Positions 1 through 52,936 of a stretch of 52,936 nucleotides of DNA are shown piece by piece. The DNA comes from Escherichia phage vB_EcoM_PiR, in sequence record OM313461; one strand, written 5' to 3'. Numbering within the stretch: position 1 is the stretch's first letter; every line of letters begins with the position of its first letter. The notes beneath the pieces were generated by a model, which saw only the letters and a list, made by a program, of their open reading frames with translations, searched no databases and was not told where the DNA came from. A program made the position numbers and the translations under genes.

Positions 1-1449
1 ATGAATCTTGACTTTCACCTGCATGACAGACAAGGTGCCGCTCTGCGGTCTCAGGCAACTGAGATTCTGTACGGTGGTGCTGCTGGTGGTGGTAAGTCTC
101 ACCTTATGCGTGTAATGTCAATTATCATGTGTTGCATGATACCTGACTTGCAGATTTACCTTTTCCGCCGAAACTATAACGACCTTACGGCTAACCACAT
201 GGTTGGCCCCACAAGTTATCCTGCCTTGCTGGATGGTATGTGCAAAGCTGGCAAGTGCAAGATTAACTACTCGAGCAACACTATCAAATTCTGGAACGGT
301 GCAAACATCAAGCTCTGTCACCTCCAGTATGAAAAAGATATTTATACCTACCAGGGTGCGGAGATTCACGTTCTGCTGATGGATGAGCTTACTCACTTCA
401 CAGAAACGATGTACCGCTTCTTGCGTAACCGTGTCCGACTCGGTGCTCTCAAAGTCCCTGAGAACTTTTTCCGGCCTCTGCCACTCATCTTTTGTGGGTC
501 AAACCCCGGTGGTGTAGGTCACAACTGGGTTAAGCGTACTTTCGTAACTGCTGCTCCTCCGATGAAAATCGTTAAGCAGGAAAAACGCGAAGGTGGTATG
601 GCGCGTCAGTACATACCAGCTAAGATGACTGATAACCCTACGTTGATGGAAAACGACCCTGATTACGGCGACCGTCTTGAAGGTCTTGGTGACCCGGCGC
701 TTGTTGCCGCGATGAAAGAAGGCGACTGGGATATTGTTGCAGGTGGTGCACTCGACGATGTATGGTCAACCAAGTGTATTCTGCCTCGTATGCGTATTCC
801 AAAAGGCTGGACTATCGAACGTTCTCTTGACTGGGGTTCTACTCACCCGTTCTCTGTTGGTATCTGGGCTATTGCAAATGGCGCTTCGCTTACAGACGAC
901 GAAGGCAATGAGTACTTTATTCCACGTGGTTCCATTATACGTATAGCTGAATGGTATGGGTGCTCTGAAAAAGAAGCTAACAGGGGTATTAAACTTTCTG
1001 CTGCCGAAGTTGCTCAAGGTGTTCTCCGCTTACAGGAAAATCTGCAAGCTGGTGGCTGGATTCAAAGCAACGTTAATCCTGGTCCGGCTGATAGTCAAAT
1101 TTATGCGTGCAAGGAAAAAGACGTTGAGACTATCGCGAAGAAAATGGAAGACGAAGGCGTAACCTGGGTCAAGGCCGACAAGTCACAAGGTTCGAGAATA
1201 AATGGCTTAGAGCTATTCCGTCAGCTTCTGAAAAATGTTAAGATGGACGAAACGGAAAAGCCGGGCATTTATTTTATGGAAAACTGTCCAGCAGCCATAA
1301 ACACGTTGCCGGTTCTGCCGCGTGACAAGAACAACACGGAAGATGTCGACACGAACTCTGAAGACCACGTATACGATGATTGTCGTTACATGGTGTTGCG
1401 TGGCATCAACCGTTATACTACCAAGCTCAAAATAAATATGGGACGGTAA
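1..1449 (+). CDS. terminase large subunit
   Basis: ATG at position 1; Walker A GGAAGGGKS near N-terminus, Walker B-like LLMDE; directly followed by portal-sized ORF. Confidence 0.85.
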   Translation: MNLDFHLHDRQGAALRSQATEILYGGAAGGGKSHLMRVMSIIMCCMIPDLQIYLFRRNYNDLTANHMVGPTSYPALLDGMCKAGKCKINYSSNTIKFWNGANIKLCHLQYEKDIYTYQGAEIHVLLMDELTHFTETMYRFLRNRVRLGALKVPENFFRPLPLIFCGSNPGGVGHNWVKRTFVTAAPPMKIVKQEKREGGMARQYIPAKMTDNPTLMENDPDYGDRLEGLGDPALVAAMKEGDWDIVAGGALDDVWSTKCILPRMRIPKGWTIERSLDWGSTHPFSVGIWAIANGASLTDDEGNEYFIPRGSIIRIAEWYGCSEKEANRGIKLSAAEVAQGVLRLQENLQAGGWIQSNVNPGPADSQIYACKEKDVETIAKKMEDEGVTWVKADKSQGSRINGLELFRQLLKNVKMDETEKPGIYFMENCPAAINTLPVLPRDKNNTEDVDTNSEDHVYDDCRYMVLRGINRYTTKLKINMGR

Positions 1450-1450
1450 A

Positions 1451-3013
1451 ATGTCGATAACCCCAAGCAGCACGCCTAACGTCGGATACCAGCGTCCTGA
1501 GCTGACTAAGAACGCTGGTAAGTACCGAATGATTAAGGACTGCATCGAGGGTCAGGAAGCTGTTAAAGCACGCGGTGATTTTTATCTGCCTCGTCCTGAC
1601 CCTACGAACTGCACAGAAGAAAACCTGATGCGGTACAACTCGTACCTGCGTCGCGCTGTGTTCTATAACGTACTACAGCGAACTCTTTCGGGTATGACTG
1701 GTCTGGTATTCCAGCAGCAACCTGAAATGCTGATGCCTGATGATATGGAAGTGCTGAAAGTAAATATCGACGGTGCAGGTATCGGTGCTATTCAGCAAAT
1801 GCGTAAGTGCTTTAAATCAGTGCTTGCGTTTGGACGGGCAGGATTGCTGACTGACTTTCCAAAAGCACGTATCGGTGAGTTTGGTGAATCCATTGGTTTT
1901 ACACGTAAAGAACTAATGGATGGAGAAGTGCAGCCGACAGTAACGCTGTACATGCCATGGCAGATTATAAACTGGCGAGAAGAGTATCGCAACGGTAAAG
2001 TGATGCTCACTCAAGTTGTCATTTGCGAGCAAATACCGGGGGTTACTGATGGCTTTCAGCAAGACTACACACCCGTGTGGCGTCACCTTTACCTGGATGA
2101 AGAAGGCAATTGCAACCAGTCTTTGTGGGTCAATAAGGGCGACAAGAATGCGCAGAACGTCTCCGGTGGTGCGTTGTATGTCACGCAAGAAAATGTTGTC
2201 TTACGCGACTCCAACGGCTTACCGCTGAAGTTTATTCCGTTCCAGTTTATTGGTTCTGAAACAAACAGCGCTGAGATTGACCCTCCGCCGATGTACGACT
2301 TAGCTGTGCTTAATATCGCACACTACCGTAACTCTGCTGACTACGAAGAATCATGCTTCGTAACAGGTCAACCCACAGTATGGGCGTCTGGACTTACTGA
2401 AGCATGGGTTGAAGATGTTCTGAAGGGTGAACTGCGACTCGGTTCGTTTGGTGGTATTCCGCTGCCGGCTAACGCCGCTGTAGGTATTATTCAGACCAAC
2501 CCTAACACCCAGCCGTTTGAAGCGATGAAGCAAAAAGAAGCGCAGATGATTGCAATCGGTGCTCGACTGATTCGCGAGAATGGTAAGGTAGAACGACGCG
2601 AAGTTGAGATTAAGAATGAAGCTGCATCTGAGGCATCGCTTATCGTAACTGTTGCGCAGAACGTTGAAGCTGCTTATCGTAAAGCAATCGAATGGTGTGG
2701 CCTGTTCTACGGACACCCTAAAGAAGAAATTACGATTAACCTCAGCTACAACTTCATCTATAGCCAGTTGACTTATCAAGAACGTCAGCAGCTGGTTAAC
2801 GAATGGATTGCTGGTGCTATCACGTTTAGTGAGATGCGTAGCAATCTTAAACAGGCTGGCATTGCTAAGCTCACCGACGAAGAAGCTAAGAAGCTAATTG
2901 ATGAAGAGCTGGCTGAACGCGATGCGCGTGAGGTAGCAAAAGAAGCAGAAAAGAACGCTCAAGCAGCTAAGAACAGTGATGGGCAGGAAAATAATCCAGA
3001 AAAAACTGAATAA
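1451..3013 (+). CDS. portal protein (probable)
   Basis: 520-aa ORF starting 2 nt after terminase stop; position and size typical of portal; charged C-terminal tail. Confidence 0.65.
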   Translation: MSITPSSTPNVGYQRPELTKNAGKYRMIKDCIEGQEAVKARGDFYLPRPDPTNCTEENLMRYNSYLRRAVFYNVLQRTLSGMTGLVFQQQPEMLMPDDMEVLKVNIDGAGIGAIQQMRKCFKSVLAFGRAGLLTDFPKARIGEFGESIGFTRKELMDGEVQPTVTLYMPWQIINWREEYRNGKVMLTQVVICEQIPGVTDGFQQDYTPVWRHLYLDEEGNCNQSLWVNKGDKNAQNVSGGALYVTQENVVLRDSNGLPLKFIPFQFIGSETNSAEIDPPPMYDLAVLNIAHYRNSADYEESCFVTGQPTVWASGLTEAWVEDVLKGELRLGSFGGIPLPANAAVGIIQTNPNTQPFEAMKQKEAQMIAIGARLIRENGKVERREVEIKNEAASEASLIVTVAQNVEAAYRKAIEWCGLFYGHPKEEITINLSYNFIYSQLTYQERQQLVNEWIAGAITFSEMRSNLKQAGIAKLTDEEAKKLIDEELAERDAREVAKEAEKNAQAAKNSDGQENNPEKTE

Positions 3014-3018
3014 AGCTA

Positions 3019-3047
3019 TTTACTTTCGGTTTACCTGGCTATATAAT
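3019..3047 (+). promoter_or_regulatory. sigma70-like promoter TTTACT-N17-TATAAT
   Basis: -35 TTTACT at 3019-3024, 17-bp spacer, -10 TATAAT at 3042-3047; leaves a ~143-nt GC-rich leader before 3191. Confidence 0.5.
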
Positions 3048-3190
3048 CCTTCATGTCAACCGCGCAACAGCCGGCCACGAGAGTCTGCAGGGCTCAGTGG
3101 ATTTCGGATGGCTGGCTGCGCGGTTCGACCCAAACCTGTTCGGAGCCCACTTGAGTGGATTGAGCCCCTCTCATATAGGATTGTAAAATT

Positions 3191-3904
3191 ATGGCACTTA
3201 AAACAGTTGTAACTGACCTTACCGAAGTTGATGAAGGCTTCCGTGGCCTGTATATCAAAGACGAAGCATCTGGCGCATTCCGTTTGGACGTTGAACCAGA
3301 CGAAAAAACGCTGAAAGAATTAGAAGACCTGCGCAAAGAAAAACAGCGTATGGAACAGCACACCAAAAAGCTTCTCGAAGAAAAGAAAAAAGAAGCTGAA
3401 CGTGCTCGCCTGGCTGAAGAAGAACGCGCACGTCGTGAGCGTGATGTTGAATCTCTTGAGCGCTCTATCAAAGAGAAACATCAGGCTGAACTGGAACAGT
3501 ATACTAATCGTCAGGCACAGCTGCAAGCTCAGCTGGAAGCGCAAATGGTTGATAACCTGGCGCTGAACCTGGCTAACCAACTCTCTGACACCCCGGCACT
3601 TATTATGCCACACATCAAGGCCCGACTGCGCGCTCAGGAAATTGATGGTAAGTGGCGTACTACTGTCGTGGATGTTATGGGTAACCCGACTGCTACAACG
3701 CCAGATGAGCTAGTGGAACATATGCGCGCTGATAAGCAGTTTGCACCTCTTGTGCGTGGAACCAAGGCTGGCGGTGGCGGTGCCAACGGCGGCGGAGCTA
3801 ATCCTGGTGGGAACGGCGGTGGCGAACAGCACACTTTCGGAGGCGGGGACGACCGCATAGCACGTGCTCGTGCTAAAATCCAAAACACACAATGGGGCAA
3901 ATAA
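3191..3904 (+). CDS. scaffolding protein (probable)
   Basis: 237-aa highly charged E/K/R-rich coiled-coil-like protein with Gly-rich C-terminus, immediately upstream of capsid gene. Confidence 0.55.
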   Translation: MALKTVVTDLTEVDEGFRGLYIKDEASGAFRLDVEPDEKTLKELEDLRKEKQRMEQHTKKLLEEKKKEAERARLAEEERARRERDVESLERSIKEKHQAELEQYTNRQAQLQAQLEAQMVDNLALNLANQLSDTPALIMPHIKARLRAQEIDGKWRTTVVDVMGNPTATTPDELVEHMRADKQFAPLVRGTKAGGGGANGGGANPGGNGGGEQHTFGGGDDRIARARAKIQNTQWGK

Positions 3905-3907
3905 TTT

Positions 3908-4885
3908 ATGTCACTGTATATTTTTAACGAACAAGTACGTTCTACCGCCACCGAACTGGTCGACCAGGACGTACAGAAGTTTAACGAAGCTTCTGCTGGT
4001 ACCCTTATCCTGGGTAACCAGTACGTAATCGGTGATTACGTTGAGCAGGCAATGTGGCAGCTGGTTGACGGTATCGCTACTCGTCGTAACGCTTACGCAG
4101 GCACCAACAAAGTTGATGCGCAGACTCTGGGCCAGATTCTGGACCGTTCTGTTAAGATCGACGGCCGTGTTGGTCCTCTGAACATTACCGGTACTATGAT
4201 GCGTCGCATCGGTGCAGGTGATACTGAACCAGCAGCTGTTGTTGCTGCACAGGCTTCTGCTGCGATGTTCCAGGACTACCTGAACACCACTGCTGCATGT
4301 CTGGTAGCTGCTATCGGCGCAAACGCTGATGTTGTTCTGGACGTAACTGCAGGTTCCGGTGCTGCTGCAAACATCACTATGCAGAACCTGAACAAAGTAA
4401 ACGCTAAGATGGGTGACCGTTCTCAGCAGATTCGTGCATACATCATGCATTCTACTGCGTTCCACTCTCTCATCGACCAGGCCATCAACAACACGGAACA
4501 CCTGTTCCAGATTGGTGACCTGAACGTATACAAAGACTTCCTGGGTCGTCGTTATGTCGTTTCCGACATCCCGGCTCTGGTTGATGGCGCCGGTGCTTCC
4601 GCTAAGTACCGCACTCTGGGTCTAACCCCGTCTGCTGCAATCGTTCAGGTCGGCGGCCTGTACGATATGGTTACCTCCGAGCAAACCGGTGGTGAAAACA
4701 TCCTGCGTCAGATGCAGGGTGAATACGACTTCAACGTGTCGCTGAAAGGCTACAGCTGGGTCGGTCACAAAGCTGGTCAGTCTCCGACTGATGAAGACCT
4801 GGCTGCTCAAGCGTCCTGGTCTAAAGTTGCGACTTCCAACAAAGACACCGCTGGTGTTATGCTGCTGGCTAAGTCTGCAATCTAA
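3908..4885 (+). CDS. major capsid protein (probable)
   Basis: 325-aa ORF after scaffold gene; followed by strong intrinsic terminator and promoter. Confidence 0.6.
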   Translation: MSLYIFNEQVRSTATELVDQDVQKFNEASAGTLILGNQYVIGDYVEQAMWQLVDGIATRRNAYAGTNKVDAQTLGQILDRSVKIDGRVGPLNITGTMMRRIGAGDTEPAAVVAAQASAAMFQDYLNTTAACLVAAIGANADVVLDVTAGSGAAANITMQNLNKVNAKMGDRSQQIRAYIMHSTAFHSLIDQAINNTEHLFQIGDLNVYKDFLGRRYVVSDIPALVDGAGASAKYRTLGLTPSAAIVQVGGLYDMVTSEQTGGENILRQMQGEYDFNVSLKGYSWVGHKAGQSPTDEDLAAQASWSKVATSNKDTAGVMLLAKSAI

Positions 4886-4907
4886 CCCACAAACGGGACT
4901 AACAAAA

Positions 4908-4933
4908 GGCGAGCTGACGAGCTCGCCTTTTTT
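4908..4933 (+). terminator. rho-independent terminator
   Basis: perfect 8-bp stem GGCGAGCT/AGCTCGCC with 4-nt loop followed by TTTTTT. Confidence 0.8.
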
Positions 4934-4934
4934 A

Positions 4935-4963
4935 TTTACACGTATAAAGTTCTGGTATATAAT
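4935..4963 (+). promoter_or_regulatory. sigma70-like promoter TTTACA-N17-TATAAT
   Basis: -35 TTTACA 4935-4940, 17-bp spacer, -10 TATAAT 4958-4963; GGAGG SD and ATG at 4990 downstream. Confidence 0.65.
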
Positions 4964-4989
4964 CGGACTAAACTTGCTGGAGGCTTTAT

Positions 4990-5490
4990 ATGGCATACAC
5001 ACTTGTTGTGGAAGACGGTTCAATCGTTCCGGGTGCTAACTCGTATGTTAGCGCTGCAGAAGTAGATGAGTTTATCACTAACGAAGGTCTTCTCATTCAG
5101 CCAGGAACTGACCCGTACTACCAGGCTGCCAAAGCAGCTATTCGACTTGATAACCAGTTTAACTGGCTAGGCCGTAAGGTCAGCAAAACACAGAACATGG
5201 CTTGGCCCCGTACTGGCCTCGGTGCATGCAATGTTGACATCGCGGAGTCTGTAATTCCGCGAGAAGTTAAGCTGGCACAGCTTTATATGATGGCCAGTGT
5301 ATTGAGCTATGACGGCGAAGAAGGTGTGCGTAGCGACCAGGCTTTGCGCCGTAAGAAAGTTGGTAACCTGGAGATTGAATACTTCGACTCCAAATCAGGC
5401 GTTACCGGCGCAACTGACCTTTGGACGTCAGACGTCAAGGCCATGCTCAAGCACCTTGTGGGTGCATCCCTGAGAACGCGGAGAGTATAA
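4990..5490 (+). CDS. virion structural protein (head completion/connector region), function unknown
   Basis: ATG with GGAGG SD; stop overlaps next start (TAATG). Confidence 0.6.
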   Translation: MAYTLVVEDGSIVPGANSYVSAAEVDEFITNEGLLIQPGTDPYYQAAKAAIRLDNQFNWLGRKVSKTQNMAWPRTGLGACNVDIAESVIPREVKLAQLYMMASVLSYDGEEGVRSDQALRRKKVGNLEIEYFDSKSGVTGATDLWTSDVKAMLKHLVGASLRTRRV

Positions 5491-5978
5491 TGATTCGCAT
5501 ACGCCTTGAACGTCGCGACAAACAAAAGTTCGAGTTCACCTACCGTGCCTTTAAGTCGTTTGAAGGTCAAGGCGTATCAGTAGGTGTTCATCCAGAACAC
5601 AACAGACGTGTAAACCCTAGAGATCGTATAACAAACGCTGAGCTTGCAATGGTGCATGAGTACGGTCTTAACGGTCTACCAGAACGAAGCTTTCTTCGTA
5701 GCGCTGTTGGTGGTAGGGGTAAAGGTCGACAGGCGATAAACAAAGCTTTCCGTGATAACGTGCCTGCCGTTCTTAGAGGAAGCATGACTGCCCATGAACT
5801 TAACGACAGAATAGGCCGTATGCTTGTCGATGCTGTTCACGACAGAATGGACAGTGATGTACCGCCTCCTAACACCGAGCTGACAGAAGAGCGCAAGCGC
5901 GGACCTGGTACGCTTAGAGAATCTATGCAGTTGTATGATTCGATAGGGTACAAGGTCGGCAGAAACTGGAGGCTATAA
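5490..5978 (+). CDS. hypothetical head-tail region protein
   Basis: start re-assigned to ATG 5490 (GGAGA SD, TAATG overlap with upstream stop) rather than track start 5421. Confidence 0.55.
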   Translation: MIRIRLERRDKQKFEFTYRAFKSFEGQGVSVGVHPEHNRRVNPRDRITNAELAMVHEYGLNGLPERSFLRSAVGGRGKGRQAINKAFRDNVPAVLRGSMTAHELNDRIGRMLVDAVHDRMDSDVPPPNTELTEERKRGPGTLRESMQLYDSIGYKVGRNWRL

Positions 5979-6355
5979 TGCTCAAGATAACTTCGCTAAT
6001 GAAGGATAAAACCTTTGTAGCATTAACGGATGTTCTTCTCCGAAACGATTCGCGCTTACCAAATGGCGACTTCGAAGACGAATATACAGCTGCAAAGTAT
6101 CTGTGTAACATTCAACCTGGTGCAGCTACCAACCAGCCTAACCTGTTGACTAAAGACGATGGCGAGCATGAGTTCCCACGTATTGCGATATACAGTGGAC
6201 AAGAGCTGAAGCTCGGAGACTTCGTTATATACGAAGACCAACCATACCGTGTATTCCGTATCGACCCATGGAGTCGTCATGGCCACTACTACGTTACAGC
6301 AATTCTCCATAAAGGACCTCAGGGAGCTCGTTCAGAAGCTTTTACCATTACCTGA
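5978..6355 (+). CDS. hypothetical head-tail region protein
   Basis: ATG 5978 with GGAGG SD. Confidence 0.5.
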   Translation: MLKITSLMKDKTFVALTDVLLRNDSRLPNGDFEDEYTAAKYLCNIQPGAATNQPNLLTKDDGEHEFPRIAIYSGQELKLGDFVIYEDQPYRVFRIDPWSRHGHYYVTAILHKGPQGARSEAFTIT

Positions 6356-6806
6356 CGGGACATGTATTATTGGTGAAGAGTCTGGTACAGTCGATGGTAG
6401 TCCGTATGTTTACATGCGCCCTGGCGACGCATATGACTTCGGACCTCCTCGAACCAAACAAGGCGCTGACGGCTTTGAGTACGTCAGTAAACCTATGATG
6501 ACATCTGTACGTATTACAGCTGTCGGTAAGAATGCTGCTGAGTTAATGCGTAAGCTACATATAGCACTGGGTAGCTCACCAGCTAAGCAGTTTAACCGTT
6601 TACGGCATTATGCAATAACCAAAATATCGAAGATTGATAATGTCGGTGGTGCTATTGGTGCAGGCTATGCGCAGAAATCAATGATGACTGTCGACATTAG
6701 CTATGTACATAAAGTTAAAATTGAGCAACCGTACATCTACAAGGTTGACATCACTTGTATGGATGATAACGGTAACAAAGCGACTGGTACAGTAGAGGAA
6801 CCGTAA
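6279..6806 (+). CDS. hypothetical head-tail region protein (start uncertain: 6279 or 6414)
   Basis: ATG 6279 preceded by GGAG; overlaps upstream ORF by 77 nt, alternative ATG 6414 in same frame. Confidence 0.45.
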   Translation: MATTTLQQFSIKDLRELVQKLLPLPDGTCIIGEESGTVDGSPYVYMRPGDAYDFGPPRTKQGADGFEYVSKPMMTSVRITAVGKNAAELMRKLHIALGSSPAKQFNRLRHYAITKISKIDNVGGAIGAGYAQKSMMTVDISYVHKVKIEQPYIYKVDITCMDDNGNKATGTVEEP

Positions 6807-7429
6807 TGGCAACTGAAGTAGACCCGGAACTGCAAGCGCAGCTGGATAAGCTAACAACTGCTGTCCAGCTTATTCATGACTTCGGTATGTCAGACGACTC
6901 AAGCATCCCTAACCCGGAAGGCGGTGTCATACGCACACTCGAAGGCATTAACGCTGCAATCAATGAAGCTATACCAAATTTTGAAAATGCTAACGAAGCT
7001 GCTATACAGGCGCGTGCTGCTCGTGATGCGGCTATTGCAGCCAAAGAAGCTGCAGAAACCGCAGCTGAACAGGCCACAGTATCTTCTACGTCAGCAATCT
7101 ATGAGTACGGCAACGTTGCAAGTGCAGCTACTGTAACTATACCTGCTGCATCTAAAACAATTGTCAGTCTTACTCTTAACCAGCCAAACACCGTAATTAA
7201 TATCGGTGGTGTATCTGACCCGTCTACTGTTGCGCGTCAGATTACTATTGCTATTAAGCAAGGCACTGGTTCTAACAAGGTGACTGCCTGGGATCCCAGA
7301 ATAAAATGGGCAAACAACAGAAAGCCCGTTCTGTCATTCCTTGTGGGTTACACAGATGTTGTTACGTTGCTTACATTTGACTCAGGAGCAACTTGGATGG
7401 GTTTCTTTAACGGTGGATGGATTAAATAA
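6806..7429 (+). CDS. hypothetical virion protein
   Basis: ATG 6806 overlapping upstream stop (TAATG); Ala-rich coiled N-terminal region. Confidence 0.5.
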   Translation: MATEVDPELQAQLDKLTTAVQLIHDFGMSDDSSIPNPEGGVIRTLEGINAAINEAIPNFENANEAAIQARAARDAAIAAKEAAETAAEQATVSSTSAIYEYGNVASAATVTIPAASKTIVSLTLNQPNTVINIGGVSDPSTVARQITIAIKQGTGSNKVTAWDPRIKWANNRKPVLSFLVGYTDVVTLLTFDSGATWMGFFNGGWIK

Positions 7430-10386
7430 TGCACACGATGTTGCTTAAAGACGGATCAGACCATCGAGCTAATGTCGAAAGCCTTATCGAAGGTCACCAC
7501 CACTTTCTTGAGCGCAATACTGGTAGAACTGACGACGCTACGCGTCAGCACTATATCTTCAACCCAGAAGGAGTAGTGTCGAACAACCGCCATTTTATTG
7601 CGCACACTATGATGGAGTACCAACCTAACGGTGATGCTCCGTCTGAAAGTCAGTCGCTGCTGATACTCGGCGAAATTCACGCGTACCTTGCTACTAAGGA
7701 ACAGCGGTATCTGGACAAAGCAATTGAGTACTTCAATGCTTACGTCAAATACTATTACGAGGGTGACCCAATCCCTGATACTCCTCGTCGCTGGATCGCT
7801 AACTGGCTTTGTAATGGCAAAGAGCCTGTGCTAGCCAGCTTCCCGATCAACCCTGATTCACCAACACAGGGTGGATATAAAAATGTGCCAGTTAAATTTG
7901 TTAACGGCAAAGCACAAATCCCTCATGGTTCTCCTTTCTGGGGCGAGTACCTGGATGTTGCTACTTGGGCCCACAGGGGACACATGGCATGGCCTGCTAT
8001 TAATGGCGGGGTGCGTGTTATTAAAAATGAAGTTAACTGGGATGATATTTACAACAATTATCGCATCACTACCATGCCAGCTGACCCATGGAATCAGTTA
8101 GCCTGGATTGACTGGCCGAGGTACCTCGGTGAGCCAAGCTACACTGTGGACTGGTCTGCTGCTGAACCTCCTATACATCTCATCGAGTATATTGTTGCGT
8201 GGACCAATAACAAGATTGGTGTTCTACCTGGCAAAAACGATGAGCTATGGGGAGGCGAGATTCTTGAGACTGGACTGCCTGACTCTCGCAGGGGTGAGAT
8301 TCAGCTTCGTGACCATACTATCAATGGTGTGTACCTGCTTAACTATGCTGTTAAGCTTCCTGTTGAACACGGTGGTTATTTGCTCAAGCGAAATGAAGTA
8401 TGGCACAACAGACCTGTGAACGTTCCACTGTACGGCGAGCTTCAGCGCGGTAATGCTGCTGATGCTGAGTTGTGGTTCTGTGACTGCTGCTATATGCTGT
8501 GGCGAATTACTAACGAGCAAAAGTATTACAACGCTTGGCAAGCTGTCCTGTTTACACTGGAGGAGTATATTGACATCGATAAACAAGACCAGTTCTTCCG
8601 ACAAGACACTCACGCGTCGTCTCCGTTTACTGATGGCATCTCTTATGATTGGTCTTATCCTGAACTGGCACAAGCTATATATTCACGTGATGAAAATGGT
8701 TATATAGTTCTACGTCAGAACGAAAAAGCTCAATCATCTCTGGAGCAGCAGGCTGTATGGTTTAAGTGTAAGCCAACAGCTAAGATACGTACAGAAGTTG
8801 GTGGCAAAGATGATGCTGGTCAGAATATCAGTGTCAAGGTGGAAATGTACATGAACCGTGAAAAGGTTGACGTCGAGCAAAACATCTATCGTTTTGTCAC
8901 ACAGCTACCTGCTCTTGGCGCTTCGCCTGCTAACTACGACATTCCGTTAAGCGATTTTGTCGCAGGTACTAAGCCAGACGGTTCTGAGTATATCTTAGCT
9001 GATATTCGTTCATCCACTGATTATGGTAATGCCACTATTGCAGTGTCTTACCGTACTGACATACTCGACAACAGACGTGGCAACACTGTTCGTATGACGA
9101 TACCGGATAGTTCGTCAGGTGCCATTATAGGCTTTTGGCTACTGGAATCTTCCCAGGCACCTTTAAACTCGCTGACGTATACTTCTACAGGTCCGTTGTA
9201 CATCAAAGTAACTGACGCGCAAGGCTGGAGCTGGGTACGTGATTTACCTGCCGCATCAGGCTGGGTAACTCAGCAGATTCGTACATGGGAGTTCAGGCTG
9301 GCGTCATACCAGGAAAACCCAGGTACACCACCAGCTAGCCCACAATTCGGCGAGATTAAGCAGTTCTCGTTTGTACTGCCTGACGGCGTTAATACGTCGA
9401 CAAGTATTAGCTGGTACTGTGTGAATGATGTTCCGCCTCGCTATAACTGGCCAATTGGTTATACGATTAAGTATCGTCTTACTTTCTCGGCTGATAACCC
9501 GTACACAGCTAAGCTTGGCGACTGTACTGTGCTGGACTATGAGAATGATAACCTTGCTTACACGCCAGGTGTTATTCCGTTCTCCAACATTTATAACCCT
9601 GATTCTAAGCAGTTCGATGGTTGGCACGGTATACCTTACCCTGGCTATCAGTATCCGTTTGTCTTTACGCATGACGATACTGCAGCAGGTACAATCAGGC
9701 TGAACAACATGGTTAACTTTTTGTACGATTCTCAGCAATGGTACTATAAGAAGTTTGGTCAGCTAGGTCCTGGTGCATCTGCTTTTATCTGGAACCGTTG
9801 GGATAACTTTAAATACGGTGTACCTGATACGTTTACCATGTATCACTGGGGTAATGGTAGTGCATGGTCAGGTTACCAGCCTCGTGCTTATTTCTCCGCA
9901 GCACGTGGATGGTATGAGCTAGTAAACCGTGGTAAGCCGGTTCCGAGTAAGCTTATTGCTTACGTGGATAACTGGTCAAAATGGTTGCTTGACTTCATGG
10001 AAAGGTCAGGAGGTGTGTCACCTTCTAACTTCCCGCAAGAAGGTGTTGCTCTGCCAGTCCCTTCAGACTTCACAGGCCACATGTGTGGACTATGGCTTGC
10101 TGGTGCAGCTATGTCAGCCCTTTGTGGGTCAACAGTATCAGGACTTGATAAGCTGATGGATATGCTTGTCAATGAGCTAGAAGACCACTATGACATAACT
10201 GGTATTCCGGGACATGTAATGGATGGTGGTTGGTCGCCAGCGTTACGCCTTGAAACTGGTACCGGACCTGAAAGCAACGCCATGTACTATGGTTTTTACT
10301 CTGGCGAAATATTACGAGGGCTGGGGTTATACTTACTGTACAAAAACAAAGGGGCTAAAGCAGATATTTATGATTTAGGCCCGTAA
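7429..10386 (+). CDS. large virion-associated protein (985 aa), function unknown; possibly carbohydrate-active
   Basis: long uninterrupted ORF, Trp/Tyr-rich, located between head-completion genes and Ig-like proteins; no catalytic motif confidently recognised. Confidence 0.5.
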   Translation: MHTMLLKDGSDHRANVESLIEGHHHFLERNTGRTDDATRQHYIFNPEGVVSNNRHFIAHTMMEYQPNGDAPSESQSLLILGEIHAYLATKEQRYLDKAIEYFNAYVKYYYEGDPIPDTPRRWIANWLCNGKEPVLASFPINPDSPTQGGYKNVPVKFVNGKAQIPHGSPFWGEYLDVATWAHRGHMAWPAINGGVRVIKNEVNWDDIYNNYRITTMPADPWNQLAWIDWPRYLGEPSYTVDWSAAEPPIHLIEYIVAWTNNKIGVLPGKNDELWGGEILETGLPDSRRGEIQLRDHTINGVYLLNYAVKLPVEHGGYLLKRNEVWHNRPVNVPLYGELQRGNAADAELWFCDCCYMLWRITNEQKYYNAWQAVLFTLEEYIDIDKQDQFFRQDTHASSPFTDGISYDWSYPELAQAIYSRDENGYIVLRQNEKAQSSLEQQAVWFKCKPTAKIRTEVGGKDDAGQNISVKVEMYMNREKVDVEQNIYRFVTQLPALGASPANYDIPLSDFVAGTKPDGSEYILADIRSSTDYGNATIAVSYRTDILDNRRGNTVRMTIPDSSSGAIIGFWLLESSQAPLNSLTYTSTGPLYIKVTDAQGWSWVRDLPAASGWVTQQIRTWEFRLASYQENPGTPPASPQFGEIKQFSFVLPDGVNTSTSISWYCVNDVPPRYNWPIGYTIKYRLTFSADNPYTAKLGDCTVLDYENDNLAYTPGVIPFSNIYNPDSKQFDGWHGIPYPGYQYPFVFTHDDTAAGTIRLNNMVNFLYDSQQWYYKKFGQLGPGASAFIWNRWDNFKYGVPDTFTMYHWGNGSAWSGYQPRAYFSAARGWYELVNRGKPVPSKLIAYVDNWSKWLLDFMERSGGVSPSNFPQEGVALPVPSDFTGHMCGLWLAGAAMSALCGSTVSGLDKLMDMLVNELEDHYDITGIPGHVMDGGWSPALRLETGTGPESNAMYYGFYSGEILRGLGLYLLYKNKGAKADIYDLGP

Positions 10387-10392
10387 CCACTA

Positions 10393-10421
10393 TTTACTTA
10401 ACCGAGGCGCCAGCCTATAAT
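10393..10421 (+). promoter_or_regulatory. sigma70-like promoter TTTACT-N17-TATAAT with embedded inverted repeat
   Basis: -35 10393-10398, -10 10416-10421; 8-bp perfect inverted repeat GCGCCAGC (10407-10414) / GCTGGCGC (10424-10431) flanks the -10. Confidence 0.55.
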
Positions 10422-10453
10422 AAGCTGGCGCACCCAATAAGAGGATTCTCCAG

Positions 10454-11092
10454 ATGGCAAATCGTACTACAGCCAACCGTCATATTGAAGACGCAGACCT
10501 GCGTCAAGAGTCGGTTACTCAGTTCCCGTTAGCCAAGCCGACCAAGCTTGATGAGAACGGAAAATTCATTCCAACCCCAGTTACCGGTGTAACTGTTACC
10601 CCTAAAACTAAGTCAATTGCTGTTGGTGAGTTTACTACTCTGACAGCAGCAGTAGCCCCGGCAGACGCAGATGACGTCACCGTATTGTGGGAAAGCGATA
10701 CACCTGCTAATGCCACTGTTGATGGTTCAGGTCGTGTTCAGGGTATCAAAGTAGGTTCAGCAACTATTACTGCTAAATCCAAGCTTGACCCTGCCAAAAC
10801 CGATACCGTAGCAATTACGGTAACTGCTCCGCCTGTAGCCGTCACTGGTGTTACGTTAGCGCCTAAGTCGCCCAGCGTTGTAGTAGGCTCTACTGTACAG
10901 CTGACTGCAACTGTGCTGCCTGCTGGCGCTACTAACAAAGCTGTTACCTACGAGTCCAATGACACGGCTAAAGCTACTGTTAGCGCTACCGGTCTGGTGA
11001 CTGGTAAAGCAGCTGGCGTCGTCACCATCACTGTCAAAACAGCTGATGGCAGCTTCACTGACACCGCGTCAGTAACTGTTACTGCCGAGTAA
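10454..11092 (+). CDS. Ig-like (Big_2-type) domain protein
   Basis: tandem repeats of motif VTGVxxxPKxxS..GxTxQLTATVxPxxATNKxVTYES.D..xATV...G.VTG...G..TIT.KT.DG. Confidence 0.75.
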   Translation: MANRTTANRHIEDADLRQESVTQFPLAKPTKLDENGKFIPTPVTGVTVTPKTKSIAVGEFTTLTAAVAPADADDVTVLWESDTPANATVDGSGRVQGIKVGSATITAKSKLDPAKTDTVAITVTAPPVAVTGVTLAPKSPSVVVGSTVQLTATVLPAGATNKAVTYESNDTAKATVSATGLVTGKAAGVVTITVKTADGSFTDTASVTVTAE

Positions 11093-11103
11093 GGAGCTGA
11101 TTG

Positions 11104-13233
11104 ATGTCGCTTCCACTTGATGAGGTTGTCGACGTCCAGTTCAGTAAGAGCAACGGGGGTAAAGGTTTTACCCCCAATGTTCCGCTGGAAGGCATAATGC
11201 TTTACAACTACGAGTACTCAATCGTTGCGGATGATGACCCTGTTCAGCTAGCTGTGCTCTACATTCCAACCAACGCTACGGAGCGTGGTATGGTATGGGA
11301 ATCTAGCGACTCAGACGTTATCACCGTTGATGAGCTCGGATTTGCAAAGCCGCTGGCGGAAGGTGTTGCATACGTGACTGGTACGTCTGTTGATGGCGGT
11401 TATACTGTACGAGCAAAGTTCAATGTTGCTCGAGCACCTATCCTTGTTGAATCTGTTACAGTGTCTCCCACAAGCGTGACACTTGAAGAGGGTAAGACTC
11501 AACGTCTGACATACACCTATTTACCTGCTAATGCAGACAAACCTGATTTTTACTGGATTTCAGATGACGAGGCTGTTGCTGTCGTTAGTGACAGCGGGCT
11601 TGTCACTGCCATTCTAGACGGTGAAACAACTGTAAGCGTACAGTACGGTATTGACAGTACTATATCTGATAGCTGTATCGTAACTGTTATTCCACCTATT
11701 GTACACGTTACAGGAGTTGAGTTTCTTACTCAGTCACCTCTTAACATTAATATCGGAAGCACAACTGAGACGAGTATTCGTGTATCGCCAGAAGACGCCA
11801 CTGACAAAACAGTGACGTACGAAAGCAGTGCGACTGATGTAGTAACTGTAGATACTGACGGAAATGTTACGGGTGTTATAGCTGGCAATGCCACTATTAC
11901 TGTTAAGACGAATGATGGTGATAAGACTGACACTCTTGATATTATAGTCAAGGAGGCTGTCGTAAATGTTACCGGTGTAAGTATTGATGAAGGCGCTACA
12001 GCTTCTATGGAGGTTGGTGACACGCTTCAGCTACATGCCACTGTGACTCCTGAAAATGCTACTGACCCGTCTGTTGTATGGAGTGCTCCTGTATCAGAAG
12101 TTGCGTCTGTGACTGAAGCTGGTTTGGTAACCGCTAACGCTGCAGGTTTAATTGATGTTACTGTTATCACTAATGATGGGAACTTTACTGATAGAATCGA
12201 GGTTAAAGTTACAGACCCCAGAATCGCAGTTACGGATGTTGCATGGGCTCCTGACTCTCCGACTAAAGTAAGACATGGCCATCAGGTGCAAACTAAAATT
12301 GTTATAACACCTGAAAAAGCAACCAATAAAAAAGTCAGTTACAACAGCTCAAACCCAGACGCTGTTACTGTTGACACTGATGGAGTTATATACGGTCAAT
12401 CTCCTGGAACTTCAACTATTACAGTTACAACAGACGACGGTGGACTTACTGCTTCGTTTATAGCTACTTGCACAGAAGTGGCTGTTATTACACCTGACGG
12501 TCTTGGCGGTATTCCAATCGGTGGCACCCAGCAGTTCACTTATACTGTTAGCCCGTCTGATGCTGAGCTAACTGATATTCGTTACGAATCTGCTAACCCA
12601 GCTATTGCAACTGTTGATTCGTCTGGCGTTGTAACTGGTGTTGCTAGCGGCGGATGTAATATCTGGATTTACGCAACTAGTAATGGTGCGGACATTAGCT
12701 CAGCTACTTGGGCACAAATTTCTGAGAGGGTTCAGGTATACCCGCAGTATGCTGAATGGCTTGTGGGTAACAACAAACAGCTTGATGTTGAGATTTATCC
12801 ATCGGACTCTAAGAGCGTTACCGTTACTTATAGCTCGTCAGATGATTCTGTAATTAGCATAGATGCAAATGGCTTGATGACTGCTAAGTCTGAAGGTTCA
12901 GCAACTATTACTGCTAACGTTGTAATGAACGGTGTTGCTGCTTCTGGTACAACATCTCCTTACGTGTCTGAGCTTTCTGTTACTACTGATTCGCTGCCTG
13001 CACTTACTGTTGGCAACACGCAGCAGCTGGTTGTAACTGTTAGACCTGAATACGCTAAGACAGACCCAGGCTATAACATTCAGTATACAACTACAGACGA
13101 TACTGTCGCTACTGTAAGTAATACCGGTGTTATTACTGGCGTTGGTAACGGTGGATGCCGTATTGGTGCCACAGTAACTGTGAGAAATGCTACAGCGTCG
13201 GACAGCTCTTATCAGTCCGTCGATGCAGCATAA
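11104..13233 (+). CDS. multi-repeat Ig-like (Big_2-type) domain protein
   Basis: about 7 repeats of the same Ig-like motif; track start 11101 is TTG, ATG at 11104. Confidence 0.75.
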   Translation: MSLPLDEVVDVQFSKSNGGKGFTPNVPLEGIMLYNYEYSIVADDDPVQLAVLYIPTNATERGMVWESSDSDVITVDELGFAKPLAEGVAYVTGTSVDGGYTVRAKFNVARAPILVESVTVSPTSVTLEEGKTQRLTYTYLPANADKPDFYWISDDEAVAVVSDSGLVTAILDGETTVSVQYGIDSTISDSCIVTVIPPIVHVTGVEFLTQSPLNINIGSTTETSIRVSPEDATDKTVTYESSATDVVTVDTDGNVTGVIAGNATITVKTNDGDKTDTLDIIVKEAVVNVTGVSIDEGATASMEVGDTLQLHATVTPENATDPSVVWSAPVSEVASVTEAGLVTANAAGLIDVTVITNDGNFTDRIEVKVTDPRIAVTDVAWAPDSPTKVRHGHQVQTKIVITPEKATNKKVSYNSSNPDAVTVDTDGVIYGQSPGTSTITVTTDDGGLTASFIATCTEVAVITPDGLGGIPIGGTQQFTYTVSPSDAELTDIRYESANPAIATVDSSGVVTGVASGGCNIWIYATSNGADISSATWAQISERVQVYPQYAEWLVGNNKQLDVEIYPSDSKSVTVTYSSSDDSVISIDANGLMTAKSEGSATITANVVMNGVAASGTTSPYVSELSVTTDSLPALTVGNTQQLVVTVRPEYAKTDPGYNIQYTTTDDTVATVSNTGVITGVGNGGCRIGATVTVRNATASDSSYQSVDAA

Positions 13234-13258
13234 AAATTAATTAACTTTGCCTCGGCCA

Positions 13259-13287
13259 TTTACTTGGTTAAACTTACTGAGTATAAT
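13259..13287 (+). promoter_or_regulatory. sigma70-like promoter TTTACT-N17-TATAAT
   Basis: -35 13259-13264, -10 13282-13287; inverted repeat CGGCCATT (13253-13260) / AATGGCCG (13285-13292) overlaps both hexamers; AAGAGG SD before ATG 13320. Confidence 0.6.
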
Positions 13288-13319
13288 GGCCGGAAAGTCC
13301 ACCCAAGAGGTAAACAAAA

Positions 13320-14459
13320 ATGCCGTTGAATGTAAACCAGATTGTAAACGTTCAACTGAACAACACTCCAACTGGTATCAGCAAAGGTGACTTCGGTAAG
13401 CTGGCTCTTTTAACTCAGGACCCTGGCACTGCTTTTCCTGACAGCGACAACGGACACTATGTTGAAATCGGCAGCTACTCTGAAGCCGAGTCTTATTGGG
13501 GTGCTGGTTCAGTTGTGCTTGGCGCGTTGAAGATTTTCTTTGCACAATCTCCGCGTCCTCGTTCAGTAGTTATCGCCTCATGGAACAACACCTCTACTCT
13601 GGATGCGGCTATTAAAGCATTCAACGATGTGTACCCTGACTGGTATGTTCTGCGTCCGCTTCCACCTACTGGTGAGCTGTCTGACGATGACATCAGTTTG
13701 CTGGCGTCAACTGTTGCTGCTTACGATAAAAAACGTTGCAGCTATACAACCACTAAAGCAACTCATATTGAAAACAGCGACTCCAACCCGATTAAAGTTC
13801 TGGCTGGTAAAGGCTACAACAATATGTGGCTTCAGTATGATAAGAACAACCAACACTATGCAGACATTTCTGCTATGGCGCGTGCTCTGTCCGTTAACTT
13901 CTCTGGTAACCGCACCACGATTACCATGAAGTTCAAACAAGAGCCTGGCATTACACCGAACAACACTTTAACGCTTACTGAAGCTAACAAGTGTAAAGCG
14001 CTGGGTATTAACTGGTACACCTACTACAGCACCTTTGCTATGCTTGCTGAGGGTACTGTTCTCGGTACGTCCAAACCGCCTCGCTTCTGGGATGAAGTAC
14101 ACGGCCTAGACTGGTTCTGTAATGCAGTTCAGACTTACGTCTTCAACTCAATCGCTACGTCACCCACGAAGGTGCCGCAGACGAACAAAGGTCACGAGCG
14201 CCTTACCGGTGCTGCAGCTGTTGCTTGTCAGCAGGCTGTCGACAACGGCTTGGTTGCACCTGGTATCTGGTACGGTGATGAGTTTGGTACACTGTCTTAT
14301 GGTGACCGACTCGAGACAGGTTTCTACATCTACATCCCTGACGTAGATGACCAGCCTCTGGATGAGCGTGAAGCTCGTCAGGCCGTTGTAATGCAAATCG
14401 CGATTAAGCTGGCAGGTGCAATCCATTCCAGCGACATCCTGATTAACTTCACTCGCTAA
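13320..14459 (+). CDS. tail sheath protein (probable)
   Basis: 379-aa ORF followed by 143-aa tube-sized ORF, chaperone with frameshift and tape measure, the order seen in P2/Mu-type contractile tails. Confidence 0.5.
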   Translation: MPLNVNQIVNVQLNNTPTGISKGDFGKLALLTQDPGTAFPDSDNGHYVEIGSYSEAESYWGAGSVVLGALKIFFAQSPRPRSVVIASWNNTSTLDAAIKAFNDVYPDWYVLRPLPPTGELSDDDISLLASTVAAYDKKRCSYTTTKATHIENSDSNPIKVLAGKGYNNMWLQYDKNNQHYADISAMARALSVNFSGNRTTITMKFKQEPGITPNNTLTLTEANKCKALGINWYTYYSTFAMLAEGTVLGTSKPPRFWDEVHGLDWFCNAVQTYVFNSIATSPTKVPQTNKGHERLTGAAAVACQQAVDNGLVAPGIWYGDEFGTLSYGDRLETGFYIYIPDVDDQPLDEREARQAVVMQIAIKLAGAIHSSDILINFTR

Positions 14460-14470
14460 GGAGCAGATCA

Positions 14471-14902
14471 ATGATCATCGATTCTTCTGAATGCGTGTTG
14501 AGCCTGAATGGTGTTCAGCTGTCCGACTGGGCAGACGGTGCCGATGTCATTGACGTGCAATGGGTGGACCCAGCTTCCACCTATCTTGCAGGTGCTGATG
14601 GCGGTGGTATCCAGATTATGAACCCGTCCAAAGCCATTAAGCTGACTATCAAAGTTAAGCAAAGTGGTCCGGACGCCAAATGGCTTAACGACCAGTACAA
14701 CCTGCAGCGTAACAACATTCGTGGATTCGTCCCGTTTGTGCTGCAAGCCAAAGACCTGCTAAACCAGGATTTGGCATGGGGTAAAAAAGGTTACTTTACC
14801 GATGGTTCCCCGTGGACTCGTGGTAACGGCCATAACCCGACTACCTTCTCTATTGTGTTCCACCAAGGTGGTATGCAGTTGACTGAAGGCTTTGACCAGT
14901 AA
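14471..14902 (+). CDS. tail tube protein (probable)
   Basis: 143-aa ORF between sheath candidate and chaperone. Confidence 0.5.
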   Translation: MIIDSSECVLSLNGVQLSDWADGADVIDVQWVDPASTYLAGADGGGIQIMNPSKAIKLTIKVKQSGPDAKWLNDQYNLQRNNIRGFVPFVLQAKDLLNQDLAWGKKGYFTDGSPWTRGNGHNPTTFSIVFHQGGMQLTEGFDQ

Positions 14903-14920
14903 CAATAGAGGAAAGCACAA

Positions 14921-15349
14921 ATGACTGAGCCCAAATCATTTGACATCGACGACGTAACGTACAACATGACACTCGCAAACGCGCTGCAAGCCTGGACAGT
15001 CCTGAAAAAAGCAGGTAAGCTGTTCAAAGGCATTGGTAACGCGGACATTGTGGGTAAAGACGGCAAAGTGGACGGTAAGAAAGCAATGCTGGTCCTGTTG
15101 GACGCTGTTCTGGAGAACGCAGGTTCTGACGAGATGACAGCTATTGAGGAACTAATCTTCCGCAATACTGTTGTTGTAGTTGATGGCAAACCGCGTAAGC
15201 TGTCTGACTGTAAAGACCAACACTTCAACGCACATCGTAGCCATATCTTCGGTGTGCTTAAGGAGGGATTGGTATATCAGTTCGCGGATTTTTTCAAAGG
15301 GAATGGCCTGTCAGGTCTAGCGGGTCTAGCCACGCCCTTGACGAAATAA
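14921..15349 (+). CDS. tail assembly chaperone (short form)
   Basis: 142-aa ORF immediately upstream of tape measure; contains slippery heptamer T_TTT_TTC in frame near its 3' end. Confidence 0.7.
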   Translation: MTEPKSFDIDDVTYNMTLANALQAWTVLKKAGKLFKGIGNADIVGKDGKVDGKKAMLVLLDAVLENAGSDEMTAIEELIFRNTVVVVDGKPRKLSDCKDQHFNAHRSHIFGVLKEGLVYQFADFFKGNGLSGLAGLATPLTK

Positions 15350-15531
15350 AACGCAAGCAACAGTCAGGGACGCAAGAAACTGACCGGTTTATTTGGCTTC
15401 CTATTCTCAAGGGTCATGTGACCCTTGCAGAATTAAAGTCGTCTTACAGCTTGTGTGATTTGTGCGACCTGCATATTGCTATTCTGGACTATGCCGAGTT
15501 AGAGGAAATCCATGGCGACCATAATCGATAG
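14921..15531 (+). CDS. tail assembly chaperone, -1 frameshift-extended form
   Basis: slippery site T TTT TTC at 15289-15295 in 0 frame; -1 frame open for 78 codons from 15295 to TAG 15529-15531, filling the apparent gap before the tape measure gene; length not a multiple of 3 by design. Confidence 0.6.
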
Positions 15532-17173
15532 CTTTCTGGTAACGCTTGAGAGTAAAGCCGATAGTGCAGGCTTTGACCTCTTCGACCAGCTGTCCCGCCG
15601 TTTTGTGATTACCCTCGGCGATGTAATCAATCTTGCTGAGCGTGCCGCTGGTGCGCTCGGTAGGATGTTTGCGCCTGCGTTAGAGGCTGACGTACTCGCC
15701 GCCAAGATTAAAGGCTTCGGCTACGACGTCGAATCGACGTGGAAAACGCTGATGGATATGTCTTTGCAAATGGGTACACCATTTCAAGAGGCACTCGACG
15801 GCTTTACTAAACTTAAAGCGTATGGCGTTGACCCGTTAAACGGTTCGCTACAAATGCTCAAAACAATCACTGCTGCAACAGGCGGTGATTTGGCACGTAC
15901 CATTGTTGCGTACGGCCAGGCAACTGCGATGGGTTCATTGCAGGGCCAGGAAAAGAACCAGTTCATTAACGCCGGTGTTGACATCTGGGGCGCATTGTCC
16001 CGTTACACTGGTAAGCAACTCGGCGAGCTTCAGGATATGATGCGGCAGAAGAAAATTACTGCCGACATACTGACTAGCGCGCTGAAACAAGAAGCCGAAC
16101 GGTTAAAACCAATTGCCCACGAAGTGTCACAGACACTCAAAGCGCAGTTAACTAACCTGAGCACAATTTGGTATGCTGCTCGTGCTAAGATTACCCAGAC
16201 CCGAGTATGGGACGAGGTAACTAAAGGCGCGATAAATATGGTTAAGTCACTTACCGCAGTGCTTAACGATACCACACTTACTGCAGCATTTAAAAAGTTT
16301 GATGAAATTGTATTCAATACAATTGAAAATATAAAACGACTTATCTACGTTATCGGGGATAACTTCCCGTTAATGGTTGCAATAACTTCGTACGCACTAT
16401 TGGCACTTATTCCCGTGCTGACTAAGGTCGGCAATGCCTTTGTGGGTTTAGCTGCCAAAATACTTATGAACCCGCTTACGTGGATTGTACTTGCTATCGG
16501 CGCAGTTATTGCTGTACTCGCTGACCTCGATGATGCTCTGGCAGGACGTGAGACAGTTGTTAAGTGGTCAAAAGACGTTGTTGCTGCATGGGGAATTGTC
16601 AAGCAGTATATCGTAGTTATTGCAGACTTTATTCTGTCAATATTTGACGGCCGCTTATGGAACCGGCTCGGTAACTGGTGGCAAGGTTTCCTTGGTGAAG
16701 TTAAGCAAGGCATAGAGCAGATAAAGCTGTGGTTGTCTGAAGCGCTTTACCAGTTGCCTGGTGGTAAGTTCCTAATGGCATTATTTGGTAAGCTCGATTC
16801 TACCCTGGGCTTTGCTGGTAACAAACTTGTGACAGGTGCGGAGGCTACTGTCAATGCTGTGTCGCCTACCACTGAACAGGGCGGAAGCTTCTGGAGTAAG
16901 GCGCTCAACTGGTCTATGCGTAACTTCAACCCTATTACAGGGGAGATGACAGCTGGAGGCCAGGCTATGCAGTCAGCTATAAATACAGCTAAGCAAAACC
17001 AACAACAGAACGCAACTGTTATCCATCAGGATAATAGCGTTAAAGTTGATGCTACTATTACCGGTGTACAAAACCCACAAGAAGTAGGTCGTGAGGTCAA
17101 TGACCAGGTCAAACAGGCGCAGAAAGAGAATGCTACTGTAAGGGCTAACAACAAAACGGCGGTAACACAATGA
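15512..17173 (+). CDS. tail tape measure protein
   Basis: 553-aa protein with central hydrophobic segments, downstream of chaperone/frameshift pair. Confidence 0.75.
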   Translation: MATIIDSFLVTLESKADSAGFDLFDQLSRRFVITLGDVINLAERAAGALGRMFAPALEADVLAAKIKGFGYDVESTWKTLMDMSLQMGTPFQEALDGFTKLKAYGVDPLNGSLQMLKTITAATGGDLARTIVAYGQATAMGSLQGQEKNQFINAGVDIWGALSRYTGKQLGELQDMMRQKKITADILTSALKQEAERLKPIAHEVSQTLKAQLTNLSTIWYAARAKITQTRVWDEVTKGAINMVKSLTAVLNDTTLTAAFKKFDEIVFNTIENIKRLIYVIGDNFPLMVAITSYALLALIPVLTKVGNAFVGLAAKILMNPLTWIVLAIGAVIAVLADLDDALAGRETVVKWSKDVVAAWGIVKQYIVVIADFILSIFDGRLWNRLGNWWQGFLGEVKQGIEQIKLWLSEALYQLPGGKFLMALFGKLDSTLGFAGNKLVTGAEATVNAVSPTTEQGGSFWSKALNWSMRNFNPITGEMTAGGQAMQSAINTAKQNQQQNATVIHQDNSVKVDATITGVQNPQEVGREVNDQVKQAQKENATVRANNKTAVTQ

Positions 17174-18066
17174 GTGACATCTTTGCTGGAATTACTGATG
17201 CTGCCAACGACTTGTACCAAGAAGCCCGCGACAGACTCATGGGCGACGGTACGACCACCTTACGCTTCCGCAACTGCGGAGGCATTAAGATGGATGCTGT
17301 CACTAACGAAGAGCATCAGTCTGACCTTGACATCGCTGATAACGAACTTGAGTCCGGGGCTAAGGCTTCGGACCATGCTGCTGTACAACCAAAAGTTATT
17401 ACTGTCACTGGCGTGGTGGTTGGTTATATCGACGAGTCAGTTCAAGAGTCAACAATTAAGGATGTAACAGGCCTACGGTCTATGGATTTCTTGGATGATA
17501 TTCAGCTTCCACAGGTAGTGTCTACTGCTCTCGAAGGAACAAGGGACTTTGCTGTTAACAAGCTAGCCTCATTCATAGACTGGGGCGGTTTAGACGCTAC
17601 CATCTCACGCTCTTTAGTTCCATGGCTTCCTGACTTTAGTATAGCTGAACAGCTTAAGTCTTCGGACAATATGAGGATTGAACAGGTATACCGTACCTTG
17701 CTGGATTTACAGAAAAACGTTATCTACTGTGACGTTGACACTGGTATCTTCAAGTATACGAATATGCTTTTGAAGTCTGTTCGTGTTGTACAGGAGAAAG
17801 ATGGTTCAGCGACGTTTACCCTTACGTTCCGTGAAGTCATCGAAGTGCCGATTGTAGTTACAAACGCTGTAGCGGCTAAGTCAACAGGTCGCCCGGCTAA
17901 CAACGGTACCAAGAAGAGCGGACGGGCGCAAGGTCAGGGTGATGCTGTCAGTAAGAAGGACATAAACACAACTACGTCGATTAGCGAGAAACGCGTAAAC
18001 GATAACCGTGGATTCGGCGTAACGCTTGGTGATATGTTCGGCTTTAACCTACGAGGTATTTTCTGA
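17170..18066 (+). CDS. tail/baseplate protein (Mu gpN-like position)
   Basis: ATGA overlap with tape measure stop; position in tail module. Confidence 0.45.
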   Translation: MSDIFAGITDAANDLYQEARDRLMGDGTTTLRFRNCGGIKMDAVTNEEHQSDLDIADNELESGAKASDHAAVQPKVITVTGVVVGYIDESVQESTIKDVTGLRSMDFLDDIQLPQVVSTALEGTRDFAVNKLASFIDWGGLDATISRSLVPWLPDFSIAEQLKSSDNMRIEQVYRTLLDLQKNVIYCDVDTGIFKYTNMLLKSVRVVQEKDGSATFTLTFREVIEVPIVVTNAVAAKSTGRPANNGTKKSGRAQGQGDAVSKKDINTTTSISEKRVNDNRGFGVTLGDMFGFNLRGIF

Positions 18067-18458
18067 TGATACTTACCACAACTGCTTTCCTCGACATTGT
18101 AGGTAACGATGGTTCTGGTATTTACGACTTGGAGCCTACCTCTGAAGGTAAGCAATCAATATCAATTTCTATCGCTGGATATACGTATAACATTGAGTTG
18201 TACTATAACACGGTAGGTCAGCTCTGGCAGGCTACAGTGACTGACCTATCAAGTAATGCTGTACTTTGTTCCAGTTATGCTTTACAATATGGGCGTATTG
18301 CTTTTGGTAACTGGGACACGCGTATAGCGTTGCTGGTAAGTGACAAATCCTCCAGCCGCATCGGTCCTATGACTACAGATGACATGGGAGGACGTTGCAA
18401 TGTCTACATCGTCGACAAAACAGCCTACCCGTCAGTTTGGCCGCGCGTTAAAGCTTGA
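18066..18458 (+). CDS. hypothetical tail protein
   Basis: ATG overlapping upstream TGA. Confidence 0.45.
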   Translation: MILTTTAFLDIVGNDGSGIYDLEPTSEGKQSISISIAGYTYNIELYYNTVGQLWQATVTDLSSNAVLCSSYALQYGRIAFGNWDTRIALLVSDKSSSRIGPMTTDDMGGRCNVYIVDKTAYPSVWPRVKA

Positions 18459-19359
18459 GGTCAGCAACGGTAAAGATGAAGGCATAATCATCTCAAATCT
18501 TCGTGTTACCTTTGACATTCAAAAGGGTAACACGAAGCATCCAAATAAAGCGACAATCACAGTGTTCAACTTGACTGAATCCAACCGTTATAAGTTGGCG
18601 GCAGGTACCTGGGATTACGTCCGTCTCTCTGTGGGTTACGGTCTTGACAACATAGTTTATCGTTTGATATTCGAAGGCGATATTACTCGTGCTAACGACC
18701 AACGAAACGGCCTTGACATTCAGACTGTTCTCGAATGTGGCGATGCCCGTAAATCTTACAACGATGGCTTTGTTAATACGACGCTGGCTGCTGGTTCTAC
18801 GTATGACAGTGTTGTTGACGTTTGCCTGGCTAGCATGCCAAACGTTGAAGAAGGGTACGTCTGCCTTGACAGCAACAAACCAGCTTTCCTGAGAGCACGT
18901 ACTCTGTTCGGACAAACGCACAGTGTACTGGACCAGGTTGCTGCTGCCAACAAGGCTACCTGGTCTATACAAGACAATAAGCTCAATATCATTCCTAACG
19001 ACTCTGTTACTGACTACGACGTTGTTGTGCTGTCAGAATCGTCTGGTATGATTGGTGCTCCTCGCGGCACAGACAAAGGTCTTGAGGTTACTTGCAACCT
19101 GAATCCTAGCCTGGCCATCGGTGGTCTTGTACAAGTAAATTCTATGTTTACACAGTACAACGGACAGTATAAAATCGACACTATAAGATTTCGGGGTGAC
19201 AATAAACCGAAAGGACCGTGGCGTGCTGACTTAACGGTTCTTGGCGGACAGTTCGCGAAGAAAGTTCGTCGACTCAAGAAGCCACGCAAACTGTCGAAGA
19301 TTGAGTACGACTACGTTACCGAACCCGGTGTTGACCATACAGTAGGCGGAGGTAGCTGA
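18400..19359 (+). CDS. baseplate hub / tail protein (probable)
   Basis: start re-assigned to ATG 18400 with GGGAGGA SD; position before spike and gp25-like genes. Confidence 0.45.
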   Translation: MSTSSTKQPTRQFGRALKLEVSNGKDEGIIISNLRVTFDIQKGNTKHPNKATITVFNLTESNRYKLAAGTWDYVRLSVGYGLDNIVYRLIFEGDITRANDQRNGLDIQTVLECGDARKSYNDGFVNTTLAAGSTYDSVVDVCLASMPNVEEGYVCLDSNKPAFLRARTLFGQTHSVLDQVAAANKATWSIQDNKLNIIPNDSVTDYDVVVLSESSGMIGAPRGTDKGLEVTCNLNPSLAIGGLVQVNSMFTQYNGQYKIDTIRFRGDNKPKGPWRADLTVLGGQFAKKVRRLKKPRKLSKIEYDYVTEPGVDHTVGGGS

Positions 19360-20006
19360 TGTCAGCTATTGACTATAATACAGCAACACTTGACGAGGCC
19401 ATTGAAGCTGCACTGTTTGCTGCAATGATTGGTAAACGCCACTGTTTACCTGGCCGTATAGTATCGTTTAACAGCGACCTACAGACTGTTGTTGTTGAAC
19501 CTATGGTTAGCGCCGAAAACGAAGATGGTTCGATGAGACAGTTACCGCCAGCGGCTGACGTTCCTTTATTCCAGCTAGGTGGCGGTGATTTTGTTATAAC
19601 ACTCGAACCAAAGAAAGGCGACCCGTGCTTACTTCTTGTTGCTGACAGATGTATTGACGTATGGTATGAGCTGGCTGAAAACGCTATACCAGGTGACTTC
19701 CGACAGAATGACCTGTCAGACTGCTTCTGTCTTGTGGGCTTCAGACCTAAACCTCTGAAGATAACAAACTGGATGGAAGGTGTAACTATCCGTAAGGTTG
19801 ATGGTAGCCACTATATCAATATTAATAATGCTGGCAAGGTATCGATAAAGGCTACAGCAGTAGACTTGCTTGATACACCAACACTTAATGCACCAAACAC
19901 AGAAGCCAAGTTTAAAGAAATTAATATTGGCGGCGTTAAGATGTCCAAACACAGACACCAAGAGAATGGTGACGGTGGCGGTATTACTAATGGCCCGCAA
20001 AACTAG
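19359..20006 (+). CDS. baseplate spike protein (gpV/Mu gp45-like, probable)
   Basis: 215 aa, position in baseplate module; ATGA overlap with upstream stop. Confidence 0.4.
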   Translation: MSAIDYNTATLDEAIEAALFAAMIGKRHCLPGRIVSFNSDLQTVVVEPMVSAENEDGSMRQLPPAADVPLFQLGGGDFVITLEPKKGDPCLLLVADRCIDVWYELAENAIPGDFRQNDLSDCFCLVGFRPKPLKITNWMEGVTIRKVDGSHYININNAGKVSIKATAVDLLDTPTLNAPNTEAKFKEINIGGVKMSKHRHQENGDGGGITNGPQN

Positions 20007-20016
20007 GTAACCCACA

Positions 20017-20388
20017 ATGCGAACTAGACGACTTGATTCAAACTGGGACTGGAATTTTGGGCGTGGACGACTTGACTACGCCGAGACATCTGAGTCCATT
20101 GAACAACGCATCGTGCAGATACTCCGCTGCTATACCATGGACTGGGTACATGACCTGGACTATGGCATTGATTGGTTCGGACTAATGGAGAAGCCTGTTC
20201 GATGGGCTGACCTGGAGGCTGCAATCAAAACAGCAATACTTGCGGAGTATGGAGTTAGTTCTATCGAGAGCTTTACCCTAAGCTTCGACCCTGACTCACG
20301 TCACGCTGTTTATTCGGTTGAGGTTAATGATATTTACCACAACACAACCTCTATTAACAGAAGTATTAATTTAACCGGAGAAAACTGA
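20017..20388 (+). CDS. baseplate wedge protein (gpW/gp25-like, probable)
   Basis: 123 aa, immediately upstream of J-like gene. Confidence 0.4.
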   Translation: MRTRRLDSNWDWNFGRGRLDYAETSESIEQRIVQILRCYTMDWVHDLDYGIDWFGLMEKPVRWADLEAAIKTAILAEYGVSSIESFTLSFDPDSRHAVYSVEVNDIYHNTTSINRSINLTGEN

Positions 20389-21560
20389 TGGGCTCTGTAA
20401 CTAGCACAGGCTATGTTCCCGTCAAGCTCGACGACTGGATCAGCAGATTCGAAACGCTCTTCCGTCGTGTGTATGGCGCGGAAATTGATTTGTCAGCTAA
20501 GTCTGCTGACGGACAAATGGTTGGTATTCTGGCGCAGATGTTTGCAGACCAGGACGAGCAAGTTGCAATTCTGTTTTCTATGCTTGACCCTAACCAGGCG
20601 TCTGGCGTATACGTCGACCAGTTTCTTGCCTACGTAGCGCTTCAGCGTAAAGGCGAGATGTCAACGCTGTTGACTAAGGTTAAGATTGAAGGCGACCGTA
20701 ACACTATTATACGTACGCCTTACTATGTAACTGACAGCTCGAATAACGTGTACCAGCTTAACTCCACTGTTGCGCTGGATGATAACGGTGTAGTAGAAAC
20801 AAGCTTCAGCTCTGTTAAGACTGGACGCTTTGTCGTACTTGCAAACGATGAGCTTAAACCACAGACTATTGTTTCTGGTGTACGTAAAGTTACCAACATG
20901 CAAGTGTCGTCTGGCGGTGCGTCCACTGAGCTCGACTCTGAGGCAATAGACCGGGCGTATGCTTCTTACGGCAAACCTGGCACTAACAGCATCGATGGTA
21001 TTGTTGCTGAGATTCGTCAGATGACTGATGTTATCGCATGTAACGGTTACGAGAACGAAGGAGACACACAGGACCCGTTAACTGGCTTACCTCCTCATAG
21101 TATGCAGATTGTTGTGGATGGCGGTTCACCTGCGGCTATTGCTGATTGCATCTTCCGTCGTAAGACTAATGGCTGTAAGCAGATTGGTACGGAGTCTTAT
21201 CAGATTACGGATAAGTCCGGTACACAGCGTACAATAAAATGGAGTCAGCCTACTTATGTTGAGGCATATGCTTCAATAGTTGTAGCTCGTAAAGAGCTGT
21301 TTACAGACGTTTCCGAGGACCTTATCAAGAATGCTATTCTGTCCAAGGTATACAATATCGGTGAAGAGGTATCGACTTACGAGCTGGGCCAGCTGATTCA
21401 AGAAGCTAACGGTGTAAGCCCGAACTTCTACATCAAGACGTTCTTTGTGGGTAAAACATCTAATCCGTCAACAGATACTATTCTGCGTATCACTGCTCTT
21501 GAGCGTGCAATATTCGCTGCAGACCGTATCACTATTGCAGTGGTGAATGCTGATGGCTGA
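20388..21560 (+). CDS. baseplate J-like protein (probable)
   Basis: 390 aa, between gp25-like and I-like genes, overlapping starts. Confidence 0.45.
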   Translation: MGSVTSTGYVPVKLDDWISRFETLFRRVYGAEIDLSAKSADGQMVGILAQMFADQDEQVAILFSMLDPNQASGVYVDQFLAYVALQRKGEMSTLLTKVKIEGDRNTIIRTPYYVTDSSNNVYQLNSTVALDDNGVVETSFSSVKTGRFVVLANDELKPQTIVSGVRKVTNMQVSSGGASTELDSEAIDRAYASYGKPGTNSIDGIVAEIRQMTDVIACNGYENEGDTQDPLTGLPPHSMQIVVDGGSPAAIADCIFRRKTNGCKQIGTESYQITDKSGTQRTIKWSQPTYVEAYASIVVARKELFTDVSEDLIKNAILSKVYNIGEEVSTYELGQLIQEANGVSPNFYIKTFFVGKTSNPSTDTILRITALERAIFAADRITIAVVNADG

Positions 21561-22206
21561 ATATCATAAACTACTTATTCAACAGTACGCTGATAAACCA
21601 AAAGCTGTTGCAACTATTAAGGGCTTCGATGATGCAATTCAAGGTATCTGGGACGGCGCCCAACAAGTTGTTGATAGCCTTAATATAGATAAAGCTTTTG
21701 GTAAAGGTCTTGATAATGTTGCAGCCCGCGTCGGTGCATCTCGTGTTCTCAAGAAAGGCGTAGACCGTAAGTTCTTCGGCTTTACCAACAAAGTACCAGA
21801 CGTGCTTGGCTTCGGTGGTTCGTCTGGTAATAAAGGTGGCCCGTTCTATCGCTACGGTGCATCAGTTTGGGACCCGGTAATTCTTGACGACATTGACCTG
21901 CGTACTTACATCAAGATGAAAATCTGGAAGAACATGCAAGACGGTACTATGCCGTATCTAATTGACTTCCTGATTGAATTCTTCGGAATGAATAACTTCG
22001 TTATAACTGACAACGAAGATATGACAATGACTCTGGAGATATACAGTACTCTGACTCCGCTTAAACAAGTGTTGATTCAGAACTATGATATTCTTCCGCG
22101 CCCCACAGGGGTGAAGATTGAACTTAACACGAGCGTTGACGTCACGGATAGTCTGTACCGTTACGCTACTGTAAACTTACCAGCACAGGTGAATGTATAT
22201 GGCTGA
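21547..22206 (+). CDS. baseplate protein (gpI-like, probable)
   Basis: 219 aa preceding fibre gene. Confidence 0.4.
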   Translation: MLMAEYHKLLIQQYADKPKAVATIKGFDDAIQGIWDGAQQVVDSLNIDKAFGKGLDNVAARVGASRVLKKGVDRKFFGFTNKVPDVLGFGGSSGNKGGPFYRYGASVWDPVILDDIDLRTYIKMKIWKNMQDGTMPYLIDFLIEFFGMNNFVITDNEDMTMTLEIYSTLTPLKQVLIQNYDILPRPTGVKIELNTSVDVTDSLYRYATVNLPAQVNVYG

Positions 22207-23533
22207 TGTACAAACAAGACCCGATAACGACATCTTCGCCAGCTCCGCGGGTACTGGTGAACTGCTGCCGTTCGGTGACCTTGCTCGTGGCTGGGGTGCA
22301 ACCCTTGGCTACTCAGAAGGTATTCCTCCGATGGAGTGGTTTAACTTTATCGGTAACCGTACTGACAAAGGTATCCACTACATCCTTCAGCAGGGTGTTG
22401 ATATATGGGTAGAAACTGAGACCTACCCGGTTGGTGCACTGGTTAAAGTTAACGCCGACAATATGCTGTACCGTTGTCTGGTGCAGAACATTAATATGCC
22501 ACCGTCTGCTAACCCTACACAGTGGCGTCCTGTACTTGACCTGACAGCTGCATCTGCTGCAGCACGACAGGTTGGTAAAGCCTCTGGTAACGTAATCCAG
22601 GTCGGTGCATTTGGCTTAGGCGGCAACGCTGAGGTAGTTACTAATGCTAACAGCATTGTAAACGACGGTATCTACCAGCTTCCAGCGTCAGGTACGGGCG
22701 GACCTACTAACGGCGTTGAGACTGAGATTCTGCACATCAACTGGGATGCTAATAACGCTTCACAGTGGGCACGAACCAAAGGTAAGCGCGTAATTGCTAT
22801 GCGTGAGAAGGTTAACAATACCTGGGGTGGCTGGTCATACTCTTACGGGCCTGACAATAAACCTACGGCTGCTGAGCTGGGTATTAACCAGGACTTCATC
22901 CCTATGGATGGTTCTGACTCAATCCGTGGTAACTTAGGTACTATTGGCTGGTTGCATATTGCACGTACTACTTCCGACTTGCTACGTGCTGCTAACTCCG
23001 CTGGTGTAGGTACTGTCGAGTATTCTGGTAACATCGCAGGTGGTACTGCTGTTCAGGAGTTGCTGACTTCAGTTTCTGTCGCGGCTAACAGTAATGTTGT
23101 CACTGCTGCTCGCTGGGGATCTGTACCTATGTCGCACATCCAGCACATCCTTGTGGCTGGCGGTGCTACACAGATTAACATGGCGGTATGTCGCCCTGGT
23201 GGTATTGCCGACCGCCGTACAGTAGCTTTGCAGGTGGATGGTCTTAACAGCCGAGTAACTACCACAAATAGCTTTATTTTATGTGAGAATGGTGTTAGAG
23301 TATATTCACCTAACAACCCGCAGCCTATCGATACTTCAGCCGGTAACGTTCGGGGTATTCGACTCGGCGCTCGTATTGCTGCTGGTGTATCCGAGTCAAC
23401 ATTCTACCCGGGCCATGTAATGACTGGCTGGCGCTTCGGTAATAAGAAAGAGCTGCGCGGTGGTACATACTGGTCAGCGCCGTTACAGTATTATATCAAC
23501 GGCACTTGGATTAACGTAAGCAACGTATCGTAA
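22193..23533 (+). CDS. tail fibre protein (probable)
   Basis: 446 aa, Gly/Ala/Thr-rich, followed by two tail-fibre-assembly-like paralogs. Confidence 0.5.
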   Translation: MYMADVQTRPDNDIFASSAGTGELLPFGDLARGWGATLGYSEGIPPMEWFNFIGNRTDKGIHYILQQGVDIWVETETYPVGALVKVNADNMLYRCLVQNINMPPSANPTQWRPVLDLTAASAAARQVGKASGNVIQVGAFGLGGNAEVVTNANSIVNDGIYQLPASGTGGPTNGVETEILHINWDANNASQWARTKGKRVIAMREKVNNTWGGWSYSYGPDNKPTAAELGINQDFIPMDGSDSIRGNLGTIGWLHIARTTSDLLRAANSAGVGTVEYSGNIAGGTAVQELLTSVSVAANSNVVTAARWGSVPMSHIQHILVAGGATQINMAVCRPGGIADRRTVALQVDGLNSRVTTTNSFILCENGVRVYSPNNPQPIDTSAGNVRGIRLGARIAAGVSESTFYPGHVMTGWRFGNKKELRGGTYWSAPLQYYINGTWINVSNVS

Positions 23534-23542
23534 AGGTTTATT

Positions 23543-24085
23543 ATGACTAAGCATAAGGTGTTCCGTAACTTTACCATGTACCATCCCGAGGTAACAGAAG
23601 AGAACGAGAACATTGTAAATGCTGGTGCAATCTTCCTCAAGGATGAGGAAGGTCGCGACTGGTACAATCTCGCAAAAGAGTTCGCTGTCAAATACGAAGG
23701 CGCAACGTTCTTGCAGGTAGATAAGAACGGAGTTGTAATTGCGGCACATACCGACCCAACTATGTTCCATCCTGTGGGTTGCGATATGGTAGTAACATAC
23801 GACCCGCCTTTCAACATCTTCGAGACTGTTGGCGAATGGCTGTTCGACGGTAAAGAGTTTACGCTTAACGCACCAATGATGAAGGAGATTGCTCGTGAGC
23901 GTAAAGAACAAGCTCTGTCCATCGCTTCGACCAAGGTCAGTGTTTTACGTGACACAGTTGATAGTGGCAATGCTACCGATGAAGAAAAAGAGCTATTTGC
24001 TAAATGGCGTGATTACAGGATTGCTGTCAATCGTCTTGACATTAACCTTGGTTCCGCTATGGTTGTTCCACCTATGCCGGAGTAA
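23543..24085 (+). CDS. tail fibre assembly protein (paralog 1)
   Basis: paralogous to 24089-24592 (shared N-terminal region NFTxYxPxxTxE...DW..LAKE); position after fibre gene. Confidence 0.5.
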   Translation: MTKHKVFRNFTMYHPEVTEENENIVNAGAIFLKDEEGRDWYNLAKEFAVKYEGATFLQVDKNGVVIAAHTDPTMFHPVGCDMVVTYDPPFNIFETVGEWLFDGKEFTLNAPMMKEIARERKEQALSIASTKVSVLRDTVDSGNATDEEKELFAKWRDYRIAVNRLDINLGSAMVVPPMPE

Positions 24086-24088
24086 ACC

Positions 24089-24592
24089 ATGCAACTGTCA
24101 TTTTTCAACTTTACAGAATACAACCCACAAAGGACGGCGGAGACACTTCCGCTGATTAAGCAAGGCGTTGTATTCATCAAAGATAACAATGGTAATGACT
24201 GGCGTAAGCTGGCTAAAGAGCTGGCTAAGAATAAAGAGCTGGTTCATTATATTGTTGTGGACAAGTACAATGCTGTTGCCGCGTATGCTAACGATCCTAC
24301 GCTACTGTTTCCTGTTAATTGCGATTTGCATATTGTTGAGTCTGTCCCTGCTGCTAAGTTTGCGGATTGCTATTACGAATGGTCATACGTTAATGGCAAG
24401 TTTGTTAAGCACTCGGAACTGCAGAAGGTGATTGCAGAAGAGCGCCTGCATGAAGAACAGGCTTGGGTTGAAGAGCAACTCGATACTGAAGAGGATGAAG
24501 AACGTATCATCGCTTTGCATAAATTCCGTGCTGATTTGATGTTGCTTGTAATGTCAGATGTGCCGCATATTGACTGGCCTGTACGACCGTAA
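24089..24592 (+). CDS. tail fibre assembly protein (paralog 2)
   Basis: paralog of preceding ORF. Confidence 0.5.
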   Translation: MQLSFFNFTEYNPQRTAETLPLIKQGVVFIKDNNGNDWRKLAKELAKNKELVHYIVVDKYNAVAAYANDPTLLFPVNCDLHIVESVPAAKFADCYYEWSYVNGKFVKHSELQKVIAEERLHEEQAWVEEQLDTEEDEERIIALHKFRADLMLLVMSDVPHIDWPVRP

Positions 24593-24599
24593 CTAATTG

Positions 24600-24640
24600 C
24601 TACCAGCAAGCTTGTGCAGTTGCTGGTAGCGTTTCTTTTA
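24600..24640 (+). terminator. rho-independent terminator
   Basis: perfect 10-bp stem CTACCAGCAA/TTGCTGGTAG, 10-nt loop, then T-rich GTTTCTTTT. Confidence 0.65.
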
Positions 24641-24651
24641 CGCTTGAGTCG

Positions 24652-24660
24652 TGCTATAAT
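24652..24660 (+). promoter_or_regulatory. extended -10 promoter element TGCTATAAT
   Basis: TGnTATAAT at 24652-24660 upstream of lysis cassette; no good -35. Confidence 0.4.
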
Positions 24661-24694
24661 CCACTCTGGGTATACAATAAACCGGAGATATGGG

Positions 24695-24955
24695 ATGTTT
24701 GACTACAACGACAAGTCTTCCCTTATTGGCCAGTTTGTGGCTTGGGTAACAATAACAGTAAGTACTTTATCACTAAGTGATTGGGGTACTCTTATCGGTA
24801 TACTCAGTTCCTTGGTGATGCTGATTGTTGTTACATATAACCAAACACGGCGAACCAAAATTATGTCGGATTATTACAATCGTAAGAAGCCGATAGAGGA
24901 TGAAGTCGCGTCGAAAGAAGAGGTGTTACGTGAGTCTGAAATCAGCAGCGACTAA
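24695..24955 (+). CDS. holin (two-TMD, pinholin-like)
   Basis: 86 aa with two hydrophobic segments and charged C-terminus; ATG 24695 with GGAGA SD; track start 24614 is GTG inside the terminator stem. Confidence 0.6.
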   Translation: MFDYNDKSSLIGQFVAWVTITVSTLSLSDWGTLIGILSSLVMLIVVTYNQTRRTKIMSDYYNRKKPIEDEVASKEEVLRESEISSD

Positions 24956-24968
24956 AGGAGGTTGTAGC

Positions 24969-25475
24969 GTGCTCGCTATCATCGGGCTTGTATTGTCGAT
25001 GACAAGTACGCATGTACGTACTAATAAAGAAGGTCTTGAAATAATCGGTAATGCAGAAGGTTGTATGCGCAACCCGTATGTATGCCCTACTGGTTATTTA
25101 ACAGTTGGCATTGGTAGCCGCATCTACAGCGATGAGCCCGCTGTACGGCGCGAAGGCCTGACAGACCAGGAGATTGCTGACCGCTGGGTCAAGAATATAC
25201 AAGAAGCAGAAAAGTGTGTTAACGACTGGTTCCACGGTAAAGATATGAACACTAACCAGTTCAGCGCTATGACTTCAATGGTATTCAACCATGGTTGCAC
25301 TAGACTCCGTAAGAACAAGGATGGTTCACCTACCAAAATATATACTGCTGCCCGTAAACAAAACTGGACTGAAATGTGTAACAGCATAACTGACTGGGAT
25401 ATGGGTGGTAAGTACAGGGGCTTGACAATACGTAAGCAAAAGGAAAAAGCGTTATGTCTAAAACCGGTGCAATAA
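24969..25475 (+). CDS. SAR endolysin (T4-lysozyme-like muramidase with N-terminal signal-anchor-release domain)
   Basis: GTG 24969 seven nt after AAGGAGG; N-terminal hydrophobic LAIIGLVLSMTS followed by EGLEIIGNAEGC...TGYLTVGIG and MVFNHG lysozyme-like motifs. Confidence 0.7.
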   Translation: MLAIIGLVLSMTSTHVRTNKEGLEIIGNAEGCMRNPYVCPTGYLTVGIGSRIYSDEPAVRREGLTDQEIADRWVKNIQEAEKCVNDWFHGKDMNTNQFSAMTSMVFNHGCTRLRKNKDGSPTKIYTAARKQNWTEMCNSITDWDMGGKYRGLTIRKQKEKALCLKPVQ

Positions 25476-25783
25476 TTGCAGTTATTCTCGGCCTCGCCAT
25501 TGTGTTCCTGGCTTTGTGGGTACGTGAGCTGAAAGGTGATATTATCGACCGTGACGGTATAATCAAACAGCTTAACAAGACTAATGGCGAGTTGTCCGCT
25601 ACTAATCAAACGCTGATTAACTCTGTAAAGGATGAACGTGAGGCTTCAGCCAAACGCGCTAGTAAGATAGCTGAACTTGAACAACAACTGCGTGATAAGA
25701 AGGGTAAATATGACGAAGCGACAAAATATGATTCGTGCGCTAATACTGTTGCTCCTTCTGCCGTTCTTGAACTCATGCGCTGA
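25454..25783 (+). CDS. i-spanin (Rz-like)
   Basis: N-terminal transmembrane segment then charged coiled-coil periplasmic domain; follows endolysin. Confidence 0.6.
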   Translation: MSKTGAIIAVILGLAIVFLALWVRELKGDIIDRDGIIKQLNKTNGELSATNQTLINSVKDEREASAKRASKIAELEQQLRDKKGKYDEATKYDSCANTVAPSAVLELMR

Positions 25784-25985
25784 TAAGCCTGAAGTTGTTT
25801 ATGTTGACAGGGTAGTCAAGGTTTATCCGCCTGGTGCGTACATGGTTAAATGCCATAAACCTGAATTAACAGGTAATACCTGGAAGGCAATAGGTCAGTT
25901 AGCTATTGAACGTGGAACAGCTCTTGATGATTGTGCAGACAAGATGGACAGCATAATTAACTGGAGTAACAAAGGGGCCGAGTGA
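25710..25985 (+). CDS. o-spanin (Rz1-like lipoprotein)
   Basis: ATG 25710 with AAGGG SD; signal peptide LILLLLLPFLNSC with lipobox-like Cys; overlaps i-spanin 3' end in another frame. Confidence 0.55.
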   Translation: MTKRQNMIRALILLLLLPFLNSCADKPEVVYVDRVVKVYPPGAYMVKCHKPELTGNTWKAIGQLAIERGTALDDCADKMDSIINWSNKGAE

Positions 25986-26002
25986 TGGCCCCTTTATTTA
26001 TT
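25971..26002. terminator. bidirectional terminator between convergent late (+) and replication (-) units
   Basis: stem GGGGCC/GGCCCC (25974-25979/25987-25992) with 7-nt loop, A-run upstream and TTTATTTATT downstream. Confidence 0.6.
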
Positions 26003-26225
26003 AGCGTTTTCCTTTCAGCTCGTTATACTGCGCACATGCAGCACACAGCACTGTACCGGGTAAAAGCTGACGTCGTTTTTCTTCAATGTCTTCCCCACAC
26101 TGGTAGCACGTCAGCGGGCTTACTCCTGTGTATCTTACTCGGTTCGATAGCGCTGCGTCCCGGGCAACTTGTTCAGCTTCAGAAGCCATATCATTAATGT
26201 CCGATGTGCGCGTAGTCTCAATCAT
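26001..26225 (-). CDS. TraR/DksA-family C4 zinc-finger protein
   Basis: CYQCGEDIEEKRRQLLPGTVLCAAC matches the C-x2-C-x3-I-x3-R-x4-P-x4-C-x2-C signature; GAGGG SD. Confidence 0.8.
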   Translation of the reverse strand: MIETTRTSDINDMASEAEQVARDAALSNRVRYTGVSPLTCYQCGEDIEEKRRQLLPGTVLCAACAQYNELKGKR

Positions 26226-26500
26226 TATTTTCCCTCTTCTTCACAATACAGGGTTTCTAATTCGTCGCATAGCTGTTGCGTCCAGCAATCATCCTCACCA
26301 CGTATCTGGAAGCACAGCACAGGAATATCCTGTCGTAAAATATCGCTCTTGTAAATCTTTTTGGCAACAGCTTCTGGTTCTTCCTGGAATATCTTCATAA
26401 ACCAGTCCAGGCCTGACGTGCAGCCTGAGGCGTCTAGTATCTCCTTCGCCCTTAACTTAAGCGTTTCATCTACTTCATACTCTAAACCTATCTTAGACAT
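26225..26500 (-). CDS. hypothetical protein
   Basis: ATG start, acidic 91-aa protein. Confidence 0.5.
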   Translation of the reverse strand: MSKIGLEYEVDETLKLRAKEILDASGCTSGLDWFMKIFQEEPEAVAKKIYKSDILRQDIPVLCFQIRGEDDCWTQQLCDELETLYCEEEGK

Positions 26501-26515
26501 ATTATAGACCTTTAA

Positions 26516-28483
26516 TTAGTGTGCCTCTGCCCAGTTACTTTCTATCTTAGCATCAGTAAGAACAGGTACACGAAGCGGTAGTACAGTTTCCATGACCCGT
26601 ACGAAATCATAGAACCCATCTTCTGCTTGCTTACCAGACGGTAGAGAGAAGTTAAGCTCATCGTGTACAGTCAGGCGAGGTACGCCAATCACGTCAAAGT
26701 AACCGTCTTCATACCCTTTCAGCATTGCAGACTTCATCTGGTCTGCTGACGACCCTTGCAGCACTCGGTTGATTGCCTTGTGGGTGTCTGCCAGTTTAAT
26801 GTTCGGGCCATACTCCTGACGTGCTTCTTCAAATGGCAAAGGCATCTTCCCGAATCCACCACGCTTTGGTACCCACTTATTGAACCACGTCTTCCGGCCC
26901 ATAAAGGTTTCTACGTACCCCTGGCTATAACATAAATCTTCATAATGCTTCATGGTAGCACCAATGAATGGTGCGCCCTGATGGTACGCCTTCAGAACAG
27001 GTTCTGCTTCTTCAGGCGTCATTGCTAACTTACGGGCAAGAGCATTAAGCATCATGCCATATAGCAAACCAAAGTTGATGGTCTTGGCTGGTTTACGCTC
27101 TATAACGTGACCTGAGGCTTCCTTGATAATATCGACCATAACATTGTGGTAATCTGCTTCCGGGTTAGCCGCGAAAATTGCTCGTAACTCATCAGCGCCC
27201 GGGCCGACTGCAAAATGCGCCATGAATCGATATTCAATTTGGGCGTAGTCTGCTGATCCCCATCTGTGTCCGACATCCGGTACGAAACAAGCACGAAGGA
27301 GTGGTCCCAGTATTTTGTGTCGAGACGGTATATTCTGCAGATTAGGGTCAGATGAGCTAAACCGACCACTAACGGTTCCACCGTCATCACCGCGCATTTG
27401 ATGGAATTGACCGTGAAGGAAGCCATTTGTATTCATCCCCAATATATAGCCACGAATAAACGTGGACTGGATTTTTTCATAAGACTTAATCTCAGACACC
27501 AGTTCCGCAAACGGATGGTGCAAGCCTGCTAAGAAGTCTGCCGTAAACGACGGATTACCCGCCGCTGTTTTGAAGTACTCCAGACCTAAATGGTCAAATG
27601 CAAGAGCTAAGTCCGGACCTGAGTTAACGTTAATGTTAAAGCCAATCTGGTCTTTAATCTGCTGGTGCATTTTCCTTATTTCAGCGCTAAGCGTATCATC
27701 CGCCTCTTTGGCTTTATCAAGGTCAACACGCACACCTGCAAAACGCATCTTAAGCATTAATGGAATAAGCTTGCACTCCATATAGAATACATCTGTTAAA
27801 CACCAGCGACTTAACAAAGGCCACTGGGCTTTGATAATGTGTATTGGTAAGTCGGCGTCAGATTCAGCATAGTAACCCACAAGACGAGGAGGCGTTTTGT
27901 AGATGTACTTTCTGGCTTCACCTGTTGGCTTACAGCCATAAGCATCTGAAATCCATTGGTACATCTCGGCTGAGTCTTTACCTTCGCCTACATACTTTCG
28001 TCCAAGTCCTTCAAGTGCAACACGCGCGCCTGGGTCAAGTAATGCTTCCGCGAATTGTACATCCATGCACAATCCTTTAACTTCCACGCCTTCTGCTGCA
28101 AGCCAGCCCAAGTCATATGTGATGTTAGCACCGACTTTAACTTGGTTAGGTCGCGAGAGTTCGAGCCGAAGCCAACCAAGTACTTCCTCAGCTGGAAGGT
28201 TATCCTCTTCGCCGAGCTCGTGTCTGATTGGGTAGTAAGCTTTGAAGCCGTTGTCCGTAGCGATACTAACTCCAACGATATGACCCTCCCTCCTGGCCCA
28301 ACCACTACCATTTGTATCCATCCCTGGGTCGTATGTTTCACAGTCAAGACCGATAATCTTTGCAGAAGACAAATCCGGGTAATGCGCGCGCGGCCGCCAT
28401 CCAGTATCCCTGACGTATGGTATAGGACGGTTGATAGGTTTAACATTCTTTGCACCTTCGAAGCTATCGAATAAAAAGCTCAT
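26516..28483 (-). CDS. DNA polymerase, family A, with 3'-5' exonuclease domain
   Basis: exo motif LDCET; pol motifs DYAQIEYR (A), KTINFGLLYG (B), VHDE (C); GAGGGGA SD. Confidence 0.9.
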   Translation of the reverse strand: MSFLFDSFEGAKNVKPINRPIPYVRDTGWRPRAHYPDLSSAKIIGLDCETYDPGMDTNGSGWARREGHIVGVSIATDNGFKAYYPIRHELGEEDNLPAEEVLGWLRLELSRPNQVKVGANITYDLGWLAAEGVEVKGLCMDVQFAEALLDPGARVALEGLGRKYVGEGKDSAEMYQWISDAYGCKPTGEARKYIYKTPPRLVGYYAESDADLPIHIIKAQWPLLSRWCLTDVFYMECKLIPLMLKMRFAGVRVDLDKAKEADDTLSAEIRKMHQQIKDQIGFNINVNSGPDLALAFDHLGLEYFKTAAGNPSFTADFLAGLHHPFAELVSEIKSYEKIQSTFIRGYILGMNTNGFLHGQFHQMRGDDGGTVSGRFSSSDPNLQNIPSRHKILGPLLRACFVPDVGHRWGSADYAQIEYRFMAHFAVGPGADELRAIFAANPEADYHNVMVDIIKEASGHVIERKPAKTINFGLLYGMMLNALARKLAMTPEEAEPVLKAYHQGAPFIGATMKHYEDLCYSQGYVETFMGRKTWFNKWVPKRGGFGKMPLPFEEARQEYGPNIKLADTHKAINRVLQGSSADQMKSAMLKGYEDGYFDVIGVPRLTVHDELNFSLPSGKQAEDGFYDFVRVMETVLPLRVPVLTDAKIESNWAEAH

Positions 28484-29478
28484 CAGTCCCCTCTCACATA
28501 CGCAATTACAACTGTACGAGTTGAGTTTTCCATTTTGAGCGCCTGACTACCAAGCCCTATTCTTTCCATGCCTTTAGCCAGTTTACTCATCTGACTAATA
28601 ACACAGTTGAACGGTTTACTAAACTTAGTCGACTGGAACTTAATGTCGACGGACATCTTAGGAATAATCTTGTCTGGTAAGTCTGCTTTTGCTGTTGACT
28701 CGCCAGTTATCTCCAGAATGGCTTGACCTTCGTCATACCCAGTAAGCTGGTCCATAACTTCCAGGAATTCAGGAGTGATGGCCTGCATATCCATTTCCAT
28801 ATTGAAGAACTTCGATACGTCTGGCCATTTGGCTGCGAGTACCGGAGCATCCATCTGTACGCCATCCGCAAAACCGAAGAACATCTGACCGCGGGTATAT
28901 CCTACGCTTGTGGGTTCCATCTTCAGCTTAACCAGAGCCTCAAGCATTGGTTTGGCTATGGCACATTCAAATTCAAAATCTACATTCAACTTCTCGCGTA
29001 TCATATACTTACCGTTAGTGGCGTAAGCATAACCATCGCGCAGAAGTAAAGATGTTGCCCATACCTGCGGTGCTTCGTTAGGTACCCATTTGGCTAAGGC
29101 AGTTAATACCGGGAGTAATTCGCCATGTGCTGAATACCAGTTGTTAACTGTAGCAAGCGGCGGTATTGGTTCATTAAGCGCTTGCATTCTTGTTTTAAGT
29201 ACACCTGCTGTGACCGTGAGGTTTCCAGCGGCTGTAATGTTAAAAGTAATCTGTTCAGTTCTTGCCGCATTAACGGCCTTACGAAATGATTCAGCATCCA
29301 CTTGCAGGTCTGGAAATCCTTTACATGGCGCTCGTAGTAATACGTTCTTGTAGTATGAATGGATTGTTCCGTCTGCAATCCATATTTTGCCCATAAGACC
29401 ACTATCAGTATACTTGATGGGACGAGCTTGTTGAACGGCAGTCTGTATTTGTTTGGTGTCATAGTTAAACTTGCTCAT
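28483..29478 (-). CDS. hypothetical protein, possibly sliding-clamp-like polymerase accessory factor
   Basis: 331 aa adjacent to polymerase; WPDVSKFF segment resembles the beta-clamp (F/W)PDYxxV motif; weak, by eye. Confidence 0.35.
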   Translation of the reverse strand: MSKFNYDTKQIQTAVQQARPIKYTDSGLMGKIWIADGTIHSYYKNVLLRAPCKGFPDLQVDAESFRKAVNAARTEQITFNITAAGNLTVTAGVLKTRMQALNEPIPPLATVNNWYSAHGELLPVLTALAKWVPNEAPQVWATSLLLRDGYAYATNGKYMIREKLNVDFEFECAIAKPMLEALVKLKMEPTSVGYTRGQMFFGFADGVQMDAPVLAAKWPDVSKFFNMEMDMQAITPEFLEVMDQLTGYDEGQAILEITGESTAKADLPDKIIPKMSVDIKFQSTKFSKPFNCVISQMSKLAKGMERIGLGSQALKMENSTRTVVIAYVRGD

Positions 29479-29485
29479 AGTATAA

Positions 29486-29501
29486 CGGGGCCGAAGCCCC
29501 G
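29486..29501 (-). other. GC hairpin with UUCG tetraloop (as RNA: CGGGGC-UUCG-GCCCCG) at gene junction
   Basis: perfect 6-bp stem; lies between TS-like stop and next start; same core as hairpin at 35927-35946. Confidence 0.6.
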
Positions 29502-29508
29502 CTCCATC

Positions 29509-30393
29509 TTATACGGCCATTTGTAGTTTGATGTTTGGCATTGGTTTGTACTTCTCAACCATTGGCGTAACATCGGCAGGAGTGAAGTCAAACACTGACA
29601 CGTCGTAAATTGCGTTAATGTCAGGACGACCTTCAAAGTTAGTGTCCAGTGTAGTATCAGAATTGCTTACGATACGTTGCAGGAAAATCTTTGCAGCATC
29701 GATATGATTCTGATAGATGTGATAGTCACCCAGCGTAACAGTCATATCACCTACCCCAGTACCCAGCTCAGCAGCAATGGTAATCTGCAGCATTTGATGC
29801 AACAGAATATCGTGAGGCAGACCCAGAATAACATCCGCGCTACGCATGTGGAACATCAGCTCTAATTCATTGCGGTTGTTAATGAACAGCTGAAAACCAT
29901 GGTAACAAGGCGGAAGGGCCATGGCGTCCATCTCTTGTGGGTTCCATGCCGTAATGTATGCCCGGCGGTCAGTAGGCTTAACCTTCAGCGTTTCAATAAC
30001 ATCTTTAAGCTGGTTAGTAAGAACACCATTCTTGTAGAATGGCTTAATCCATTGCACGCCGTACACAGGACCTAAGTCACGGTTGTCTGGCGTACCCCAG
30101 CGTTTGTTTGCGTCCTGCAGGTTACCTTCCCACCAGTTGCAGCCAAAGCCTTTGAGCGTGTCGACGTTTGAAATACCGTTGATAAAGCAGTAAAGCTCAG
30201 CAGCAACAGCTTTGATGTTAACAGGTTTAAACACCGGCACCATCAGTTTGTTGTCGTTAAAAGCCAGCTTAAATGCTGTACCAAAACAACGGCGTGTACC
30301 AACACCTGTACGGTCTACAACATCCTCGCCTTTACGCAGGATAAAAGAAATGATGTCGCTGTAAAGAGAATCGACAGTGCTATATGTTTTCAT
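29509..30393 (-). CDS. thymidylate-synthase-fold enzyme, predicted dCMP-specific (dCMP hydroxymethylase or methylase)
   Basis: aligns to ThyA: DRTGxGT, DLGPVYG, catalytic Cys in ALPPCYHGFQ, RSxD, GDYHIYQNH; specificity Asn replaced by Asp in GLPHD. Confidence 0.8.
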   Translation of the reverse strand: MKTYSTVDSLYSDIISFILRKGEDVVDRTGVGTRRCFGTAFKLAFNDNKLMVPVFKPVNIKAVAAELYCFINGISNVDTLKGFGCNWWEGNLQDANKRWGTPDNRDLGPVYGVQWIKPFYKNGVLTNQLKDVIETLKVKPTDRRAYITAWNPQEMDAMALPPCYHGFQLFINNRNELELMFHMRSADVILGLPHDILLHQMLQITIAAELGTGVGDMTVTLGDYHIYQNHIDAAKIFLQRIVSNSDTTLDTNFEGRPDINAIYDVSVFDFTPADVTPMVEKYKPMPNIKLQMAV

Positions 30394-30986
30394 TAAAACA
30401 GTTCCTTTTGAGCCGGGTTAACGTGTGCGTCGATGATGGCCTGGATGTCAGGTGCTTTCCATCCTTCAGGCTTAACAATATCCTGACCAGACTTATGCTT
30501 ACTGTTGCTTGCATCAGGCTTAGCACGTTCTTTCGCCATGTTAGCAACTTGTACCGCATCCCATGCTGCGTCGAGTGGCCAGTTGTTGTTTGCACACCAG
30601 GTAATCAGGTGGATAATTAACTGGGCCAGACGGTCGCAATGAGTGTCTTCAGTATCCTTAACGTATACAATAAGGCCGTCAGCATCGAAGCGGTCCATAA
30701 ATCCGCATGGCGTAGTTAACAGAATCGGATACTCAAATTCGTTGGTGAACCATGCAGTCTGGTCATACAGATATAACGTACCTGCAGCAATGTAAATTAA
30801 ATCTACAATACCGTCTAAGAATCCAGCTTTATCGCCGTCCTTCTTAGCTTGTTTAATTTCTTCCATCTCCTCAATAAGACGGTCATAGCGAAGCTTGAAC
30901 TCAGGTTTACCGCCTTGACTAACAGGCTTGAGGTCAAACTTCTCATGAAAAGCGGTAACGCCTGCAGCAATTTTACTGAATCGCAT
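30393..30986 (-). CDS. MazG-like nucleoside triphosphate pyrophosphohydrolase (probable)
   Basis: EEMEEI ... DGIVDLIYIA acidic helix motifs typical of all-alpha NTP pyrophosphatases; TAATG overlap with TS-like gene. Confidence 0.5.
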   Translation of the reverse strand: MRFSKIAAGVTAFHEKFDLKPVSQGGKPEFKLRYDRLIEEMEEIKQAKKDGDKAGFLDGIVDLIYIAAGTLYLYDQTAWFTNEFEYPILLTTPCGFMDRFDADGLIVYVKDTEDTHCDRLAQLIIHLITWCANNNWPLDAAWDAVQVANMAKERAKPDASNSKHKSGQDIVKPEGWKAPDIQAIIDAHVNPAQKELF

Positions 30987-31371
30987 TTCGTAACTCCTTA
31001 CAAACAGTTTCGATAAACTTACGCTTAATTTCTGTAGACCAGATAATATGACGAGCCTGTTCTAAAGTGTCCCAACGTTCTTTACCCACAGGAAAGGGAA
31101 CAATGAAAAGGCCGGTACGGGATATGCGCTTGATAAACGGGAATTTACAGCGCATGGTTGTTTCAAACTTGATAAAGTTGGTTTGCACTTCGCGTGTAAA
31201 CTTGACCTTATCAAATTCATGTTCAAGAGTTTGAGCAAGGTTGCATACTTCCTGGAAAGAAGATGTGGGTAAATAATCTTCGCGGCCGACGGTGTTCACG
31301 TAGTCGATTTGGCCTTCGAGTCGAAGTATCCAAATCCTGTAATAAGCTTCAGCAACACGTTGTAGGTTCAT
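30973..31371 (-). CDS. hypothetical protein
   Basis: ATG 31371 with GAGGAGAG SD. Confidence 0.55.
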   Translation of the reverse strand: MNLQRVAEAYYRIWILRLEGQIDYVNTVGREDYLPTSSFQEVCNLAQTLEHEFDKVKFTREVQTNFIKFETTMRCKFPFIKRISRTGLFIVPFPVGKERWDTLEQARHIIWSTEIKRKFIETVCKELRNAIQ

Positions 31372-31397
31372 TGTATCTCTCCTCTAAAAGATAACTT

Positions 31398-31426
31398 ATT
31401 ATACCACATCACTCTCTAGTGGTAAA
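31398..31426 (-). promoter_or_regulatory. sigma70-like promoter TTTACC-N17-TATAAT (minus strand)
   Basis: reverse complement of 31421-31426 is TTTACC and of 31398-31403 is TATAAT, 17-bp spacer. Confidence 0.55.
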
Positions 31427-31445
31427 GCACTTTTTATGCTTCGGG

Positions 31446-31477
31446 TAAAAATAAAAAGGACCAGCGTTAACTGGTCC
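31446..31477 (-). terminator. rho-independent terminator
   Basis: stem GGACCAG/CTGGTCC (31458-31464/31471-31477), 6-nt loop; on minus strand followed by UUUUUAUUUUU. Confidence 0.7.
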
Positions 31478-31739
31478 TTTTGGCAGGGTGGCGTAAGGAG
31501 ATACAAGGAATCGCAGTTATGCAACCAGGCAGCGCATATGAGATTGGCTAAAGGACTGACCGACTTAATCCCCGCGACGAGTCGAAAGGAGGTACCATCA
31601 AGTAGCCAATCACATATGCGTTACTTGCTGTGTGCTCTTACCACAGAAAGTATATAGCGTTACACTTATCACACAGTTGTAGTGGCAAAAGCACACAGCA
31701 AGTACAACCTTAGTTGTGGTGTCTTAGCACCTGAGTTAT

Positions 31740-31748
31740 TGTGGATAA
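31740..31748 (-). promoter_or_regulatory. perfect DnaA box TTATCCACA
   Basis: reverse complement of 31740-31748 is TTATCCACA; lies in 565-bp non-coding region between 12-bp inverted repeats TAGTTGTGGTGT (31711-31722 / 31784-31795). Confidence 0.5.
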
Positions 31749-32047
31749 CCTGCACCCGACGGGTGTCAAAAAGATACGCCAAAACACCACAACTAAAATT
31801 GTGACCGCCGTCTACACCAGGCGCCTGGGGTCAAGGTAGCGAGCCAATACCCTTTTCAGCGTCGGAGGAATCGAACCTCACACATCACGGCTTTTACCAA
31901 ATCTCGGTCAGCGAGCAGAATTGAACTGCATTCACTGGACACCCTCACTGTTTCAACACACCAGGCTTAATTGATTGTTGATAAGAAGAGAGATGTAAGG
32001 ATGTCCATTGAATGCACCTCCGTAGAGGTGCGTTCAGATCAGCGCTA

Positions 32048-32515
32048 TTATTCAGCAACTTCTTCGTTGTCGCCTTCGATCGCGCCAGCCAGTTTAGCAG
32101 CTTCAGCTTTAGCAGCTTCTGCTTTCTGGCGAGCTTTTTCAGCTTTCTCTTCAGCTTTGCGAATCTGCTCAGCAGCTTTCGCTTCGGCTTTTTCAGCTTT
32201 GATGCGAGCACGCTCTTCAGCTTTACGCTGTTTTTCAGCGGCTTTAGCAGCATCGCGTTCTGCTTTAGCGGTATCAACACGCTTAGCCAGAACTTTACCA
32301 GTGGCTTTACGCCAGTAGGTCAGCTGGGAAGAAACAGTACCACGGGACATTTCGGTAGTGGCAACAACTTCGTCCATAACGTCAGAGCTGGACTTGCCTT
32401 CTTCATGGGCTTTATCAGCCAGGTCCCATACGTAACGTGCGCCAGTACCAGCTGCCGGATACAGTACGCCGTTAACTTCTTCTTTACCAGTTACAAAAGT
32501 CAGTTTCTCGCTCAT
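32048..32515 (-). CDS. hypothetical protein with Ala/Lys/Glu-rich low-complexity C-terminal tail
   Basis: start re-assigned to ATG 32515 with GAGGAA SD; C-terminal KAEE/AKAA repeats. Confidence 0.6.
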   Translation of the reverse strand: MSEKLTFVTGKEEVNGVLYPAAGTGARYVWDLADKAHEEGKSSSDVMDEVVATTEMSRGTVSSQLTYWRKATGKVLAKRVDTAKAERDAAKAAEKQRKAEERARIKAEKAEAKAAEQIRKAEEKAEKARQKAEAAKAEAAKLAGAIEGDNEEVAE

Positions 32516-32563
32516 AATTTTTTCCTCGTCTACAGGGCTTAATGTTTGTTCGTTACGTGAGTT

Positions 32564-32592
32564 AATATACGTCATTTAAAAGAGAGTGTAAA
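32564..32592 (-). promoter_or_regulatory. sigma70-like promoter TTTACA-N17-TATATT (minus strand)
   Basis: reverse complement of 32587-32592 is TTTACA and of 32564-32569 is TATATT. Confidence 0.55.
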
Positions 32593-32621
32593 CACCTTTT
32601 TTAAACTTTTTTCATTAGTGT

Positions 32622-32849
32622 CTAGAAAGGCACATCATAGTCAAAAAGTTTACATCCGGAAGACAGGACTGCCGGCGGTGGTGTTTTGCCTCCGGATAAT
32701 AGACAACCTCCTGCCTGAAAGCTACGGCAGTTCGCACAGCTCATATCCTGCAGGTATATAATAAGCTGCCGGCGAACGTGCCGAGGCAAAGCTTTAGCCT
32801 GGGTTGCTACCCGTTCAAATAGTTCTCTGTCATCGAGCGCCATAGCCAT
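32622..32849 (-). CDS. small Cys-containing protein (hypothetical)
   Basis: 75 aa with CANC...GGC...GC cysteines; overlaps helicase 3' end by 20 nt. Confidence 0.4.
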   Translation of the reverse strand: MAMALDDRELFERVATQAKALPRHVRRQLIIYLQDMSCANCRSFQAGGCLLSGGKTPPPAVLSSGCKLFDYDVPF

Positions 32850-34500
32850 TCCCCCAGTCGTAGTTCATGATTTGTGGGTAGGGTCGTTTAATCCATACCT
32901 TGATGCGCTTAGGAATAGCCAGCTCACCCTTACGGCGAATAAACTCATCGCATGTTTCAGGCGGTTCGGTTCCTGCAGCATTACGCCACCAGGCATCTGC
33001 CATTTGCTTAGCATTACCATGGGCCTCAATATTTACCCAAGTTGTGTACACTTCCAGGTTTGAATAATACACAACCTTTATACTGTCAGGCCGTCCTTGC
33101 TTCTGGAATAAAGAATAGTTTACCAGCGTAACATCCTTATCCACAACACGAAGCTGACCGTTAGTCATTACCTCTTCTTCTGATGAAGTGAAGGCAATAG
33201 CAGGTCCGTTAACTGTAAATTCAAATTCATGTCCGCACATCGGATATACACCATTCTCGTCTGGCGTACTTCCTTTAGCCGGATGTTTACATGTACGAGC
33301 AGCATAACCACTTACCTGGTGGCAGATAGGGCACTCTTTACCGCCAGGTGTTTTCTCTGACCGTTTCTTTTTCTTCTTACCAAGACGTGGCGGAACAGCC
33401 GGGTCATCAATAGGACCAAGGTCAATGGTGTTAGATGTGAAGTCCATAACAAGACAGTCATGCTTACCAGGCGCTGTACGTAATCCTCGACCGAGTATCT
33501 GCACCCACAAGGCAACAGACGTGGACGGGCGCAAGATGCCGAGCATATCAATTTCAGGATAGTCAAAGCCTGTTGTCAATACGTTTACGTTTACGCATAC
33601 CCTGGCACGTCCGCTTGTAAACTCTTCCAGTGCGGCTTCACGTTCTTTCTTTGTAAGACCGCCATGCACAACTACAGTCTGCCACCCGCGCAGATTAAAT
33701 TCGTCTGCTATGTTGTGGGCGTGCTCAACACTTGTGGCAAATACAAGAACGTGGTTCCTGTCTTTACCGTAGTGCATCATCTCACGAATAGCCGCGACTG
33801 TTATACTATGCTGGTTGGCTACCTTCTCGAGCTCTGACGGGATATAGTCACCCATCCTTTCGCCAACATTACTGGTGTCAATCTTGGTTAACACTTTCTT
33901 GTTGACCAGGCGCGACAGGAAGCCTTCATTTACCAGTCGGGTGAATGCGTCAGGTGTTGTAAGGTCATAGCAGATGTCGGTAAATATACCACAGTCAAGC
34001 AAGTGACCACCTGCCAGTCGATACGGAGTTGCTGTAAGGCCTGTTACCTTTACCTTAGGATTAAGCTCTTTGAAATGAGCAATAACCTTACGGTATGTTG
34101 TTTCAGACTTCTCAGGAACGAGATGGGCTTCGTCAATGAATATAAGATTGAACTTACCTGCTTCTTCCAGGTTCTTAATAATCGACTGTACTGACGCTAC
34201 AACTATACGACCTGAAAAGTCTATGTGTCCTGCACCTGAAGAGTAGATTGATACTGGTGCTTGTGCCCAGTGGCGAACAATTGCTTTGGCGTCTTGTTCT
34301 ACCAGCTCCTTGACGTGTGTCAATATAAGAATGCGCTGACGTGGATAGCTGGTAAGAATATCCTTCATCAACATACCAAGCACAGGTGATTTACCTGAAC
34401 CTGTTGGCATGACAATAAGTGGGTTACCACTATAAGAATTGAAGTACGACCACCAAGCGGTCACAGCTTCTTGTTGATACCAGCGAGCTTCAAAAGCCAT
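32830..34500 (-). CDS. SF2 DEAD/DEAH-box DNA helicase
   Basis: motif I MPTGSGKS, motif II FIDEAH, SAT-like TATP, C-terminal Cys cluster CPICH...C; GAGGAGA SD. Confidence 0.75.
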   Translation of the reverse strand: MAFEARWYQQEAVTAWWSYFNSYSGNPLIVMPTGSGKSPVLGMLMKDILTSYPRQRILILTHVKELVEQDAKAIVRHWAQAPVSIYSSGAGHIDFSGRIVVASVQSIIKNLEEAGKFNLIFIDEAHLVPEKSETTYRKVIAHFKELNPKVKVTGLTATPYRLAGGHLLDCGIFTDICYDLTTPDAFTRLVNEGFLSRLVNKKVLTKIDTSNVGERMGDYIPSELEKVANQHSITVAAIREMMHYGKDRNHVLVFATSVEHAHNIADEFNLRGWQTVVVHGGLTKKEREAALEEFTSGRARVCVNVNVLTTGFDYPEIDMLGILRPSTSVALWVQILGRGLRTAPGKHDCLVMDFTSNTIDLGPIDDPAVPPRLGKKKKKRSEKTPGGKECPICHQVSGYAARTCKHPAKGSTPDENGVYPMCGHEFEFTVNGPAIAFTSSEEEVMTNGQLRVVDKDVTLVNYSLFQKQGRPDSIKVVYYSNLEVYTTWVNIEAHGNAKQMADAWWRNAAGTEPPETCDEFIRRKGELAIPKRIKVWIKRPYPQIMNYDWGNGYGAR

Positions 34501-34558
34501 TTAACGTCTCCTCATTAACTTCATATATTATACCACTTCCTTGTGGTGATGTATACTT

Positions 34559-35437
34559 TTATTTTAAGGAAAGTTTAACGGGCTTCTCATCCTGTGGGAA
34601 GACATCAGCAGGGCGATACTCATCGCAAGCCGCTAATTGCTCTTCGATTGTTTCGAGTTCTTTCTGGTGCTTGTTGCAGTACCACACTTTGCCCTGAAGC
34701 GGTTTACTGTAATGGCAGGTTCTGCAGTTCCTGTCTGGCATTGCTCCTTTGTGGCACAAGTGATGGTATTCGCACATCCCTGGTTTGCACTCCCACCAAA
34801 TAGGCGATTCAGAAATCTTCGGCATATCCAAACCAGATTCCGCATATACAACAGCCTCCGCTTTACTCAGTTGTATGTCGCTTTCCAGTAAGTCAATCTC
34901 GACCACTTCAAAATACATCTCGTCAGTGTTCTTGTTGATTGCAATATACACAGCTTGATTCAGCTTAAGCTTCCGCATGTACACCTGCATCTGGGCGTAG
35001 TGTACCGGCTTACTTGCTTTAACAGACTTGAGCTTGACTAACTCTTTAAACGACTTATCGCCATGCGTCTTGAATTCAGCAAGTGCCCATACGCCTTTGT
35101 ATTTAATTACACAGTCACAAGACCCAGAGAAGATGTCATTGAAGTCGTGTATGCGCCATTGCTTACCAGTCTTGGGATTGACGTCCAGCACTTCGTCACA
35201 TACGGAACGAAGCCACTTTACAATTCTGCTTTCTTCAAGGTTACCACGTTCAAACAGACGAAGTTGCTTAGCTGTAAACTTCTCCTTGAACGACCAGTGC
35301 AGAACGTGCCAAAGATAGCGATAGCAGTTGTGTCCTATCTGCGATGCTCCAAGATGCCCGCGTCGTTCTTCTCTTTCATGGGCTTCGACTATCTTGATGT
35401 CAATACGTTTCTGCAGGTCGTTAAACGGACTGGGCAT
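34559..35437 (-). CDS. Cas4/RecB-like PD-(D/E)xK nuclease with C-terminal Cys cluster
   Basis: D...EFK nuclease-like motif and CKPGMCEYHHLC Cys cluster; start re-assigned to ATG 35437 with GAGGAG SD. Confidence 0.55.
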   Translation of the reverse strand: MPSPFNDLQKRIDIKIVEAHEREERRGHLGASQIGHNCYRYLWHVLHWSFKEKFTAKQLRLFERGNLEESRIVKWLRSVCDEVLDVNPKTGKQWRIHDFNDIFSGSCDCVIKYKGVWALAEFKTHGDKSFKELVKLKSVKASKPVHYAQMQVYMRKLKLNQAVYIAINKNTDEMYFEVVEIDLLESDIQLSKAEAVVYAESGLDMPKISESPIWWECKPGMCEYHHLCHKGAMPDRNCRTCHYSKPLQGKVWYCNKHQKELETIEEQLAACDEYRPADVFPQDEKPVKLSLK

Positions 35438-35906
35438 TGTTAAACTCCTCAACGCTGAATTCATCATACACAATATTATGTGCCCACAAATGGGCGACGG
35501 CATTTGCCATGCTGTCCTTCCATTTGGATTGAGAAGCTGTGTGTGCCAATGCAACTACCCGAACCAGGTTAAGGTTGGCTATCAGCATATCTGCACAATG
35601 TTCGCACGGCGGGTAGGTTATGTAGATGGTAACCGGGCCTAATGAAGGAGTGTCTAACTCACTCCTTATATTAGCTAAGGTATTTATCTCGCTATGAATA
35701 GTTAGAGCGTTCTTGAGGCTATTAGGCACTATTCTTATAGAGTCTAGCTGCGTAGGTAAGCCGTTATATCCAGTGGAAATAATACGCTTGTTCTGGTCCA
35801 CAAGAACACTACCGACTTGACGTTTCGGGTCCTTTGACCAGCTTGCAACTTCACAAGCTATGCGCATAAACCGCTTGTCCCACTTGTCCATCTTCTTCTT
35901 TTGCAT
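35421..35906 (-). CDS. dCMP deaminase
   Basis: zinc-binding motifs HSEINTL (H-x-E) and PPCEHCADM (PCxxC). Confidence 0.85.
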   Translation of the reverse strand: MQKKKMDKWDKRFMRIACEVASWSKDPKRQVGSVLVDQNKRIISTGYNGLPTQLDSIRIVPNSLKNALTIHSEINTLANIRSELDTPSLGPVTIYITYPPCEHCADMLIANLNLVRVVALAHTASQSKWKDSMANAVAHLWAHNIVYDEFSVEEFNNAQSV

Positions 35907-35926
35907 GGTAGTCTCCGTATACGAAA

Positions 35927-35946
35927 ATAGGGGCCGAAGCCCCTAT
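35927..35946 (-). other. GC hairpin with UUCG tetraloop (as RNA: AUAGGGGC-UUCG-GCCCCUAU)
   Basis: perfect 8-bp stem, followed on minus strand by UUUUCGUAU; between SSB-like stop and deaminase start. Confidence 0.6.
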
Positions 35947-35967
35947 TGAATATCTACTCGGCAGGGA

Positions 35968-36513
35968 TTACTCTTCCCAAGGAGCTGCTTCACCACCATC
36001 AGTACCAGGTGCCGTTGCAGTAGCACTCCCCTTCATTGAAGTACCCGCACCTGCACCTACTTTCTTCGTCGTCGATGCAGTTGCTTGAGACTGACCGCCT
36101 ACTGCAGTAGTTGCTTCAGTTGACGCTTTGTATTCGCGAATATCGTTTTGTGGGTCGTATTCACCGGTCTTGTCGATACGAACACCAACTTTACCGGCTA
36201 CAATACGGTTTTCCAGTAAGTCGGTAGAAGTCAGTTCAACAATACCCAGCGCACGACACAACGCAGACAGTTTGCGATGACCGATTTCAACAGCTTGTGC
36301 ATTAGGGTTGGAGTAGGTAATCATGTCAAATACAACACGGTTAGCGAACTCACCTTCCTGCACTTTCAGACGCAGGGACAGGTAAGAACCAGTGCCTGCT
36401 TTAGTCGGCTTCAGCTCAACCTCTTCAATCATGAAGTTGTACCAGCCTTTCGGGATAGGGTCAAAAGACTGTTGCGGTTCGACGGTAGAGCTGTTGAAGT
36501 TTAATTCAGCCAT
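35968..36513 (-). CDS. ssDNA-binding protein (DUF669-like, probable)
   Basis: position next to AAA_24 ATPase and nuclease; Gly/Ala/Thr-rich flexible tail ending in acidic PWEE. Confidence 0.45.
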   Translation of the reverse strand: MAELNFNSSTVEPQQSFDPIPKGWYNFMIEEVELKPTKAGTGSYLSLRLKVQEGEFANRVVFDMITYSNPNAQAVEIGHRKLSALCRALGIVELTSTDLLENRIVAGKVGVRIDKTGEYDPQNDIREYKASTEATTAVGGQSQATASTTKKVGAGAGTSMKGSATATAPGTDGGEAAPWEE

Positions 36514-36585
36514 TGTTTGGTATCCTGTTTAAGTTTAGTTTAATTTCGTTTAACGCTTTACCGGCAGCGTTCGGCCGTGATGCTT

Positions 36586-36615
36586 ATTATACGCCACTTT
36601 TTATCATGGCGTAAA
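36586..36615 (-). promoter_or_regulatory. sigma70-like promoter TTTACG-N18-TATAAT (minus strand)
   Basis: reverse complement of 36610-36615 is TTTACG and of 36586-36591 is TATAAT. Confidence 0.5.
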
Positions 36616-36620
36616 CACTT

Positions 36621-37505
36621 TTATTTGCTGGTTTCTTTCTCAGCTTGAGCGGCTTTCTTCGCCATCCAGGCTTGGTGCTTCTCTTTCGATTCGTCCGAAC
36701 CGATTTTAGTGAGCTGCACGTTTGGGTCGTCGTTCTGCATCTGTTCTGCAGCTCGACCTGTCAGGAGCAGGTAGCTGTCTGACTCCGGATGATAATACCA
36801 CAGCTGGTAAGGATGATAGCCTTGTAGCTTATCATAAATCCAGCCCAGATCTGCAGGTTCACGTGCATCCAGTTCACGGCCTGGTGCGTTACGGCACTTA
36901 GCTTCCCATTGATAGTCAGGTTGTGTCTGAATATAGCGCTCGCTGTTACCATTGGCATCAGGTGCAGTCATACGTAAAGCAAGCACCGCATCCATAAGGT
37001 ACGGTAACTGTTTAGGTAACTGCTGACCAGGCATAAGAGGTGAGTACAACATTGCACCAGTAACCTCGTCCTTGTTCTTCTCAAGCTTGCACAGGTATGC
37101 AACGCTGAAAGGCAAGTCACGGAACTGACGCATGATATACATCATCTTGTCGTTGGTATTACCATACGCCTGTCGTTTGTCATTAACCTGTGACTTCTCG
37201 TAGTCCAGACAAACTTCAGCAACATCTGATAGTGAGTCGAAAATCAGATGCTCATACTTCTGCGCATCCTTACTTTCGGTAAGCCATTTGTACAGCGCCA
37301 GAATGTCGTTGAACGTATTGATTGGCGTAGAGTCGATGTCAGCGTCTGCAATTGACATCAAACCGCCTTCGGCATTAATGACAAGAACCTTGTCATGAGG
37401 CAAGGTCTTAGCCAGGGTGGTTTTACCAACACCTGATGCGCCGTAAATAGCGACCTTAGGTCGCTTATTTTCTACGGCTTGTTTAGTAGATACAATCTGA
37501 ACCAT
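36621..37505 (-). CDS. AAA_24 (Sak4-like) RecA-fold ATPase
   Basis: Walker A YGASGVGKTT followed by VLVINAEGG, typical of Sak4-type recombination ATPases. Confidence 0.65.
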   Translation of the reverse strand: MVQIVSTKQAVENKRPKVAIYGASGVGKTTLAKTLPHDKVLVINAEGGLMSIADADIDSTPINTFNDILALYKWLTESKDAQKYEHLIFDSLSDVAEVCLDYEKSQVNDKRQAYGNTNDKMMYIMRQFRDLPFSVAYLCKLEKNKDEVTGAMLYSPLMPGQQLPKQLPYLMDAVLALRMTAPDANGNSERYIQTQPDYQWEAKCRNAPGRELDAREPADLGWIYDKLQGYHPYQLWYYHPESDSYLLLTGRAAEQMQNDDPNVQLTKIGSDESKEKHQAWMAKKAAQAEKETSK

Positions 37506-37735
37506 TAATGATAGTCCTCGTAAAGTGATTCTTCATCGCAGTACATACGATAAAGAGCTTCTTCGGCTTCTTCCAGGGTGTCAAACTCCTCGCCACAGAC
37601 GGAGTATTTTGTGGGTTCATCGAATGACTCGACGATGTGCCAGTCATGATGAATACCGTATGTCCACAAGTCGCAGTCATCTTTTGCAACAAGCTTACGT
37701 GTGGAACGAAATTGTGCTAGAGTATTGATGCTCAT
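37505..37735 (-). CDS. hypothetical small acidic protein
   Basis: start re-assigned to ATG 37735 with GAGGAGAGAGAAT spacer; track start is GTG. Confidence 0.5.
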   Translation of the reverse strand: MSINTLAQFRSTRKLVAKDDCDLWTYGIHHDWHIVESFDEPTKYSVCGEEFDTLEEAEEALYRMYCDEESLYEDYH

Positions 37736-37795
37736 ATTCTCTCTCCTCATGTGTATAGAGGTATTATACACCACTTACATGGGGTAAGTACACTA

Positions 37796-38242
37796 TTATT
37801 TTACACTAACAGCTTGACACGATAGCCGCGACAAACCGAGGTTGGCTATAACGCCATCGAGCAATACTCCTGCATGTTCTTCATTGTATGCTTCTACCCA
37901 CAAAGGGATGGTGACGCCCTTCAGATGGTCGCTATACACGTTAAACCTATATACCTGTTTGTGTGCTTTGTCAACACGCACAACAGTAAGGTTACCATCC
38001 TCGTAAGGAGGAAGCTCAACGCCTTTCTTACTCCAGAAGTTACGGAACTCAGCACTATTAACAATGCCGTGTACAACACGTTCTGTAAGCTCTGTTTTGA
38101 GGTCAGCACGTGCCTTTGTACTGATAAAGAAACGACAAGAGAAGAAAGCATTGACGTTTAACACATCAACCGCGTACACAACGTTATGCTCTTCAGCAGT
38201 TGGTGCTTTATAAACAATATATTTAGTTTTGAACAGGTCCAT
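37796..38242 (-). CDS. hypothetical protein
   Basis: ATG 38242 with GGAGAG SD. Confidence 0.55.
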   Translation of the reverse strand: MDLFKTKYIVYKAPTAEEHNVVYAVDVLNVNAFFSCRFFISTKARADLKTELTERVVHGIVNSAEFRNFWSKKGVELPPYEDGNLTVVRVDKAHKQVYRFNVYSDHLKGVTIPLWVEAYNEEHAGVLLDGVIANLGLSRLSCQAVSVK

Positions 38243-38290
38243 AGTACTCTCCAGGGAGGAAGATAGGCGGGCTTGTACCCGCCGAAGTTA

Positions 38291-39196
38291 TTACAGCAGT
38301 TCTGCTTTCATGGCAGCGATACCATCAAGCAATGCTTTGATGTCCGGATTAGATGCTGCCAGGTCTGCAACAACTGACTGACGACGACGTTCCAGCTCTT
38401 TCTCAACTTCCAGGTCGAGGCGTGCTGATGCTTCACGCAATAAGGTTTCAACCTGCTGACGACGCTGGTACTTGTTAAAGTCAGGTACATCAACCAGCCA
38501 TTTGAGAGTTGCAGTATTATAGCCAGAAGTATTGGCTGCACTTACAGACACAACGTCAACCAGCTTAGTACCGTTTAAGTCCGGATAGTTAACATTGCGA
38601 ACGTCAACAACTGCTTTGTCGCCTACACTTACTTTGCCGATGTACTTGTATGTGTACACACGACCATTCGGTTCAAATTTAACACCGACGAACTTCAGTT
38701 TGTCGTCGGCAATAACTTCTTCCTCAACTTTGAAGTTGATTGCTGTGTTCTTGACAGGTGCAGCCGCTTTGAGCTTAGCAACCATGTACTGTTCGGAATG
38801 AGCAGGACGGCACAGACGGAATACGTCTTCATTGTACGTCAGCCAGTTACCAGTCTCATCCATGCATGCAATCTGATTAGTGCCATCCAGCGAACGAACA
38901 CCCGGACGATTCTTCTCAACACGATACAGCTTACCTTCTTTCAGGTTAGCATAAGAACGGCGGGCGATACCCCAGTTGTGTTTTTCAGATTCATACTTAG
39001 CGAAACGGTCAACACTGAAGTTCTGCTTCAGACCACGGTCGTCAATTACCCATAAGTTATCGTAAGCACCGCCGAAAGAACCCAGGTTGGCATACACTTT
39101 GCCCTGCGTCAACAGGGAAGTGTTTCCCTCGTCAACACAGATAACAAAACCCAGAGCTTCGTGTGCTTTACCGCTGCGGTCAAATACTGTAGTCAT
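38291..39196 (-). CDS. hypothetical protein
   Basis: 301-aa ORF, ATG start. Confidence 0.55.
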   Translation of the reverse strand: MTTVFDRSGKAHEALGFVICVDEGNTSLLTQGKVYANLGSFGGAYDNLWVIDDRGLKQNFSVDRFAKYESEKHNWGIARRSYANLKEGKLYRVEKNRPGVRSLDGTNQIACMDETGNWLTYNEDVFRLCRPAHSEQYMVAKLKAAAPVKNTAINFKVEEEVIADDKLKFVGVKFEPNGRVYTYKYIGKVSVGDKAVVDVRNVNYPDLNGTKLVDVVSVSAANTSGYNTATLKWLVDVPDFNKYQRRQQVETLLREASARLDLEVEKELERRRQSVVADLAASNPDIKALLDGIAAMKAELL

Positions 39197-39310
39197 TTCT
39201 TGTTTCCTTGTATACCAGTTTGATTGTATGCCAGAGACATTCCCTGCGCATGTGCTTTATTGCTTAACCGTTAAAGACATTATATCATTAGTGAGTGGTG
39301 ACGTACACAT

Positions 39311-39601
39311 TTATTTTAAGGCAGAAGTGCAAATAGCATCACACAAACAATAATGAGCACGGTCGTAGTCTTCAAACAAGAACACTTCGCCGTTGGCGAC
39401 TACTTCAATATCGTTAACTTGCATGCTGATACCAGAATGCAGGAGCACATCCATAGCCTGGTCCTTGTTCTTGTACGGGTCCCAAATAAGCTGGAAGCCT
39501 GACCCACAAAGGAGACATCCCTTGAGCTCCGGAAGAGTTGACTCCTTCACGGTCACATTACAAATCTTAGCCAGCTTAGCACGAGAATCGAGAGTACTCA
39601 T
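39311..39601 (-). CDS. hypothetical protein
   Basis: ATGA overlap with upstream gene stop. Confidence 0.5.
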   Translation of the reverse strand: MSTLDSRAKLAKICNVTVKESTLPELKGCLLCGSGFQLIWDPYKNKDQAMDVLLHSGISMQVNDIEVVANGEVFLFEDYDRAHYCLCDAICTSALK

Positions 39602-39876
39602 TTACGTTTGTGTGGAGGTGTATATGTTTTCTTCGGTACGCCGAACATGGCCGCATATGTACCGACTTCTTTCTTTGTTGGCTTATCCACAATCTCGTCA
39701 ATCACGATTAAGTCATGGTTGATATTGCGAAAGACTTCAGCCGCTCTTTTCTCAACAGGAGTAAAGTCAATAACCAGCTCTTTGCCTATCAGGCTTTCTT
39801 TGAACTTGTCAAATAGCCATTTGTCACGCGGACCAGGATTGCCCATAAACATAACACGCATCTGCTTATTGTCCAT
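39598..39876 (-). CDS. hypothetical protein
   Basis: 92-aa ORF with ATG start. Confidence 0.5.
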   Translation of the reverse strand: MDNKQMRVMFMGNPGPRDKWLFDKFKESLIGKELVIDFTPVEKRAAEVFRNINHDLIVIDEIVDKPTKKEVGTYAAMFGVPKKTYTPPHKRK

Positions 39877-39944
39877 GGATGATATACCCCGTTATTTGTG
39901 TTGCCAGGTACAAACCGTATACCACACACCCAACTAGTATGGCA

Positions 39945-40244
39945 TTAAGAATAAGATGGGCTATCCTCACGTTTTAACTGGACGTTACGGCTGTTAACCA
40001 CTTCCAGGCTGGTGCCATCATTTTTGTGGGTTACACGAATAAACGCAACACCCTCAGCCTGTGCCTGCTCAATAGCTTTATTCAGCACAACATTATCCTG
40101 TACCATATGACGTACGCGAGGAAGGATATTACAAAGAGGTTCCATCTCATCCATTCCTGCAGTACGCATGACTGACTTGAGAATGCCAAGATGATGCTTA
40201 TAACGGTCTTCAAGATTATACTTCTTGCTGTTATCTAATGCCAT
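39945..40244 (-). CDS. hypothetical protein
   Basis: start re-assigned to ATG 40244 (GGAGA SD); track start 40256 is TTG. Confidence 0.5.
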   Translation of the reverse strand: MALDNSKKYNLEDRYKHHLGILKSVMRTAGMDEMEPLCNILPRVRHMVQDNVVLNKAIEQAQAEGVAFIRVTHKNDGTSLEVVNSRNVQLKREDSPSYS

Positions 40245-40288
40245 GTAAGTCTCCAAAAGTCAAGGGGCTTGTGCTAAGCCCCGTCTAA

Positions 40289-40738
40289 TTACTCGGCTTC
40301 TTCCGTAGCTGCCGGGGTGAATGTTACAGTCGGAATACCAGGCGAGGTCTTCACAACAGGGTCGACGATAGCCAGTTGTTCTGGTGTCAGGTTACGGTAT
40401 GCAGTAACTGACATTTCATACTTGGTTTTAAACAGCTTGGCAACAACAGTCTTCGGTAACTTCTTCATTACGTCAGGCACAAGCTTCTGGTCTAGCGAGC
40501 GGTTAACCTTCTGCTCAACCTTGAGTTTACCAGGTACGCCATGCATGCTGAACTCAACCGTTTGTGTACCTTCTTTACCACGATTGATAATCATGTCGCG
40601 TTCAAGACGTGCTTTAATGGTCCGGCGCAATGTCTCCTGGTTAGCTTTCGCCTGTGCCATCCAGCGGTTCAGATTCGCCAGCTTGTCGTACAGCTGTTCC
40701 GTGTCCATCGATTCCAGTTCTTGTGGGTTCAGTGCCAT
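40289..40738 (-). CDS. hypothetical protein
   Basis: start re-assigned to ATG 40738 with GAGGAAA SD; track start is TTG. Confidence 0.5.
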   Translation of the reverse strand: MALNPQELESMDTEQLYDKLANLNRWMAQAKANQETLRRTIKARLERDMIINRGKEGTQTVEFSMHGVPGKLKVEQKVNRSLDQKLVPDVMKKLPKTVVAKLFKTKYEMSVTAYRNLTPEQLAIVDPVVKTSPGIPTVTFTPAATEEAE

Positions 40739-41009
40739 CAGTTGTTTCCTCAGGTTGCATGTGCATAGTTGCACCAATTAGTAGACAATAGTTATTGAAC
40801 ATTGTACGTAGTGCCTGGCCCGCAACAATATCCGTTATGTCTATTATACCACTTTTAGTGGTGACGCGTAAAGCTTTTTCTTTCTTTGTTTTTTCCACGA
40901 ATGCAATGCTGATGATTTCTTCCGCATGTATTACGTGGATAGTACCTGCAAACTCACCAGTCTTAGCTGGTGCCTGGTACACTAACGACATAGACGGTTG
41001 GTTACTCAC
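40641..41009 (-). CDS. hypothetical protein (GTG start)
   Basis: GTG 41009 preceded by AGGAG; 3' end overlaps start of next gene in another frame. Confidence 0.4.
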   Translation of the reverse strand: MSNQPSMSLVYQAPAKTGEFAGTIHVIHAEEIISIAFVEKTKKEKALRVTTKSGIIDITDIVAGQALRTMFNNYCLLIGATMHMQPEETTDGTEPTRTGIDGHGTAVRQAGESEPLDGTGES

Positions 41010-41019
41010 TTAATTACTC

Positions 41020-41457
41020 CTATTTGTATAAGTCCATCCAGTTACGATACTCGTCATAAAACCGGTCAAACTCGTTTTTGGTGAGTGCAATAGCAACACC
41101 ATTTACCAGATGCATGGTTCGTGTTTTGATGTTGACATACATGACATTGCTGTACGGGAATAAGCTACCGTCATTGTCAGTAAAATAAGTAGGTGTAATA
41201 TGAAGCGCATCACGCAATGCAACCAGTGATTCAACAGCTTCAGCGTGCCATTCACGTTTGAAGGTCATGCAAGGCGGTGCACCGTCTTCGTCCTGGGTAC
41301 CGCGCAAAGTAAGGTATACAATTTCGGCAGTATCATTGTGTACAATTACGCTAATGTCAACGATGTCGCTGGTACGGAAGGTAACAAAGTGCTCTTCAAT
41401 TACTTGTTCGTCGGTATTAGGGCTGACGCCCTGAAAGGTCTTGAGTGTGTGAAACAT
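41020..41457 (-). CDS. hypothetical protein, first gene of minus-strand replication operon
   Basis: start re-assigned to ATG 41457 with AAGGAGA SD. Confidence 0.55.
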   Translation of the reverse strand: MFHTLKTFQGVSPNTDEQVIEEHFVTFRTSDIVDISVIVHNDTAEIVYLTLRGTQDEDGAPPCMTFKREWHAEAVESLVALRDALHITPTYFTDNDGSLFPYSNVMYVNIKTRTMHLVNGVAIALTKNEFDRFYDEYRNWMDLYK

Positions 41458-41488
41458 TGGTTGTATCTCCTTAGCAGAATGTACGTCT

Positions 41489-41517
41489 ATTATGTATATA
41501 AAGGAGGGGAAAGTAAA
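41489..41517 (-). promoter_or_regulatory. sigma70-like promoter TTTACT-N17-CATAAT (minus strand)
   Basis: reverse complement of 41512-41517 is TTTACT and of 41489-41494 is CATAAT; divergent from plus promoter at 41551. Confidence 0.5.
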
Positions 41518-41550
41518 TAGATATAAATGTATAAAATACATAAAAGTCTA

Positions 41551-41580
41551 TTTACTCTGGTTTAATAACGTGTATATAAT
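41551..41580 (+). promoter_or_regulatory. sigma70-like promoter TTTACT-N18-TATAAT
   Basis: -35 41551-41556, -10 41575-41580; AAGAGGAGAGA SD before ATG 41611. Confidence 0.55.
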
Positions 41581-41610
41581 GAGAGCCTCACAAACAAGAG
41601 GAGAGACTCA

Positions 41611-41943
41611 ATGATAAAGCCAAAGCTGTTGCGGCATATTCGCAACGGTATTAAGCTACTCGCCGAAGGCAATGAATATGCCTGCAAGCAACGCGGTATT
41701 ACAAAAGTCGGCCTGTTCAATAAAGAGTTACCGACTCGCTACTTTACCAAATCACCACTAACACTCGTACCTGCAGCGGAGTATTATAAAGACCCCGAAG
41801 CAGCTCGGGCTAAAATCAAGGAAGGTCTTGACCGACTTGTAGAGGAAGGCTATTTGACAGTACGTCAACACACTGAATCATCTTATTACTACAAGCCAAC
41901 TTCTAAGGTAACCAGCAATGACAATGACGAGTCAGCCGAGTGA
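41611..41943 (+). CDS. hypothetical protein
   Basis: 110 aa, strong SD; first gene of primase operon. Confidence 0.55.
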   Translation: MIKPKLLRHIRNGIKLLAEGNEYACKQRGITKVGLFNKELPTRYFTKSPLTLVPAAEYYKDPEAARAKIKEGLDRLVEEGYLTVRQHTESSYYYKPTSKVTSNDNDESAE

Positions 41944-44452
41944 TATTCTCGGTCTGAAATACTTTAAGCCAGAAGGGATTCCCCAAGTCTTCAAAGATAT
42001 GAAGCGCTGGGCTATCTTTGAGCTGACGTACGAAGACGAGACTCTCGAAGTTCAATCCAAACCTAAGAAACCTGCAAGAGCGCCATCAGGCCGTTCCTTC
42101 AGCACAACTGTGCCTGAAGAGTGGATGACTTTCGACGACGCCCTGTCACGTTGTATTCGCAATCGTGAAATGAAGATTAAAGCTGTACAGGGGAATATCA
42201 CCTTTGTGCCGGCTTTGGTTGTTCCTCGCCAGTGGTACTTTGTTGACCTGGACAACCATGAAGATAACCCAGACATTGAAGCTACCCACAAAGCGATAAT
42301 TGAAGGGACTCGTGGTGCTTATGCCGAGACGTCAATCTCTGGCAAAGGGCAACACATTGCAATCCCTTTACCCTGGACTGCAGCAACATCTAAAGAGAAA
42401 GACGAACAACTGGACATCAAAATCCAGAAGGCTGAGATGTTCCTGGTAATGACAGGCAATGTATTGAGTGAGTTCAATGCTAATCCTGTTTCAGCCCGTG
42501 AATGGCATGCAGCAATTGAGAAGTTCTTTCTTGAATCAAGCGCACCTGATATTGATGTTGAGTTTGAGCAAGACGAAGACCGTGGCGAAGAGTATGACAA
42601 AGAGCTGTACGAACAGCTAGCCGACAATACTCGCTGGGCGCTTGAGCACTATCTTAGCGACTACGCACCAGACGGTGTTGGTGTGAGTAATGACGGTTCT
42701 GAACGTTTAAGCCGTATCTTAAAAGACTTGCTTCGTGTAACCCGTAACTATGAAGTTACACAACGCATCTTCATGGCCAGCAAAGCTGCAGCATACGAAG
42801 GTCGTCGTGCAAGTCGACATAGTTTGTCTGTTGACAAGTACCATCAGTGGTTCAGTCGTGTTGGTAAGACTGTGCTGAAAGAGATGCAACGTGATGGCTT
42901 ATTCGTCAAGACCAAGTTTGCTCTTGACATCAACAAAGAGTTAACCAAGAATTCTGGGGTGTCACTGGCTGAGAACGTTGAGTTCAAAGTCAACGACGAT
43001 ATTCTGCCATCTGACGTATTTGTCAGAACGGCCCCGTCCGGGTTTAAACGGCTTATTGCTGAGATACAGGATAACATATCTCCGGCTAACAGGGTTAACG
43101 ACTATGCAATTGGCACAGCTCTTAACATCCTGAGCAACTGCGCCGGTCGTAAGTATGTTTGTCCAGTAGGCGGTCATGCTAACTTCCTGGTAACCAACAT
43201 CATTCTTGTGGGTGGTTCATCAATCGGTAAATCGTTGTATACCGAGATGTTCCCACAAATCCAGGCAAGTTTACCTGACACATCGCCTATCAGCCTTAAT
43301 CGGATTCCAAGGGAACAGACTTTTGCAACCAGGACGTTCGCTGAACTGATGGCTAACCCGTCATACCATTCAGTCCAGTTGTTCTACCCTGAATTTGGTC
43401 TGGCTTTAGGTTCTGGCTTACGCATGAATCCTAACAACCCTGACAACTTTCAGAAAGCTCTGATGGACGCTTCAACCAAGCGTAAGGTTGGCGGTATACT
43501 GACAGGTATCAAACGTGCTAATGCTGACAATGATGTCAAGACAGTAAGCGAACCATGCTACTCTATCCTGGGGGACTCAACTCAAGAGCTTATCCTTGAC
43601 AACACCCGGAAGCAAGACTTCTCAAGTGGCTTTTTGCCCCGCTTCCTGTTCATCCCGAACTATGAGCGAGCGGAGTTTGCCAAACCTGAGAAGGTAGGAC
43701 GTCGCCAGCAGATTCGCCGTACTCAATTCTCCAAAGAGCTGATTGAGAAACTGGAAGCAATCGCTTATGTGAATGCTATCCCGCCTAACGGTAAACTAAG
43801 GCACGACCCGATTCCTATTTACGACGAATCGGATGATGATGACTTCCTGTACGAATACCAGTGCAATATTAATGATATGCGCCAGTATTACAGGGATAAC
43901 GAAGTAGCATCTGCCTTTGTGGGCCGAATGGGCGAGTATGTATTCAATATAGCAGCACTGATTGGACTACTCGATAACTGGGATGCTCCTGTTATGACCA
44001 GGGACAACATCGAATGGGCTTACAAATATGTTCTTCGTTGTATAACCGCCTGGGTCAATAACACAAGCAGGATAGTCGCACCACCAACTACCAACGCCGA
44101 AGTAGTGGACGGCTTCCTAAAAGTCTACAGGGACATTTTGGCCCTTTACACCAAAAGAGGATGGTCTGGCATTGTCAAGCATTATCCCGAAGGTGTTGTA
44201 AGAAGTATCCGGGAAGAACACCTCCAGATGAATGGTTTAAGCATATATGCTATTCGTCAGTCTTTGAGCTGGTTTAAATCGAATTACGGTTTTAACATCA
44301 CAGCTAATAACAAAGTCATTGACGGTATGCTCCAGGATATGATTGACCAGGACTATTTAGCAGTACAAGTATATAAGCCCACAAGAGGCCGATCTGCTAA
44401 CATTTACTGCCTGACGGAGCGAGGATATGACACTGCTAAGAAGTTAAAATAA
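41918..44452 (+). CDS. DNA primase (primase-polymerase-type) fused to SF3/D5-like helicase
   Basis: N-terminal WYFVDLDNHED acidic motif (DxD-type); central Walker A VGGSSIGKS; 844 aa. Confidence 0.6.
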   Translation: MTMTSQPSDILGLKYFKPEGIPQVFKDMKRWAIFELTYEDETLEVQSKPKKPARAPSGRSFSTTVPEEWMTFDDALSRCIRNREMKIKAVQGNITFVPALVVPRQWYFVDLDNHEDNPDIEATHKAIIEGTRGAYAETSISGKGQHIAIPLPWTAATSKEKDEQLDIKIQKAEMFLVMTGNVLSEFNANPVSAREWHAAIEKFFLESSAPDIDVEFEQDEDRGEEYDKELYEQLADNTRWALEHYLSDYAPDGVGVSNDGSERLSRILKDLLRVTRNYEVTQRIFMASKAAAYEGRRASRHSLSVDKYHQWFSRVGKTVLKEMQRDGLFVKTKFALDINKELTKNSGVSLAENVEFKVNDDILPSDVFVRTAPSGFKRLIAEIQDNISPANRVNDYAIGTALNILSNCAGRKYVCPVGGHANFLVTNIILVGGSSIGKSLYTEMFPQIQASLPDTSPISLNRIPREQTFATRTFAELMANPSYHSVQLFYPEFGLALGSGLRMNPNNPDNFQKALMDASTKRKVGGILTGIKRANADNDVKTVSEPCYSILGDSTQELILDNTRKQDFSSGFLPRFLFIPNYERAEFAKPEKVGRRQQIRRTQFSKELIEKLEAIAYVNAIPPNGKLRHDPIPIYDESDDDDFLYEYQCNINDMRQYYRDNEVASAFVGRMGEYVFNIAALIGLLDNWDAPVMTRDNIEWAYKYVLRCITAWVNNTSRIVAPPTTNAEVVDGFLKVYRDILALYTKRGWSGIVKHYPEGVVRSIREEHLQMNGLSIYAIRQSLSWFKSNYGFNITANNKVIDGMLQDMIDQDYLAVQVYKPTRGRSANIYCLTERGYDTAKKLK

Positions 44453-44463
44453 GTAAGTAAATC

Positions 44464-44505
44464 AAGGGCTTGGGTAATTGTAAAAATCCTAAGCCCTTAT
44501 TTTTT
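44464..44505 (+). terminator. rho-independent terminator
   Basis: 11-bp stem AAGGGCTTGGG/CCTAAGCCCTT (one G-U), 13-nt loop, then ATTTTTT. Confidence 0.65.
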
Positions 44506-44619
44506 AAGCTTATTTTACAAACTGATTAATATTTAAACTATAATTAAATATATGGGCTCTAAGAGTATGATTTTATTACTCTTTTACAAATCATAATATA
44601 TGAGCTCCTTATAAAAGAT

Positions 44620-44835
44620 TAAGGGGGTAAAAAAGGGGGATACAAGAACCGGATAAAGGGGGTATATATTTATTTATTATTATTATTATTATTATATATT
44701 ATTAATTATATTAGAAGTAATAAAAACAGCTACTTAGAGGCGTCTATATGTATGATCCGGTTTATCTCTTTATTAATATCAGAACCGGATGAAAAAAATT
44801 TACGCTGGTGAAAAAAATAAAAAAGCCGGATTGAT
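44620..44835. repeat. AT-rich iteron cluster (putative replication origin)
   Basis: three AAGGGGG(T/A) copies (44620-44665), ACCGGAT-type motif four times in both orientations (44647, 44753, 44782, 44825), (ATT)n microsatellite 44671-44695. Confidence 0.5.
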
Positions 44836-44852
44836 AAATAAATCTGTAGACG

Positions 44853-44881
44853 TTTACACTGTAAAAAAGATGTGCTACAAT
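44853..44881 (+). promoter_or_regulatory. sigma70-like promoter TTTACA-N17-TACAAT with extended -10 TG
   Basis: -35 44853-44858, TGCTACAAT at 44873-44881. Confidence 0.6.
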
Positions 44882-44935
44882 ATTTATCAATGTTGCTGAT
44901 TACCAAAACTTTGAATTGTATACGAGGCTGAATAA

Positions 44936-45367
44936 ATGGTTAATATAAGACAGAAAGGACAGAACTTTGAGCGTAAAATGGCTAAGAAGTTTAATAGCTC
45001 GTTCGGATTAACTGTTGAGCGCAATCTTCAACAGTCTATTAATGGCGGGGATGACTTGTTGGGTGTGCCGTTTTTCAGCGTTGAACTGAAGAAGCACAAG
45101 ACCAAGTCTATCGGAACATGGTGGAGACAGTGTGCGGCATCGGCAAAGGCTCAGAACAAGATGCCAGTGCTTATATACGAACTACCAAGAAAACAGCCTA
45201 CCGTGGTGATGAATAAGGCTGATGTGATTGACTGTTTTCCAAGTGGCACGACTTTTAACGAGGCATCGAACCGCCTCTTTGTGGGTTTAGTAGAATTAAC
45301 ATGGGAACAATTTTGCCGGGTCTACAACTATTACGTTGCGCCCGGCACTCAATATCACGTCAATTAA
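44936..45367 (+). CDS. hypothetical protein, possibly a small nuclease/resolvase-like protein
   Basis: 143 aa basic protein with GAGG SD; function guess is weak. Confidence 0.5.
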   Translation: MVNIRQKGQNFERKMAKKFNSSFGLTVERNLQQSINGGDDLLGVPFFSVELKKHKTKSIGTWWRQCAASAKAQNKMPVLIYELPRKQPTVVMNKADVIDCFPSGTTFNEASNRLFVGLVELTWEQFCRVYNYYVAPGTQYHVN

Positions 45368-45549
45368 TCTTGTTTCAGCTCGTCACAAATGACATGCTGA
45401 TTTTTGGCAGGGATAATACCAAGATTTAGTAAGGTGTATGGACTATCGGCGACACATTGTTCAACGGTAGTCCATTCAGGTTTGGATTCAACAATTTTGT
45501 AACTACAATCATGAGTAGCCACACATGTTGCCAGGATTAAGCCAATCAC
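45364..45549 (-). CDS. small protein with hydrophobic N-terminus (GTG start)
   Basis: GTG 45549 preceded by AAGGTGA and overlapping upstream TGA (GTGA). Confidence 0.45.
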   Translation of the reverse strand: MIGLILATCVATHDCSYKIVESKPEWTTVEQCVADSPYTLLNLGIIPAKNQHVICDELKQD

Positions 45550-45686
45550 AAGTAATCACCTTCAACCAGGAACTCAAACAATTGGTTGTAAACGTTGCAA
45601 CCTTTAGCGAAAGAGCTTTCAGCAGGTTTACCATCGCGGACGATCATCATATACTCACCGCCATGGATGTCCACCCAGTATTGCAT
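45546..45686 (-). CDS. small ORF (46 aa), not in track
   Basis: ATG 45686 just after AGGTGG; stop overlaps GTG start of next gene; fills gap in tightly packed early operon. Confidence 0.35.
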   Translation of the reverse strand: MQYWVDIHGGEYMMIVRDGKPAESSFAKGCNVYNQLFEFLVEGDYL

Positions 45687-45724
45687 GCCACCTTTGACCG
45701 GATTACGTTGTAAGAATTTAAACA

Positions 45725-45970
45725 TTATTTGCTCCTGATTCCAAGTTTATTCAATAGCCACACTGTCATGTCAACCCAGGTTAACGGTACAGTTTTCGGG
45801 GGTTGATAATCCCAGCAGCTTGCAGTTCTTTGTATTTCTGCTTGGCGCCGCTCCGCTTCGCGTAATACCGCATCGTCAGAAGTGCCGGCAGAAAAAAGAT
45901 CGGTAACACCAGATAAATCGCGTTGATTAACACGTCGAGCAATGTCATATAAATCTTCCTTAGAAAGCAT
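45725..45970 (-). CDS. hypothetical protein
   Basis: 81-aa ORF with ATG start. Confidence 0.5.
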   Translation of the reverse strand: MLSKEDLYDIARRVNQRDLSGVTDLFSAGTSDDAVLREAERRQAEIQRTASCWDYQPPKTVPLTWVDMTVWLLNKLGIRSK

Positions 45971-46085
45971 AAGTTAATACCATAATAATTACCAGAAAAA
46001 CCGCTACCAGTTTACTCATGTACCGGCCTTCAGCATATGCAGGATTCACAACAGAATACTCAACAACATGTTTACGGCGGACCAT
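45960..46085 (-). CDS. small hydrophobic peptide ORF (41 aa), not in track
   Basis: ATG 46085 preceded by GGAGG; C-terminal LVAVFLVIIMVLTYAF transmembrane-like segment. Confidence 0.35.
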   Translation of the reverse strand: MVRRKHVVEYSVVNPAYAEGRYMSKLVAVFLVIIMVLTYAF

Positions 46086-46197
46086 AAGGCCTCCACTTGT
46101 GGGTTAATTCAAGCATGAGGACTTTCATCAAATCCTCAGGATTGAATTAATTACCAGCTTTTAATCAAGCCCTGTCAGCGCCAGGACTTGAAAAAGA

Positions 46198-46398
46198 TCA
46201 CTCAATCATTATCTGTACTACTATTATACACTCTTTATTGAAGCGGGTAAACACCTTTCCTCCATTTGTGCGTTTAGCCCCAGATTTTAGAGCTGACTGG
46301 CACCAGACATTCCATTCCTCAACTGTCAAGAATTTTTGCTCAGCTTTGGGTGGTAGTCCATTGGCAAGGTCTACCGTAGTAAATTTGACTAGTGGCAT
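46198..46398 (-). CDS. hypothetical protein
   Basis: TAATG overlap with upstream gene. Confidence 0.5.
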   Translation of the reverse strand: MPLVKFTTVDLANGLPPKAEQKFLTVEEWNVWCQSALKSGAKRTNGGKVFTRFNKECIIVVQIMIE

Positions 46399-46787
46399 TA
46401 CTTGACCTCAAATTTTGACTCGTCATATTCCGGATCAGTCACGTCCCGGGTAGCACAATTTTTGATTGCCTCCCAGTAACGTTGGGCATCATCGCCATCG
46501 ACATAAACTGTCCAGTGGCCGTAACCACCTTCAAATCTGTCCCAGGCTTGTTCCCAGACTTTGCCATCTTCCAGCTTGTACCAAGTTGGACGACTGTCAA
46601 ACTCGCGGATTGGATGGTACCCCAATAAAGGATTCATGATGTCAATAATGTCTGCCCTGCCAATCTCCTGGTTTTCCCACAAGATTGTCATGAATTGCTC
46701 AAACTTAAAAGCGTTTGGCAGAACTTTGATGACTTCACCATCACAATATACGGTATAGGTGCCATCTTCGCATTTTGCACTGTACAT
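46398..46787 (-). CDS. hypothetical early protein
   Basis: start re-assigned to ATG 46787 with AGGAGAGAGAAAC spacer. Confidence 0.55.
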   Translation of the reverse strand: MYSAKCEDGTYTVYCDGEVIKVLPNAFKFEQFMTILWENQEIGRADIIDIMNPLLGYHPIREFDSRPTWYKLEDGKVWEQAWDRFEGGYGHWTVYVDGDDAQRYWEAIKNCATRDVTDPEYDESKFEVK

Positions 46788-46855
46788 GTTTCTCTCTCCT
46801 ATTGATATAATTTCAATCATGAACTATCACAACTTTGGATAGTTCATTGTTGAAA

Positions 46856-47029
46856 TTATACTAACTTTGTTACAATCTGAATTGTCAGCCGGAAGTCTTC
46901 CATCAAGTTATCAAACTCTTTGGAACCACCAACCGCATCAGCTATTTGATCTTTCACAATTTGGGCATTTGATTCCAGTAATTCAATCAGGTGCGCCAAT
47001 TCGTCTTCAGTCAATTTCAGGTCTTTCAT
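46856..47029 (-). CDS. small early protein, paralog family member 1
   Basis: ATG 47029 (GGTGGA SD, ATGA overlap); N-terminus MKDLKLTEDELAHLIELLE resembles 47289-47447 and 48144-48317. Confidence 0.55.
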   Translation of the reverse strand: MKDLKLTEDELAHLIELLESNAQIVKDQIADAVGGSKEFDNLMEDFRLTIQIVTKLV

Positions 47030-47283
47030 AATGTATCCACCCAAGCCATAACTTTTGCCAGTCTTACAACGTCTTCATGGTCCCGCTCGCCATCAGAAAA
47101 TTCGCTGGCGATGATACCCATAATTGACGCCAGATTCATGTTGATGATGTAGGCGTGTTGGCGCACTTCATCAATTCCTGAATCTATCACCAGTTCCGCA
47201 AATTCCTGCGAACCTTCATCCCATTCAGCCCAATACTGCTCGGCATAAAAGTCCAGTTCTTTTTTCATCTCAATGTCAGTCAT
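47026..47283 (-). CDS. small highly acidic protein
   Basis: GAGGAG SD; strongly acidic composition. Confidence 0.55.
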   Translation of the reverse strand: MTDIEMKKELDFYAEQYWAEWDEGSQEFAELVIDSGIDEVRQHAYIINMNLASIMGIIASEFSDGERDHEDVVRLAKVMAWVDTL

Positions 47284-47288
47284 TTTGA

Positions 47289-47447
47289 TTACTCCTCAGA
47301 ACTTGAAAATTTGTCATCAATGGACTCAACAATATAATCAAGAGTTGAAGTGTGAGAACTATCAGAAAAAGTGCCCATCTTCTCCAGCTCAATCATCATA
47401 TCCCGTAAAGCCATTGCCTGGTCTTTGGTCAGTTTAATTTTAAGCAT
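47289..47447 (-). CDS. small early protein, paralog family member 2
   Basis: ATG 47447 after CAGGAGAGAAAC; N-terminus MLKIKLTKDQAMALRDMMIELE. Confidence 0.55.
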   Translation of the reverse strand: MLKIKLTKDQAMALRDMMIELEKMGTFSDSSHTSTLDYIVESIDDKFSSSEE

Positions 47448-47511
47448 GTTTCTCTCCTGTTGATTGTGAATAATTTCAATTGATGGCACTACTTGAGTGC
47501 CATCTCAAAAA

Positions 47512-48048
47512 TTACTCTTCAGTTTCTTGGGTTTCAGGTTTTTGACCAGTTACTGACTTGCCATCAGTCACTTTACCAGATTTTACATCATTCCGGTAGT
47601 ATGACATATATGACTGGATAACTCTTTTGGCTTTGATGTCATCCGCCTCCATCCCACAGGCTTTCATGGCATCAACTAGGGCCAGTTTGGAATCTTCTTT
47701 ATCCATCAGGTTGTAATCTTTGAACACCAGATAACAAGTATCTTTTGTTGATGGACCAGATGACTTCCGGGCCCCACCATTGGAAGATCTTGATGCCACA
47801 ACTTTGACCTCTTCAACTTCCAGTTGGTTCAGTTCATCAAACAATGCCTTGACCAACACTTCTTTGGAGTCCTTGACACTTACAGTACTTTCATCATTAA
47901 GGGACTTAATCATCTTAATGATCTGGTTGTTGGCAAAGTACTGAAGACTATCCATCTGCACTACAATAGTCCCAAGACTTTCAGTAGTCAGACCAGATTT
48001 TACAGACTCAACAGAAAAGGCGGAAGTCAGGTAAACATAGTTAGTCAT
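47512..48048 (-). CDS. hypothetical early protein
   Basis: start re-assigned to ATG 48048 with GAGGA SD. Confidence 0.55.
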   Translation of the reverse strand: MTNYVYLTSAFSVESVKSGLTTESLGTIVVQMDSLQYFANNQIIKMIKSLNDESTVSVKDSKEVLVKALFDELNQLEVEEVKVVASRSSNGGARKSSGPSTKDTCYLVFKDYNLMDKEDSKLALVDAMKACGMEADDIKAKRVIQSYMSYYRNDVKSGKVTDGKSVTGQKPETQETEE

Positions 48049-48143
48049 TGATGTATCCTCATTGATAGAATTTTTGATAAGTGTCAATCCTTGACAAGTA
48101 AGTCCAATCATGAGGACTTTTACCAAGTCCCCATTGTTGGAAA

Positions 48144-48317
48144 TTACTTCAACTTATCCAGAATTGATTGGAGTAACTTGACCCTCACTTCCTGGTCTTT
48201 GACATCCCTTCCACTCTCCCTGTCATATTCCAACAGGTCACTTTCCATAAATAAAGTAGTGTCCAATTGGTCAACCAATAATTCCAGTTCTTCTTGGGAC
48301 AATTCTAAAACTTTCAT
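48144..48317 (-). CDS. small early protein, paralog family member 3
   Basis: ATG 48317 after CAGGAG; N-terminus MKVLELSQEELELLVDQLD. Confidence 0.55.
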   Translation of the reverse strand: MKVLELSQEELELLVDQLDTTLFMESDLLEYDRESGRDVKDQEVRVKLLQSILDKLK

Positions 48318-48321
48318 CTTA

Positions 48322-48468
48322 TTACTCCTGATATTTAATAACTTGGGATTGGATAAAGTCAACACAATCTTCCACATCCATTGACTCAAAGTCTGGAACT
48401 GGACCATTGTTTATATTGACACACCAAAGCCCTTCATTGGTATCATACCAAAGTGTGTAGTTGTCCAT
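48322..48468 (-). CDS. small early protein (first gene of AT-rich block)
   Basis: ATG 48468 after AGAGGTG; track start 48525 is GTG. Confidence 0.5.
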   Translation of the reverse strand: MDNYTLWYDTNEGLWCVNINNGPVPDFESMDVEDCVDFIQSQVIKYQE

Positions 48469-48834
48469 CTTAATAGTCACCTCTTGTACTAGTTTCCAGT
48501 TGTGACTACTGTTACCAATAGTCACTGGTTGAAACTATTACTAGTGTTACTATCAACAAGAAACATGTTACCAGATTGTTAAAGAGCAAAAGGTACCATT
48601 GACATCTACCAGATGTACCTGTTGACTGGTTAAGTACTACCTACCCAAATTAAACCATACTAATACCCTCCAGACCAGTTGACTGGTCACTTGGTCATCA
48701 CATTCAATAAATATATAATAGTCCAATCCCTCTTGATTGTACACCTTATATTTGTAAGTTTATGCAAGTTTTTAGAAATGATAATCACTTGCGATTGAGA
48801 GTGGTTCTCGTATGCTATTGATATAGTTTCGCAT

Positions 48835-49098
48835 GTAATTACTCAACTCAAAATGGTCGGCAGGGGTTATAATCACATAGGGGTGCCACTTAAAGGAGCC
48901 GGCGAAATTATTTATAAAAATATAATTTCAATCTGAAGTATAGACGCTTTGTGTTATAACGGCCGAAGTAGTTCATACGGTAATTGTATCAATCACAATA
49001 GTTACCAGCGTAATCATTTCAATCGAAATAGGTGCGGCGGGGGTAATTTCGCAAGGGTGCTACCCACCAGGAGTCAGCGGAATTTTTTTATTTTTTGG
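48835..49098. repeat. duplicated ~85-bp non-coding element (two full copies plus a partial copy)
   Basis: copy 1 48835-48915 and copy 2 49010-49098 share GTAAT...CAA..AAAT.GGT.CGGC.GGGG...AGGGTGC.AC...AGGAG.C.GCG.AATT-T-run; partial copy at 48979-49006. Confidence 0.5.
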
Positions 49099-49307
49099 TA
49101 TTTTTGCCTTATCAGGACCAATCATCATCAGATTGATACAATAGGAGCTAACCTTTTGCCTAACACAATAATAAGTGAAGCCCCTCTAAAATTTTTTTTT
49201 ATATTTTTCGGAAATTGTGTAGACACTCACTAAAAAGTGGTGTACTTTCTCTCCTCCACGCGCTATCATTAATGTGAATCATCAAACGGCCTCACGGTCT
49301 CCTACTT

Positions 49308-49805
49308 ATGGGTAACATTATGAAAATTGTTCAATTAGAGCCATATCCGCCTCAATTGGCTATCGTTTGCAGCGAAAAAGAGCACCAGGAGCTCCAAAAG
49401 CTGATGGATTTGCCTGATTTTGGCAACTGGAATGACCGGGAAACGCGTAATGCGTCTACTTTTACGTTCACTCGCGTTAACTATCCGTACCTGTTAATCG
49501 TCGTCGAACTGTACCACCCGGACGACCTGAAGTACAACACCATTTCCCACGAAGGCATTCACGTAATGTCGTCGCTGATGAACTATGTAGGGCTTAAATA
49601 CGACCCAGAAAACGATGAATGGTACGCATATCAGCACGATTTCATCGTAAATGCCATTTGTAAGGCCCATGATGAGTACCTGGAGCGCAAAAAAGCGCCA
49701 AAACATAAGCCAAAAATCGAAACAGGCAATCATCCTGTGATACTGCCACAAGACGTTATGAACTCGCTTTTGACTGACACTACTGGGGACTTTTTAGGTG
49801 ATTGA
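49308..49805 (+). CDS. HExxH-motif protein (putative metallopeptidase-like)
   Basis: 165 aa containing SHEGIHV. Confidence 0.45.
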   Translation: MGNIMKIVQLEPYPPQLAIVCSEKEHQELQKLMDLPDFGNWNDRETRNASTFTFTRVNYPYLLIVVELYHPDDLKYNTISHEGIHVMSSLMNYVGLKYDPENDEWYAYQHDFIVNAICKAHDEYLERKKAPKHKPKIETGNHPVILPQDVMNSLLTDTTGDFLGD

Positions 49806-50307
49806 AATACTCCGTAAGTATTTTCGCTATGAGCCAGACACAGGCTTATTGTACAGAATACGACAGGCTAAAACAGGTAAACGAGTCGATATGAGCCAGC
49901 CTGTAGGCACGGAACATAGCGGTTATCTGTTTTGCAGTGTACCAGAAGGCATTCGTACAAAGCCTGTGCACGTAATCTGCTATGCTTTACAAACTGGCGA
50001 ACTACCTGAAGTAGTTGACCATAAAGATGGTAACGGGCTTAACAACAAATGGTACAACCTTCGTAACGGTACTCAAACGCAGAACCGGTATAACTCAAAA
50101 GTCAAATCAAGTAACACAACAGGCGTAAAAGGCTTGTTTGAGTACGCACCAAAAGGTCGTAAACCTCTTTGGAAAGCCAGCATTAAAGTAGATGGAGTCA
50201 ATCATCAGAAGTATTTCCCTTATACTGATAACGGTAGGCTGGAAGCTATTGAGTGGCTTGACGAACAAAGACATCAACATGGCGAATTCGCCAACAAAGG
50301 AAATTAA
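49798..50307 (+). CDS. HNH homing endonuclease with AP2-like DNA-binding domain
   Basis: VDHKDGNGLNNKWYNLR...TQTQNRYN HNH motif; C-terminal AP2-like region; GTG start with weak RBS. Confidence 0.7.
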   Translation: MIEILRKYFRYEPDTGLLYRIRQAKTGKRVDMSQPVGTEHSGYLFCSVPEGIRTKPVHVICYALQTGELPEVVDHKDGNGLNNKWYNLRNGTQTQNRYNSKVKSSNTTGVKGLFEYAPKGRKPLWKASIKVDGVNHQKYFPYTDNGRLEAIEWLDEQRHQHGEFANKGN

Positions 50308-50308
50308 T

Positions 50309-50983
50309 ATGATAAACCTAATCTTTGCAATGGGCCAAAATGGGGAATTCGGGTTGTCCCCGGAGTTTATGAAGCATCAGGTGGACTCGTGTAAGACTAT
50401 GGAAGAGGTCCGTGCGCTTCCTAAGTCTGGTTTACCATGGAAGTGTCCGTCAGATATGCTCTTTTTCAGGACTATGACTAATTCAATTGCGTCAGAACCA
50501 GGCTATAATGCGTATCAGCAACTACGGGGACAGTTCCCAAGTGACCAGTTGCGAAACATGATAGCTGATGTAACGGTAAAAATGGTTGGGCATAGCGTAT
50601 TGTTAGCCGGTCGTAAAACGTTTATGACTATGAGTCTGCCTATGTCAGCCCACCGAATACTGCTGCCGGTATCTCGTCAGATTATGGCTTCAGAAGGCTA
50701 CAACAATATAGGTGAGTTGGCAGCAGCACTTGAAGACCGTGGTTCAGATGTTTGGATTGTTGGCGGTGCACAGTTAATACTTGCGGCTCTTGAAGAGCAT
50801 GCCAAAGGTACACTCCGTGTTGACAACATGTTTATCAGCACAATCAAAGAAGCAGGTCCAAGTGATATATTAATGGACCGTAGCAAATTAATGATGTACA
50901 TTGATAGCGACTTCACTTATAATGATGAATATGTTGATAACAAATCTGTGCTGATACAGCGTTACCGGAGTGTACAGCAATGA
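50309..50983 (+). CDS. dihydrofolate reductase (with internal insertion)
   Basis: start ATG 50309 (AAGGA SD); DHFR-like motifs MINLIFAMGQNGEFG, LPW, VGHSVLLAGRKTF, VWIVGGAQL. Confidence 0.65.
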   Translation: MINLIFAMGQNGEFGLSPEFMKHQVDSCKTMEEVRALPKSGLPWKCPSDMLFFRTMTNSIASEPGYNAYQQLRGQFPSDQLRNMIADVTVKMVGHSVLLAGRKTFMTMSLPMSAHRILLPVSRQIMASEGYNNIGELAAALEDRGSDVWIVGGAQLILAALEEHAKGTLRVDNMFISTIKEAGPSDILMDRSKLMMYIDSDFTYNDEYVDNKSVLIQRYRSVQQ

Positions 50984-51486
50984 ATATCATAGTTGAGGGA
51001 CCTGACAATGCTCGTAAATCTACACTTATTAAGTTCCTTGAACCTCATCTTGGCCGCAGCATTATTCATAATACTGTTGACAAAGATGCCGAATCGGTCA
51101 TGGCTAAACAGGCCAAAGAAAACGCGCTCGAAGGCAATAGTATTTACGACCGTAGCGCTGTTATATCTGAGTATATCTATTGCATGGTTCTTCAACGTAC
51201 GCCTGTCATCAATATTAATGTATCACATGTAGCAGATATGTGTGACAACGCCATCGTTATCTTTTGTATGCCGCCTATTGAAAAGGTACTGGCGACTACA
51301 AAAGAAGAGATGCCTGGTGTTGTGGAAAATCTTGAGGCGTTATACAACCAGTATGACAACCTCATTGACGAACTGGTTATGATGGGCAAGCAGTTCTTTA
51401 TTTACGACTGGACTGCTGAAGAAAATGGCCCAGAAGCAGTTCTCGAATACATCAACGAACGTATTAATAAGGAGTGGAACAAATGA
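50980..51486 (+). CDS. P-loop-like nucleotide kinase with degenerate Walker A (possible dNMP kinase)
   Basis: IVEGPDNARKSTL resembles thymidylate-kinase P-loop but second Gly replaced by Arg; ATGA overlap with DHFR stop. Confidence 0.35.
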   Translation: MNIIVEGPDNARKSTLIKFLEPHLGRSIIHNTVDKDAESVMAKQAKENALEGNSIYDRSAVISEYIYCMVLQRTPVININVSHVADMCDNAIVIFCMPPIEKVLATTKEEMPGVVENLEALYNQYDNLIDELVMMGKQFFIYDWTAEENGPEAVLEYINERINKEWNK

Positions 51487-52175
51487 GCCCAGTATACAAT
51501 ACCTCAGTCACGCTGTCAGCAACCGTAGGGGACGTCAACAAGACTGTTACTGTGGGTTCAACTAACCCGAACCTGTCAGGCGAAGACCTGCTACGCCTGG
51601 CCAAACGTGCTCTTGAAGATAACGAAGTGACTGGTACTGAAGGCGTTAACATTGAAATTAACGTCGAAGGGTGTCCACACAGCATCAGCATTGCGACTTC
51701 TGGCGATGAAATTGAAAAGTTCAACGACGAGCTGGAATATCGTACCGGTGAGATGTTCAGCAGTGCGCTAAACTGGTACTTGTGCAAGGCTTCAAACTAC
51801 GCTGGCGCTCCTATGTCAGACCGTATGTTAGCTGATATGTCTGCACGTGAAATTGCTAAAGGCTGGGCGCATGTACAGATGCTGCAGGAGCATATCTGCA
51901 AGCTGGAAAGCTGCAATAAAGACGCGTCTGAGCTTATTACTGCCTATAAGCGACAGATTAACGACCTGCAGCAACTGATGGGCAAACGCGCTGAAGAATA
52001 TGAGGCTGAGATTCGTAGTCTTAACGGTACGGCTGTTGCTAACAACCGTGCTTTCAGCGAAGAGCGTAAAGCGCTTATTGCCCAGCGTGACGCTGAAAAA
52101 CGTCGTGCAGACGACCTAGCAAACCGTCTTAATTTTATCCGTAAACACATGGAACACATGGATGGAGTAATCTGA
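51483..52175 (+). CDS. hypothetical protein with C-terminal coiled coil
   Basis: ATG 51483 with AAGGAG SD; track start 51474 is GTG. Confidence 0.5.
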   Translation: MSPVYNTSVTLSATVGDVNKTVTVGSTNPNLSGEDLLRLAKRALEDNEVTGTEGVNIEINVEGCPHSISIATSGDEIEKFNDELEYRTGEMFSSALNWYLCKASNYAGAPMSDRMLADMSAREIAKGWAHVQMLQEHICKLESCNKDASELITAYKRQINDLQQLMGKRAEEYEAEIRSLNGTAVANNRAFSEERKALIAQRDAEKRRADDLANRLNFIRKHMEHMDGVI

Positions 52176-52465
52176 TGGACTTGTTCGATATGGTCGAACA
52201 TCCTGAAGTAAACGGCTTGGCGGAAGCTAAGCCATTTAACTGGGATGAATTCGTAGCAGGCAAACCTGCTGTAACCCACAATGGGCAGATTGCATATTAC
52301 GGAGGCCATAGCGAACATCCGATGTGCACTCACCTGTACAACGCTATCACAACCATAGCCGACGAAAACGTTATTAAATACGGAAAAGATGTAATGCCTT
52401 TTCTTGTAGATGAGCGCGGTTACTTCGAAGGTAAATGGTTCCCGTTTCTGGTAGAAATGGCCTAA
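52175..52465 (+). CDS. hypothetical protein
   Basis: ATGA overlap with upstream stop. Confidence 0.5.
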   Translation: MDLFDMVEHPEVNGLAEAKPFNWDEFVAGKPAVTHNGQIAYYGGHSEHPMCTHLYNAITTIADENVIKYGKDVMPFLVDERGYFEGKWFPFLVEMA

Positions 52466-52581
52466 AAACCGGATAAATATAAAGGCGTCTAAGTTAGTTC
52501 TTCATCTATATAAGCTACTTATTCGCCTTTCTACTGTAGACTTTCTCATCATCTCTCTAGACACTTCATTTTTATATTCTG

Positions 52582-52610
52582 TTTACTTACTTCGCGTAAC
52601 TCGTTATAAT
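52582..52610 (+). promoter_or_regulatory. sigma70-like promoter TTTACT-N17-TATAAT
   Basis: -35 52582-52587, -10 52605-52610; ACCGGAT-type motifs at 52469-52475 and 52617-52623 nearby. Confidence 0.6.
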
Positions 52611-52642
52611 CCCGACTATCCGGATTAACGAGGACGACACCC

Positions 52643-52933
52643 ATGGCAAAACCGAAAAAAACCCGTGAGGCAACAGAAGAACTGTTGGCCACGATGCGAC
52701 GTATCCAGCTGGACCCGTTGGAAGTTATGCAACGGGCTATCATACTTGCTGAACGTGAAGACGACTACAAAGCAATGATGGATGGTGCACTGGGCGTTAT
52801 GCCGTACATGTATCCTAAGCTGAAAGAATCCGTTGTCAAAGCAGACATCGACCAGAACCTGTCTGGTAATGGTGTCAACCTGAACATTACAATAGGCGAC
52901 CAGAAAGTGGTAGATACTACTGGGGAAGAGTAA
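52643..52933 (+). CDS. terminase small subunit (candidate)
   Basis: 96-aa ORF with GAGGA SD whose stop is 3 nt before window end, which would abut the large terminase ATG at position 1 in a circularly permuted genome. Confidence 0.35.
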   Translation: MAKPKKTREATEELLATMRRIQLDPLEVMQRAIILAEREDDYKAMMDGALGVMPYMYPKLKESVVKADIDQNLSGNGVNLNITIGDQKVVDTTGEE

Positions 52934-52936
52934 TAA

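Follow-up and report, generated by a model that had tools for sequence, protein, structure and literature searches.

Promoter systems in other phages and in the host

Among the closest described systems are the early promoters of phage T4, whose -35 element is GTTTAC, with T at -33, and which carry an A-rich stretch from -40 to -44 and GT-rich sequence 5' of position -12 (PMC1524935). These promoters are read by the unmodified host polymerase (PMC2988021). In the host itself, the -35 element of Plac is TTTACA, with a spacer of 18 bp (PMC2613000). Within the clade of the phage studied here, 18 sigma-70-like promoters were predicted by PhagePromoter in Loughboroughvirus S144; the available text of that report concludes that S144 has no polymerase of its own and relies on that of the host, which a zinc-finger protein of the DksA type may modulate (PMC7432712). 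Proteins of the related TraR family bind RNA polymerase, not DNA (PMC9239242). In the literature on the Rosemountvirus group, no RNA-seq, transcription start-site or in vitro transcription study was found.

The window analysed here is the whole 52,936-nt stretch from Escherichia phage vB_EcoM_PiR (OM313461), a 53-kb Rosemountvirus unrelated to T4. As judged from its sequence, about 21 predicted host-type (sigma-70) promoters would serve essentially all gene blocks of this phage, with one recurring architecture that is most likely read by host sigma-70, as phage early promoters are.

Definition of the motif and its excess over chance

A previous sequence-only reading of the window had proposed eleven promoters defined by TTTACw as the -35 element, a 17-bp (occasionally 18-bp) spacer and a near-consensus -10. 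All eleven are present where it placed them, the spacer lengths hold overall (41551 and 36586(-) are N18), and the -10 elements are indeed close to consensus, with one mismatch each at 32564 (TATATT), 41489 (CATAAT) and 44853 (TACAAT). The -35 element as first drawn was too narrow: its non-canonical T at -33 is constant, but 31398(-) has TTTACC and 36586(-) has TTTACG, so that base 6 is not always W. Base 2 varies between T, G and A, also between orthologues, and base 6 is free. What is invariant, and defines the class, is T-N-T-A-C followed by a spacer of 17-18 bp and TATAAT. The list was also incomplete, since ten more sites, many with TGTAC or TATAC, share the same grammar: 34527(-), 37763(-), 39279(-), 40843(-), 46223(-), 48715(-), 49241(+), 50895(+), 18260(+) and 19147(+).

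TTTACW-N17/18-TATAAT occurs exactly six times in the window (0.05 expected from dinucleotide shuffles), 13 times at N17 with one mismatch (0.73 expected), and TNTAC-N18-TATAAT ten times exactly (0.14 expected). The one-mismatch neighbours of TTGAC-N18-TATAAT in the window carry the identical G-to-T change in seven of seven cases, and neither the window nor ZCSE2 nor SOI901 has a single TTGAC-type -35 ahead of a good -10. A genome-wide weight-matrix search, as suggested by the earlier reading but run here with a matrix trained on two other phages only and the window excluded from training, returned 21 sites at a threshold of at least 14 bits, against 0.4 expected. A recurrent promoter-like feature, present far above chance, is confirmed.

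Across these 21 sites, the -10 is TATAAT in 14 and matches it at five of six positions in the remaining ones, spacers measure 17 bp at 16 sites and 18 bp at five, and -33 is always T. The -35 element T-N-T-A-C-N matches TTGACA at 4-5 of six positions, sub-consensus yet in the correct register. Conservation is restricted to the two hexamers, the spacer carrying only 0-0.5 bits per position. The sequence and placement traits of sigma-70 promoters are found here, namely a -35 related to TTGACA at 17 ± 1 bp from the -10, a -10 near TATAAT, and a position upstream of, and co-oriented with, transcription units.

Placement of the sites

Non-coding DNA makes up 9.2% of the genome and holds 17 of the 21 sites. 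Their orientation agrees with that of the local genes in every case (21/21), and the downstream gene start lies 27-247 nt away. Replication, structural and small-gene modules alike are headed by TnTAC promoters (Table 1), and since the same grammar heads structural genes, the class is not early as such. The coding-internal candidates are conserved too, and there conservation is inseparable from coding constraint.

Table 1. Predicted promoters of the window and the gene for a TraR-family protein
Feature	Sequence	Position	Strand	Score (bits)	Relation to genes	Remarks
S1	TTTACT-N17-TATAAT	52582..52610	+		33 nt upstream of gene 52643	Precedes terminase large-subunit gene across circular junction; orthologues in ZCSE2 (49698) and SOI901; GC-rich discriminator CCCGAC
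S2	TTTACT-N17-TATAAT	3019..3047	+		144 nt upstream of gene 3191	Long, conserved leader; orthologue in SOI901 (29416 in L004)
S3	TTTACA-N17-TATAAT	4935..4963	+		27 nt upstream of gene 4990	Orthologues in ZCSE2 (1398) and SOI901
S4	TTTACT-N17-TATAAT	10393..10421	+		33 nt upstream of gene 10454	-10 flanked by 8-bp inverted repeat GCGCCAGC/GCTGGCGC; also in IMG/VR relatives
S5	TTTACT-N17-TATAAT	13259..13287	+		33 nt upstream of tail sheath gene 13320	Identical 33-nt distance in five IMG/VR relatives
Candidate internal promoter	TGTACT-N17-TACAAT	18260..18288	+	20.8	Inside CDS 18066-18458; upstream of baseplate gene 18400	Present in ZCSE2 and SOI901
Candidate internal promoter	TTTACA-N17-TAAAAT	19147..19175	+	15.2	Inside CDS 18400-19359; upstream of gene 19359	Present in ZCSE2 and SOI901
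M1	TTTACC-N17-(TGg)TATAAT	31398..31426	-		27 nt upstream of gene 30973-31371	TTTACC and most of spacer kept in 3/3 genomes
M2	TTTACA-N17-TATATT	32564..32592	-		49 nt upstream of gene 32048-32515	A-rich upstream tract; orthologues TGTACA
M3	TATACA-N17-(TGg)TATAAT	34527..34555	-	32	27 nt upstream of helicase gene 32830-34500	Top weight-matrix score; orthologues TGTACG and TGTACT
M4	TTTACG-N18-TATAAT	36586..36615	-		73 nt upstream of gene 35968-36513	
M5	TGTACT-N18-TATAAT	37763..37792	-		28 nt upstream of gene 37505-37735	
M6	TGTACG-N17-TATAAT	39279..39307	-		83 nt upstream of gene 38291-39196	Orthologues TATACA and TGTACA
M7	TTTACG-N18-(TGg)TATAAT	40843..40872	-	25.9	105 nt upstream of gene 40289-40738	Within ORF annotated as JEP7_50; orthologous ZCSE2 site intergenic
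M8	TTTACT-N17-CATAAT	41489..41517	-		32 nt upstream of gene 41020-41457	Divergent partner of R1; CATAAT kept in 3/3 genomes; ZCSE2 -35 TGTACA
R1	TTTACT-N18-TATAAT	41551..41580	+		31 nt upstream of gene 41611, which is followed by primase/helicase gene	N18 in 3/3 genomes; ZCSE2 -35 TGTACA
R2	TTTACA-N17-(TGc)TACAAT	44853..44881	+		55 nt upstream of gene 44936	Flanked by perfect 11-bp inverted repeat (44830-44840 / 44881-44891)
E1	TTTACC-N17-TATAAT	46223..46251	-		138 nt upstream of gene 45960-46085, small-gene cluster	Orthologue in ZCSE2
E2	TGTACA-N17-TATTAT	48715..48743	-		247 nt upstream of gene 48322-48468	Leftward arm of 839-bp divergent control region
E3	TGTACT-N17-TATCAT	49241..49269	+	26.4	39 nt upstream of gene 49308	Rightward arm of the same region; kept in 3/3 genomes
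Candidate internal promoter	TGTACA-N17-TATAAT	50895..50923	+	23.8	Inside CDS 50309-50983; 57 nt upstream of gene 50980	Identical in ZCSE2
TraR/DksA-family zinc-finger protein gene, 74 aa		26001..26225	-			Pfam PF01258 6e-10; PHROG 54 6e-18

Conservation and origin of the sites

The sites have positional orthologues in two other genomes, those of Loughboroughvirus ZCSE2 and Erwinia phage SOI901. An unbiased footprint was drawn from 30 pairwise MAFFT alignments, for which the flanking genes served as anchors and the window alone supplied the sites. In it, identity at -35 positions 1-6 is.97,.73,.97, 1.0, 1.0 and.47, and across the -10 it is.90-1.0, against a background of.55-.80 in spacers and flanks. 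The composition of the -35 over 52 orthologous sites in the three genera is T52, T32 G18 A2, T52, A52, C52 and any base. Within the species, 1549 substitutions separate the window from JEP7, and only two of them fall among the 252 hexamer positions, both at the free position 6. Purifying selection targets exactly the hexamer positions across three genera.

The earlier reading had placed several sites directly after terminators. Two such tandems are real: an intrinsic terminator hairpin at 4904-4931 (+) lies directly 5' of the -35 at 4935 (S3), and another at 31481-31454 (-) precedes the -35 at 31426 (M1). The arrangement is limited, however, to these two of the 21 sites. It is cassette-like, and the sites could be taken for copies of a mobile promoter cassette, comparable to the promoter-stem-loop units of T4-type phages, or for chance or compositional matches. 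Against such an origin, spacers and flanks of different sites of one genome show no similarity (0-0.5 bits per position outside the hexamers), every site is positionally orthologous across three genera, and shuffled controls yield just 0.05-0.4 sites. With hairpins so rare and flanks that are not paralogous, a cassette of the T4 type is rejected, and the shuffles and the phylogenetic footprint effectively refute a cassette or chance origin, which we regard as hardly credible.

The polymerase likely to read the sites

Matches to 72 proteins were sought by bulk Pfam and PHROG scans, for each of which the best 25 families were listed. Among the matches listed there is no domain of the RNA polymerase, sigma, AsiA, MotA or ADP-ribosyltransferase type, and the TraR homologue, residues 25-72 of which match the F-plasmid TraR structure 6n57_M (E=1.4e-6), is the only candidate modulator of RNA polymerase detected. 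Host sigma-70 is for this reason the likely reader. Promoters of a T7-like single-subunit polymerase are rejected, as the matches listed show no polymerase gene and conservation lies in two hexamers instead of a contiguous stretch of about 20 bp.

The preferred reading, to which we give a probability of roughly 0.85, is that the sites are the phage's own transcription promoters and are read by the host primary holoenzyme, E-sigma70. Their grammar would start with an A-rich, UP-like tract between about -38 and -48, which may be lacking. The -35, (G/A)-T-N-T-A-C-N, would come next, followed by a spacer of 17 (sometimes 18) bp, its 3' end often GT-rich or TGn, and by TATAAT. Region 2 of sigma would recognise the near-perfect -10 and region 4 the deliberately sub-consensus -35, with T and never G at -33, while contacts of alpha-CTD with the UP-like tract and contacts with TGn would add strength in the replication and small-gene modules. 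Initiation by E-sigma70 is expected 6-9 nt downstream of each -10, and each site would have its own relative strength and timing. Two features speak against reading by host sigma-70. TGTAC and TATAC match TTGACA at only four of six positions, with the usually well-conserved T at -34 replaced, which is unusual for sigma-70, and something else could be helping to read the box. Moreover, one grammar in all modules leaves early and late timing without explanation.

Comparison with T4 favours reading by host sigma-70. In a reverse test, a matrix built from Rosemountvirus-group sites and applied to T4 1-50000 at a threshold of at least 14 bits returned 13 sites against 0.45 expected, about 30-fold above chance, all on the early-gene strand and a short distance 5' of motB, modB, srd, dmd, imm.1 and rIIA.1, so one model recognises both promoter sets. 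Both have T and not G at -33, a dominant TTTAC, 17-bp spacing and a near-perfect -10, and the replication and small-gene promoters of the window also resemble those of T4 in having G at -36, A-rich sequence from about -38 to -48 and, before the -10, a GTGG-like stretch. As T at -33 is already known to set T4 early promoters apart, the feature, although real, is of a familiar kind. Exclusion of G at -33, seen here at 52 sites in three phage genera together with a free -34, is common to the unrelated T4. In contrast, -34 keeps T in T4, the five structural promoters of the window lack the UP-like tract and have GC-rich discriminators, and structural (presumably late) genes, which follow the same grammar here, are served in T4 by a gp55-dependent TATAAATA promoter. 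Among the matches listed for the window phage there are no homologues of the T4 transcription factors, and whereas T4 early promoters are expressed at once upon infection and stimulated by injected Alt, no Alt-like ADP-ribosyltransferase appears among these matches. T4 middle promoters also join a phage-specific -35 replacement to an excellent sigma-70 -10, but theirs is the (a/t)(a/t)(a/t)TGCTTtA box of MotA, which has its centre at -30 and lies 11-13 bp from the -10, used through sigma appropriation by AsiA/MotA; this type is rejected for the window, where a box of different sequence lies 17-18 bp from the -10 and neither MotA nor AsiA is among the matches listed. On the host side, lac and lacUV5 (TTTACA-N18-TATGTT and TATAAT, respectively) have a -35 identical to the window box; with the UV5 -10 the core corresponds to that of sites 4935 and 41551, and the design found here is one base away from lacUV5. 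Host E-sigma70 can therefore read the box (PMC2613000), although lac belongs to the host, is controlled by CRP and LacI and stands alone instead of forming a genome-wide, clade-conserved phage class, and has no TGTAC or TATAC variants.

A different reader would be a host polymerase that reads the sites only, or much better, after a phage factor has altered sigma region 4 or alpha-CTD, by analogy with ADP-ribosylation by T4 Alt or with AsiA/MotA. The invariant T at -33 (52/52 sites, three genera) and the unusually free -34 would then reflect altered specificity, and T at -33 has been linked in T4 to Alt-modified polymerase (PMC1524935). Many small proteins of the 45.3-48.5 kb cluster lack an assigned function, and many small early proteins show no recognisable domain among the matches listed; as the scans list the best 25 families, there is room for a novel polymerase-modifying factor. 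However, no ADP-ribosyltransferase, AsiA, MotA or sigma-like domain appears in virion or non-structural proteins among the matches listed, the -10 and spacing are canonical, and TTTAC boxes are read by unmodified E-sigma70 in T4 early promoters and Plac (PMC2988021, PMC2613000). Since E1-E3, the units presumably expressed first, use this very box, TnTAC must be readable by polymerase in its unmodified state. A reading that depends on such an alteration, or gains much from it, appears improbable. As for the earlier proposals, reading by host sigma70 as for phage early promoters gains computational support but is not limited to early genes, and tuning by a phage factor receives none as far as a DNA-sequence-specific factor is concerned, the sole transcription-related protein detected being the TraR homologue.

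Two promoter sub-types

The proposal of a single promoter class stands as regards the one recurring architecture, but at least two sub-types can be told apart by upstream A-tract and discriminator composition. Structural-gene promoters always have TTTAC[AT] and a GC-rich discriminator, without an A-tract, whereas replication and small-gene promoters have an A-tract (upstream A columns reach 2 bits), an AT-rich discriminator, often TGn, and gtgg ahead of the -10. Discriminators average 0.69 GC in the structural promoters, as against 0.31 in those of the replication module (p=0.004 by Mann-Whitney on group means; five structural groups), and the upstream A fraction is 0.29 in structural promoters against 0.53 (p=0.019).

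These differences may mark two kinetic sub-classes with a common -35 grammar, whose timing would be set by the TraR homologue or by host DksA/ppGpp together with supercoiling. The phage encodes such a homologue, and TraR-family proteins raise or lower initiation through promoter kinetics without binding DNA, lambda Orf73 raising phage yield (PMC9239242). Yet the known action of TraR/DksA inhibits promoters with GC-rich discriminators, so that structural genes would be repressed, not activated, and there are only five structural promoter groups. We consider this account possible but unlikely; it would complement reading by host sigma-70, not replace it.

Implications for the phage group

The available text of the S144 report (PMC7432712) does not describe the rule of TnTAC, the lack of TTGAC, a footprint across genera, a division into two sub-types or a resemblance to T4. 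A wider and improbable idea is that a -33 which is never G, next to a -34 that is free, reflects more than a simple setting of promoter strength, namely a general phage strategy, in which the polymerase of the infected cell would come to disfavour the canonical TTGACA promoters of the host while TnTAC promoters keep firing. The change might be brought about by a small early protein, as yet unrecognised, through sigma region 4 or alpha-CTD, or by the TraR homologue through promoter kinetics. If this were true, UP-rich promoters with AT-rich discriminators and UP-less promoters with GC-rich discriminators would correspond in this clade to early and late timing, respectively, without a phage sigma factor or a dedicated late activator.

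Genome context and promoter set

Rosemountviruses are myophages of about 53 kb that belong to Salmonella and E. coli, and the 52,936-bp window represents a complete genome of this genus. Escherichia phage JEP7 (MT764207) is co-linear with it at every base and has the same length and gene coordinates, so that the JEP7 coordinates can be used directly on the window. The two sequences are separated by 1549 substitutions and no indels (2.25% in non-coding and 2.99% in coding DNA), and every one of the differences examined in the first gene (to position 1275) is at a third codon position. A divergence of 3% without indels is unusual for natural isolates; vB_EcoM_IntR is 99.5% identical to the window across the first 20 kb. 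Non-coding DNA accounts for 4850 nt (9.2%). Near the end of gene 11104-13233, a segment of about 96 nt (13079-13174) gives isolated nucleotide matches of 74-76% to the unrelated 150-kb coliphages anhysbys, nepoznato, AV126 and dw-ec, with no feature annotated at the match in two of the records; it is possibly a short piece that is shared or mobile.

Gene blocks and sequence features of the window
Feature	Position	Strand	Remarks
Packaging, structural and lysis genes	1-25985	+	
Replication and nucleotide metabolism	26001-41457	-	
Primase/helicase and neighbouring genes	41611-45367	+	
Small genes of unknown function	45364-48468	-	
Genes running back into terminase gene	49308-52933	+	
Promoters S1-S5	52582, 3019, 4935, 10393, 13259		structural module
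TraR/DksA-family C4 zinc-finger protein, 74 aa	26001-26225	-	PF01258 6e-10; PHROG 54 6e-18; F TraR structure 6n57_M 1.4e-6
Inverted repeats of the 31482-32047 gap	31526-31627; 31622-31704; 31704-31802; 31927-32016		

The sequence-only reading had listed 11 promoters of the form TTTAC(T/A)-N17-TATAAT, all of which were found, and their recurrence exceeds chance: exact TTTACW-N17/18-TATAAT occurs six times where dinucleotide-preserving shuffles give an expectation of 0.05, and 13 matches (0.73 expected) are obtained when one mismatch is allowed at N17. The -35 rule so drawn holds for most of these sites but fails at 31398(-), with TTTACC, and 36586(-), with TTTACG; N18 spacers are present at 36586(-) and 41551. 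The -10 boxes are near-consensus as described, being one base off at 32564 (TATATT), 41489 (CATAAT) and 44853 (TACAAT). The proposed succession of terminator and promoter is also borne out, both at 4935, where a hairpin (4904-4931) lies directly before the -35 box, and at 31426(-), whose -35 box is preceded by a hairpin at 31481-31454(-).

Listing every good -10 box in non-coding DNA, with the -35 box left unassumed, revealed a second group of sites, equally spaced from the -10 box, in which the upstream element is GTGTAC or GTATAC; the motif is wider than initially drawn. Upstream of -10 boxes matching at least five of six positions, TTTAC occupies the -35 region at 12 intergenic and 3 coding positions and TTGAC at none in the window, and all seven one-mismatch neighbours of TTGAC-N18-TATAAT show the same G-to-T change. 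The relaxed form TNTAC-N18-TATAAT occurs ten times against 0.14 expected.

A weight matrix trained solely on sites of two other phages, and independent of the window, identified 21 sites of at least 14 bits (0.4 expected), among them the original 11. All 21 are co-directional with the genes around them, non-coding DNA holds 17 of them, and the distance to the next gene start downstream ranges from 27 to 247 nt. The sites within annotated ORFs are 18260, 19147, 40843 and 50895, of which 18260, 19147 and 50895 are only promoter candidates. At 40843, ORF JEP7_50 (40641-40991, minus strand) shares 98 nt with JEP7_49 and encloses M7 (40843-40872), a high-scoring promoter of the replication module; since the counterpart of this stretch in phage ZCSE2 is intergenic, the ORF may be spurious or mis-annotated.

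Conservation among related phages

The same grammar precedes the same downstream genes in Salmonella phage ZCSE2 (Loughboroughvirus, ~76% nucleotide identity) and Erwinia phage SOI901 (~72%), and neither phage has TTGAC before a good -10 box. The -35 boxes of 52 sites, drawn from 18 orthologous groups, are composed of T52 / T32 G18 A2 / T52 / A52 / C52 / A26 T15 G6 C5, although these sites were picked by motif in each genome and core-position identities calculated from them are circular, hence their replacement by an unbiased footprint. TTTAC, TGTAC and TATAC are interchangeable among orthologues, as exemplified by 41551, which is TTTACT in the window and TGTACA in ZCSE2. For the footprint, the window alone served to define the sites; segments homologous to them were located by BLAST via the flanking genes and aligned with MAFFT, and 30 pairwise alignments gave identities of.97,.73,.97, 1.0, 1.0 and.47 for -35 positions 1-6, of.90-1.0 for the -10 box and of.55-.80 for spacers and flanks. 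Of the 1549 differences from JEP7, two fall within the 252 hexamer positions, both at the free position 6.

Beyond these genomes, TTTAC[AT]-N17-TATAAT is located exactly 33 nt upstream of the sheath gene in five IMG/VR relatives with at least 75% sheath identity. Distant IMG/VR sheath relatives (33-47% identity, GC 0.55-0.70) are without comparable promoters, so the grammar is not traceable beyond the enterobacterial clade, of which it is a property.

Promoter sub-types

According to their flanking elements, the structural-module promoters (S1-S5) can be distinguished from those of the replication module (M1-M8). The -35 box is TTTAC[AT] in 14 of 14 instances of S1-S5 and T[T/G/A]TAC in M1-M8; the upstream A-tract is weak in the former and strong in the latter (A fraction 0.29 vs 0.53, p=0.019), and the discriminator GC content is 0.69 vs 0.31 (p=0.004, group means). 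The replication-module and small-gene promoters have G at -36, with gtgg or TGn frequent before the -10 box. The earlier proposal of a single promoter class is therefore true of the core only, around which there are at least two flavours differing in box, A-tract and discriminator.

Non-coding gaps and repeats near promoters

The large gaps contain no other RNA class by the searches applied, with 0 Rfam families at gathering score and 0 tRNAs. An apparent recurrence of the palindrome ATTGA-N7-TCAAT in the small-gene cluster was rejected, with 3 matches against 2 expected. GTAGAC / TAGACGCC, present near several promoters, is not enriched in its longer form TAGACGCC (23 vs 30 expected). Of the 10 copies of TGTAGAC, 5 are in non-coding DNA, a mild enrichment.

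A 570-bp non-coding stretch transcribed from the minus strand (31482-32047) extends from gene 32048-32515 to the terminator before promoter M1. It contains four long inverted repeats in tandem, whose arms measure 22-25 nt and are 84-91% complementary, with 37-52 nt in the loops, and the predicted RNA fold of the stretch (-242 kcal/mol) is far more stable than those of shuffles (z = -11). It includes the tRNA T-arm-like GGTTCGATTCC; ARAGORN detects no tRNA and Rfam no family within it, and the orthologous gap of SOI901 encodes tRNA-Gln and tRNA-Pro. The stretch may be a structured non-coding RNA array or a set of decayed tRNA genes.

Directly after the primase/helicase gene, an AT-rich gap of 483 bp (44453-44935) carries a (TAT)n run at ~44673-44700, two copies of GAT(T/A)AAGGGGGTA (44617, 44652) and the related AAAAAAGGGGGAT, and resembles an iteron-bearing origin of replication. 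The promoter R2 of this region is bracketed by an 11-bp perfect inverted repeat, ATTGATAAATA/TATTTATCAAT (44830-44840 / 44881-44891).

The largest non-coding region, of 839 bp (48469-49307), separates the divergent units of promoters E2(-) and E3(+) and contains a 29-nt inverted repeat at 48483-48544. Within the 247-nt E2 leader, the 14-bp near-palindrome ACC(T/A)GTTGACTGGT occurs twice (48617, 48674); at this position the palindrome of ZCSE2 is another one, GTTGAACAATTCAAC, which suggests an operator or hairpin with co-varying sequence. Around the -10 box of S4, an 8-bp perfect inverted repeat, GCGCCAGC ... GCTGGCGC (10403-10437), is kept in ZCSE2 and replaced at the same place in SOI901 by the palindrome AGCCAG ... 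CTGGCT; it may act as an operator, or as a hairpin in read-through transcripts from upstream. Finally, S2 is separated from gene 3191 by an unusually long leader of ~140 nt (3048-3190). Conservation in SOI901 is strong over the first 40 nt of this leader (tcaaccgcgcaa...gccggccac..gagtctgcagg), which suggests that it is structured or holds a small gene missing from the annotation.

Probable recognition by the host polymerase

Reading by host sigma70 and tuning by a phage factor had both been proposed. In 72 proteins (42 non-structural and 30 structural), no RNA polymerase, sigma, anti-sigma, AsiA, MotA or ADP-ribosyltransferase domain appears among the best 25 families listed per Pfam or PHROG scan (for PHROG, the best 25 of 55 matched; other Pfam families no stronger than E about 0.009 and 0.002). 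The report on the related phage S144 reaches the same conclusion on a phage RNA polymerase (PMC7432712).

Among the families listed for these 72 proteins, the sole transcription-related one is a TraR-family protein, annotated as hypothetical in JEP7 and as a DksA-like zinc-finger protein in ZCSE2, and encoded by the last gene of the replication-module operon. Proteins of this family bind the secondary channel of the polymerase, not DNA, and their effect depends on promoter kinetics (PMC9239242). By analogy with lambda Orf73 (PMC9239242), this one probably reprograms the host polymerase and could modulate these promoters, but it cannot account for the -35 sequence rule. The canonical -10 box, the 17-18 bp spacing and the same box before the presumptive first-expressed units point to unmodified host E-sigma70 as the reader. 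We place the probability that these sites are functional sigma-70 promoters at roughly 85%; the set is that of this phage clade and most likely acts via host sigma-70. A testable but unproven lead to a basis for timing is the TraR homologue in combination with the GC-rich discriminators found in the structural promoters.

Comparison with T4 early and lac promoters

The promoters of this clade belong to a known kind, the T4-early/lacUV5-type TTTAC promoters. Since the lac -35 box is TTTACA with an 18-bp spacer (PMC2613000), the lacUV5 core is the same as that of sites 4935 and 41551. In T4, the early promoters combine GTTTAC at -36 to -31 (T being at -33) with A-rich DNA from -40 to -44 and a GT-rich stretch before -12, and the host polymerase reads them unaided by phage factors (PMC1524935, PMC2988021). 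Element by element, this is also the make-up of the replication and small-gene promoters described here. A difference from T4 is that -34 is free in this clade.

The Rosemountvirus-group matrix finds 13 sites of at least 14 bits in T4 1-50000 (0.45 expected), all on the early-gene strand and directly upstream of motB, motB.2, modB, srd, dmd, sp, imm.1, rIIA.1 and mrh.2; as the T4 RefSeq record is without promoter features, matches were assessed from their strand and from the gene that directly follows them. Before good -10 boxes of the same T4 segment, TTTAC outnumbers TTGAC by 17 to 2. The structural genes of T4 are expressed from gp55-dependent late promoters, whereas here they are under the same grammar as the other modules.

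T4 is unrelated to this phage, in which no Alt-like enzyme is detectable among the families listed for the 72 proteins. The T at -33 typical of T4 early promoters thus recurs in a lineage without detectable Alt, which argues that this feature does not depend on ADP-ribosylated polymerase, and these short promoters provide a handy second system for studying the avoidance of the consensus G by phages. Conceptually the finding is of modest value, short of the discovery of a factor that modifies the polymerase or of a timing mechanism based on the discriminator. For Rosemountvirus, Loughboroughvirus and their relatives, whose published annotations hold machine-predicted promoters only, the result is a curated, evolution-backed map of about 21 predicted promoters and two promoter-adjacent terminators. 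Several phages of these groups are under development against Salmonella and E. coli, and the map is of practical use for annotation and for the choice of promoters in engineering.

Follow-up and report, generated by a model that had tools for sequence, protein, structure and literature searches.

We find that the conserved unit in the region between the head-completion and sheath genes of Escherichia phage vB_EcoM_PiR (OM313461) is a pair of genes, encoding a putative 207-aa adaptor and a 985-aa putative enzyme, and not a three-gene unit of the 985-aa protein and two Ig-like proteins. The stretch of DNA analysed (52,936 nt, hereafter the window) is the genome of a Rosemountvirus phage, a BP63-like myophage. 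We read the adaptor and enzyme genes as a portable tail appendage (the cassette) whose enzyme may engage bacterial cellulose, and the two Ig-like (Big_2) genes behind it as a separate add-on. Taken as a whole, we give this explanation an even chance of being right.

Gene order and the putative adaptor–enzyme pair

The three open reading frames of the original prediction were confirmed, as was their placement after head-completion genes and before the sheath gene: a neck/tail-terminator gene and a sheath gene flank the block (Table 1). The left border drawn at 7429 cut off the 207-aa partner gene. The start of this gene overlaps the stop codon of the terminator gene in a TAATG (6804-6808), and a second TAATG (7427-7431) joins its own stop codon to the start of the 985-aa gene, which is translationally coupled to it. 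Both genes directly follow the neck genes in the same operon. The whole block is kept in at least 43 related genomes and is no recent accessory insertion in this lineage. The placement of the cassette between neck and sheath genes is peculiar to this clade; elsewhere, it is found in baseplate or tail-fibre loci.

Table 1 Features of the block and its flanks in the window
Feature	Coordinates	Strand	Remark
Neck/tail-terminator gene	6249-6806		PF23961 match
207-aa adaptor gene	6806..7429	+	Adjoins the 985-aa gene upstream; outside the borders first drawn
985-aa tail-appendage enzyme (putative) gene	7429..10386	+	ORF confirmed
Promoter-like site TTTACT-N17-TATAAT	10393..10421	+	Exact consensus match, 5' of the Ig genes
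212-aa Big_2 protein gene	10454..11092	+	ORF confirmed
709-aa (710 if start 11101) Big_2 protein gene	11101/11104..13233	+	ORF confirmed
DUF3383 sheath gene	13320-14459		

A small gene with the conserved C-terminal domain of the 207-aa protein lies directly upstream of the enzyme gene in 65 of 79 loci. The remaining 14 loci comprise 11 with an N-terminally extended enzyme and 3 truncated contigs, so that among informative loci, which come from myo-, sipho- and podophages, the pairing is 65/65. Ten of the 11 extended enzymes are of a 1097-aa form, whose ENA representative P0063 carries a Tail_P2_I baseplate domain. Among informative loci, the small partner is absent only beside enzymes extended at the N-terminus, by Tail_P2_I in the case checked. 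In contrast, Ig genes lie downstream of the cassette in only five of the 79 loci, all from Rosemountvirus/Loughboroughvirus, and many unrelated phages carry the cassette without any Ig genes; the earlier reading as a unit of three genes does not hold.

The surroundings of the pair vary widely. It follows gpJ/gpI in a P2/HP1-like prophage, a J-like tip protein in a siphophage, the adaptor in an SU10/GP4-like podophage and the spike in rV5-like and phi92-like phages, and it sits at the end of the fibre locus in Kolesnikvirus. In some homologs, the enzyme is fused to a Gp77 fibre-tail adaptor, NCTSP, Prophage_tail, Phage-tail_3 or collagen. Five known pairs (phi92 gp140/gp141, rV5 gp43/gp42, Bas48_0024/0025, S144 gp16/gp17 and phiEa21-4 gp71/gp72) share with the window the small upstream partner with its conserved C-domain, and their large proteins are homologous to the 985-aa protein over its full length (29-82% identity, E down to 0). 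They differ in setting, being located inside a baseplate/fibre locus after the spike or fibres, whereas the pair in the window lies between neck and sheath genes and is followed by Ig genes.

The 207-aa protein, the ortholog of phi92 gp140, rV5 gp43 and S144 gp16, consists of N-terminal helices and a coiled coil followed by a C-terminal beta-sandwich of about 110 aa, which is conserved and contains the motif QGTGxNKVTWPxxIKW. This domain resembles the anchoring domains of tailspikes and fibres, and a PDB sequence search with the protein gave no match. Near parallels to the cassette are the adaptor-plus-tailspike systems, such as the N-terminal XD domains of CBA120 TSP4, the gp37-type adaptors of K1E, K1-5 and SP6, and T4 gp9/gp10-type attachment domains.

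The 985-aa protein is the ortholog of phi92 gp141, rV5 gp42 and S144 gp17, and matches the profile of the tail-protein family phrog_2871 with 1423 bits over residues 3-980. A word-indexed search returned 309 homologs, and an exhaustive search of representatives showed the family to be closed, with 371 clusters; the 150 matches listed revealed no evident connection to a known family of glycoside hydrolases. Homologs are encoded in 532 of 50,697 deposited phage genomes, yet neither Pfam nor NCBIfam has a curated family for the 207-aa or the 985-aa protein. Among the carriers are phages of the rV5-like, phi92-like, Seoulvirus, Kolesnikvirus and Rosemountvirus groups that serve, or have been put forward, as biocontrol agents.

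The family has been described as a tail protein or glycosidase before, and its function is not wholly unknown, contrary to what was first stated: phi92 gp141 was already listed as a "glycosidase" in 2012, the annotation of the S144 ortholog gives phi92 gp141 as its match, the S144 paper gives an HHpred hint of a hydrolase, and the BASEL annotation of the homolog in the pair Bas48_0024/0025 reads "lateral tail fiber protein with glycosidase domains". The BASEL paper describes a "sugar deacetylase lateral tail fibre" as shared with N4 gp64; a BLASTP comparison made to see whether the 985-aa protein is this fibre showed no similarity, and the fibre is therefore a different Vequintavirus protein. 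Mass spectrometry of S144 virions detected gp16, gp17 (25 peptides) and gp18 (PMC7432712), and that of rV5 virions gp42 and gp43 (PMC3606486), which we assigned from gene order and sizes. By analogy with the orthologs S144 gp17 and rV5 gp42, these data support the 985-aa protein as a virion component.

Predicted fold and candidate active site of the 985-aa protein

The 985-aa protein is rich in aromatic residues, as had been noted: tryptophan and tyrosine account for 3.7% and 6.5% of its residues versus 1.6% and 3.6% in the long plus-strand ORFs of the window, a combined content of about twice the genome average. Structure prediction, proposed earlier as a check, yielded an AF2 model with a pLDDT of 89, in which 12 helices form a split (alpha/alpha)6 barrel; a beta-rich insert spans residues ~120-340, and two CBM-like beta-sandwich domains lie at ~400-705. 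Foldseek matched the model to GH48 and to the beta-glucan-binding CBM11 with a probability of 1.0 each, and the clearly best structural match is a beta-1,4-glucan cellobiohydrolase. As modelled, the protein has the fold of a carbohydrate-active enzyme, with CBM-like inserts in an (alpha/alpha)6 barrel, and is not of the trimeric right-handed parallel beta-helix type of tailspike depolymerases. Two acidic pairs, D69/E73 and D345/E347, are invariant in the family and located at helix N-termini, and are candidate catalytic residues; many aromatic residues are likewise invariant. The local contexts of E73 and D345 resemble those of E155 and D334 in S6 gp094, within a sequence alignment that is not itself significant. 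Based on the model, we regard the protein as a glycan-binding and probably glycan-cleaving enzyme.

GH48 enzymes (B. pumilus 5bv9, C. thermocellum CelS and the tail-associated S6 gp094) have the (alpha/alpha)6 barrel predicted for the 985-aa protein. Unlike in these enzymes, the barrel of the 985-aa protein is broken by the two large beta inserts, which did not align with GH48, and sequence similarity is not significant. The Pfam GH48 model (PF02011), which scores S6 gp094 at 1.5e-198 as a positive control, matched neither the 985-aa protein at E up to 0.1 nor any of 37 family members at E up to 5. Aligning the family profile with S6 gp094 in hhalign gave a probability of 0.3-0.8%; neither the full profile nor one trimmed to the barrel was significant, and we rejected membership in GH48. 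There was no significant match to any Pfam/NCBIfam glycoside-hydrolase family, a member-wise Pfam scan returned only scattered sub-threshold matches to GH47, GH76 and GH127, and PDB searches with the 985-aa sequence and a 52-sequence profile found only a GH76 helix (E 0.04). Clan GH-M and other (alpha/alpha)6 enzymes (GH8 including BcsZ-type endoglucanases, GH76, GH88, GH105) are, unlike the 985-aa protein, single-domain proteins of 300-400 aa. The suggestion of an enzymatic virion component is thus borne out as regards the virion, through mass spectrometry of homologs, and as regards a predicted carbohydrate-active fold, but finds no counterpart in a glycoside-hydrolase family match.

This lack of sequence-level family membership would also fit a non-catalytic protein that serves the tail-fibre apparatus as a scaffold or branching hub, or forms a neck/collar appendage in Rosemountvirus, its fold being only a stable body or a lectin. 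We consider this unlikely. The invariant Asp/Glu pairs at helix N-termini, together with the many invariant aromatics, look like an active site, and the CBM-like inserts point to sugar binding, whereas the very high conservation of the protein whatever the host favours a structural role. The phi92/rV5 homolog is encoded among several fibre genes, and a 2026 cryo-EM paper on phi92 (PMC13450770) makes no mention of gp141 and assigns no gene to fibre II, which connects to the base of fibre I. However, Rosemountvirus has only one other fibre and would therefore not need a branching hub, and siphophage, podophage and P2-like contexts have the cassette alone or at the end of the fibre locus. Further points in favour of a structural part are C-terminal fusions to NCTSP, Gp77 and Big_2, which suggest attachment of other modules, and the location of the cassette genes in the window, directly behind the neck genes in their operon. 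Given this adjacency to neck genes, the cassette proteins could, whatever their activity, sit at the neck or collar of the Rosemountvirus virion.

Bacterial cellulose and other candidate glycans

Returning to the enzyme reading, two published phenotypes point to cellulose as its target. In a TraDIS screen, infection by Rosemountvirus SPLA2 required the bcs genes yhjL, N, Q, R, S and U (PMC10949491), and the SPLA2 enzyme differs from that of the window at 13 of 985 residues (98.7% identity). Erwinia Kolesnikvirus M7 was also reported to be cellulose-dependent (PMC13101476), and carries the cassette as gp041/gp042. These two myophages are phylogenetically unrelated. A tblastn search of the complete M7 genome and the window with the GH48 and GH5 cellulases from S6, an Erwinia phage that depends on cellulose, gave no match. 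Taken together, these observations make the cassette the best candidate for the use of bacterial cellulose as first receptor by these phages. Rousset 2018 and Acinetobacter StAb3, considered as sources of further cellulose-dependent carriers, proved irrelevant to the 985-aa family.

In the mechanism that we propose, the variable N-terminal part of the 207-aa protein would dock on the phage tail, while its conserved C-terminal beta-sandwich would hold the 985-aa protein. The virion-borne enzyme would then engage a host-surface exopolysaccharide, for which bacterial (phosphoethanolamine-)cellulose is the most likely candidate. This contact would form a first, reversible receptor step, in which the enzyme clears the glycan or tracks along it, before a Mu-gpS-like fibre encoded further downstream (the S144 ORF31 homolog) contacts LPS.

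It is possible, though we think it doubtful, that the enzyme is a glycanase for another conserved surface glycan (ECA, the LPS core, PNAG or NGR-like polymers, colanic acid) or for targets that vary by subfamily, the cellulose link of SPLA2 and M7 being a coincidence or due to another protein. E. coli K-12 makes little cellulose. On this host, carriers of the rV5-like (Vequintavirinae) and phi92-like groups depend on wecB (ECA; PMC8594841), which we counted in favour of another glycan and against cellulose. Similarly, in the screen that included SPLA2, Rosemountvirus SPLA11 selected mutants in LPS genes and not in cellulose genes despite an enzyme 96.9% identical to that of SPLA2 (31 differences, among them W221A and W620S), a result that we also counted against cellulose. 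LPS mutants were likewise selected by SPLA1a and SPLA5c, two Seoulvirus phages (PMC10949491), and a homolog 47% identical to the 985-aa protein is encoded in another Seoulvirus genome. The substrates of (alpha/alpha)6 enzymes vary, from unsaturated uronides (GH88/GH105) and mannan (GH76) to chitosan and xylan (GH8). Distant homologs of the enzyme occur in prophage tail proteins of the Prophage_tail type, which is associated with Gram-positive hosts that need not make cellulose, and these members too were counted against the cellulose reading. Set against this are the top structural match to a beta-1,4-glucan cellobiohydrolase and the beta-glucan CBM, and the cassette shared by two unrelated cellulose-dependent myophages, with M7 and the window devoid of classical cellulases. 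In addition, identities of 42-50% across phages of hosts with differing O-antigens and capsules fit a chemically invariant polymer. The cellulose dependence of SPLA2 could instead stem from its Ig array, which has eight domains compared to seven in SPLA11, or from its tail fibre.

Should cellulose be the target, the gp140/gp141-type cassette might, tentatively, be the first representative of a so far uncurated family of glycoside hydrolases, made up of virion-borne, cellulose-directed (alpha/alpha)6 enzymes with built-in CBMs and a universal plug-in adaptor. The cassette would explain the cellulose dependence of SPLA2 and M7 and would probably also form fibre II of phi92-like phages, and cellulose would then be a widespread first receptor for many phages of Gammaproteobacteria. 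A cellulose-engaging cassette would provide a molecular basis for the two published phenotypes. Susceptibility to many therapeutic phages would be expected to depend on biofilm-matrix cellulose and its c-di-GMP control, and the portable adaptor-plus-enzyme unit would lend itself to engineering phages against biofilms. If the cellulose reading is false, the 985-aa protein is an already annotated tail protein, correctly spotted, with neighbouring Ig decoration genes.

The Ig-like proteins and their promoter

Both Ig-like proteins are arrays of Big_2 domains (PF02368, cut-off 22.8 bits). The 212-aa protein has two, as predicted, by Pfam (1.9e-34, 117.9 bits, two stretches) and by our own HMM. The long protein (710 aa when started at 11101) was expected to have about seven and has eight, by Pfam (7.8e-95, 311.4 bits, eight stretches) and by our own HMM, whose eight domains cover residues 26-707.

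In the 212-aa protein, an N-terminal anchor of ~40 aa precedes the two domains. In 51 of 55 phage records, the first 48 residues of the protein show more than 90% conservation, and the anchor had no match outside this clade. Virion mass spectrometry detected the homolog S144 gp18 with 17 peptides covering 80% of its sequence (PMC7432712), and the 212-aa protein is probably a high-copy decoration protein of the virion, anchored by its N-terminal peptide. The 709-aa homolog was not found among S144 virion proteins in the mass-spectrometry table (PMC7432712), and virion presence is in this respect supported for the homolog of the short protein only. The 709-aa protein is 54% identical to its S144 homolog, which has one Big_2 domain fewer, compared to 71-96% for neighbouring genes, and its relatives have seven or eight domains. 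We regard it as a rapidly evolving eight-domain Ig array that probably mediates weak, multivalent glycan adhesion.

T4 Hoc, the C-terminal Big_2 domain of lambda gpV and Hoc-like ORF90 are known phage Ig decoration proteins, and we found Big_2 sequence matches to the gpV C-domain and the Hoc-like chain 7x30_P. The likeness to Hoc is at the level of generic Ig domains only. Abundance in the virion (for the 212-aa type, in S144) and variable domain number are shared with such proteins, whereas the Ig proteins of the window are encoded by free-standing genes, not as frameshift extensions of a structural protein, and the N-terminal anchor is clade-specific. A fusion of the 212-aa and 709-aa genes by frameshifting was considered and rejected, since the 709-aa frame is closed by a TGA stop codon immediately ahead of the gene; 11 nt separate the stop codon of the first gene from the start of the second.

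The original prediction regarded the 985-aa protein and the Ig proteins as one jointly working accessory insertion, for instance an Ig-stalked enzyme on the head or tail, which we now consider improbable. The genes lie side by side on one strand, S144 gp17 and gp18 are both present in virions, and some enzyme homologs of ~1690 aa carry C-terminal Big_2 domains in the same polypeptide. However, the similarity of these fused domains to the 709-aa protein is generic (33%); we therefore treat the fusions as weak evidence and rejected a Rosetta-stone link. Further points against a joint insertion are the absence of Ig genes behind the cassette in 74 of 79 loci and unequal rates of evolution, with 54% identity for the long Ig protein and 82% for the enzyme between the two genera. 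The true conserved partner of the enzyme is the upstream 207-aa gene, and the Ig genes have a promoter of their own.

An exact search for TTTACW-N17-TATAAT across the window gave five matches (3019, 4935, 10393, 13259, 52582) with none expected. Only the match at 10393 falls inside the region first delimited, where it precedes the 212-aa gene; of the promoters proposed for each of the three genes, this one stands, and the 985-aa and 709-aa genes have no consensus match. The scaffold/capsid, neck and sheath gene blocks are preceded by promoters of the same exact consensus, and a promoter is annotated at the equivalent place in BP63 and S144. The two Big_2 genes are a clade-specific transcription unit separate from the cassette. 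We note that a GC-rich inverted repeat (10408-10431) has the -10 hexamer of the 10393 site in its loop.

Gene organisation of the cassette and the Ig genes

Analysis of the region reveals that the 207-aa and 985-aa genes (together, the cassette) form a conserved functional unit with a putative enzyme of a widespread, already annotated tail-appendage type, and that the two Ig genes are a separate, clade-specific unit. The original prediction had instead joined the 985-aa and Ig genes in one accessory insertion; the grouping it observed is real, while the conserved unit pairs the enzyme with the small protein encoded 5' of it. The three ORFs are as claimed, and the 985-aa protein is indeed Trp/Tyr-rich (Trp 3.7%, Tyr 6.5%, roughly double the mean for long ORFs in the window).

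A promoter for each gene, also proposed, is wrong for two of the three, as a consensus site lies only 5' of the 212-aa gene. The pattern TTTACW-N17-TATAAT occurs in five exact copies in the window versus 0 expected by chance, and an exact-pattern scan of the window found none in front of the 985-aa gene. We note that a structural-gene block lies downstream of each copy. The five sites probably make up its complement of strong late promoters of the host type. In the sequence TAATG, the 985-aa ATG shares bases with the 207-aa stop codon; a second TAATG joins the 207-aa start to the terminator gene stop codon in like manner, and 11 nt separate the 212-aa stop codon from the 709-aa gene start. These sites, overlaps and spacing together define two predicted transcription units: one takes in the neck genes and continues across the 207-aa and 985-aa genes, the other comprises the two Ig genes. 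A frameshift fusion of the 212-aa and 709-aa genes is ruled out by an in-frame stop codon directly upstream. The inverted repeats at two of the promoters might be a regulatory or RNA-end structure.

Table. Genes, consensus promoter sites and inverted repeats in the window
Feature	Coordinates	Strand	Context
207-aa gene	6806-7429	+	
985-aa gene	7429-10386	+	
212-aa Ig gene	10454-11092	+	
709-aa Ig gene	11104-13233	+	
TTTACW-N17-TATAAT	3019-3047	+	5' of scaffold/capsid block
TTTACW-N17-TATAAT	4935-4963	+	5' of neck block
TTTACW-N17-TATAAT	10393-10421	+	5' of 212-aa gene
TTTACW-N17-TATAAT	13259-13287	+	5' of sheath gene
TTTACW-N17-TATAAT	52582-52610	+	near window end
Inverted repeat	10408-10431		perfect, 8 bp, GC-rich (GCGCCAGC/GCTGGCGC); loop holds the -10 hexamer of the 10393 promoter
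Inverted repeat	13253-13292		6 bp (GGCCAT/ATGGCC); encloses the entire 13259 promoter

The small partner and the genomic contexts of the cassette

Among 79 IMG/VR loci encoding the large protein, 65 have a small gene directly 5', in the same orientation, that encodes the conserved C-terminal domain described below; it stops at the large-gene start or overlaps it. The other 14 comprise 11 with an N-terminally extended large protein and three contigs truncated on the upstream side, so that the small partner gene is found in 65 of 65 informative loci. Ten of the 11 extended forms are 1097 aa long, and their representative carries a Tail_P2_I baseplate domain. The enzyme therefore does without the small protein precisely when it bears an N-terminal attachment region itself, which argues that the small protein is the attachment adaptor.

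Its architecture was compared in six unrelated contexts, namely the window, a P2/HP1-like Pseudomonas prophage, a siphophage with queuosine-pathway genes, an SU10/GP4-like podophage, Vequintavirus CarlMeissner and the phi92-like phage alia. In all six, the small-protein gene lies immediately 5' of the large gene; the N-terminal part differs, and the last ~110 residues share QGTGxNKVTWPxxIKW...PVLS...D..TL...G.TW.G. In the model of the 207-aa protein, helices and a long coiled-coil helix lead into a beta-sandwich that is predicted well. The top structural hits of this model are to a tailspike depolymerase, the N-terminal anchoring region of CBA120 TSP4, a proximal long-tail-fibre subunit and the Pa223 capsid spike, the last in agreement with a statement on gp140, the phi92 ortholog, in the 2026 phi92 paper (PMC13450770). 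The rV5-type partner contains a Tail_spike_N domain.

The cassette follows gpJ and gpI in P2-like prophages, a J-like tip protein in the siphophage, and a spike plus small protein (the sheath initiator in phi92) in rV5-like and phi92-like phages; the Kolesnikvirus cassette is the last element of the fibre locus. Among the contexts compared, only the Rosemountvirus/Loughboroughvirus clade and the podophage place it after neck or adaptor genes. The 2026 phi92 cryo-EM study, which tried gp15, gp140, gp150 and gp151 each as a lone fibre, left fibre II without an assignment; gp141, the conserved partner of gp140, goes unmentioned in it (PMC13450770). The study was compared with region 8513-11862 of locus L009; in alia, gp141 has 958 aa. 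In our reading, a gp140-gp141 complex would be an obvious candidate for fibre II.

Searches with the 985-aa protein return no Pfam or NCBIfam family, a match to PHROG 2871 ("tail protein") spanning its whole length, and 309 homologs, most with 45-50% full-length identity, some of them in Acinetobacter, Pseudomonas and Brenneria prophages. Of the deposited phage genomes, 532 contain a match (including rV5-like, phi92-like, Seoulvirus and other jumbo phages, Kolesnikvirus, and Yersinia, Aeromonas and Vibrio phages), and an exhaustive profile search yields 371 representative clusters. In the annotated S144 genome, the ortholog is identified with phi92 gp141, a "glycosidase" in a 2017 review after Schwarzer et al. 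2012, and the BASEL annotation calls the rV5-like ortholog a "lateral tail fiber protein with glycosidase domains". For S144 gp17, HHpred gave a hydrolase hint and no spike-like or fibre-like model, and 25 of its peptides were detected in virions (PMC7432712). Virions of rV5 contain gp42 and gp43 (PMC3606486), which we equate with the cassette proteins by gene order and sizes. Fusion partners of distant enzyme homologs are Prophage_tail, Phage-tail_3, collagen repeats, NCTSP and the Gp77 fibre-tail adaptor, all of them tail-periphery contexts.

Predicted fold of the 985-aa protein and the cellulose question

An AlphaFold2 model built from a 52-sequence alignment (pLDDT 89, pTM 0.85) shows twelve long helices, broken by a beta-rich insert (~120-340) and two beta-sandwich domains (~400-705). 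Foldseek matches the model to GH48 enzymes and to beta-glucan-binding CBM11 with probability 1.0. Residues invariant in a set of 37 sequences, the most distant at 32% identity, are D69, E73, D345, E347, D596, E960, several Arg and many Trp; E73 and D345/E347 lie at helix starts, where catalytic residues are generally located in this fold. GH48 membership, however, fails at the sequence level: the GH48 Pfam model does not match the window's protein and matches the true phage GH48, gp094 of Erwinia phage S6, at 1.5e-198, and profile comparison of the 985-aa family with S6 gp094 gives a probability <1%. Two short stretches, APSE73SQSLL and NAADAE, look similar to SVSE155TASFW and NAPDAEV in S6 gp094, an anecdotal likeness. 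As modelled, the protein is thus GH48-like in fold, with CBM inserts, and not a GH48.

In phage M7, the tail protein encoded just upstream of the cassette (gp040; locus L095, 30249-31757) carries a copy of the CBM-like beta-sandwich, matching residues 509-704 of the 985-aa protein (tblastn E 3e-23). PHROG 23426 and several short database proteins match solely this segment, and the sandwich is therefore a mobile module in its own right.

Host genetics provides the strongest lead on the cassette's target. In a TraDIS screen, bcs genes (yhjL, N, Q, R, S, U) were required for infection by Rosemountvirus SPLA2, and its authors named cellulose as the receptor (PMC10949491). The 985-aa proteins of SPLA2 and the window differ at 13 positions. 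In a separate study, Erwinia Kolesnikvirus M7 was reported to require cellulose (PMC13101476), and M7 carries the cassette (gp041 versus the adaptor C-domain, E 8e-33; gp042, 1504 bits). Cellulose has a precedent as first receptor in the N4-like phage S6, whose genes include a GH48 and a verified GH5 cellulase. Using tblastn, no relative of either enzyme was found in the window, the SPLA2 structural region or the whole M7 genome, and no Rosemountvirus or Kolesnikvirus is among 30 phage records with a GH48 match. The 985-aa-type protein, with its predicted GH48-like barrel and CBM11-like domains, is therefore the leading candidate for the component that engages cellulose in SPLA2 and M7.

There are counter-indications. 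The SPLA11 enzyme is 96.9% identical to that of SPLA2, yet LPS mutants were selected with SPLA11 (PMC10949491), and rV5-like carriers depend on wecB on K-12 (PMC8594841). The Ig array also differs, with 8 domains in SPLA2 versus 7 in SPLA11. What this analysis adds is the adaptor rule, the GH48-like predicted fold with CBM inserts, and their coincidence with two published cellulose-dependence phenotypes, which together make a specific, cheap experiment worthwhile.

The Ig proteins and related genomes

Pfam Big_2 finds 2 domains in the 212-aa protein, as predicted, and 8 in the long one, where about 7 had been proposed; an HMM from the window's own repeats agrees on both counts and, in the long protein, spans residues 26-707. 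Ig genes follow the cassette in only 5 of 79 loci, all Rosemountvirus/Loughboroughvirus. Conservation of the N-terminal segment of the 212-aa protein (~40 aa) exceeds 90% in 51 of 55 phage records and 80% in all but one, with no occurrence outside them. Its S144 ortholog had the top coverage in virion mass spectrometry (80%, 17 peptides; PMC7432712). Consensus promoter, conserved N-terminus and top coverage fit a high-copy decoration protein, on capsid or tail. One metagenomic relative has a single-domain short Ig protein (145 aa; locus L015, 10019-10456).

The 709-aa gene is the most divergent of the region (54% identity to S144 versus 71-96% for its neighbours), and its product has 7 or 8 domains depending on the isolate: 7 (622-630 aa) in SE13-like, S144-like and SPLA11 genomes, 8 in the window and SPLA2. 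Its counterpart was not found in the mass-spectrometry table of S144 virion proteins (PMC7432712). PDB matches of the Ig proteins are generic Big_2 (lambda gpV C-domain, a Hoc-like protein, a glucanase module); for arrays of this kind, weak glycan adhesion would be the standard inference.

Across region 7429-13233, identity is 99.2% to Escherichia phage vB_EcoM_IntR (OM313460) and 95-96% to BP63, UPF_BP2, JEP7 and numerous further Rosemountvirus phages of Salmonella and E. coli; at least 43 genomes cover 80% or more of it. BP63 shares the window's gene order: terminase, portal, scaffold, capsid, four neck genes, 207-aa "tail fiber protein", 985-aa "tail protein", 212-aa "structural protein with Ig domain", 709-aa "major tail protein", sheath, tube, tape measure, baseplate and Mu-gpS-like fibre. 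JEP7 (MT764207) has the window's length (52,936 bp) and gene coordinates, yet only 95.6% identity in the region, and IntR is 52,782 bp despite its 99.2%. Low G+C at 44001-45000 (0.35) and 48001-49000 (0.37), versus about 0.46 elsewhere, lies on the opposite genome side from the region.

Doubtful labels occur among public records OM313460, MN158218, PP583539, MG065652 and MG065682. The 207-aa adaptor is labelled "diguanylate cyclase", where Pfam finds no family and no GGDEF, and the 212-aa Ig protein is doubtfully called "1,4-alpha-glucan branching enzyme". One Rosemountvirus is deposited as a "Listeria phage", and "Campylobacter phage" deposits carry the rV5-type version of the cassette (about 29% identity).

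Follow-up and report, generated by a model that had tools for sequence, protein, structure and literature searches.

What do inverted repeats do when they are laid over promoters inside an operon? This question is raised by the DNA of Escherichia phage vB_EcoM_PiR (OM313461), analyzed here over its full 52,936 nt (the window). The phage is BP63-like (Rosemountvirus), and two promoters internal to its tail-gene operon are overlapped by palindromes. The original prediction considered these as operator sites for a repressor or an activator or, alternatively, as hairpins which act at the RNA level when they are read through from upstream. The two promoters proposed there, the genes assigned to them, and the perfect 8-bp repeats, one around the TATAAT of site 1 and one over both the -35 and the -10 of site 2, were recovered in our analysis. 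The features are listed in Table 1.

Table 1. Promoters and hairpins discussed in the text, with positions in the window.
Feature	Position	Strand	Details
Site-1 promoter, sigma-70-type	10393-10421	+	-35 TTTACT 10393-10398; spacer 17 nt; -10 TATAAT 10416-10421
Site-1 hairpin/palindrome	10407-10431	+	perfect 8-bp arms GCGCCAGC (10407-10414) and GCTGGCGC (10424-10431)
Site-2 promoter, sigma-70-type	13259-13287	+	-35 TTTACT 13259-13264; spacer 17 nt; -10 TATAAT 13282-13287
Site-2 extended hairpin	13252-13293	+	5' strand 13252-13268; loop 13269-13275; 3' strand 13276-13283 and 13285-13293
SSB promoter, TTTACG-18-TATAAT	36586-36615	-	upstream of SSB gene; outside the original prediction

Both promoters have the form TTTACT-17-TATAAT, by which the consensus is matched at 10 of the 12 hexamer positions, and they are of the same near-consensus host sigma-70 type as the promoters of the early-gene strand. 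The pattern TTTACT-N16-18-TATAAT was found five times in the window, compared to 0.01 expected copies. All copies are intergenic, and each is directed at the next gene on the same strand. Site 1 is located upstream of the gene for an Ig-domain structural protein (10454-11092), and its predicted start (~10428) falls within the 3' arm of the hairpin. Site 2 precedes the sheath gene (13320-14459), which is followed by the tube gene (14471-14902), and has its predicted start at ~13294. In the BP63 RefSeq record, a promoter is already annotated at site 1. Both sites are best read as genuine promoters within the operon, used by the host sigma-70 RNA polymerase; the label "late" is taken from gene function only. 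At site 1, antisense or bidirectional promoter activity was rejected by inspection, since the minus strand offers TATTAT with no acceptable -35. In the literature on this phage group no transcriptome was found. The publications on S144, AEV23 and vB_SenM-1 contain predicted promoters only, and inverted repeats are mentioned in none of them.

The arms of site 1 enclose a 9-nt loop (CTATAATAA) which contains the -10 element, and the RNA folds with a minimum free energy (MFE) of -16 to -18 kcal/mol. At site 2 the perfect arms, CGGCCATT (13253-13260) and AATGGCCG (13285-13292), share 2 nt with the -35 and 3 nt with the -10. They belong to a longer RNA helix of 17 pairs with a 7-nt loop and one bulge, which spans the whole promoter. 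In this helix the -35 is paired with the -10 and the spacer ends are paired with each other, while the bulged base (T13284) is the third base of the -10.

A perfect inverted repeat of 8 bp is by itself not rare. The window contains 45 such repeats with loops of 3-30 nt, compared to 19.2 ± 4.0 in first-order Markov simulations, and the probability that at least 2 of 12 promoters are straddled by one was estimated at ~0.01. When the 12 promoter-like sites were folded, site 1 (-16.1 kcal/mol) and site 2 (-21.4 kcal/mol) were the most structured, with values of -0.9 to -13.3 for the others; the other promoters of the window are mostly unstructured. The z-scores against shuffled sequences were -2.7 (site 1) and -4.5 (site 2) for RNA folding and -4.7 and -4.4 for DNA folding. 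Among genome-wide 50-nt windows, site 1 (-18.4) and site 2 (-21.4) lie only near the 1% tail (1% quantile -18.6). It is the relatives, and not the rarity of the repeats, that provide the decisive evidence for both hairpins.

We compared 19 relatives, comprising Rosemountvirus, Loughboroughvirus, Erwinia phage SOI901, vB_SE1_KM and two metagenome contigs; one relative (L045) was contributed by a search of metagenomes with the sheath protein. Promoter and pairing were kept at both sites in 19 of 19 relatives from at least four lineages, and the flanking intergenic bases diverge or are largely randomised among the lineages that keep the hairpins. Overall, 93-94% of the cells are paired at both sites vs 19-45% in shifted controls. 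For site 1 the value is 93.8% over 8 distinct variants (19-45% in slid controls) and for site 2 it is 92.6% over 9 variants (25-42%). The changes are compensatory, from C-G to U-A or A-U and from A-U to U-A, with two to three pairs altered on both sides. Pattern scans of IMG/VR returned for site 2 five relatives, all of them already in the set, and for site 1 mostly chance matches, and a pattern scan of the genome collection gave 4 matches in unrelated MAGs, which is about the chance number. In distant sheath homologues (33-47% identity, high G+C) a comparable element is absent. Rfam gave no match at the gathering threshold when the whole window was searched, and none for 10300-13400 at E up to 10.

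At site 1, pair 2 occurs as CG, AU or UA, pair 6 as AU or UA and pair 8 as CG or UG. The stem is present in relatives with altered sequence, for example as GTGCCTGC/GCAGGCAC in one of them (L006). The covariation score was reached by 0 of 500 shuffles, a statistic which is not a probability; the distinct variants number only 8-9 and are phylogenetically related. Between lineages the stem is shifted by 1 nt relative to the TATAAT and the 9-nt loop is preserved, which suggests a constraint on the hairpin itself. The site-1 variants were re-aligned on the hairpin in place of anchoring at the TATAAT; with the anchored alignment RNAalifold predicts nothing at this site because the arms are 1 nt out of register. 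A consistent strand bias was not observed at site 1, and in the lineage of the window the antisense strand folds better than the sense strand (-23.0 vs -16.8).

Site 2 shows such a bias. Its non-Watson-Crick cells comprise 22 G.U vs 1 A.C on the sense strand, a count which could be inflated by the T-rich sequence after the -35 and the G-rich sequence before the -10, and the MFE of the sense RNA is below that of the antisense RNA in 9 of 9 variants (e.g., -21.4 vs -15.9). The pair 13253/13292 is CG, UG or UA among the variants, and the spacer pairs change yet remain paired (U-A, A-U, U.G, C-G, G.U and G-C). In the RNAalifold consensus for the site-2 intergenic region, the promoter-spanning helix alone was recovered. 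Sequestration of the Shine-Dalgarno sequence was also considered for this site, as in the single-sequence fold a CCUC located 5' of the hairpin pairs with the GAGG of the sheath gene. This helix was dropped because it is not conserved and RNAalifold retains the promoter-spanning hairpin only.

A third instance was found at the SSB promoter. The -35 and -10 sides are mutually paired (TACGCCAT, 36613-36606, with GTGGCGTA, 36597-36590). In SOI901 the corresponding arms are TACATCA/TGGTGTA, in which a wobble accompanies a change from G-C to A-U; in ZCSE2 one G.U is present. The sense RNA of this hairpin is more stable than the antisense RNA in 4 of 4 genomes.

Of the two options in the original prediction, RNA-level hairpins in read-through transcripts fit the evidence better than operators. 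We propose, with a probability of roughly one half, that internal sigma-70 promoters are here overlaid with intercistronic RNA hairpins which act on read-through late mRNA. The internal promoters would boost the synthesis of abundant virion proteins, namely the Ig-domain protein and the sheath and tube proteins, and the same DNA would encode a hairpin selected as sense-strand RNA. Transcripts from upstream late promoters (e.g., at 4935 or, for site 2, at 10393) would cross both intergenic gaps, which measure 67 nt (site 1) and 86 nt (site 2). Such read-through is expected, since the scan of the + strand predicted no intrinsic terminator between the upstream promoters and sites 1 and 2, apart from 4904-4931. 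The hairpins begin ~20 nt past the upstream stop codon. The site-2 hairpin ends at the predicted +1 of the internal promoter and the site-1 hairpin 3-4 nt beyond its +1, and internally initiated transcripts would be made without the hairpin. With gaps this short, only positions which the promoter does not require are available for a stem, namely those of the spacer, of the discriminator region and of the flank 5' of the -35. At site 2, (A)TTTAC and GTA(T)AAT, which are naturally complementary, also add to the stem.

The precise role of the hairpin, pausing included, we can only infer, and an intercistronic stabiliser or a processing element seems most likely. It could form a barrier to 3' exonucleases for the upstream message and/or, for the downstream message, a 5' cap-like structure or a landmark for processing by RNase III or RNase E. 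In addition, it might mask AU-rich promoter sequence inside the mRNA. More speculatively, and in our view with a rather low probability, the three sites, all at highly expressed genes (Ig-like, sheath/tube and SSB), may represent a dual-coded "promoter-in-hairpin" module conserved in several genera of enterobacterial myoviruses. Here a sigma-70 promoter and a read-through hairpin with its 3' edge at or a few nt from the +1 would give both kinds of mRNA equivalent leaders and stability via processing or protection.

For the operators of the original prediction, to which a dimeric regulator (repressor or activator) of the phage or the host would bind and so time the Ig-like and sheath promoters, no support was obtained and we regard them as unlikely. 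Perfect dyads do lie over core promoter elements at both sites, and the symmetric two-arm changes at site 1 would fit a co-evolving dimeric DNA-binding protein. The cores GCCAG/CTGGC (in RNA GCCAG/CUGGC) and GGCCA/TGGCC are also invariant or nearly so, hinting at a sequence-specific constraint. However, operators are disfavoured because the palindromes share neither arms nor spacing (GCGCCAGC-9-GCTGGCGC vs CGGCCATT-24-AATGGCCG), because the genome contains each dyad only once and because no DNA-binding regulator was detected. HTH, Arc/MetJ and other DNA-binding regulators were absent from 30 uncharacterised proteins searched with Pfam and PHROGs, which yielded only a DksA/TraR zinc finger, acting on RNA polymerase; a regulator could still hide among the early proteins, most of which are of unknown function. 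The site-2 helix is, moreover, bulged, and most of its mismatches are G.T when read on one strand, a bias which is meaningless for duplex recognition. The tetramer core GCCA...TGGC is present in all three hairpins of the window, with spacings of 13, 28 and 10 nt. It was rejected as a common operator, since it is lost in L006 at site 1 and in SOI901 at the SSB site, and since the spacings differ. As for the near-invariant cores GGCCA/TGGCC and GCCAG/CUGGC, their apparent constraint may simply reflect promoter needs in the discriminator region.

The same sense-strand hairpin evidence could also be claimed for leaky terminators or pause sites, which would slow or partly release upstream polymerases, insulate the internal promoter from occlusion and set the ratio of upstream to downstream gene expression. 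Hairpin-plus-promoter junctions recur in the operon, as seen from the internal promoter at 4935, which directly follows a canonical terminator (4904-4931), and from SOI901 and KM, which carry GGGGCUUCGGCCCC and a U run after the Ig-like gene. Intrinsic termination by the E. coli polymerase is weak without a U-tract, though, and at sites 1 and 2 a U-tract is absent after the hairpins (ACCCAAUAAG and GAAAGUCCAC) and neither site is called by the terminator scan. Intrinsic terminators were rejected here, and the leaky or pausing variant is improbable. Less probable still is extrusion of the DNA itself as a cruciform or hairpin, by which the promoters would become sensitive to supercoiling. Both strands fold as DNA (z-scores -3.7 to -4.7), and the -10 of site 1 is located in a loop. 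Stems of this kind, however, are unfavourable for extrusion, one being short, with 8 bp around a 9-nt loop, and the other imperfect, with a bulge and with G.T pairs that turn into A.C on the opposite strand. The predicted effects on the two promoters are also opposite, with the non-template -10 looped out at site 1 and the -35 and -10 sequestered at site 2. An N4-type phage RNA polymerase is, according to the S144 paper, not encoded (PMC7432712). Very unlikely, too, is that the repeats have no function and result from promoter composition and common descent alone. About 19 such repeats per genome are expected by chance, 4-7 of the site-2 pairs are supplied by the promoter consensus itself (TTTAC vs GTA-AAT), and relatives are not independent samples. 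Against this, the pairing survives double substitutions where the flanking intergenic sequence is largely randomised, the hairpin is kept though moved relative to the -10, and the pattern is seen at three separate promoters and is absent from most others.

If the proposed RNA hairpins are confirmed, a compact lytic phage would pack the control of initiation and of mRNA stability or processing into 25-42 bp, and the sequence constraints of promoter and hairpin would have been solved jointly. Palindromes over promoters should then not be taken as operators by default. As small natural parts which combine an internal promoter with an RNA insulator, the elements could serve the engineering of phages or synthetic operons. 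Phages of this group are widely isolated as candidates for the biocontrol of Salmonella and E. coli.

Among known systems, LexA boxes and the operators of lambda and P22 share with the sites described here a dyad symmetry which is centred on the -10 and -35 or flanks them. They differ from them in that a common half-site, a fixed spacing, a regulon and a detected regulator are missing here, and in the bulge and the strand-biased wobble pairs of site 2. In the N4 virion RNA polymerase promoters, hairpins with stems of 5-7 bp and loops of 3 nt are used by a dedicated phage polymerase. These also place a promoter inside a short inverted repeat, but the sites of the present phage contain complete sigma-70 elements (-35 and -10), and a phage polymerase is lacking. 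Closer at hand are phage terminator-promoter junctions, such as 4904-4963 in the same window, where a strong hairpin and an internal promoter likewise precede highly expressed structural genes. In the canonical junction, however, a hairpin with a U-tract lies 5' of the -35, whereas here the hairpin is formed by the promoter bases and lacks a U-tract. Hairpins which stabilise or process mRNA between genes include the RNase III sites of T7, the intercistronic hairpins of phiX174, REP elements and the puf operon. As in these systems, a conserved stem-loop with no U-tract is placed between operon genes that run in the same direction, and it is clear of the terminating ribosome and located 5' of a free Shine-Dalgarno sequence. 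The site-1 stem (8-11 bp) is too short for a classical RNase III substrate. In contrast to all of these intercistronic hairpins, the stem-loops described here coincide, base for base, with what looks like a functional sigma-70 promoter.

The DNA of Escherichia phage vB_EcoM_PiR covers the whole genome, or nearly all of it, of a Salmonella and E. coli myovirus that belongs to the BP63-like Rosemountvirus group. Over 9800-14000, it shows 98.8% identity to vB_EcoM_IntR. JEP7 (MT764207) has exactly the same length (52936 bp), gene coordinates and layout, with an identity of only ~95-96% over this region. Two promoters with overlapping inverted repeats, site 1 in front of an Ig-domain structural gene and site 2 in front of the sheath gene, both lie within the plus-strand structural operon, in intergenic gaps of 67 and 86 nt, respectively.

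Promoters, perfect inverted repeat arms and neighboring genes at sites 1 and 2
Feature	Position	Strand	Description
Site 1 promoter	10393-98, 10416-21	+	TTTACT, 17-nt spacer, TATAAT
Site 1 arms	10407-14, 10424-31	+	GCGCCAGC / GCTGGCGC
Site 2 promoter	13259-64, 13282-87	+	TTTACT, 17-nt spacer, TATAAT
Site 2 arms	13253-60, 13285-92	+	CGGCCATT / AATGGCCG
Tail protein	7429-10386	+	directly upstream of site 1
Ig-domain structural protein	10454-11092	+	between site 1 and the "major tail protein"
"Major tail protein"	11101-13233	+	710 aa, multi-Ig; upstream of site 2
Sheath	13320-14459	+	downstream of site 2
Tube-like protein	14471-14902	+	after the sheath

The original prediction of a promoter and an 8-bp inverted repeat at each site was confirmed by locating motifs and arms, and both predicted promoters are well supported by their sequence. 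The pattern TTTACT-N16-18-TATAAT occurs 5 times in the window compared to 0.01 expected copies. A slightly relaxed pattern gave 12 sites on the late and early strands, 11 of which are located in an intergenic gap or at a gene end and point at the next gene. The exception (TTTACA-17-TAAAAT, 19147-19175, plus strand) lies within the baseplate-hub gene and is kept in all 5 genomes compared, which may be mere coding constraint. The site 1 promoter, but not that of site 2, is annotated in the BP63 RefSeq record. For phage S144, promoters were described by prediction only, and a phage RNA polymerase is not encoded (PMC7432712). No transcript mapping for the BP63-like phages was found in the literature; the "late" class of both promoters is assigned by gene function alone. 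The same operon contains a terminator-promoter junction (4904-4963, plus strand). It consists of a canonical terminator 3' of the major capsid gene, with a 12-bp stem and a T-run, and a promoter (TTTACA-17-TATAAT) whose -35 begins 3 nt past it.

At site 1, the 9-nt loop between the arms contains the -10. At site 2, pairing in the RNA extends inward and gives a helix of 17 pairs (13252-13268 with 13276-83 and 13285-93) with a single bulge (T13284), a 7-nt loop and an MFE of -21.4 kcal/mol. The TAC of the -35 is paired with a GTA made up of G-13 and the first two -10 bases, and the spacer ends pair with one another. Perfect inverted repeats of at least 8 bp with loops of 3-30 nt are ~2.3-fold over-represented genome-wide (45 in the window vs. 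19.2 ± 4.0 in Markov simulations). Repeats of this length are expected to cover ~1% of positions, and by our own estimate the chance that at least 2 of 12 promoters are straddled by one is ~0.01. Sites 1 and 2 are the most structured among the 12 promoters but, ranked with every 50-nt window of the genome, come only close to the 1% tail. Against dinucleotide shuffles, z-scores were -2.7 (site 1) and -4.5 (site 2) for RNA and -3.7 to -4.7 for DNA. From a single genome, the case for repeats beyond chance is only moderate. No Rfam family matched the hairpins.

Further repeats were noticed in two other regions. A perfect 10-bp inverted repeat (AGTAAATAGA ... TCTATTTACT) is located at 41512-41556, in the divergent control region that separates the primase operon from the early genes on the minus strand. 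Its 25-nt loop holds a smaller palindrome (ATGTAT-AAA-ATACAT), and the -35 of promoter 41551 lies inside its 3' arm. The AT-rich non-coding gap of 480 nt between primase and RusA (44453-44935) contains four inverted repeats of at least 8 bp, an (ATT)n run, repeated GGGGG boxes and a promoter-like TTTACA...TACAAT at 44853. It looks like a replication origin.

Both sites were collected from 19 genomes or contigs, comprising Rosemountvirus (BP63, yarpen, JEP7, SE13, SenM-1, birk, swi3, UPF_BP2), Loughboroughvirus (ZCSE2, SE4, S1, AEV23, ES2-BCU-3), Erwinia phage SOI901, vB_SE1_KM, KE26 and the metagenome contigs L006 and L045. TTTAC(T/A)-17-TATAAT and the hairpin are kept at both sites in 19 of 19, and the neighboring intergenic bases have strongly diverged. 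The site 1 stem is GCGCCAGC/GCTGGCGC in the window and ZCSE2, GTGCCTGC/GCAGGCAC in L006, TGCCAGC/GCTGGCA in KM and AGCCAGT/GCTGGCT in SOI901 and L045. One pair occurs as C-G, U-A or A-U, another A-U is flipped to U-A, and a third is C-G or U.G. In KM, SOI901 and L006, the stem is 1 nt nearer to TATAAT than in the window, with the 9-nt loop unchanged. Pairing was found in 93.8% of cells (alignment A3) compared to 19-45% with the partner column slid, and none of 500 shuffles matched the covariation score. At site 2 (alignment A1, 18 pairs), 92.6% of cells are paired vs. 25-42% for slid partner columns. C-G, U.G and U-A each account for three variants at pair 13253/13292, and the spacer pairs occur in U-A, A-U, U.G, C-G, G.U and G-C forms. 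Loughboroughvirus has a wholly different spacer (ACACAG...CTGTGT) with perfect pairing. For the whole site 2 intergenic region, the promoter-spanning helix was the sole output of RNAalifold.

Other features were also observed in the window and in its relatives. A GGGGCTTCGGCCCC hairpin follows the Ig-like gene, before the next gene, in SOI901 (L024, ~3095-3135), where a T run comes next, and in KM (L025, ~2757-2790); the window has a 9-nt gap without the hairpin. The Ig-like gene may form a separate promoter-to-terminator unit in these lineages. In KM (L025, 4720) and KE26 (L056, 3720), the annotated sheath start is the ATG in GGAATGTCC, immediately past the hairpin. It is probably 18 nt too early. 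AAGAGG, a conserved Shine-Dalgarno sequence, and the ATG of all other relatives are located downstream. A leader of ~130 nt in the portal-scaffold gap (3048-3190, plus strand), downstream of promoter 3019-3047, is very stable, nearly invariant and far more conserved than other intergenic DNA; covariation is not scorable here because of almost no variation. A stretch of 177 nt has an MFE of -61 kcal/mol (-62 to -65.5 in BP63, SOI901 and KM). The fold has a long helix (CAACCGCGCA...TGCGCGGTT around GCCGGCC/GGCTGGC and GAGTCTGC.../...GTGGATT) plus one further hairpin. The repeated AGTGGATT and the complementary GGGCTCA/TGAGCCC suggest alternative pairing. Rfam gave no match for the leader with E values up to 10.

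Arms that change together are compatible with an RNA stem and with a palindromic protein site alike. Operators of the latter kind, proposed in the original prediction, are disfavored. Sites 1 and 2 have dyads with unlike arms and unlike spacing (9 vs. 24 nt), and neither dyad is found again elsewhere in the genome. A GCCA/TGGC tetramer is common to all three window hairpins, including a third at the SSB promoter, but at spacings of 13, 28 and 10 nt. L006 and the SSB site of SOI901 have lost the tetramer. Pfam and PHROGs revealed no DNA-binding regulator among 30 uncharacterized proteins, a weak negative as most are without assigned function; the sole match of this type was the known DksA/TraR zinc-finger protein, which targets RNA polymerase, not DNA.

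In the site 2 helix, 22 G.U cells spread over five columns compare with 1 A.C cell. Such a bias helps to tell an RNA stem from duplex DNA; if duplex symmetry alone counted, transitions away from Watson-Crick pairs should give both types in equal numbers. Promoter needs could also favor T.G combinations, through a T-rich stretch behind the -35 and a G-rich one ahead of the -10. Sense RNA is more stable than antisense in 9 of 9 site 2 variants (e.g., -21.4 vs. -15.9 and -21.6 vs. -13.5). At the SSB promoter (36586-36615, minus strand), the -35 side pairs with the -10 side (TACGCCAT with GTGGCGTA), and the sense strand again gives the more stable RNA, in 4 of 4 genomes. SOI901 carries TACATCA/TGGTGTA here, a compensatory G-C to A-U change plus a U.G, and ZCSE2 has one G.U. 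At site 1, the antisense strand folds better in the window lineage, and the strand test is uninformative. Neither an 8-bp stem around a 9-nt loop (site 1) nor a bulged helix with G.T pairs (site 2) is likely to extrude as a cruciform. Pausing or leaky-termination hairpins are possible. Canonical intrinsic terminators were rejected; no U-tract follows either hairpin, and neither was called by the terminator scan.

Hairpins acting at the RNA level, the second option of the original prediction, are the best-supported reading (probability about 0.5), given the compensatory pairing and the sense-strand bias at site 2 and the SSB promoter. The scan predicted no plus-strand terminator from promoter 4935 to site 1 or from there to site 2, so polymerases from upstream would be expected to read through both gaps. 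[quoted passage not shown] The Shine-Dalgarno sequence is unpaired in the RNAalifold consensus structure. The site 2 hairpin would end at the predicted +1 of the internal promoter, near 13294, and the predicted +1 of site 1, near 10428, would lie inside the 3' arm. Internally initiated transcripts would be without the hairpin. The hairpin would most likely be an intercistronic stabilizer or processing element, superimposed on the promoter because gaps of 67 and 86 nt offer no other space. The stems occupy exactly the positions that are free in a sigma-70 promoter, namely the spacer, the discriminator and the sequence 5' of the -35, and that of site 2 additionally exploits the inherent complementarity of ATTTAC and GTA(T)AAT. 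This arrangement merits transcript mapping. Promoters and intercistronic hairpins are each commonplace on their own; their base-for-base superposition, conserved with covariation at three promoters in phages of several genera, represents an undescribed variant.

What the first reader, a model, noticed from the sequence alone, without database searches (positions are those of the whole stretch)
15289..15531. Programmed -1 ribosomal frameshift in the tail assembly chaperone gene
The 161-bp gap between the chaperone ORF and the tape measure gene is not non-coding. The heptamer T TTT TTC (15289-15295) sits in the 0 frame near the end of the chaperone ORF, and the -1 frame is open from 15295 for 78 codons to TAG 15529-15531, just past the tape measure start. 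This is the conserved G/GT (lambda) or E/E+E' (P2) arrangement.
Basis: partly seen in the sequence, partly recalled or inferred. Interest (0 to 1): 0.6.

Follow-up and report, generated by a model that had tools for sequence, protein, structure and literature searches.

The report
Tail chaperone gene programmed -1 frameshift
The "empty" 162 bases between this phage's tail chaperone gene and its tape measure gene almost certainly encode the tail end of a second, longer chaperone made when ribosomes slip back one base at T TTT TTC; this is an ordinary feature of long-tailed phages that the public records of this phage group have not annotated.

Summary
T_TTT_TTC lies at 15289-15295 in the 0 frame of ORF 14921-15349, as GAT TTT TTC. 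That ORF matches Pfam Phage_TAC_9 at E=4.5e-33 and sits between the tube gene and the tape measure gene. The -1 frame is open for 78 codons to TAG 15529-15531, 20 nt into the tape measure gene. The gap is 162 nt, not 161.

- The site G[AG]T_TTT_TT[C/T/G] and a 70-85-codon -1 extension occur in 54 of 55 sources examined, down to 28-44% chaperone identity.
- In the gap, pN/pS is 0.18-0.40 in the -1 frame. The other two frames give 0.7-5 and contain stops.
- The -1 ORF has no conserved start codon; Pasteurella phage Pmp2 has none.
- U_UU.U_UU.C is a tested slippery motif in E. coli.

No expression data exist. A downstream hairpin is only weakly supported. Transcriptional slippage at the T6 run would give the same protein and is not excluded.

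The homologous frameshift is already annotated in phage Aaphi23 (ORF54-54'). None of the 15 records from this phage's own group that I inspected annotates it. This is a new member of a known kind, of low interest, useful mainly for correcting annotation.

The parts
14921..15349 (+). Tail assembly chaperone, short 0-frame product (142 aa, 15.4 kDa), the gpG / E / TAC-N analogue
   Evidence: ORF. Pfam Phage_TAC_9 E=4.5e-33 and Phage_TAC_15 E=1.2e-16. PHROG 1613 'tail assembly chaperone' E=9.4e-5. Size.
15289..15295 (+). Slippery heptamer T_TTT_TTC (0 frame GAT TTT TTC = D123 F124 F125)
   Evidence: It is conserved as G[AG]T_TTT_TT[C/T/G] in 54 of 55 sources, representing 36 distinct sequences. 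U_UU.U_UU.C is frameshift-prone in E. coli (PMC4066793).
15295..15531 (+). -1 frame extension: 78 codons (QREWPVR...GDHNR) plus TAG; the T / E' / TAC-NC-specific part
   Evidence: In the gap, pN/pS is 0.18-0.40 in this frame, against 0.7-5 with stops in the other frames. The motif DWF.W.P...L.EL..Y.L.DL.D.H is conserved.
14921..15531 (+). Predicted fusion product, join(14921..15295,15295..15531): 203 aa, 22.8 kDa
   Evidence: Constructed. It has the same architecture as the annotated Aaphi23 ORF54-54' joined CDS.
15295..15349 (+). Dual-coding overlap (0 frame KGNGLSGLAGLATPLTK; -1 frame QREWPVRSSGSSHALDEI), nearly invariant at nucleotide level in the clade
   Evidence: Alignments.
15299..15337 (+). 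Candidate 3' stimulatory hairpin (GGG-AA-UGGC(C) ... (A)GCCA-CG-CCC), 3 nt after the heptamer; weak evidence only
   Evidence: It is the minimum-energy fold in five clade members tested singly, but z is only -0.8 to -1.8. Eight pairs are 97% paired; three vary on one side only and none is compensatory. The longer window fold has z=0.07.
15418..15531 (+). 37-codon GTG ORF that some relatives' records annotate as a separate hypothetical gene; here read as the C-terminal half of the extension
   Evidence: Annotated separately as BP63_35, vBSenM1_69 and KE24 CDS0018. The start codon is not conserved, and the conserved sequence lies upstream of it.
15512..17173 (+). Tape measure protein gene (context; start overlapped by the end of the -1 ORF; GAGGA 15502-15506 upstream)
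   Evidence: Pfam TMP_3 E=1.5e-20. PHROG 29251. Sequence.
14471..14902 (+). Tail tube gene (context)
   Evidence: Weak Pfam KPP10_Orf10 hit (E=3.1e-5, 24.4 bits, just under the 25-bit cut-off). PHROG 280 E=5e-30. The S144 homologue is annotated 'putative tube protein'.
13320..14459 (+). Tail sheath gene (context)
   Evidence: Pfam DUF3383 E=4.2e-72. PHROG 205 'tail sheath' E=1.6e-93.

Best explanation
The window is a Rosemountvirus-type myophage. Gene 14921-15349 encodes its tail assembly chaperone.

Most ribosomes terminate at TAA 15347-15349 and make the 142-aa short form. A minority slip when tRNA-Phe occupies both the P site (UUU 15290-15292) and the A site (UUC 15293-15295). Both tRNAs move back one base and re-pair with UUU UUU (15289-15294). 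Decoding then continues in the -1 frame from C15295. This adds 78 residues and stops at TAG 15529-15531, giving a 203-aa fusion (...ADFF|QREWPVR...).

By analogy with lambda gpG/gpGT, the shared N-terminal domain would coat the tape measure protein. The extension would recruit tube or sheath subunits. The fixed short:long ratio would be set by slip efficiency.

Shown here: the anatomy, the chaperone family assignment, the conservation of the site, and coding selection on the -1 frame. Inferred: that the shift is ribosomal, its efficiency, any role for the 3' hairpin, and the division of labour between the two domains.
For: - Anatomy.
- Chaperone identity and tube / chaperone / tape-measure gene order.
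- Site and -1 ORF conserved in close and distant relatives:
  - Loughboroughvirus S144 (79% nt) and SOI901, KE25, SE1_KM and fHy-Eco03 (66-69% nt).
  - Metagenome contigs and an Aggregatibacter prophage (44-56% aa).
  - Aaphi23, Pmp2 and ZX7 (28-42% aa).
  - 26 of 26 prophage loci from Pasteurellaceae, Luteibacter, Mycoavidus, Pelistega, Metapseudomonas and Lelliottia.
  - In total 54 of 55 sources, 36 distinct sequences, extension 70-85 codons.
- Length changes in the extension are in whole codons.
- Purifying selection acts specifically in the -1 frame: against S144 pS=0.61 and pN=0.11, substitutions by codon position 10/5/20, and the other frames contain stops.
- The wobble T of the preceding codon (GAT or GGT) and of the first Phe codon (TTT) is invariant, while position Z varies among C, T and G. 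This is what the X_XXY_YYZ rule predicts.
- There is no conserved start codon. Pmp2 has none in 80 codons. The conserved DWF motif lies upstream of every candidate start except in ZX7.
- U_UU.U_UU.C belongs to the efficient H_HH.U_UU.Y class in E. coli and is used by IS elements (PMC4066793).
- P2 E/E+E' shifts at TTTTTTG without a 3' structure (PMC3091744).
- The Aaphi23 RefSeq record annotates the homologous joined CDS ORF54-54'.
- The S144 virion proteome table lists ORF20, ORF21 and ORF23 but not ORF22, as expected for a chaperone.
Against: - There is no direct evidence of the fusion protein. The fHy-Eco03 LC-MS/MS data list Gp34 with 3 peptides, but I found no entry for the extension.
- No statistically distinctive 3' RNA structure exists: z=0.07 for 65 nt and -0.9 for 45 nt. 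There is no compensatory covariation. The hairpin's 3-nt spacer is shorter than the usual 5-9 nt, a range I state from my own knowledge.
- The same T run could also support transcriptional slippage, which these data cannot separate from ribosomal slippage.
- This genome carries Arg (CGG 15385-15387) where all other sources have an invariant Trp in the extension.
Confidence: 0.85

Rival explanations
1. Transcriptional slippage. RNA polymerase stutters on the T6 run (15289-15294) and adds one extra U to a fraction of mRNAs. Ordinary translation of those mRNAs then yields the same ADFF-QREWPVR fusion, with no ribosomal shift.
For: - The site is a homopolymeric run: T6 here, T7 in Aaphi23 and many Pasteurellaceae prophages.
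- PMC4066793 notes that UUUUUUU may produce indels in mRNA by transcriptional slippage.
- No strong 3' RNA stimulator was found.
- The protein product would be identical, so the comparative evidence fits both mechanisms.
Against: - From my own knowledge, efficient slippage by bacterial RNA polymerase generally needs runs of about 8-9 or more; T6 is short.
- The run is always in exact X_XXY_YYZ register, and U_UU.U_UU.C is a measured ribosomal frameshift motif in E. coli.
- The closest analogue by arrangement, P2 at TTTTTTG, is described as a translational -1 frameshift (PMC3091744).
Confidence: 0.08
2. The gap holds a small independent gene. This is the 37-codon GTG ORF 15418-15531, annotated as a hypothetical protein in BP63, vB_SenM-1, KE24 and, with other starts, in ZCSE2, SOI901 and KE25. 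It would be translated from its own start, with no frameshift.
For: - Gene callers predict it in several records.
- The extension gives a weak PHROG 4364 hit at E=0.0023.
Against: - The start is not conserved. SE1_KM and metagenome contig L022 have only an ATG about 15 codons before the stop, and Pmp2 has no ATG, GTG or TTG at all in the -1 ORF.
- The residues upstream of every candidate start (REWPVRNSGS, DWFIWLP) are conserved and under purifying selection.
- The annotated starts differ between records: ORFs of 114, 129, 135 and 138 nt.
- By my reading, no good Shine-Dalgarno sequence precedes GTG 15418.
Confidence: 0.03
3. Chance open frame. The gap is non-coding spacer or regulatory DNA, and the heptamer is simply the coding sequence for Asp-Phe-Phe.
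For: The amino acids D/G-F-F are themselves conserved in the chaperone, so a T-rich stretch is partly expected.
Against: - Only 1.0% of -1-frame starting points stay open for 78 codons.
- The frame stays open in 36 distinct sequences, with whole-codon indels and third-position-biased substitutions.
- The synonymous positions that create the heptamer never vary.
Confidence: 0.01

Closest known systems
Phage Aaphi23 (Aggregatibacter/Haemophilus) ORF54 / ORF54-54', annotated as a joined CDS in NC_004827
   Same: - The chaperone is homologous (43% identity over 129 aa), and so is the extension (45% over 44 aa).
- The slip position is the same, at the ADFF motif (T_TTT_TTT).
- The extension has 73 codons and ends 13 nt inside the tape measure gene.
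- The gene order is the same: sheath, tube, chaperone, tape measure.
   Different: - The heptamer ends in T rather than C.
- It is a temperate phage of Pasteurellaceae.
- The 3' sequence is different and lacks the Rosemount-type hairpin.
- Its frameshift is annotated; here it is not.
Phage P2 E / E+E' (-1 frameshift at TTTTTTG)
   Same: - It is a contractile-tail phage.
- The chaperone gene lies between the tube and tape measure genes.
- The slip site is the T-run heptamer T_TTT_TTG; relative ZX7 has exactly this site.
- No 3' structure is required (PMC3091744).
   Different: - No detectable sequence-family link was found; Pfam hits are only Phage_TAC_9 and Phage_TAC_15.
- The sizes differ: P2 makes 91 and 142 aa, this phage 142 and 203 aa.
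Phage lambda gpG / gpGT
   Same: - The logic is the same: two products share an N-terminus, a low-level -1 shift occurs near the 3' end, and the -1 ORF fills the space up to the tape measure gene.
- The functional model comes from here: the shared domain binds the tape measure and the extension binds the major tail subunit, at a ratio of about 30:1 (PMC5009743).
   Different: - Lambda's heptamer is different; I recall it as G_GGA_AAG, from memory only.
- Lambda has a non-contractile tail.
- No sequence similarity was detected.
- The functions of the two domains are untested here.
Proposed TAC-N / TAC-NC -1 frameshift of Pakpunavirus (phage Adele), Vandenendeviridae and Andersonviridae, with an invariant GTTTTT motif (PMC12846349)
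   Same: - It concerns a myophage tail chaperone locus, and the window's tube protein has a weak, sub-threshold Pfam match to a tube-protein family named after Pseudomonas phage KPP10, which I take from my own knowledge to be a Pakpunavirus.
- The downstream piece is routinely mis-annotated as a hypothetical gene or as intergenic.
- There is a poly-T slip motif near the 3' end of TAC-N.
- The argument from an uninterrupted -1 frame is the same.
   Different: tblastn with the window's chaperone did not reach those phages, so homology of the chaperones is not shown here. Their motif is given as GTTTTT rather than a full heptamer.

Membership tests
Tail assembly chaperone -1 programmed frameshift (G/GT-type arrangement of long-tailed phages) | The gene lies between the major tail (tube) gene and the tape measure gene | tested here: met
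   The order is sheath 13320-14459, tube 14471-14902, chaperone 14921-15349, tape measure 15512-17173.
Tail assembly chaperone -1 programmed frameshift (G/GT-type arrangement of long-tailed phages) | The upstream ORF belongs to a tail assembly chaperone family | tested here: met
   Phage_TAC_9 E=4.5e-33 (114.7 bits, cut-off 25) and Phage_TAC_15 E=1.2e-16.
Tail assembly chaperone -1 programmed frameshift (G/GT-type arrangement of long-tailed phages) | [quoted passage not shown] | tested here: met
   T_TTT_TTC at 15289-15295, 17 codons before the stop. The motif class has been shown to be shift-prone in E. coli.
Tail assembly chaperone -1 programmed frameshift (G/GT-type arrangement of long-tailed phages) | An overlapping -1 ORF with no start of its own reaches to about the tape measure start | tested here: met
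   It has 78 codons and ends 20 nt into the tape measure gene. The first ATG, GTG or TTG is at 15418. No start is conserved in relatives.
Tail assembly chaperone -1 programmed frameshift (G/GT-type arrangement of long-tailed phages) | The site and the -1 coding capacity are conserved in diverged relatives | tested here: met
   54 of 55 sources have them. The -1 frame has pN/pS 0.18-0.40, against 0.7 or more in the other frames.
Tail assembly chaperone -1 programmed frameshift (G/GT-type arrangement of long-tailed phages) | Both products are made in a fixed ratio, both are required for tail assembly, and both are absent from virions | not testable with these tools
   Only indirect evidence exists. 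S144 ORF22 is absent from the virion proteome table. fHy-Eco03 Gp34 was seen with 3 peptides, in a preparation that also contained DNA polymerase.
Tail assembly chaperone -1 programmed frameshift (G/GT-type arrangement of long-tailed phages) | The shift is ribosomal, not transcriptional | not testable with these tools
   Register and motif class favour ribosomal slippage, but the T6/T7 run leaves RNA polymerase slippage open.
Sequence families of lambda gpG/gpT or P2 gpE/E' | Significant match to those proteins' own Pfam, PHROG or NCBIfam models | tested here: not met
   At E up to 0.1, Pfam gives only Phage_TAC_9 and Phage_TAC_15. The extension has no Pfam or NCBIfam hit and no PDB sequence hit. 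The locus is analogous to lambda and P2 in arrangement, but is not filed as a member of their sequence families.
Aaphi23 ORF54-54' family (Phage_TAC_9 chaperones with a DWF...EL..Y.L.DL..H extension) | Homology of both the N-terminal domain and the -1 extension, with the slip at the same D/G-F-F position | tested here: met
   tblastn gives 43% identity, E=1e-24, for the chaperone, and 45% identity, E=7e-5, for the extension. The alignment places the heptamer at the same column.

The most novel reading that the evidence does not exclude
The T_TTT_TTY site at the D/G-F-F motif may be an ancient, frozen recoding site. It would be shared by a whole lineage of contractile-tail modules, possibly including the Pakpunavirus and Andersonviridae 'GTTTTT' sites. 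In addition, the Rosemount/Loughborough clade may have acquired a dual-coding 3' hairpin (15299-15337) with an unusually short 3-nt spacer that tunes the short:long chaperone ratio.
Probability: 0.25. Interest if true: 0.3.

Novelty: new member of a known kind. Interest (0 to 1): 0.2.

Why it matters
The main value is better annotation. About 60 public genomes of Rosemountvirus, Loughboroughvirus and their kin, several of them candidates for Salmonella or E. coli biocontrol, show this stretch either as an intergenic gap or as a spurious 37-45-aa hypothetical gene. The correct annotation would be a joined CDS for the long chaperone form.

The survey also shows that one slip position, T_TTT_TTN at the D/G-F-F motif, is kept from enterobacterial lytic phages to prophages of Pasteurellaceae, Xanthomonadales and Burkholderiales. 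That gives a clean alignment set for studying how such sites persist. It does not open a new question: the phenomenon has been textbook knowledge since lambda G/GT.

Tried and rejected
The 78-aa extension alone gave pLDDT 52 and pTM 0.33, too poor for a fold search, so none was run.
- The PDB sequence search with the fusion gave no hit at E up to 1. NCBIfam gave no hit for either part.
- The word-indexed protein search returned only 7 relatives. The IMG/VR scan returned only close relatives.
- The 8-sequence alignment was too diverse for the genome scan. A 7-sequence alignment worked.
- An upstream Shine-Dalgarno-like stimulator was considered. AAGGAGG at 15260-15266 is 22 nt from the heptamer and is not conserved in relatives, so I rejected it.
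- I looked for a significant 3' RNA structure. Folding energies are not better than shuffles and there is no compensatory covariation, so it is kept only as a weak candidate.
- The fHy-Eco03 proteomics supplement was searched for extension peptides and for an unannotated ORF at the right coordinates. Nothing was found, and no peptide-level data are held.
- The original Aaphi23 genome paper is not in the library. No paper in the library links Rosemountvirus with a frameshift.
- I considered whether the window was an artificially mutated copy of phage JEP7, which has the same length and gene coordinates. I rejected this: 179 of the 226 differences that fall within genes are at third codon positions.

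Full report
**What the window is.** Region 13300-17200 is 99.4% identical to Escherichia phage vB_EcoM_IntR and 96-98% identical to many Salmonella and Escherichia phages of the genus Rosemountvirus. Around the finding the + strand carries four genes in order.
- A sheath gene at 13320-14459 (DUF3383, E=4.2e-72; PHROG 'tail sheath').
- A tube gene at 14471-14902, with a weak, sub-threshold KPP10_Orf10 hit and PHROG 280 at E=5e-30.
- A 142-codon ORF at 14921-15349.
- A tape measure gene at 15512-17173 (TMP_3, E=1.5e-20).

The 142-codon ORF matches Pfam Phage_TAC_9 at E=4.5e-33 and Phage_TAC_15 at E=1.2e-16.

**Checking the observation.** The sequence reads ...GCG GAT TTT TTC AAA GGG... in the chaperone frame. 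T TTT TTC at 15289-15295 is thus in X_XXY_YYZ register. From C15295 the -1 frame reads QREWPVRSSGSS...EEIHGDHNR for 78 codons and stops at TAG 15529-15531. That is 20 nt past the tape measure ATG at 15512. The gap is 162 nt (15350-15511), not 161. Upstream of GTG 15418 the -1 ORF has no ATG, GTG or TTG.

Chance is a poor explanation. Only 1.0% of -1-frame starting points inside the window's genes stay open for 78 codons, and in-frame heptamers are rare, 23 in 15,209 codons.

**Comparative evidence.** The same arrangement is present in every relative I could fetch except one anomalous record.
- Loughboroughvirus S144, PK3 and AEV23 (79% nt) and the more distant SOI901, KE25, SE1_KM and fHy-Eco03 (66-69% nt) all have TTTTTTC at the same codon. 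Their -1 ORFs have 76-79 codons and end 16-19 nt inside the tape measure gene.
- Metagenomic contigs with 53-56% chaperone identity and an Aggregatibacter prophage with 44% identity behave the same way.
- tblastn with the extension alone reaches Aaphi23, S1249, Pasteurella phage Pmp2, Proteus phage ZX7 and Erwinia phage LS-2018a. Aaphi23, Pmp2 and ZX7 were checked and have T_TTT_TTT, T_TTT_TTC and T_TTT_TTG respectively at the homologous D-F-F (F-L in ZX7) position.
- A scan of one genome per species found 26 loci. Twenty-five are prophage-like loci in Pasteurellaceae, Luteibacter, Mycoavidus, Pelistega, Metapseudomonas and Lelliottia. One is a contig identical to this phage, binned in a Bacillota MAG. 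All 26 have the site.

Overall 54 of 55 sources have the site, representing 36 distinct site-plus-extension sequences. The variants are GATTTTTTC (17), GATTTTTTT (12), GGTTTTTTC (6) and GATTTTTTG (1). The extension has 70-85 codons, apart from one truncated copy in Haemophilus influenzae.

One caveat applies to this scan. One of its two search patterns required the FF peptide. That biases the sample towards the amino acids, but not towards the codon choice or the open -1 frame.

**Is the -1 frame coding?** The extension aligns as protein, and length differences fall in whole codons. In the part of the gap that overlaps no other gene, comparison with S144 gives pS=0.61 and pN=0.11 in the -1 frame. 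Substitutions fall 10/5/20 on codon positions 1/2/3. The other two frames give pN/pS of 0.7 and 5.2 and contain stop codons. The three more distant comparisons agree, with 0.32-0.40 in the -1 frame against about 0.9 or more elsewhere.

The motif DWF[IV][WF].P[IV]...[ST]L.EL..Y[ST]L.DL.[DSE][FL]H persists down to the most distant members. The two synonymous positions that create the heptamer never vary: the wobble T of GAT or GGT, and the wobble T of the first Phe codon. The last heptamer position, which the X_XXY_YYZ rule leaves free, varies among C, T and G.

**Rival: a separate small gene.** Several records annotate a 37-45-codon ORF in the gap. The others inspected leave the gap empty. The candidate start is not conserved. 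SE1_KM and contig L022 have only an ATG about 15 codons before the stop, and Pmp2 has no start codon anywhere in its 80-codon -1 ORF. In every genome but ZX7 the conserved DWF motif lies upstream of any possible start. The conserved N-terminal half of the extension can therefore only be reached from the chaperone frame.

**Mechanism.** U_UU.U_UU.C belongs to the H_HH.U_UU.Y class, which Sharma et al. list among the most efficient -1 motifs in E. coli. It showed more than 0.10% shifting without any stimulator and is used by IS elements (PMC4066793). From established knowledge of tRNA decoding, tRNA-Phe (anticodon GAA) reads both UUU and UUC. Both the P-site and A-site tRNAs can therefore re-pair cognately after moving back one base. 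P2 shifts at TTTTTTG to make E and E+E' and has no 3' structure (PMC3091744).

Downstream of the site, the 40 nt that code in both frames are almost invariant within the Rosemount/Loughborough clade. They can form a bipartite hairpin (GGG..UGGCC / GGCCA..CYC) starting 3 nt after the heptamer. It is the minimum-energy fold in the five clade members tested. However, z-scores are only -0.8 to -1.8, and the 65-nt and 141-nt folds are no better than shuffles. Its eight pairs show only one-sided changes (G-C to G-U, U-A to U-G) and no compensatory change. The window itself has a C·A mismatch at the innermost pair. Dual coding alone explains the conservation, so the hairpin remains a candidate only.

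Transcriptional slippage on the T6 or T7 run would yield the identical protein and cannot be excluded from sequence. I rate it unlikely because the run is short and the register is exact.

**Function by analogy.** In lambda, gpG and the G part of gpGT coat the tape measure protein. The T part binds the major tail subunit. The roughly 30:1 ratio is needed for assembly, and neither protein is in the virion (PMC5009743). Here the predicted products are 142 aa (15.4 kDa) and 203 aa (22.8 kDa).

The S144 virion proteome table includes the sheath, tube and tape measure proteins but not the chaperone ORF22, which fits a chaperone role. The fHy-Eco03 particle preparation contained its homologue Gp34 at low level (3 peptides), along with non-structural proteins such as DNA polymerase, so that observation is uninformative. 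No dataset I could read reports the extension.

**What is known already.** The RefSeq record of Aaphi23 annotates the homologous joined CDS ORF54-54' at 32820..33403. Its end coincides with the -1 stop I derive from the T_TTT_TTT site. A 2025 paper argues on the same comparative grounds for a conserved -1 frameshift with a GTTTTT motif in the chaperone locus of Pakpunavirus, Vandenendeviridae and Andersonviridae. It notes that the downstream piece is routinely mis-annotated (PMC12846349).

None of the 15 Rosemountvirus, Loughboroughvirus and related records that I inspected carries a joined CDS. The S144 paper does not mention a frameshift. The paper library has nothing linking Rosemountvirus to a frameshift. 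The locus is not a detectable sequence relative of lambda G/T or P2 E/E'; the resemblance to them is one of arrangement and presumed mechanism.

**Verdict.** This is an ordinary, deeply conserved tail-chaperone -1 frameshift that is missing from the annotation of this phage group. It is a new member of a known kind, and its interest is low.

Noticed in passing
window 15385-15387: This genome has CGG (Arg) in the extension motif T-D-R-F. All 53 other sources with the site, including the 99.7%-identical IntR, have TGG (Trp) at this otherwise invariant position. It could be a sequencing error or a real, possibly impairing, variant.
   Followed up: partly
window 15260-15266: A perfect Shine-Dalgarno-like AAGGAGG lies 22 nt upstream of the heptamer, inside the chaperone ORF. 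Relatives have AAAGAAGG or CAGAAAGG instead, so it is probably not a frameshift stimulator.
   Followed up: partly
window 32518-32524 and 45283-45289: Two other in-frame slippery heptamers lie near gene ends. TTTTTTC sits 5 codons before the stop of ORF 32012-32542, with a 13-codon -1 extension. GGGTTTA sits 25 codons before the stop of ORF 44936-45367, with a 46-codon -1 run reaching 62 nt past the stop. Their conservation was not checked.
   Followed up: no
L012 (Salmonella phage SPHG1, MW413353.1 32044-35410): This is the only source without the site. The record is short (47,119 bp), the match to the chaperone region is partial and split in two places, and one 786-nt 'hypothetical protein' sits where the sheath, tube and chaperone genes should be. 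It looks like a deletion or a misassembly.
   Followed up: no
L040 (Haemophilus influenzae M10489 prophage): The -1 extension is cut to 45 codons by a premature stop, while eight closely related Haemophilus, Aggregatibacter and Rodentibacter prophages keep 73-74. This may be a decaying prophage.
   Followed up: no
L051 (Lelliottia wanjuensis prophage), locus 1548-1554: The T_TTT_TTT site is conserved, but the 0 frame runs on for about 56 codons after it instead of 15-25. The two frames therefore overlap for most of the extension.
   Followed up: partly
H35 / H88 (PP583539.1) and L029 (JAEWER010000021.1): A record named 'Listeria phage 220426122051' (host Listeria monocytogenes) is 98.9% identical to this enterobacterial phage over the chaperone region. 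A contig with a 100% identical chaperone is binned in a 'Bacillota bacterium' MAG. These are probably a host mislabel or contamination and a mis-binning.
   Followed up: no
window 11800-18700 versus Escherichia phage JEP7 (MT764207.1): The window has exactly the same length (52,936) and the same gene coordinates as JEP7, yet differs at 3.35% of positions with no indel in this 6.9-kb stretch. Of the 226 differences that fall within genes, 179 are at third codon positions, so the divergence is natural rather than an artefact.
   Followed up: yes
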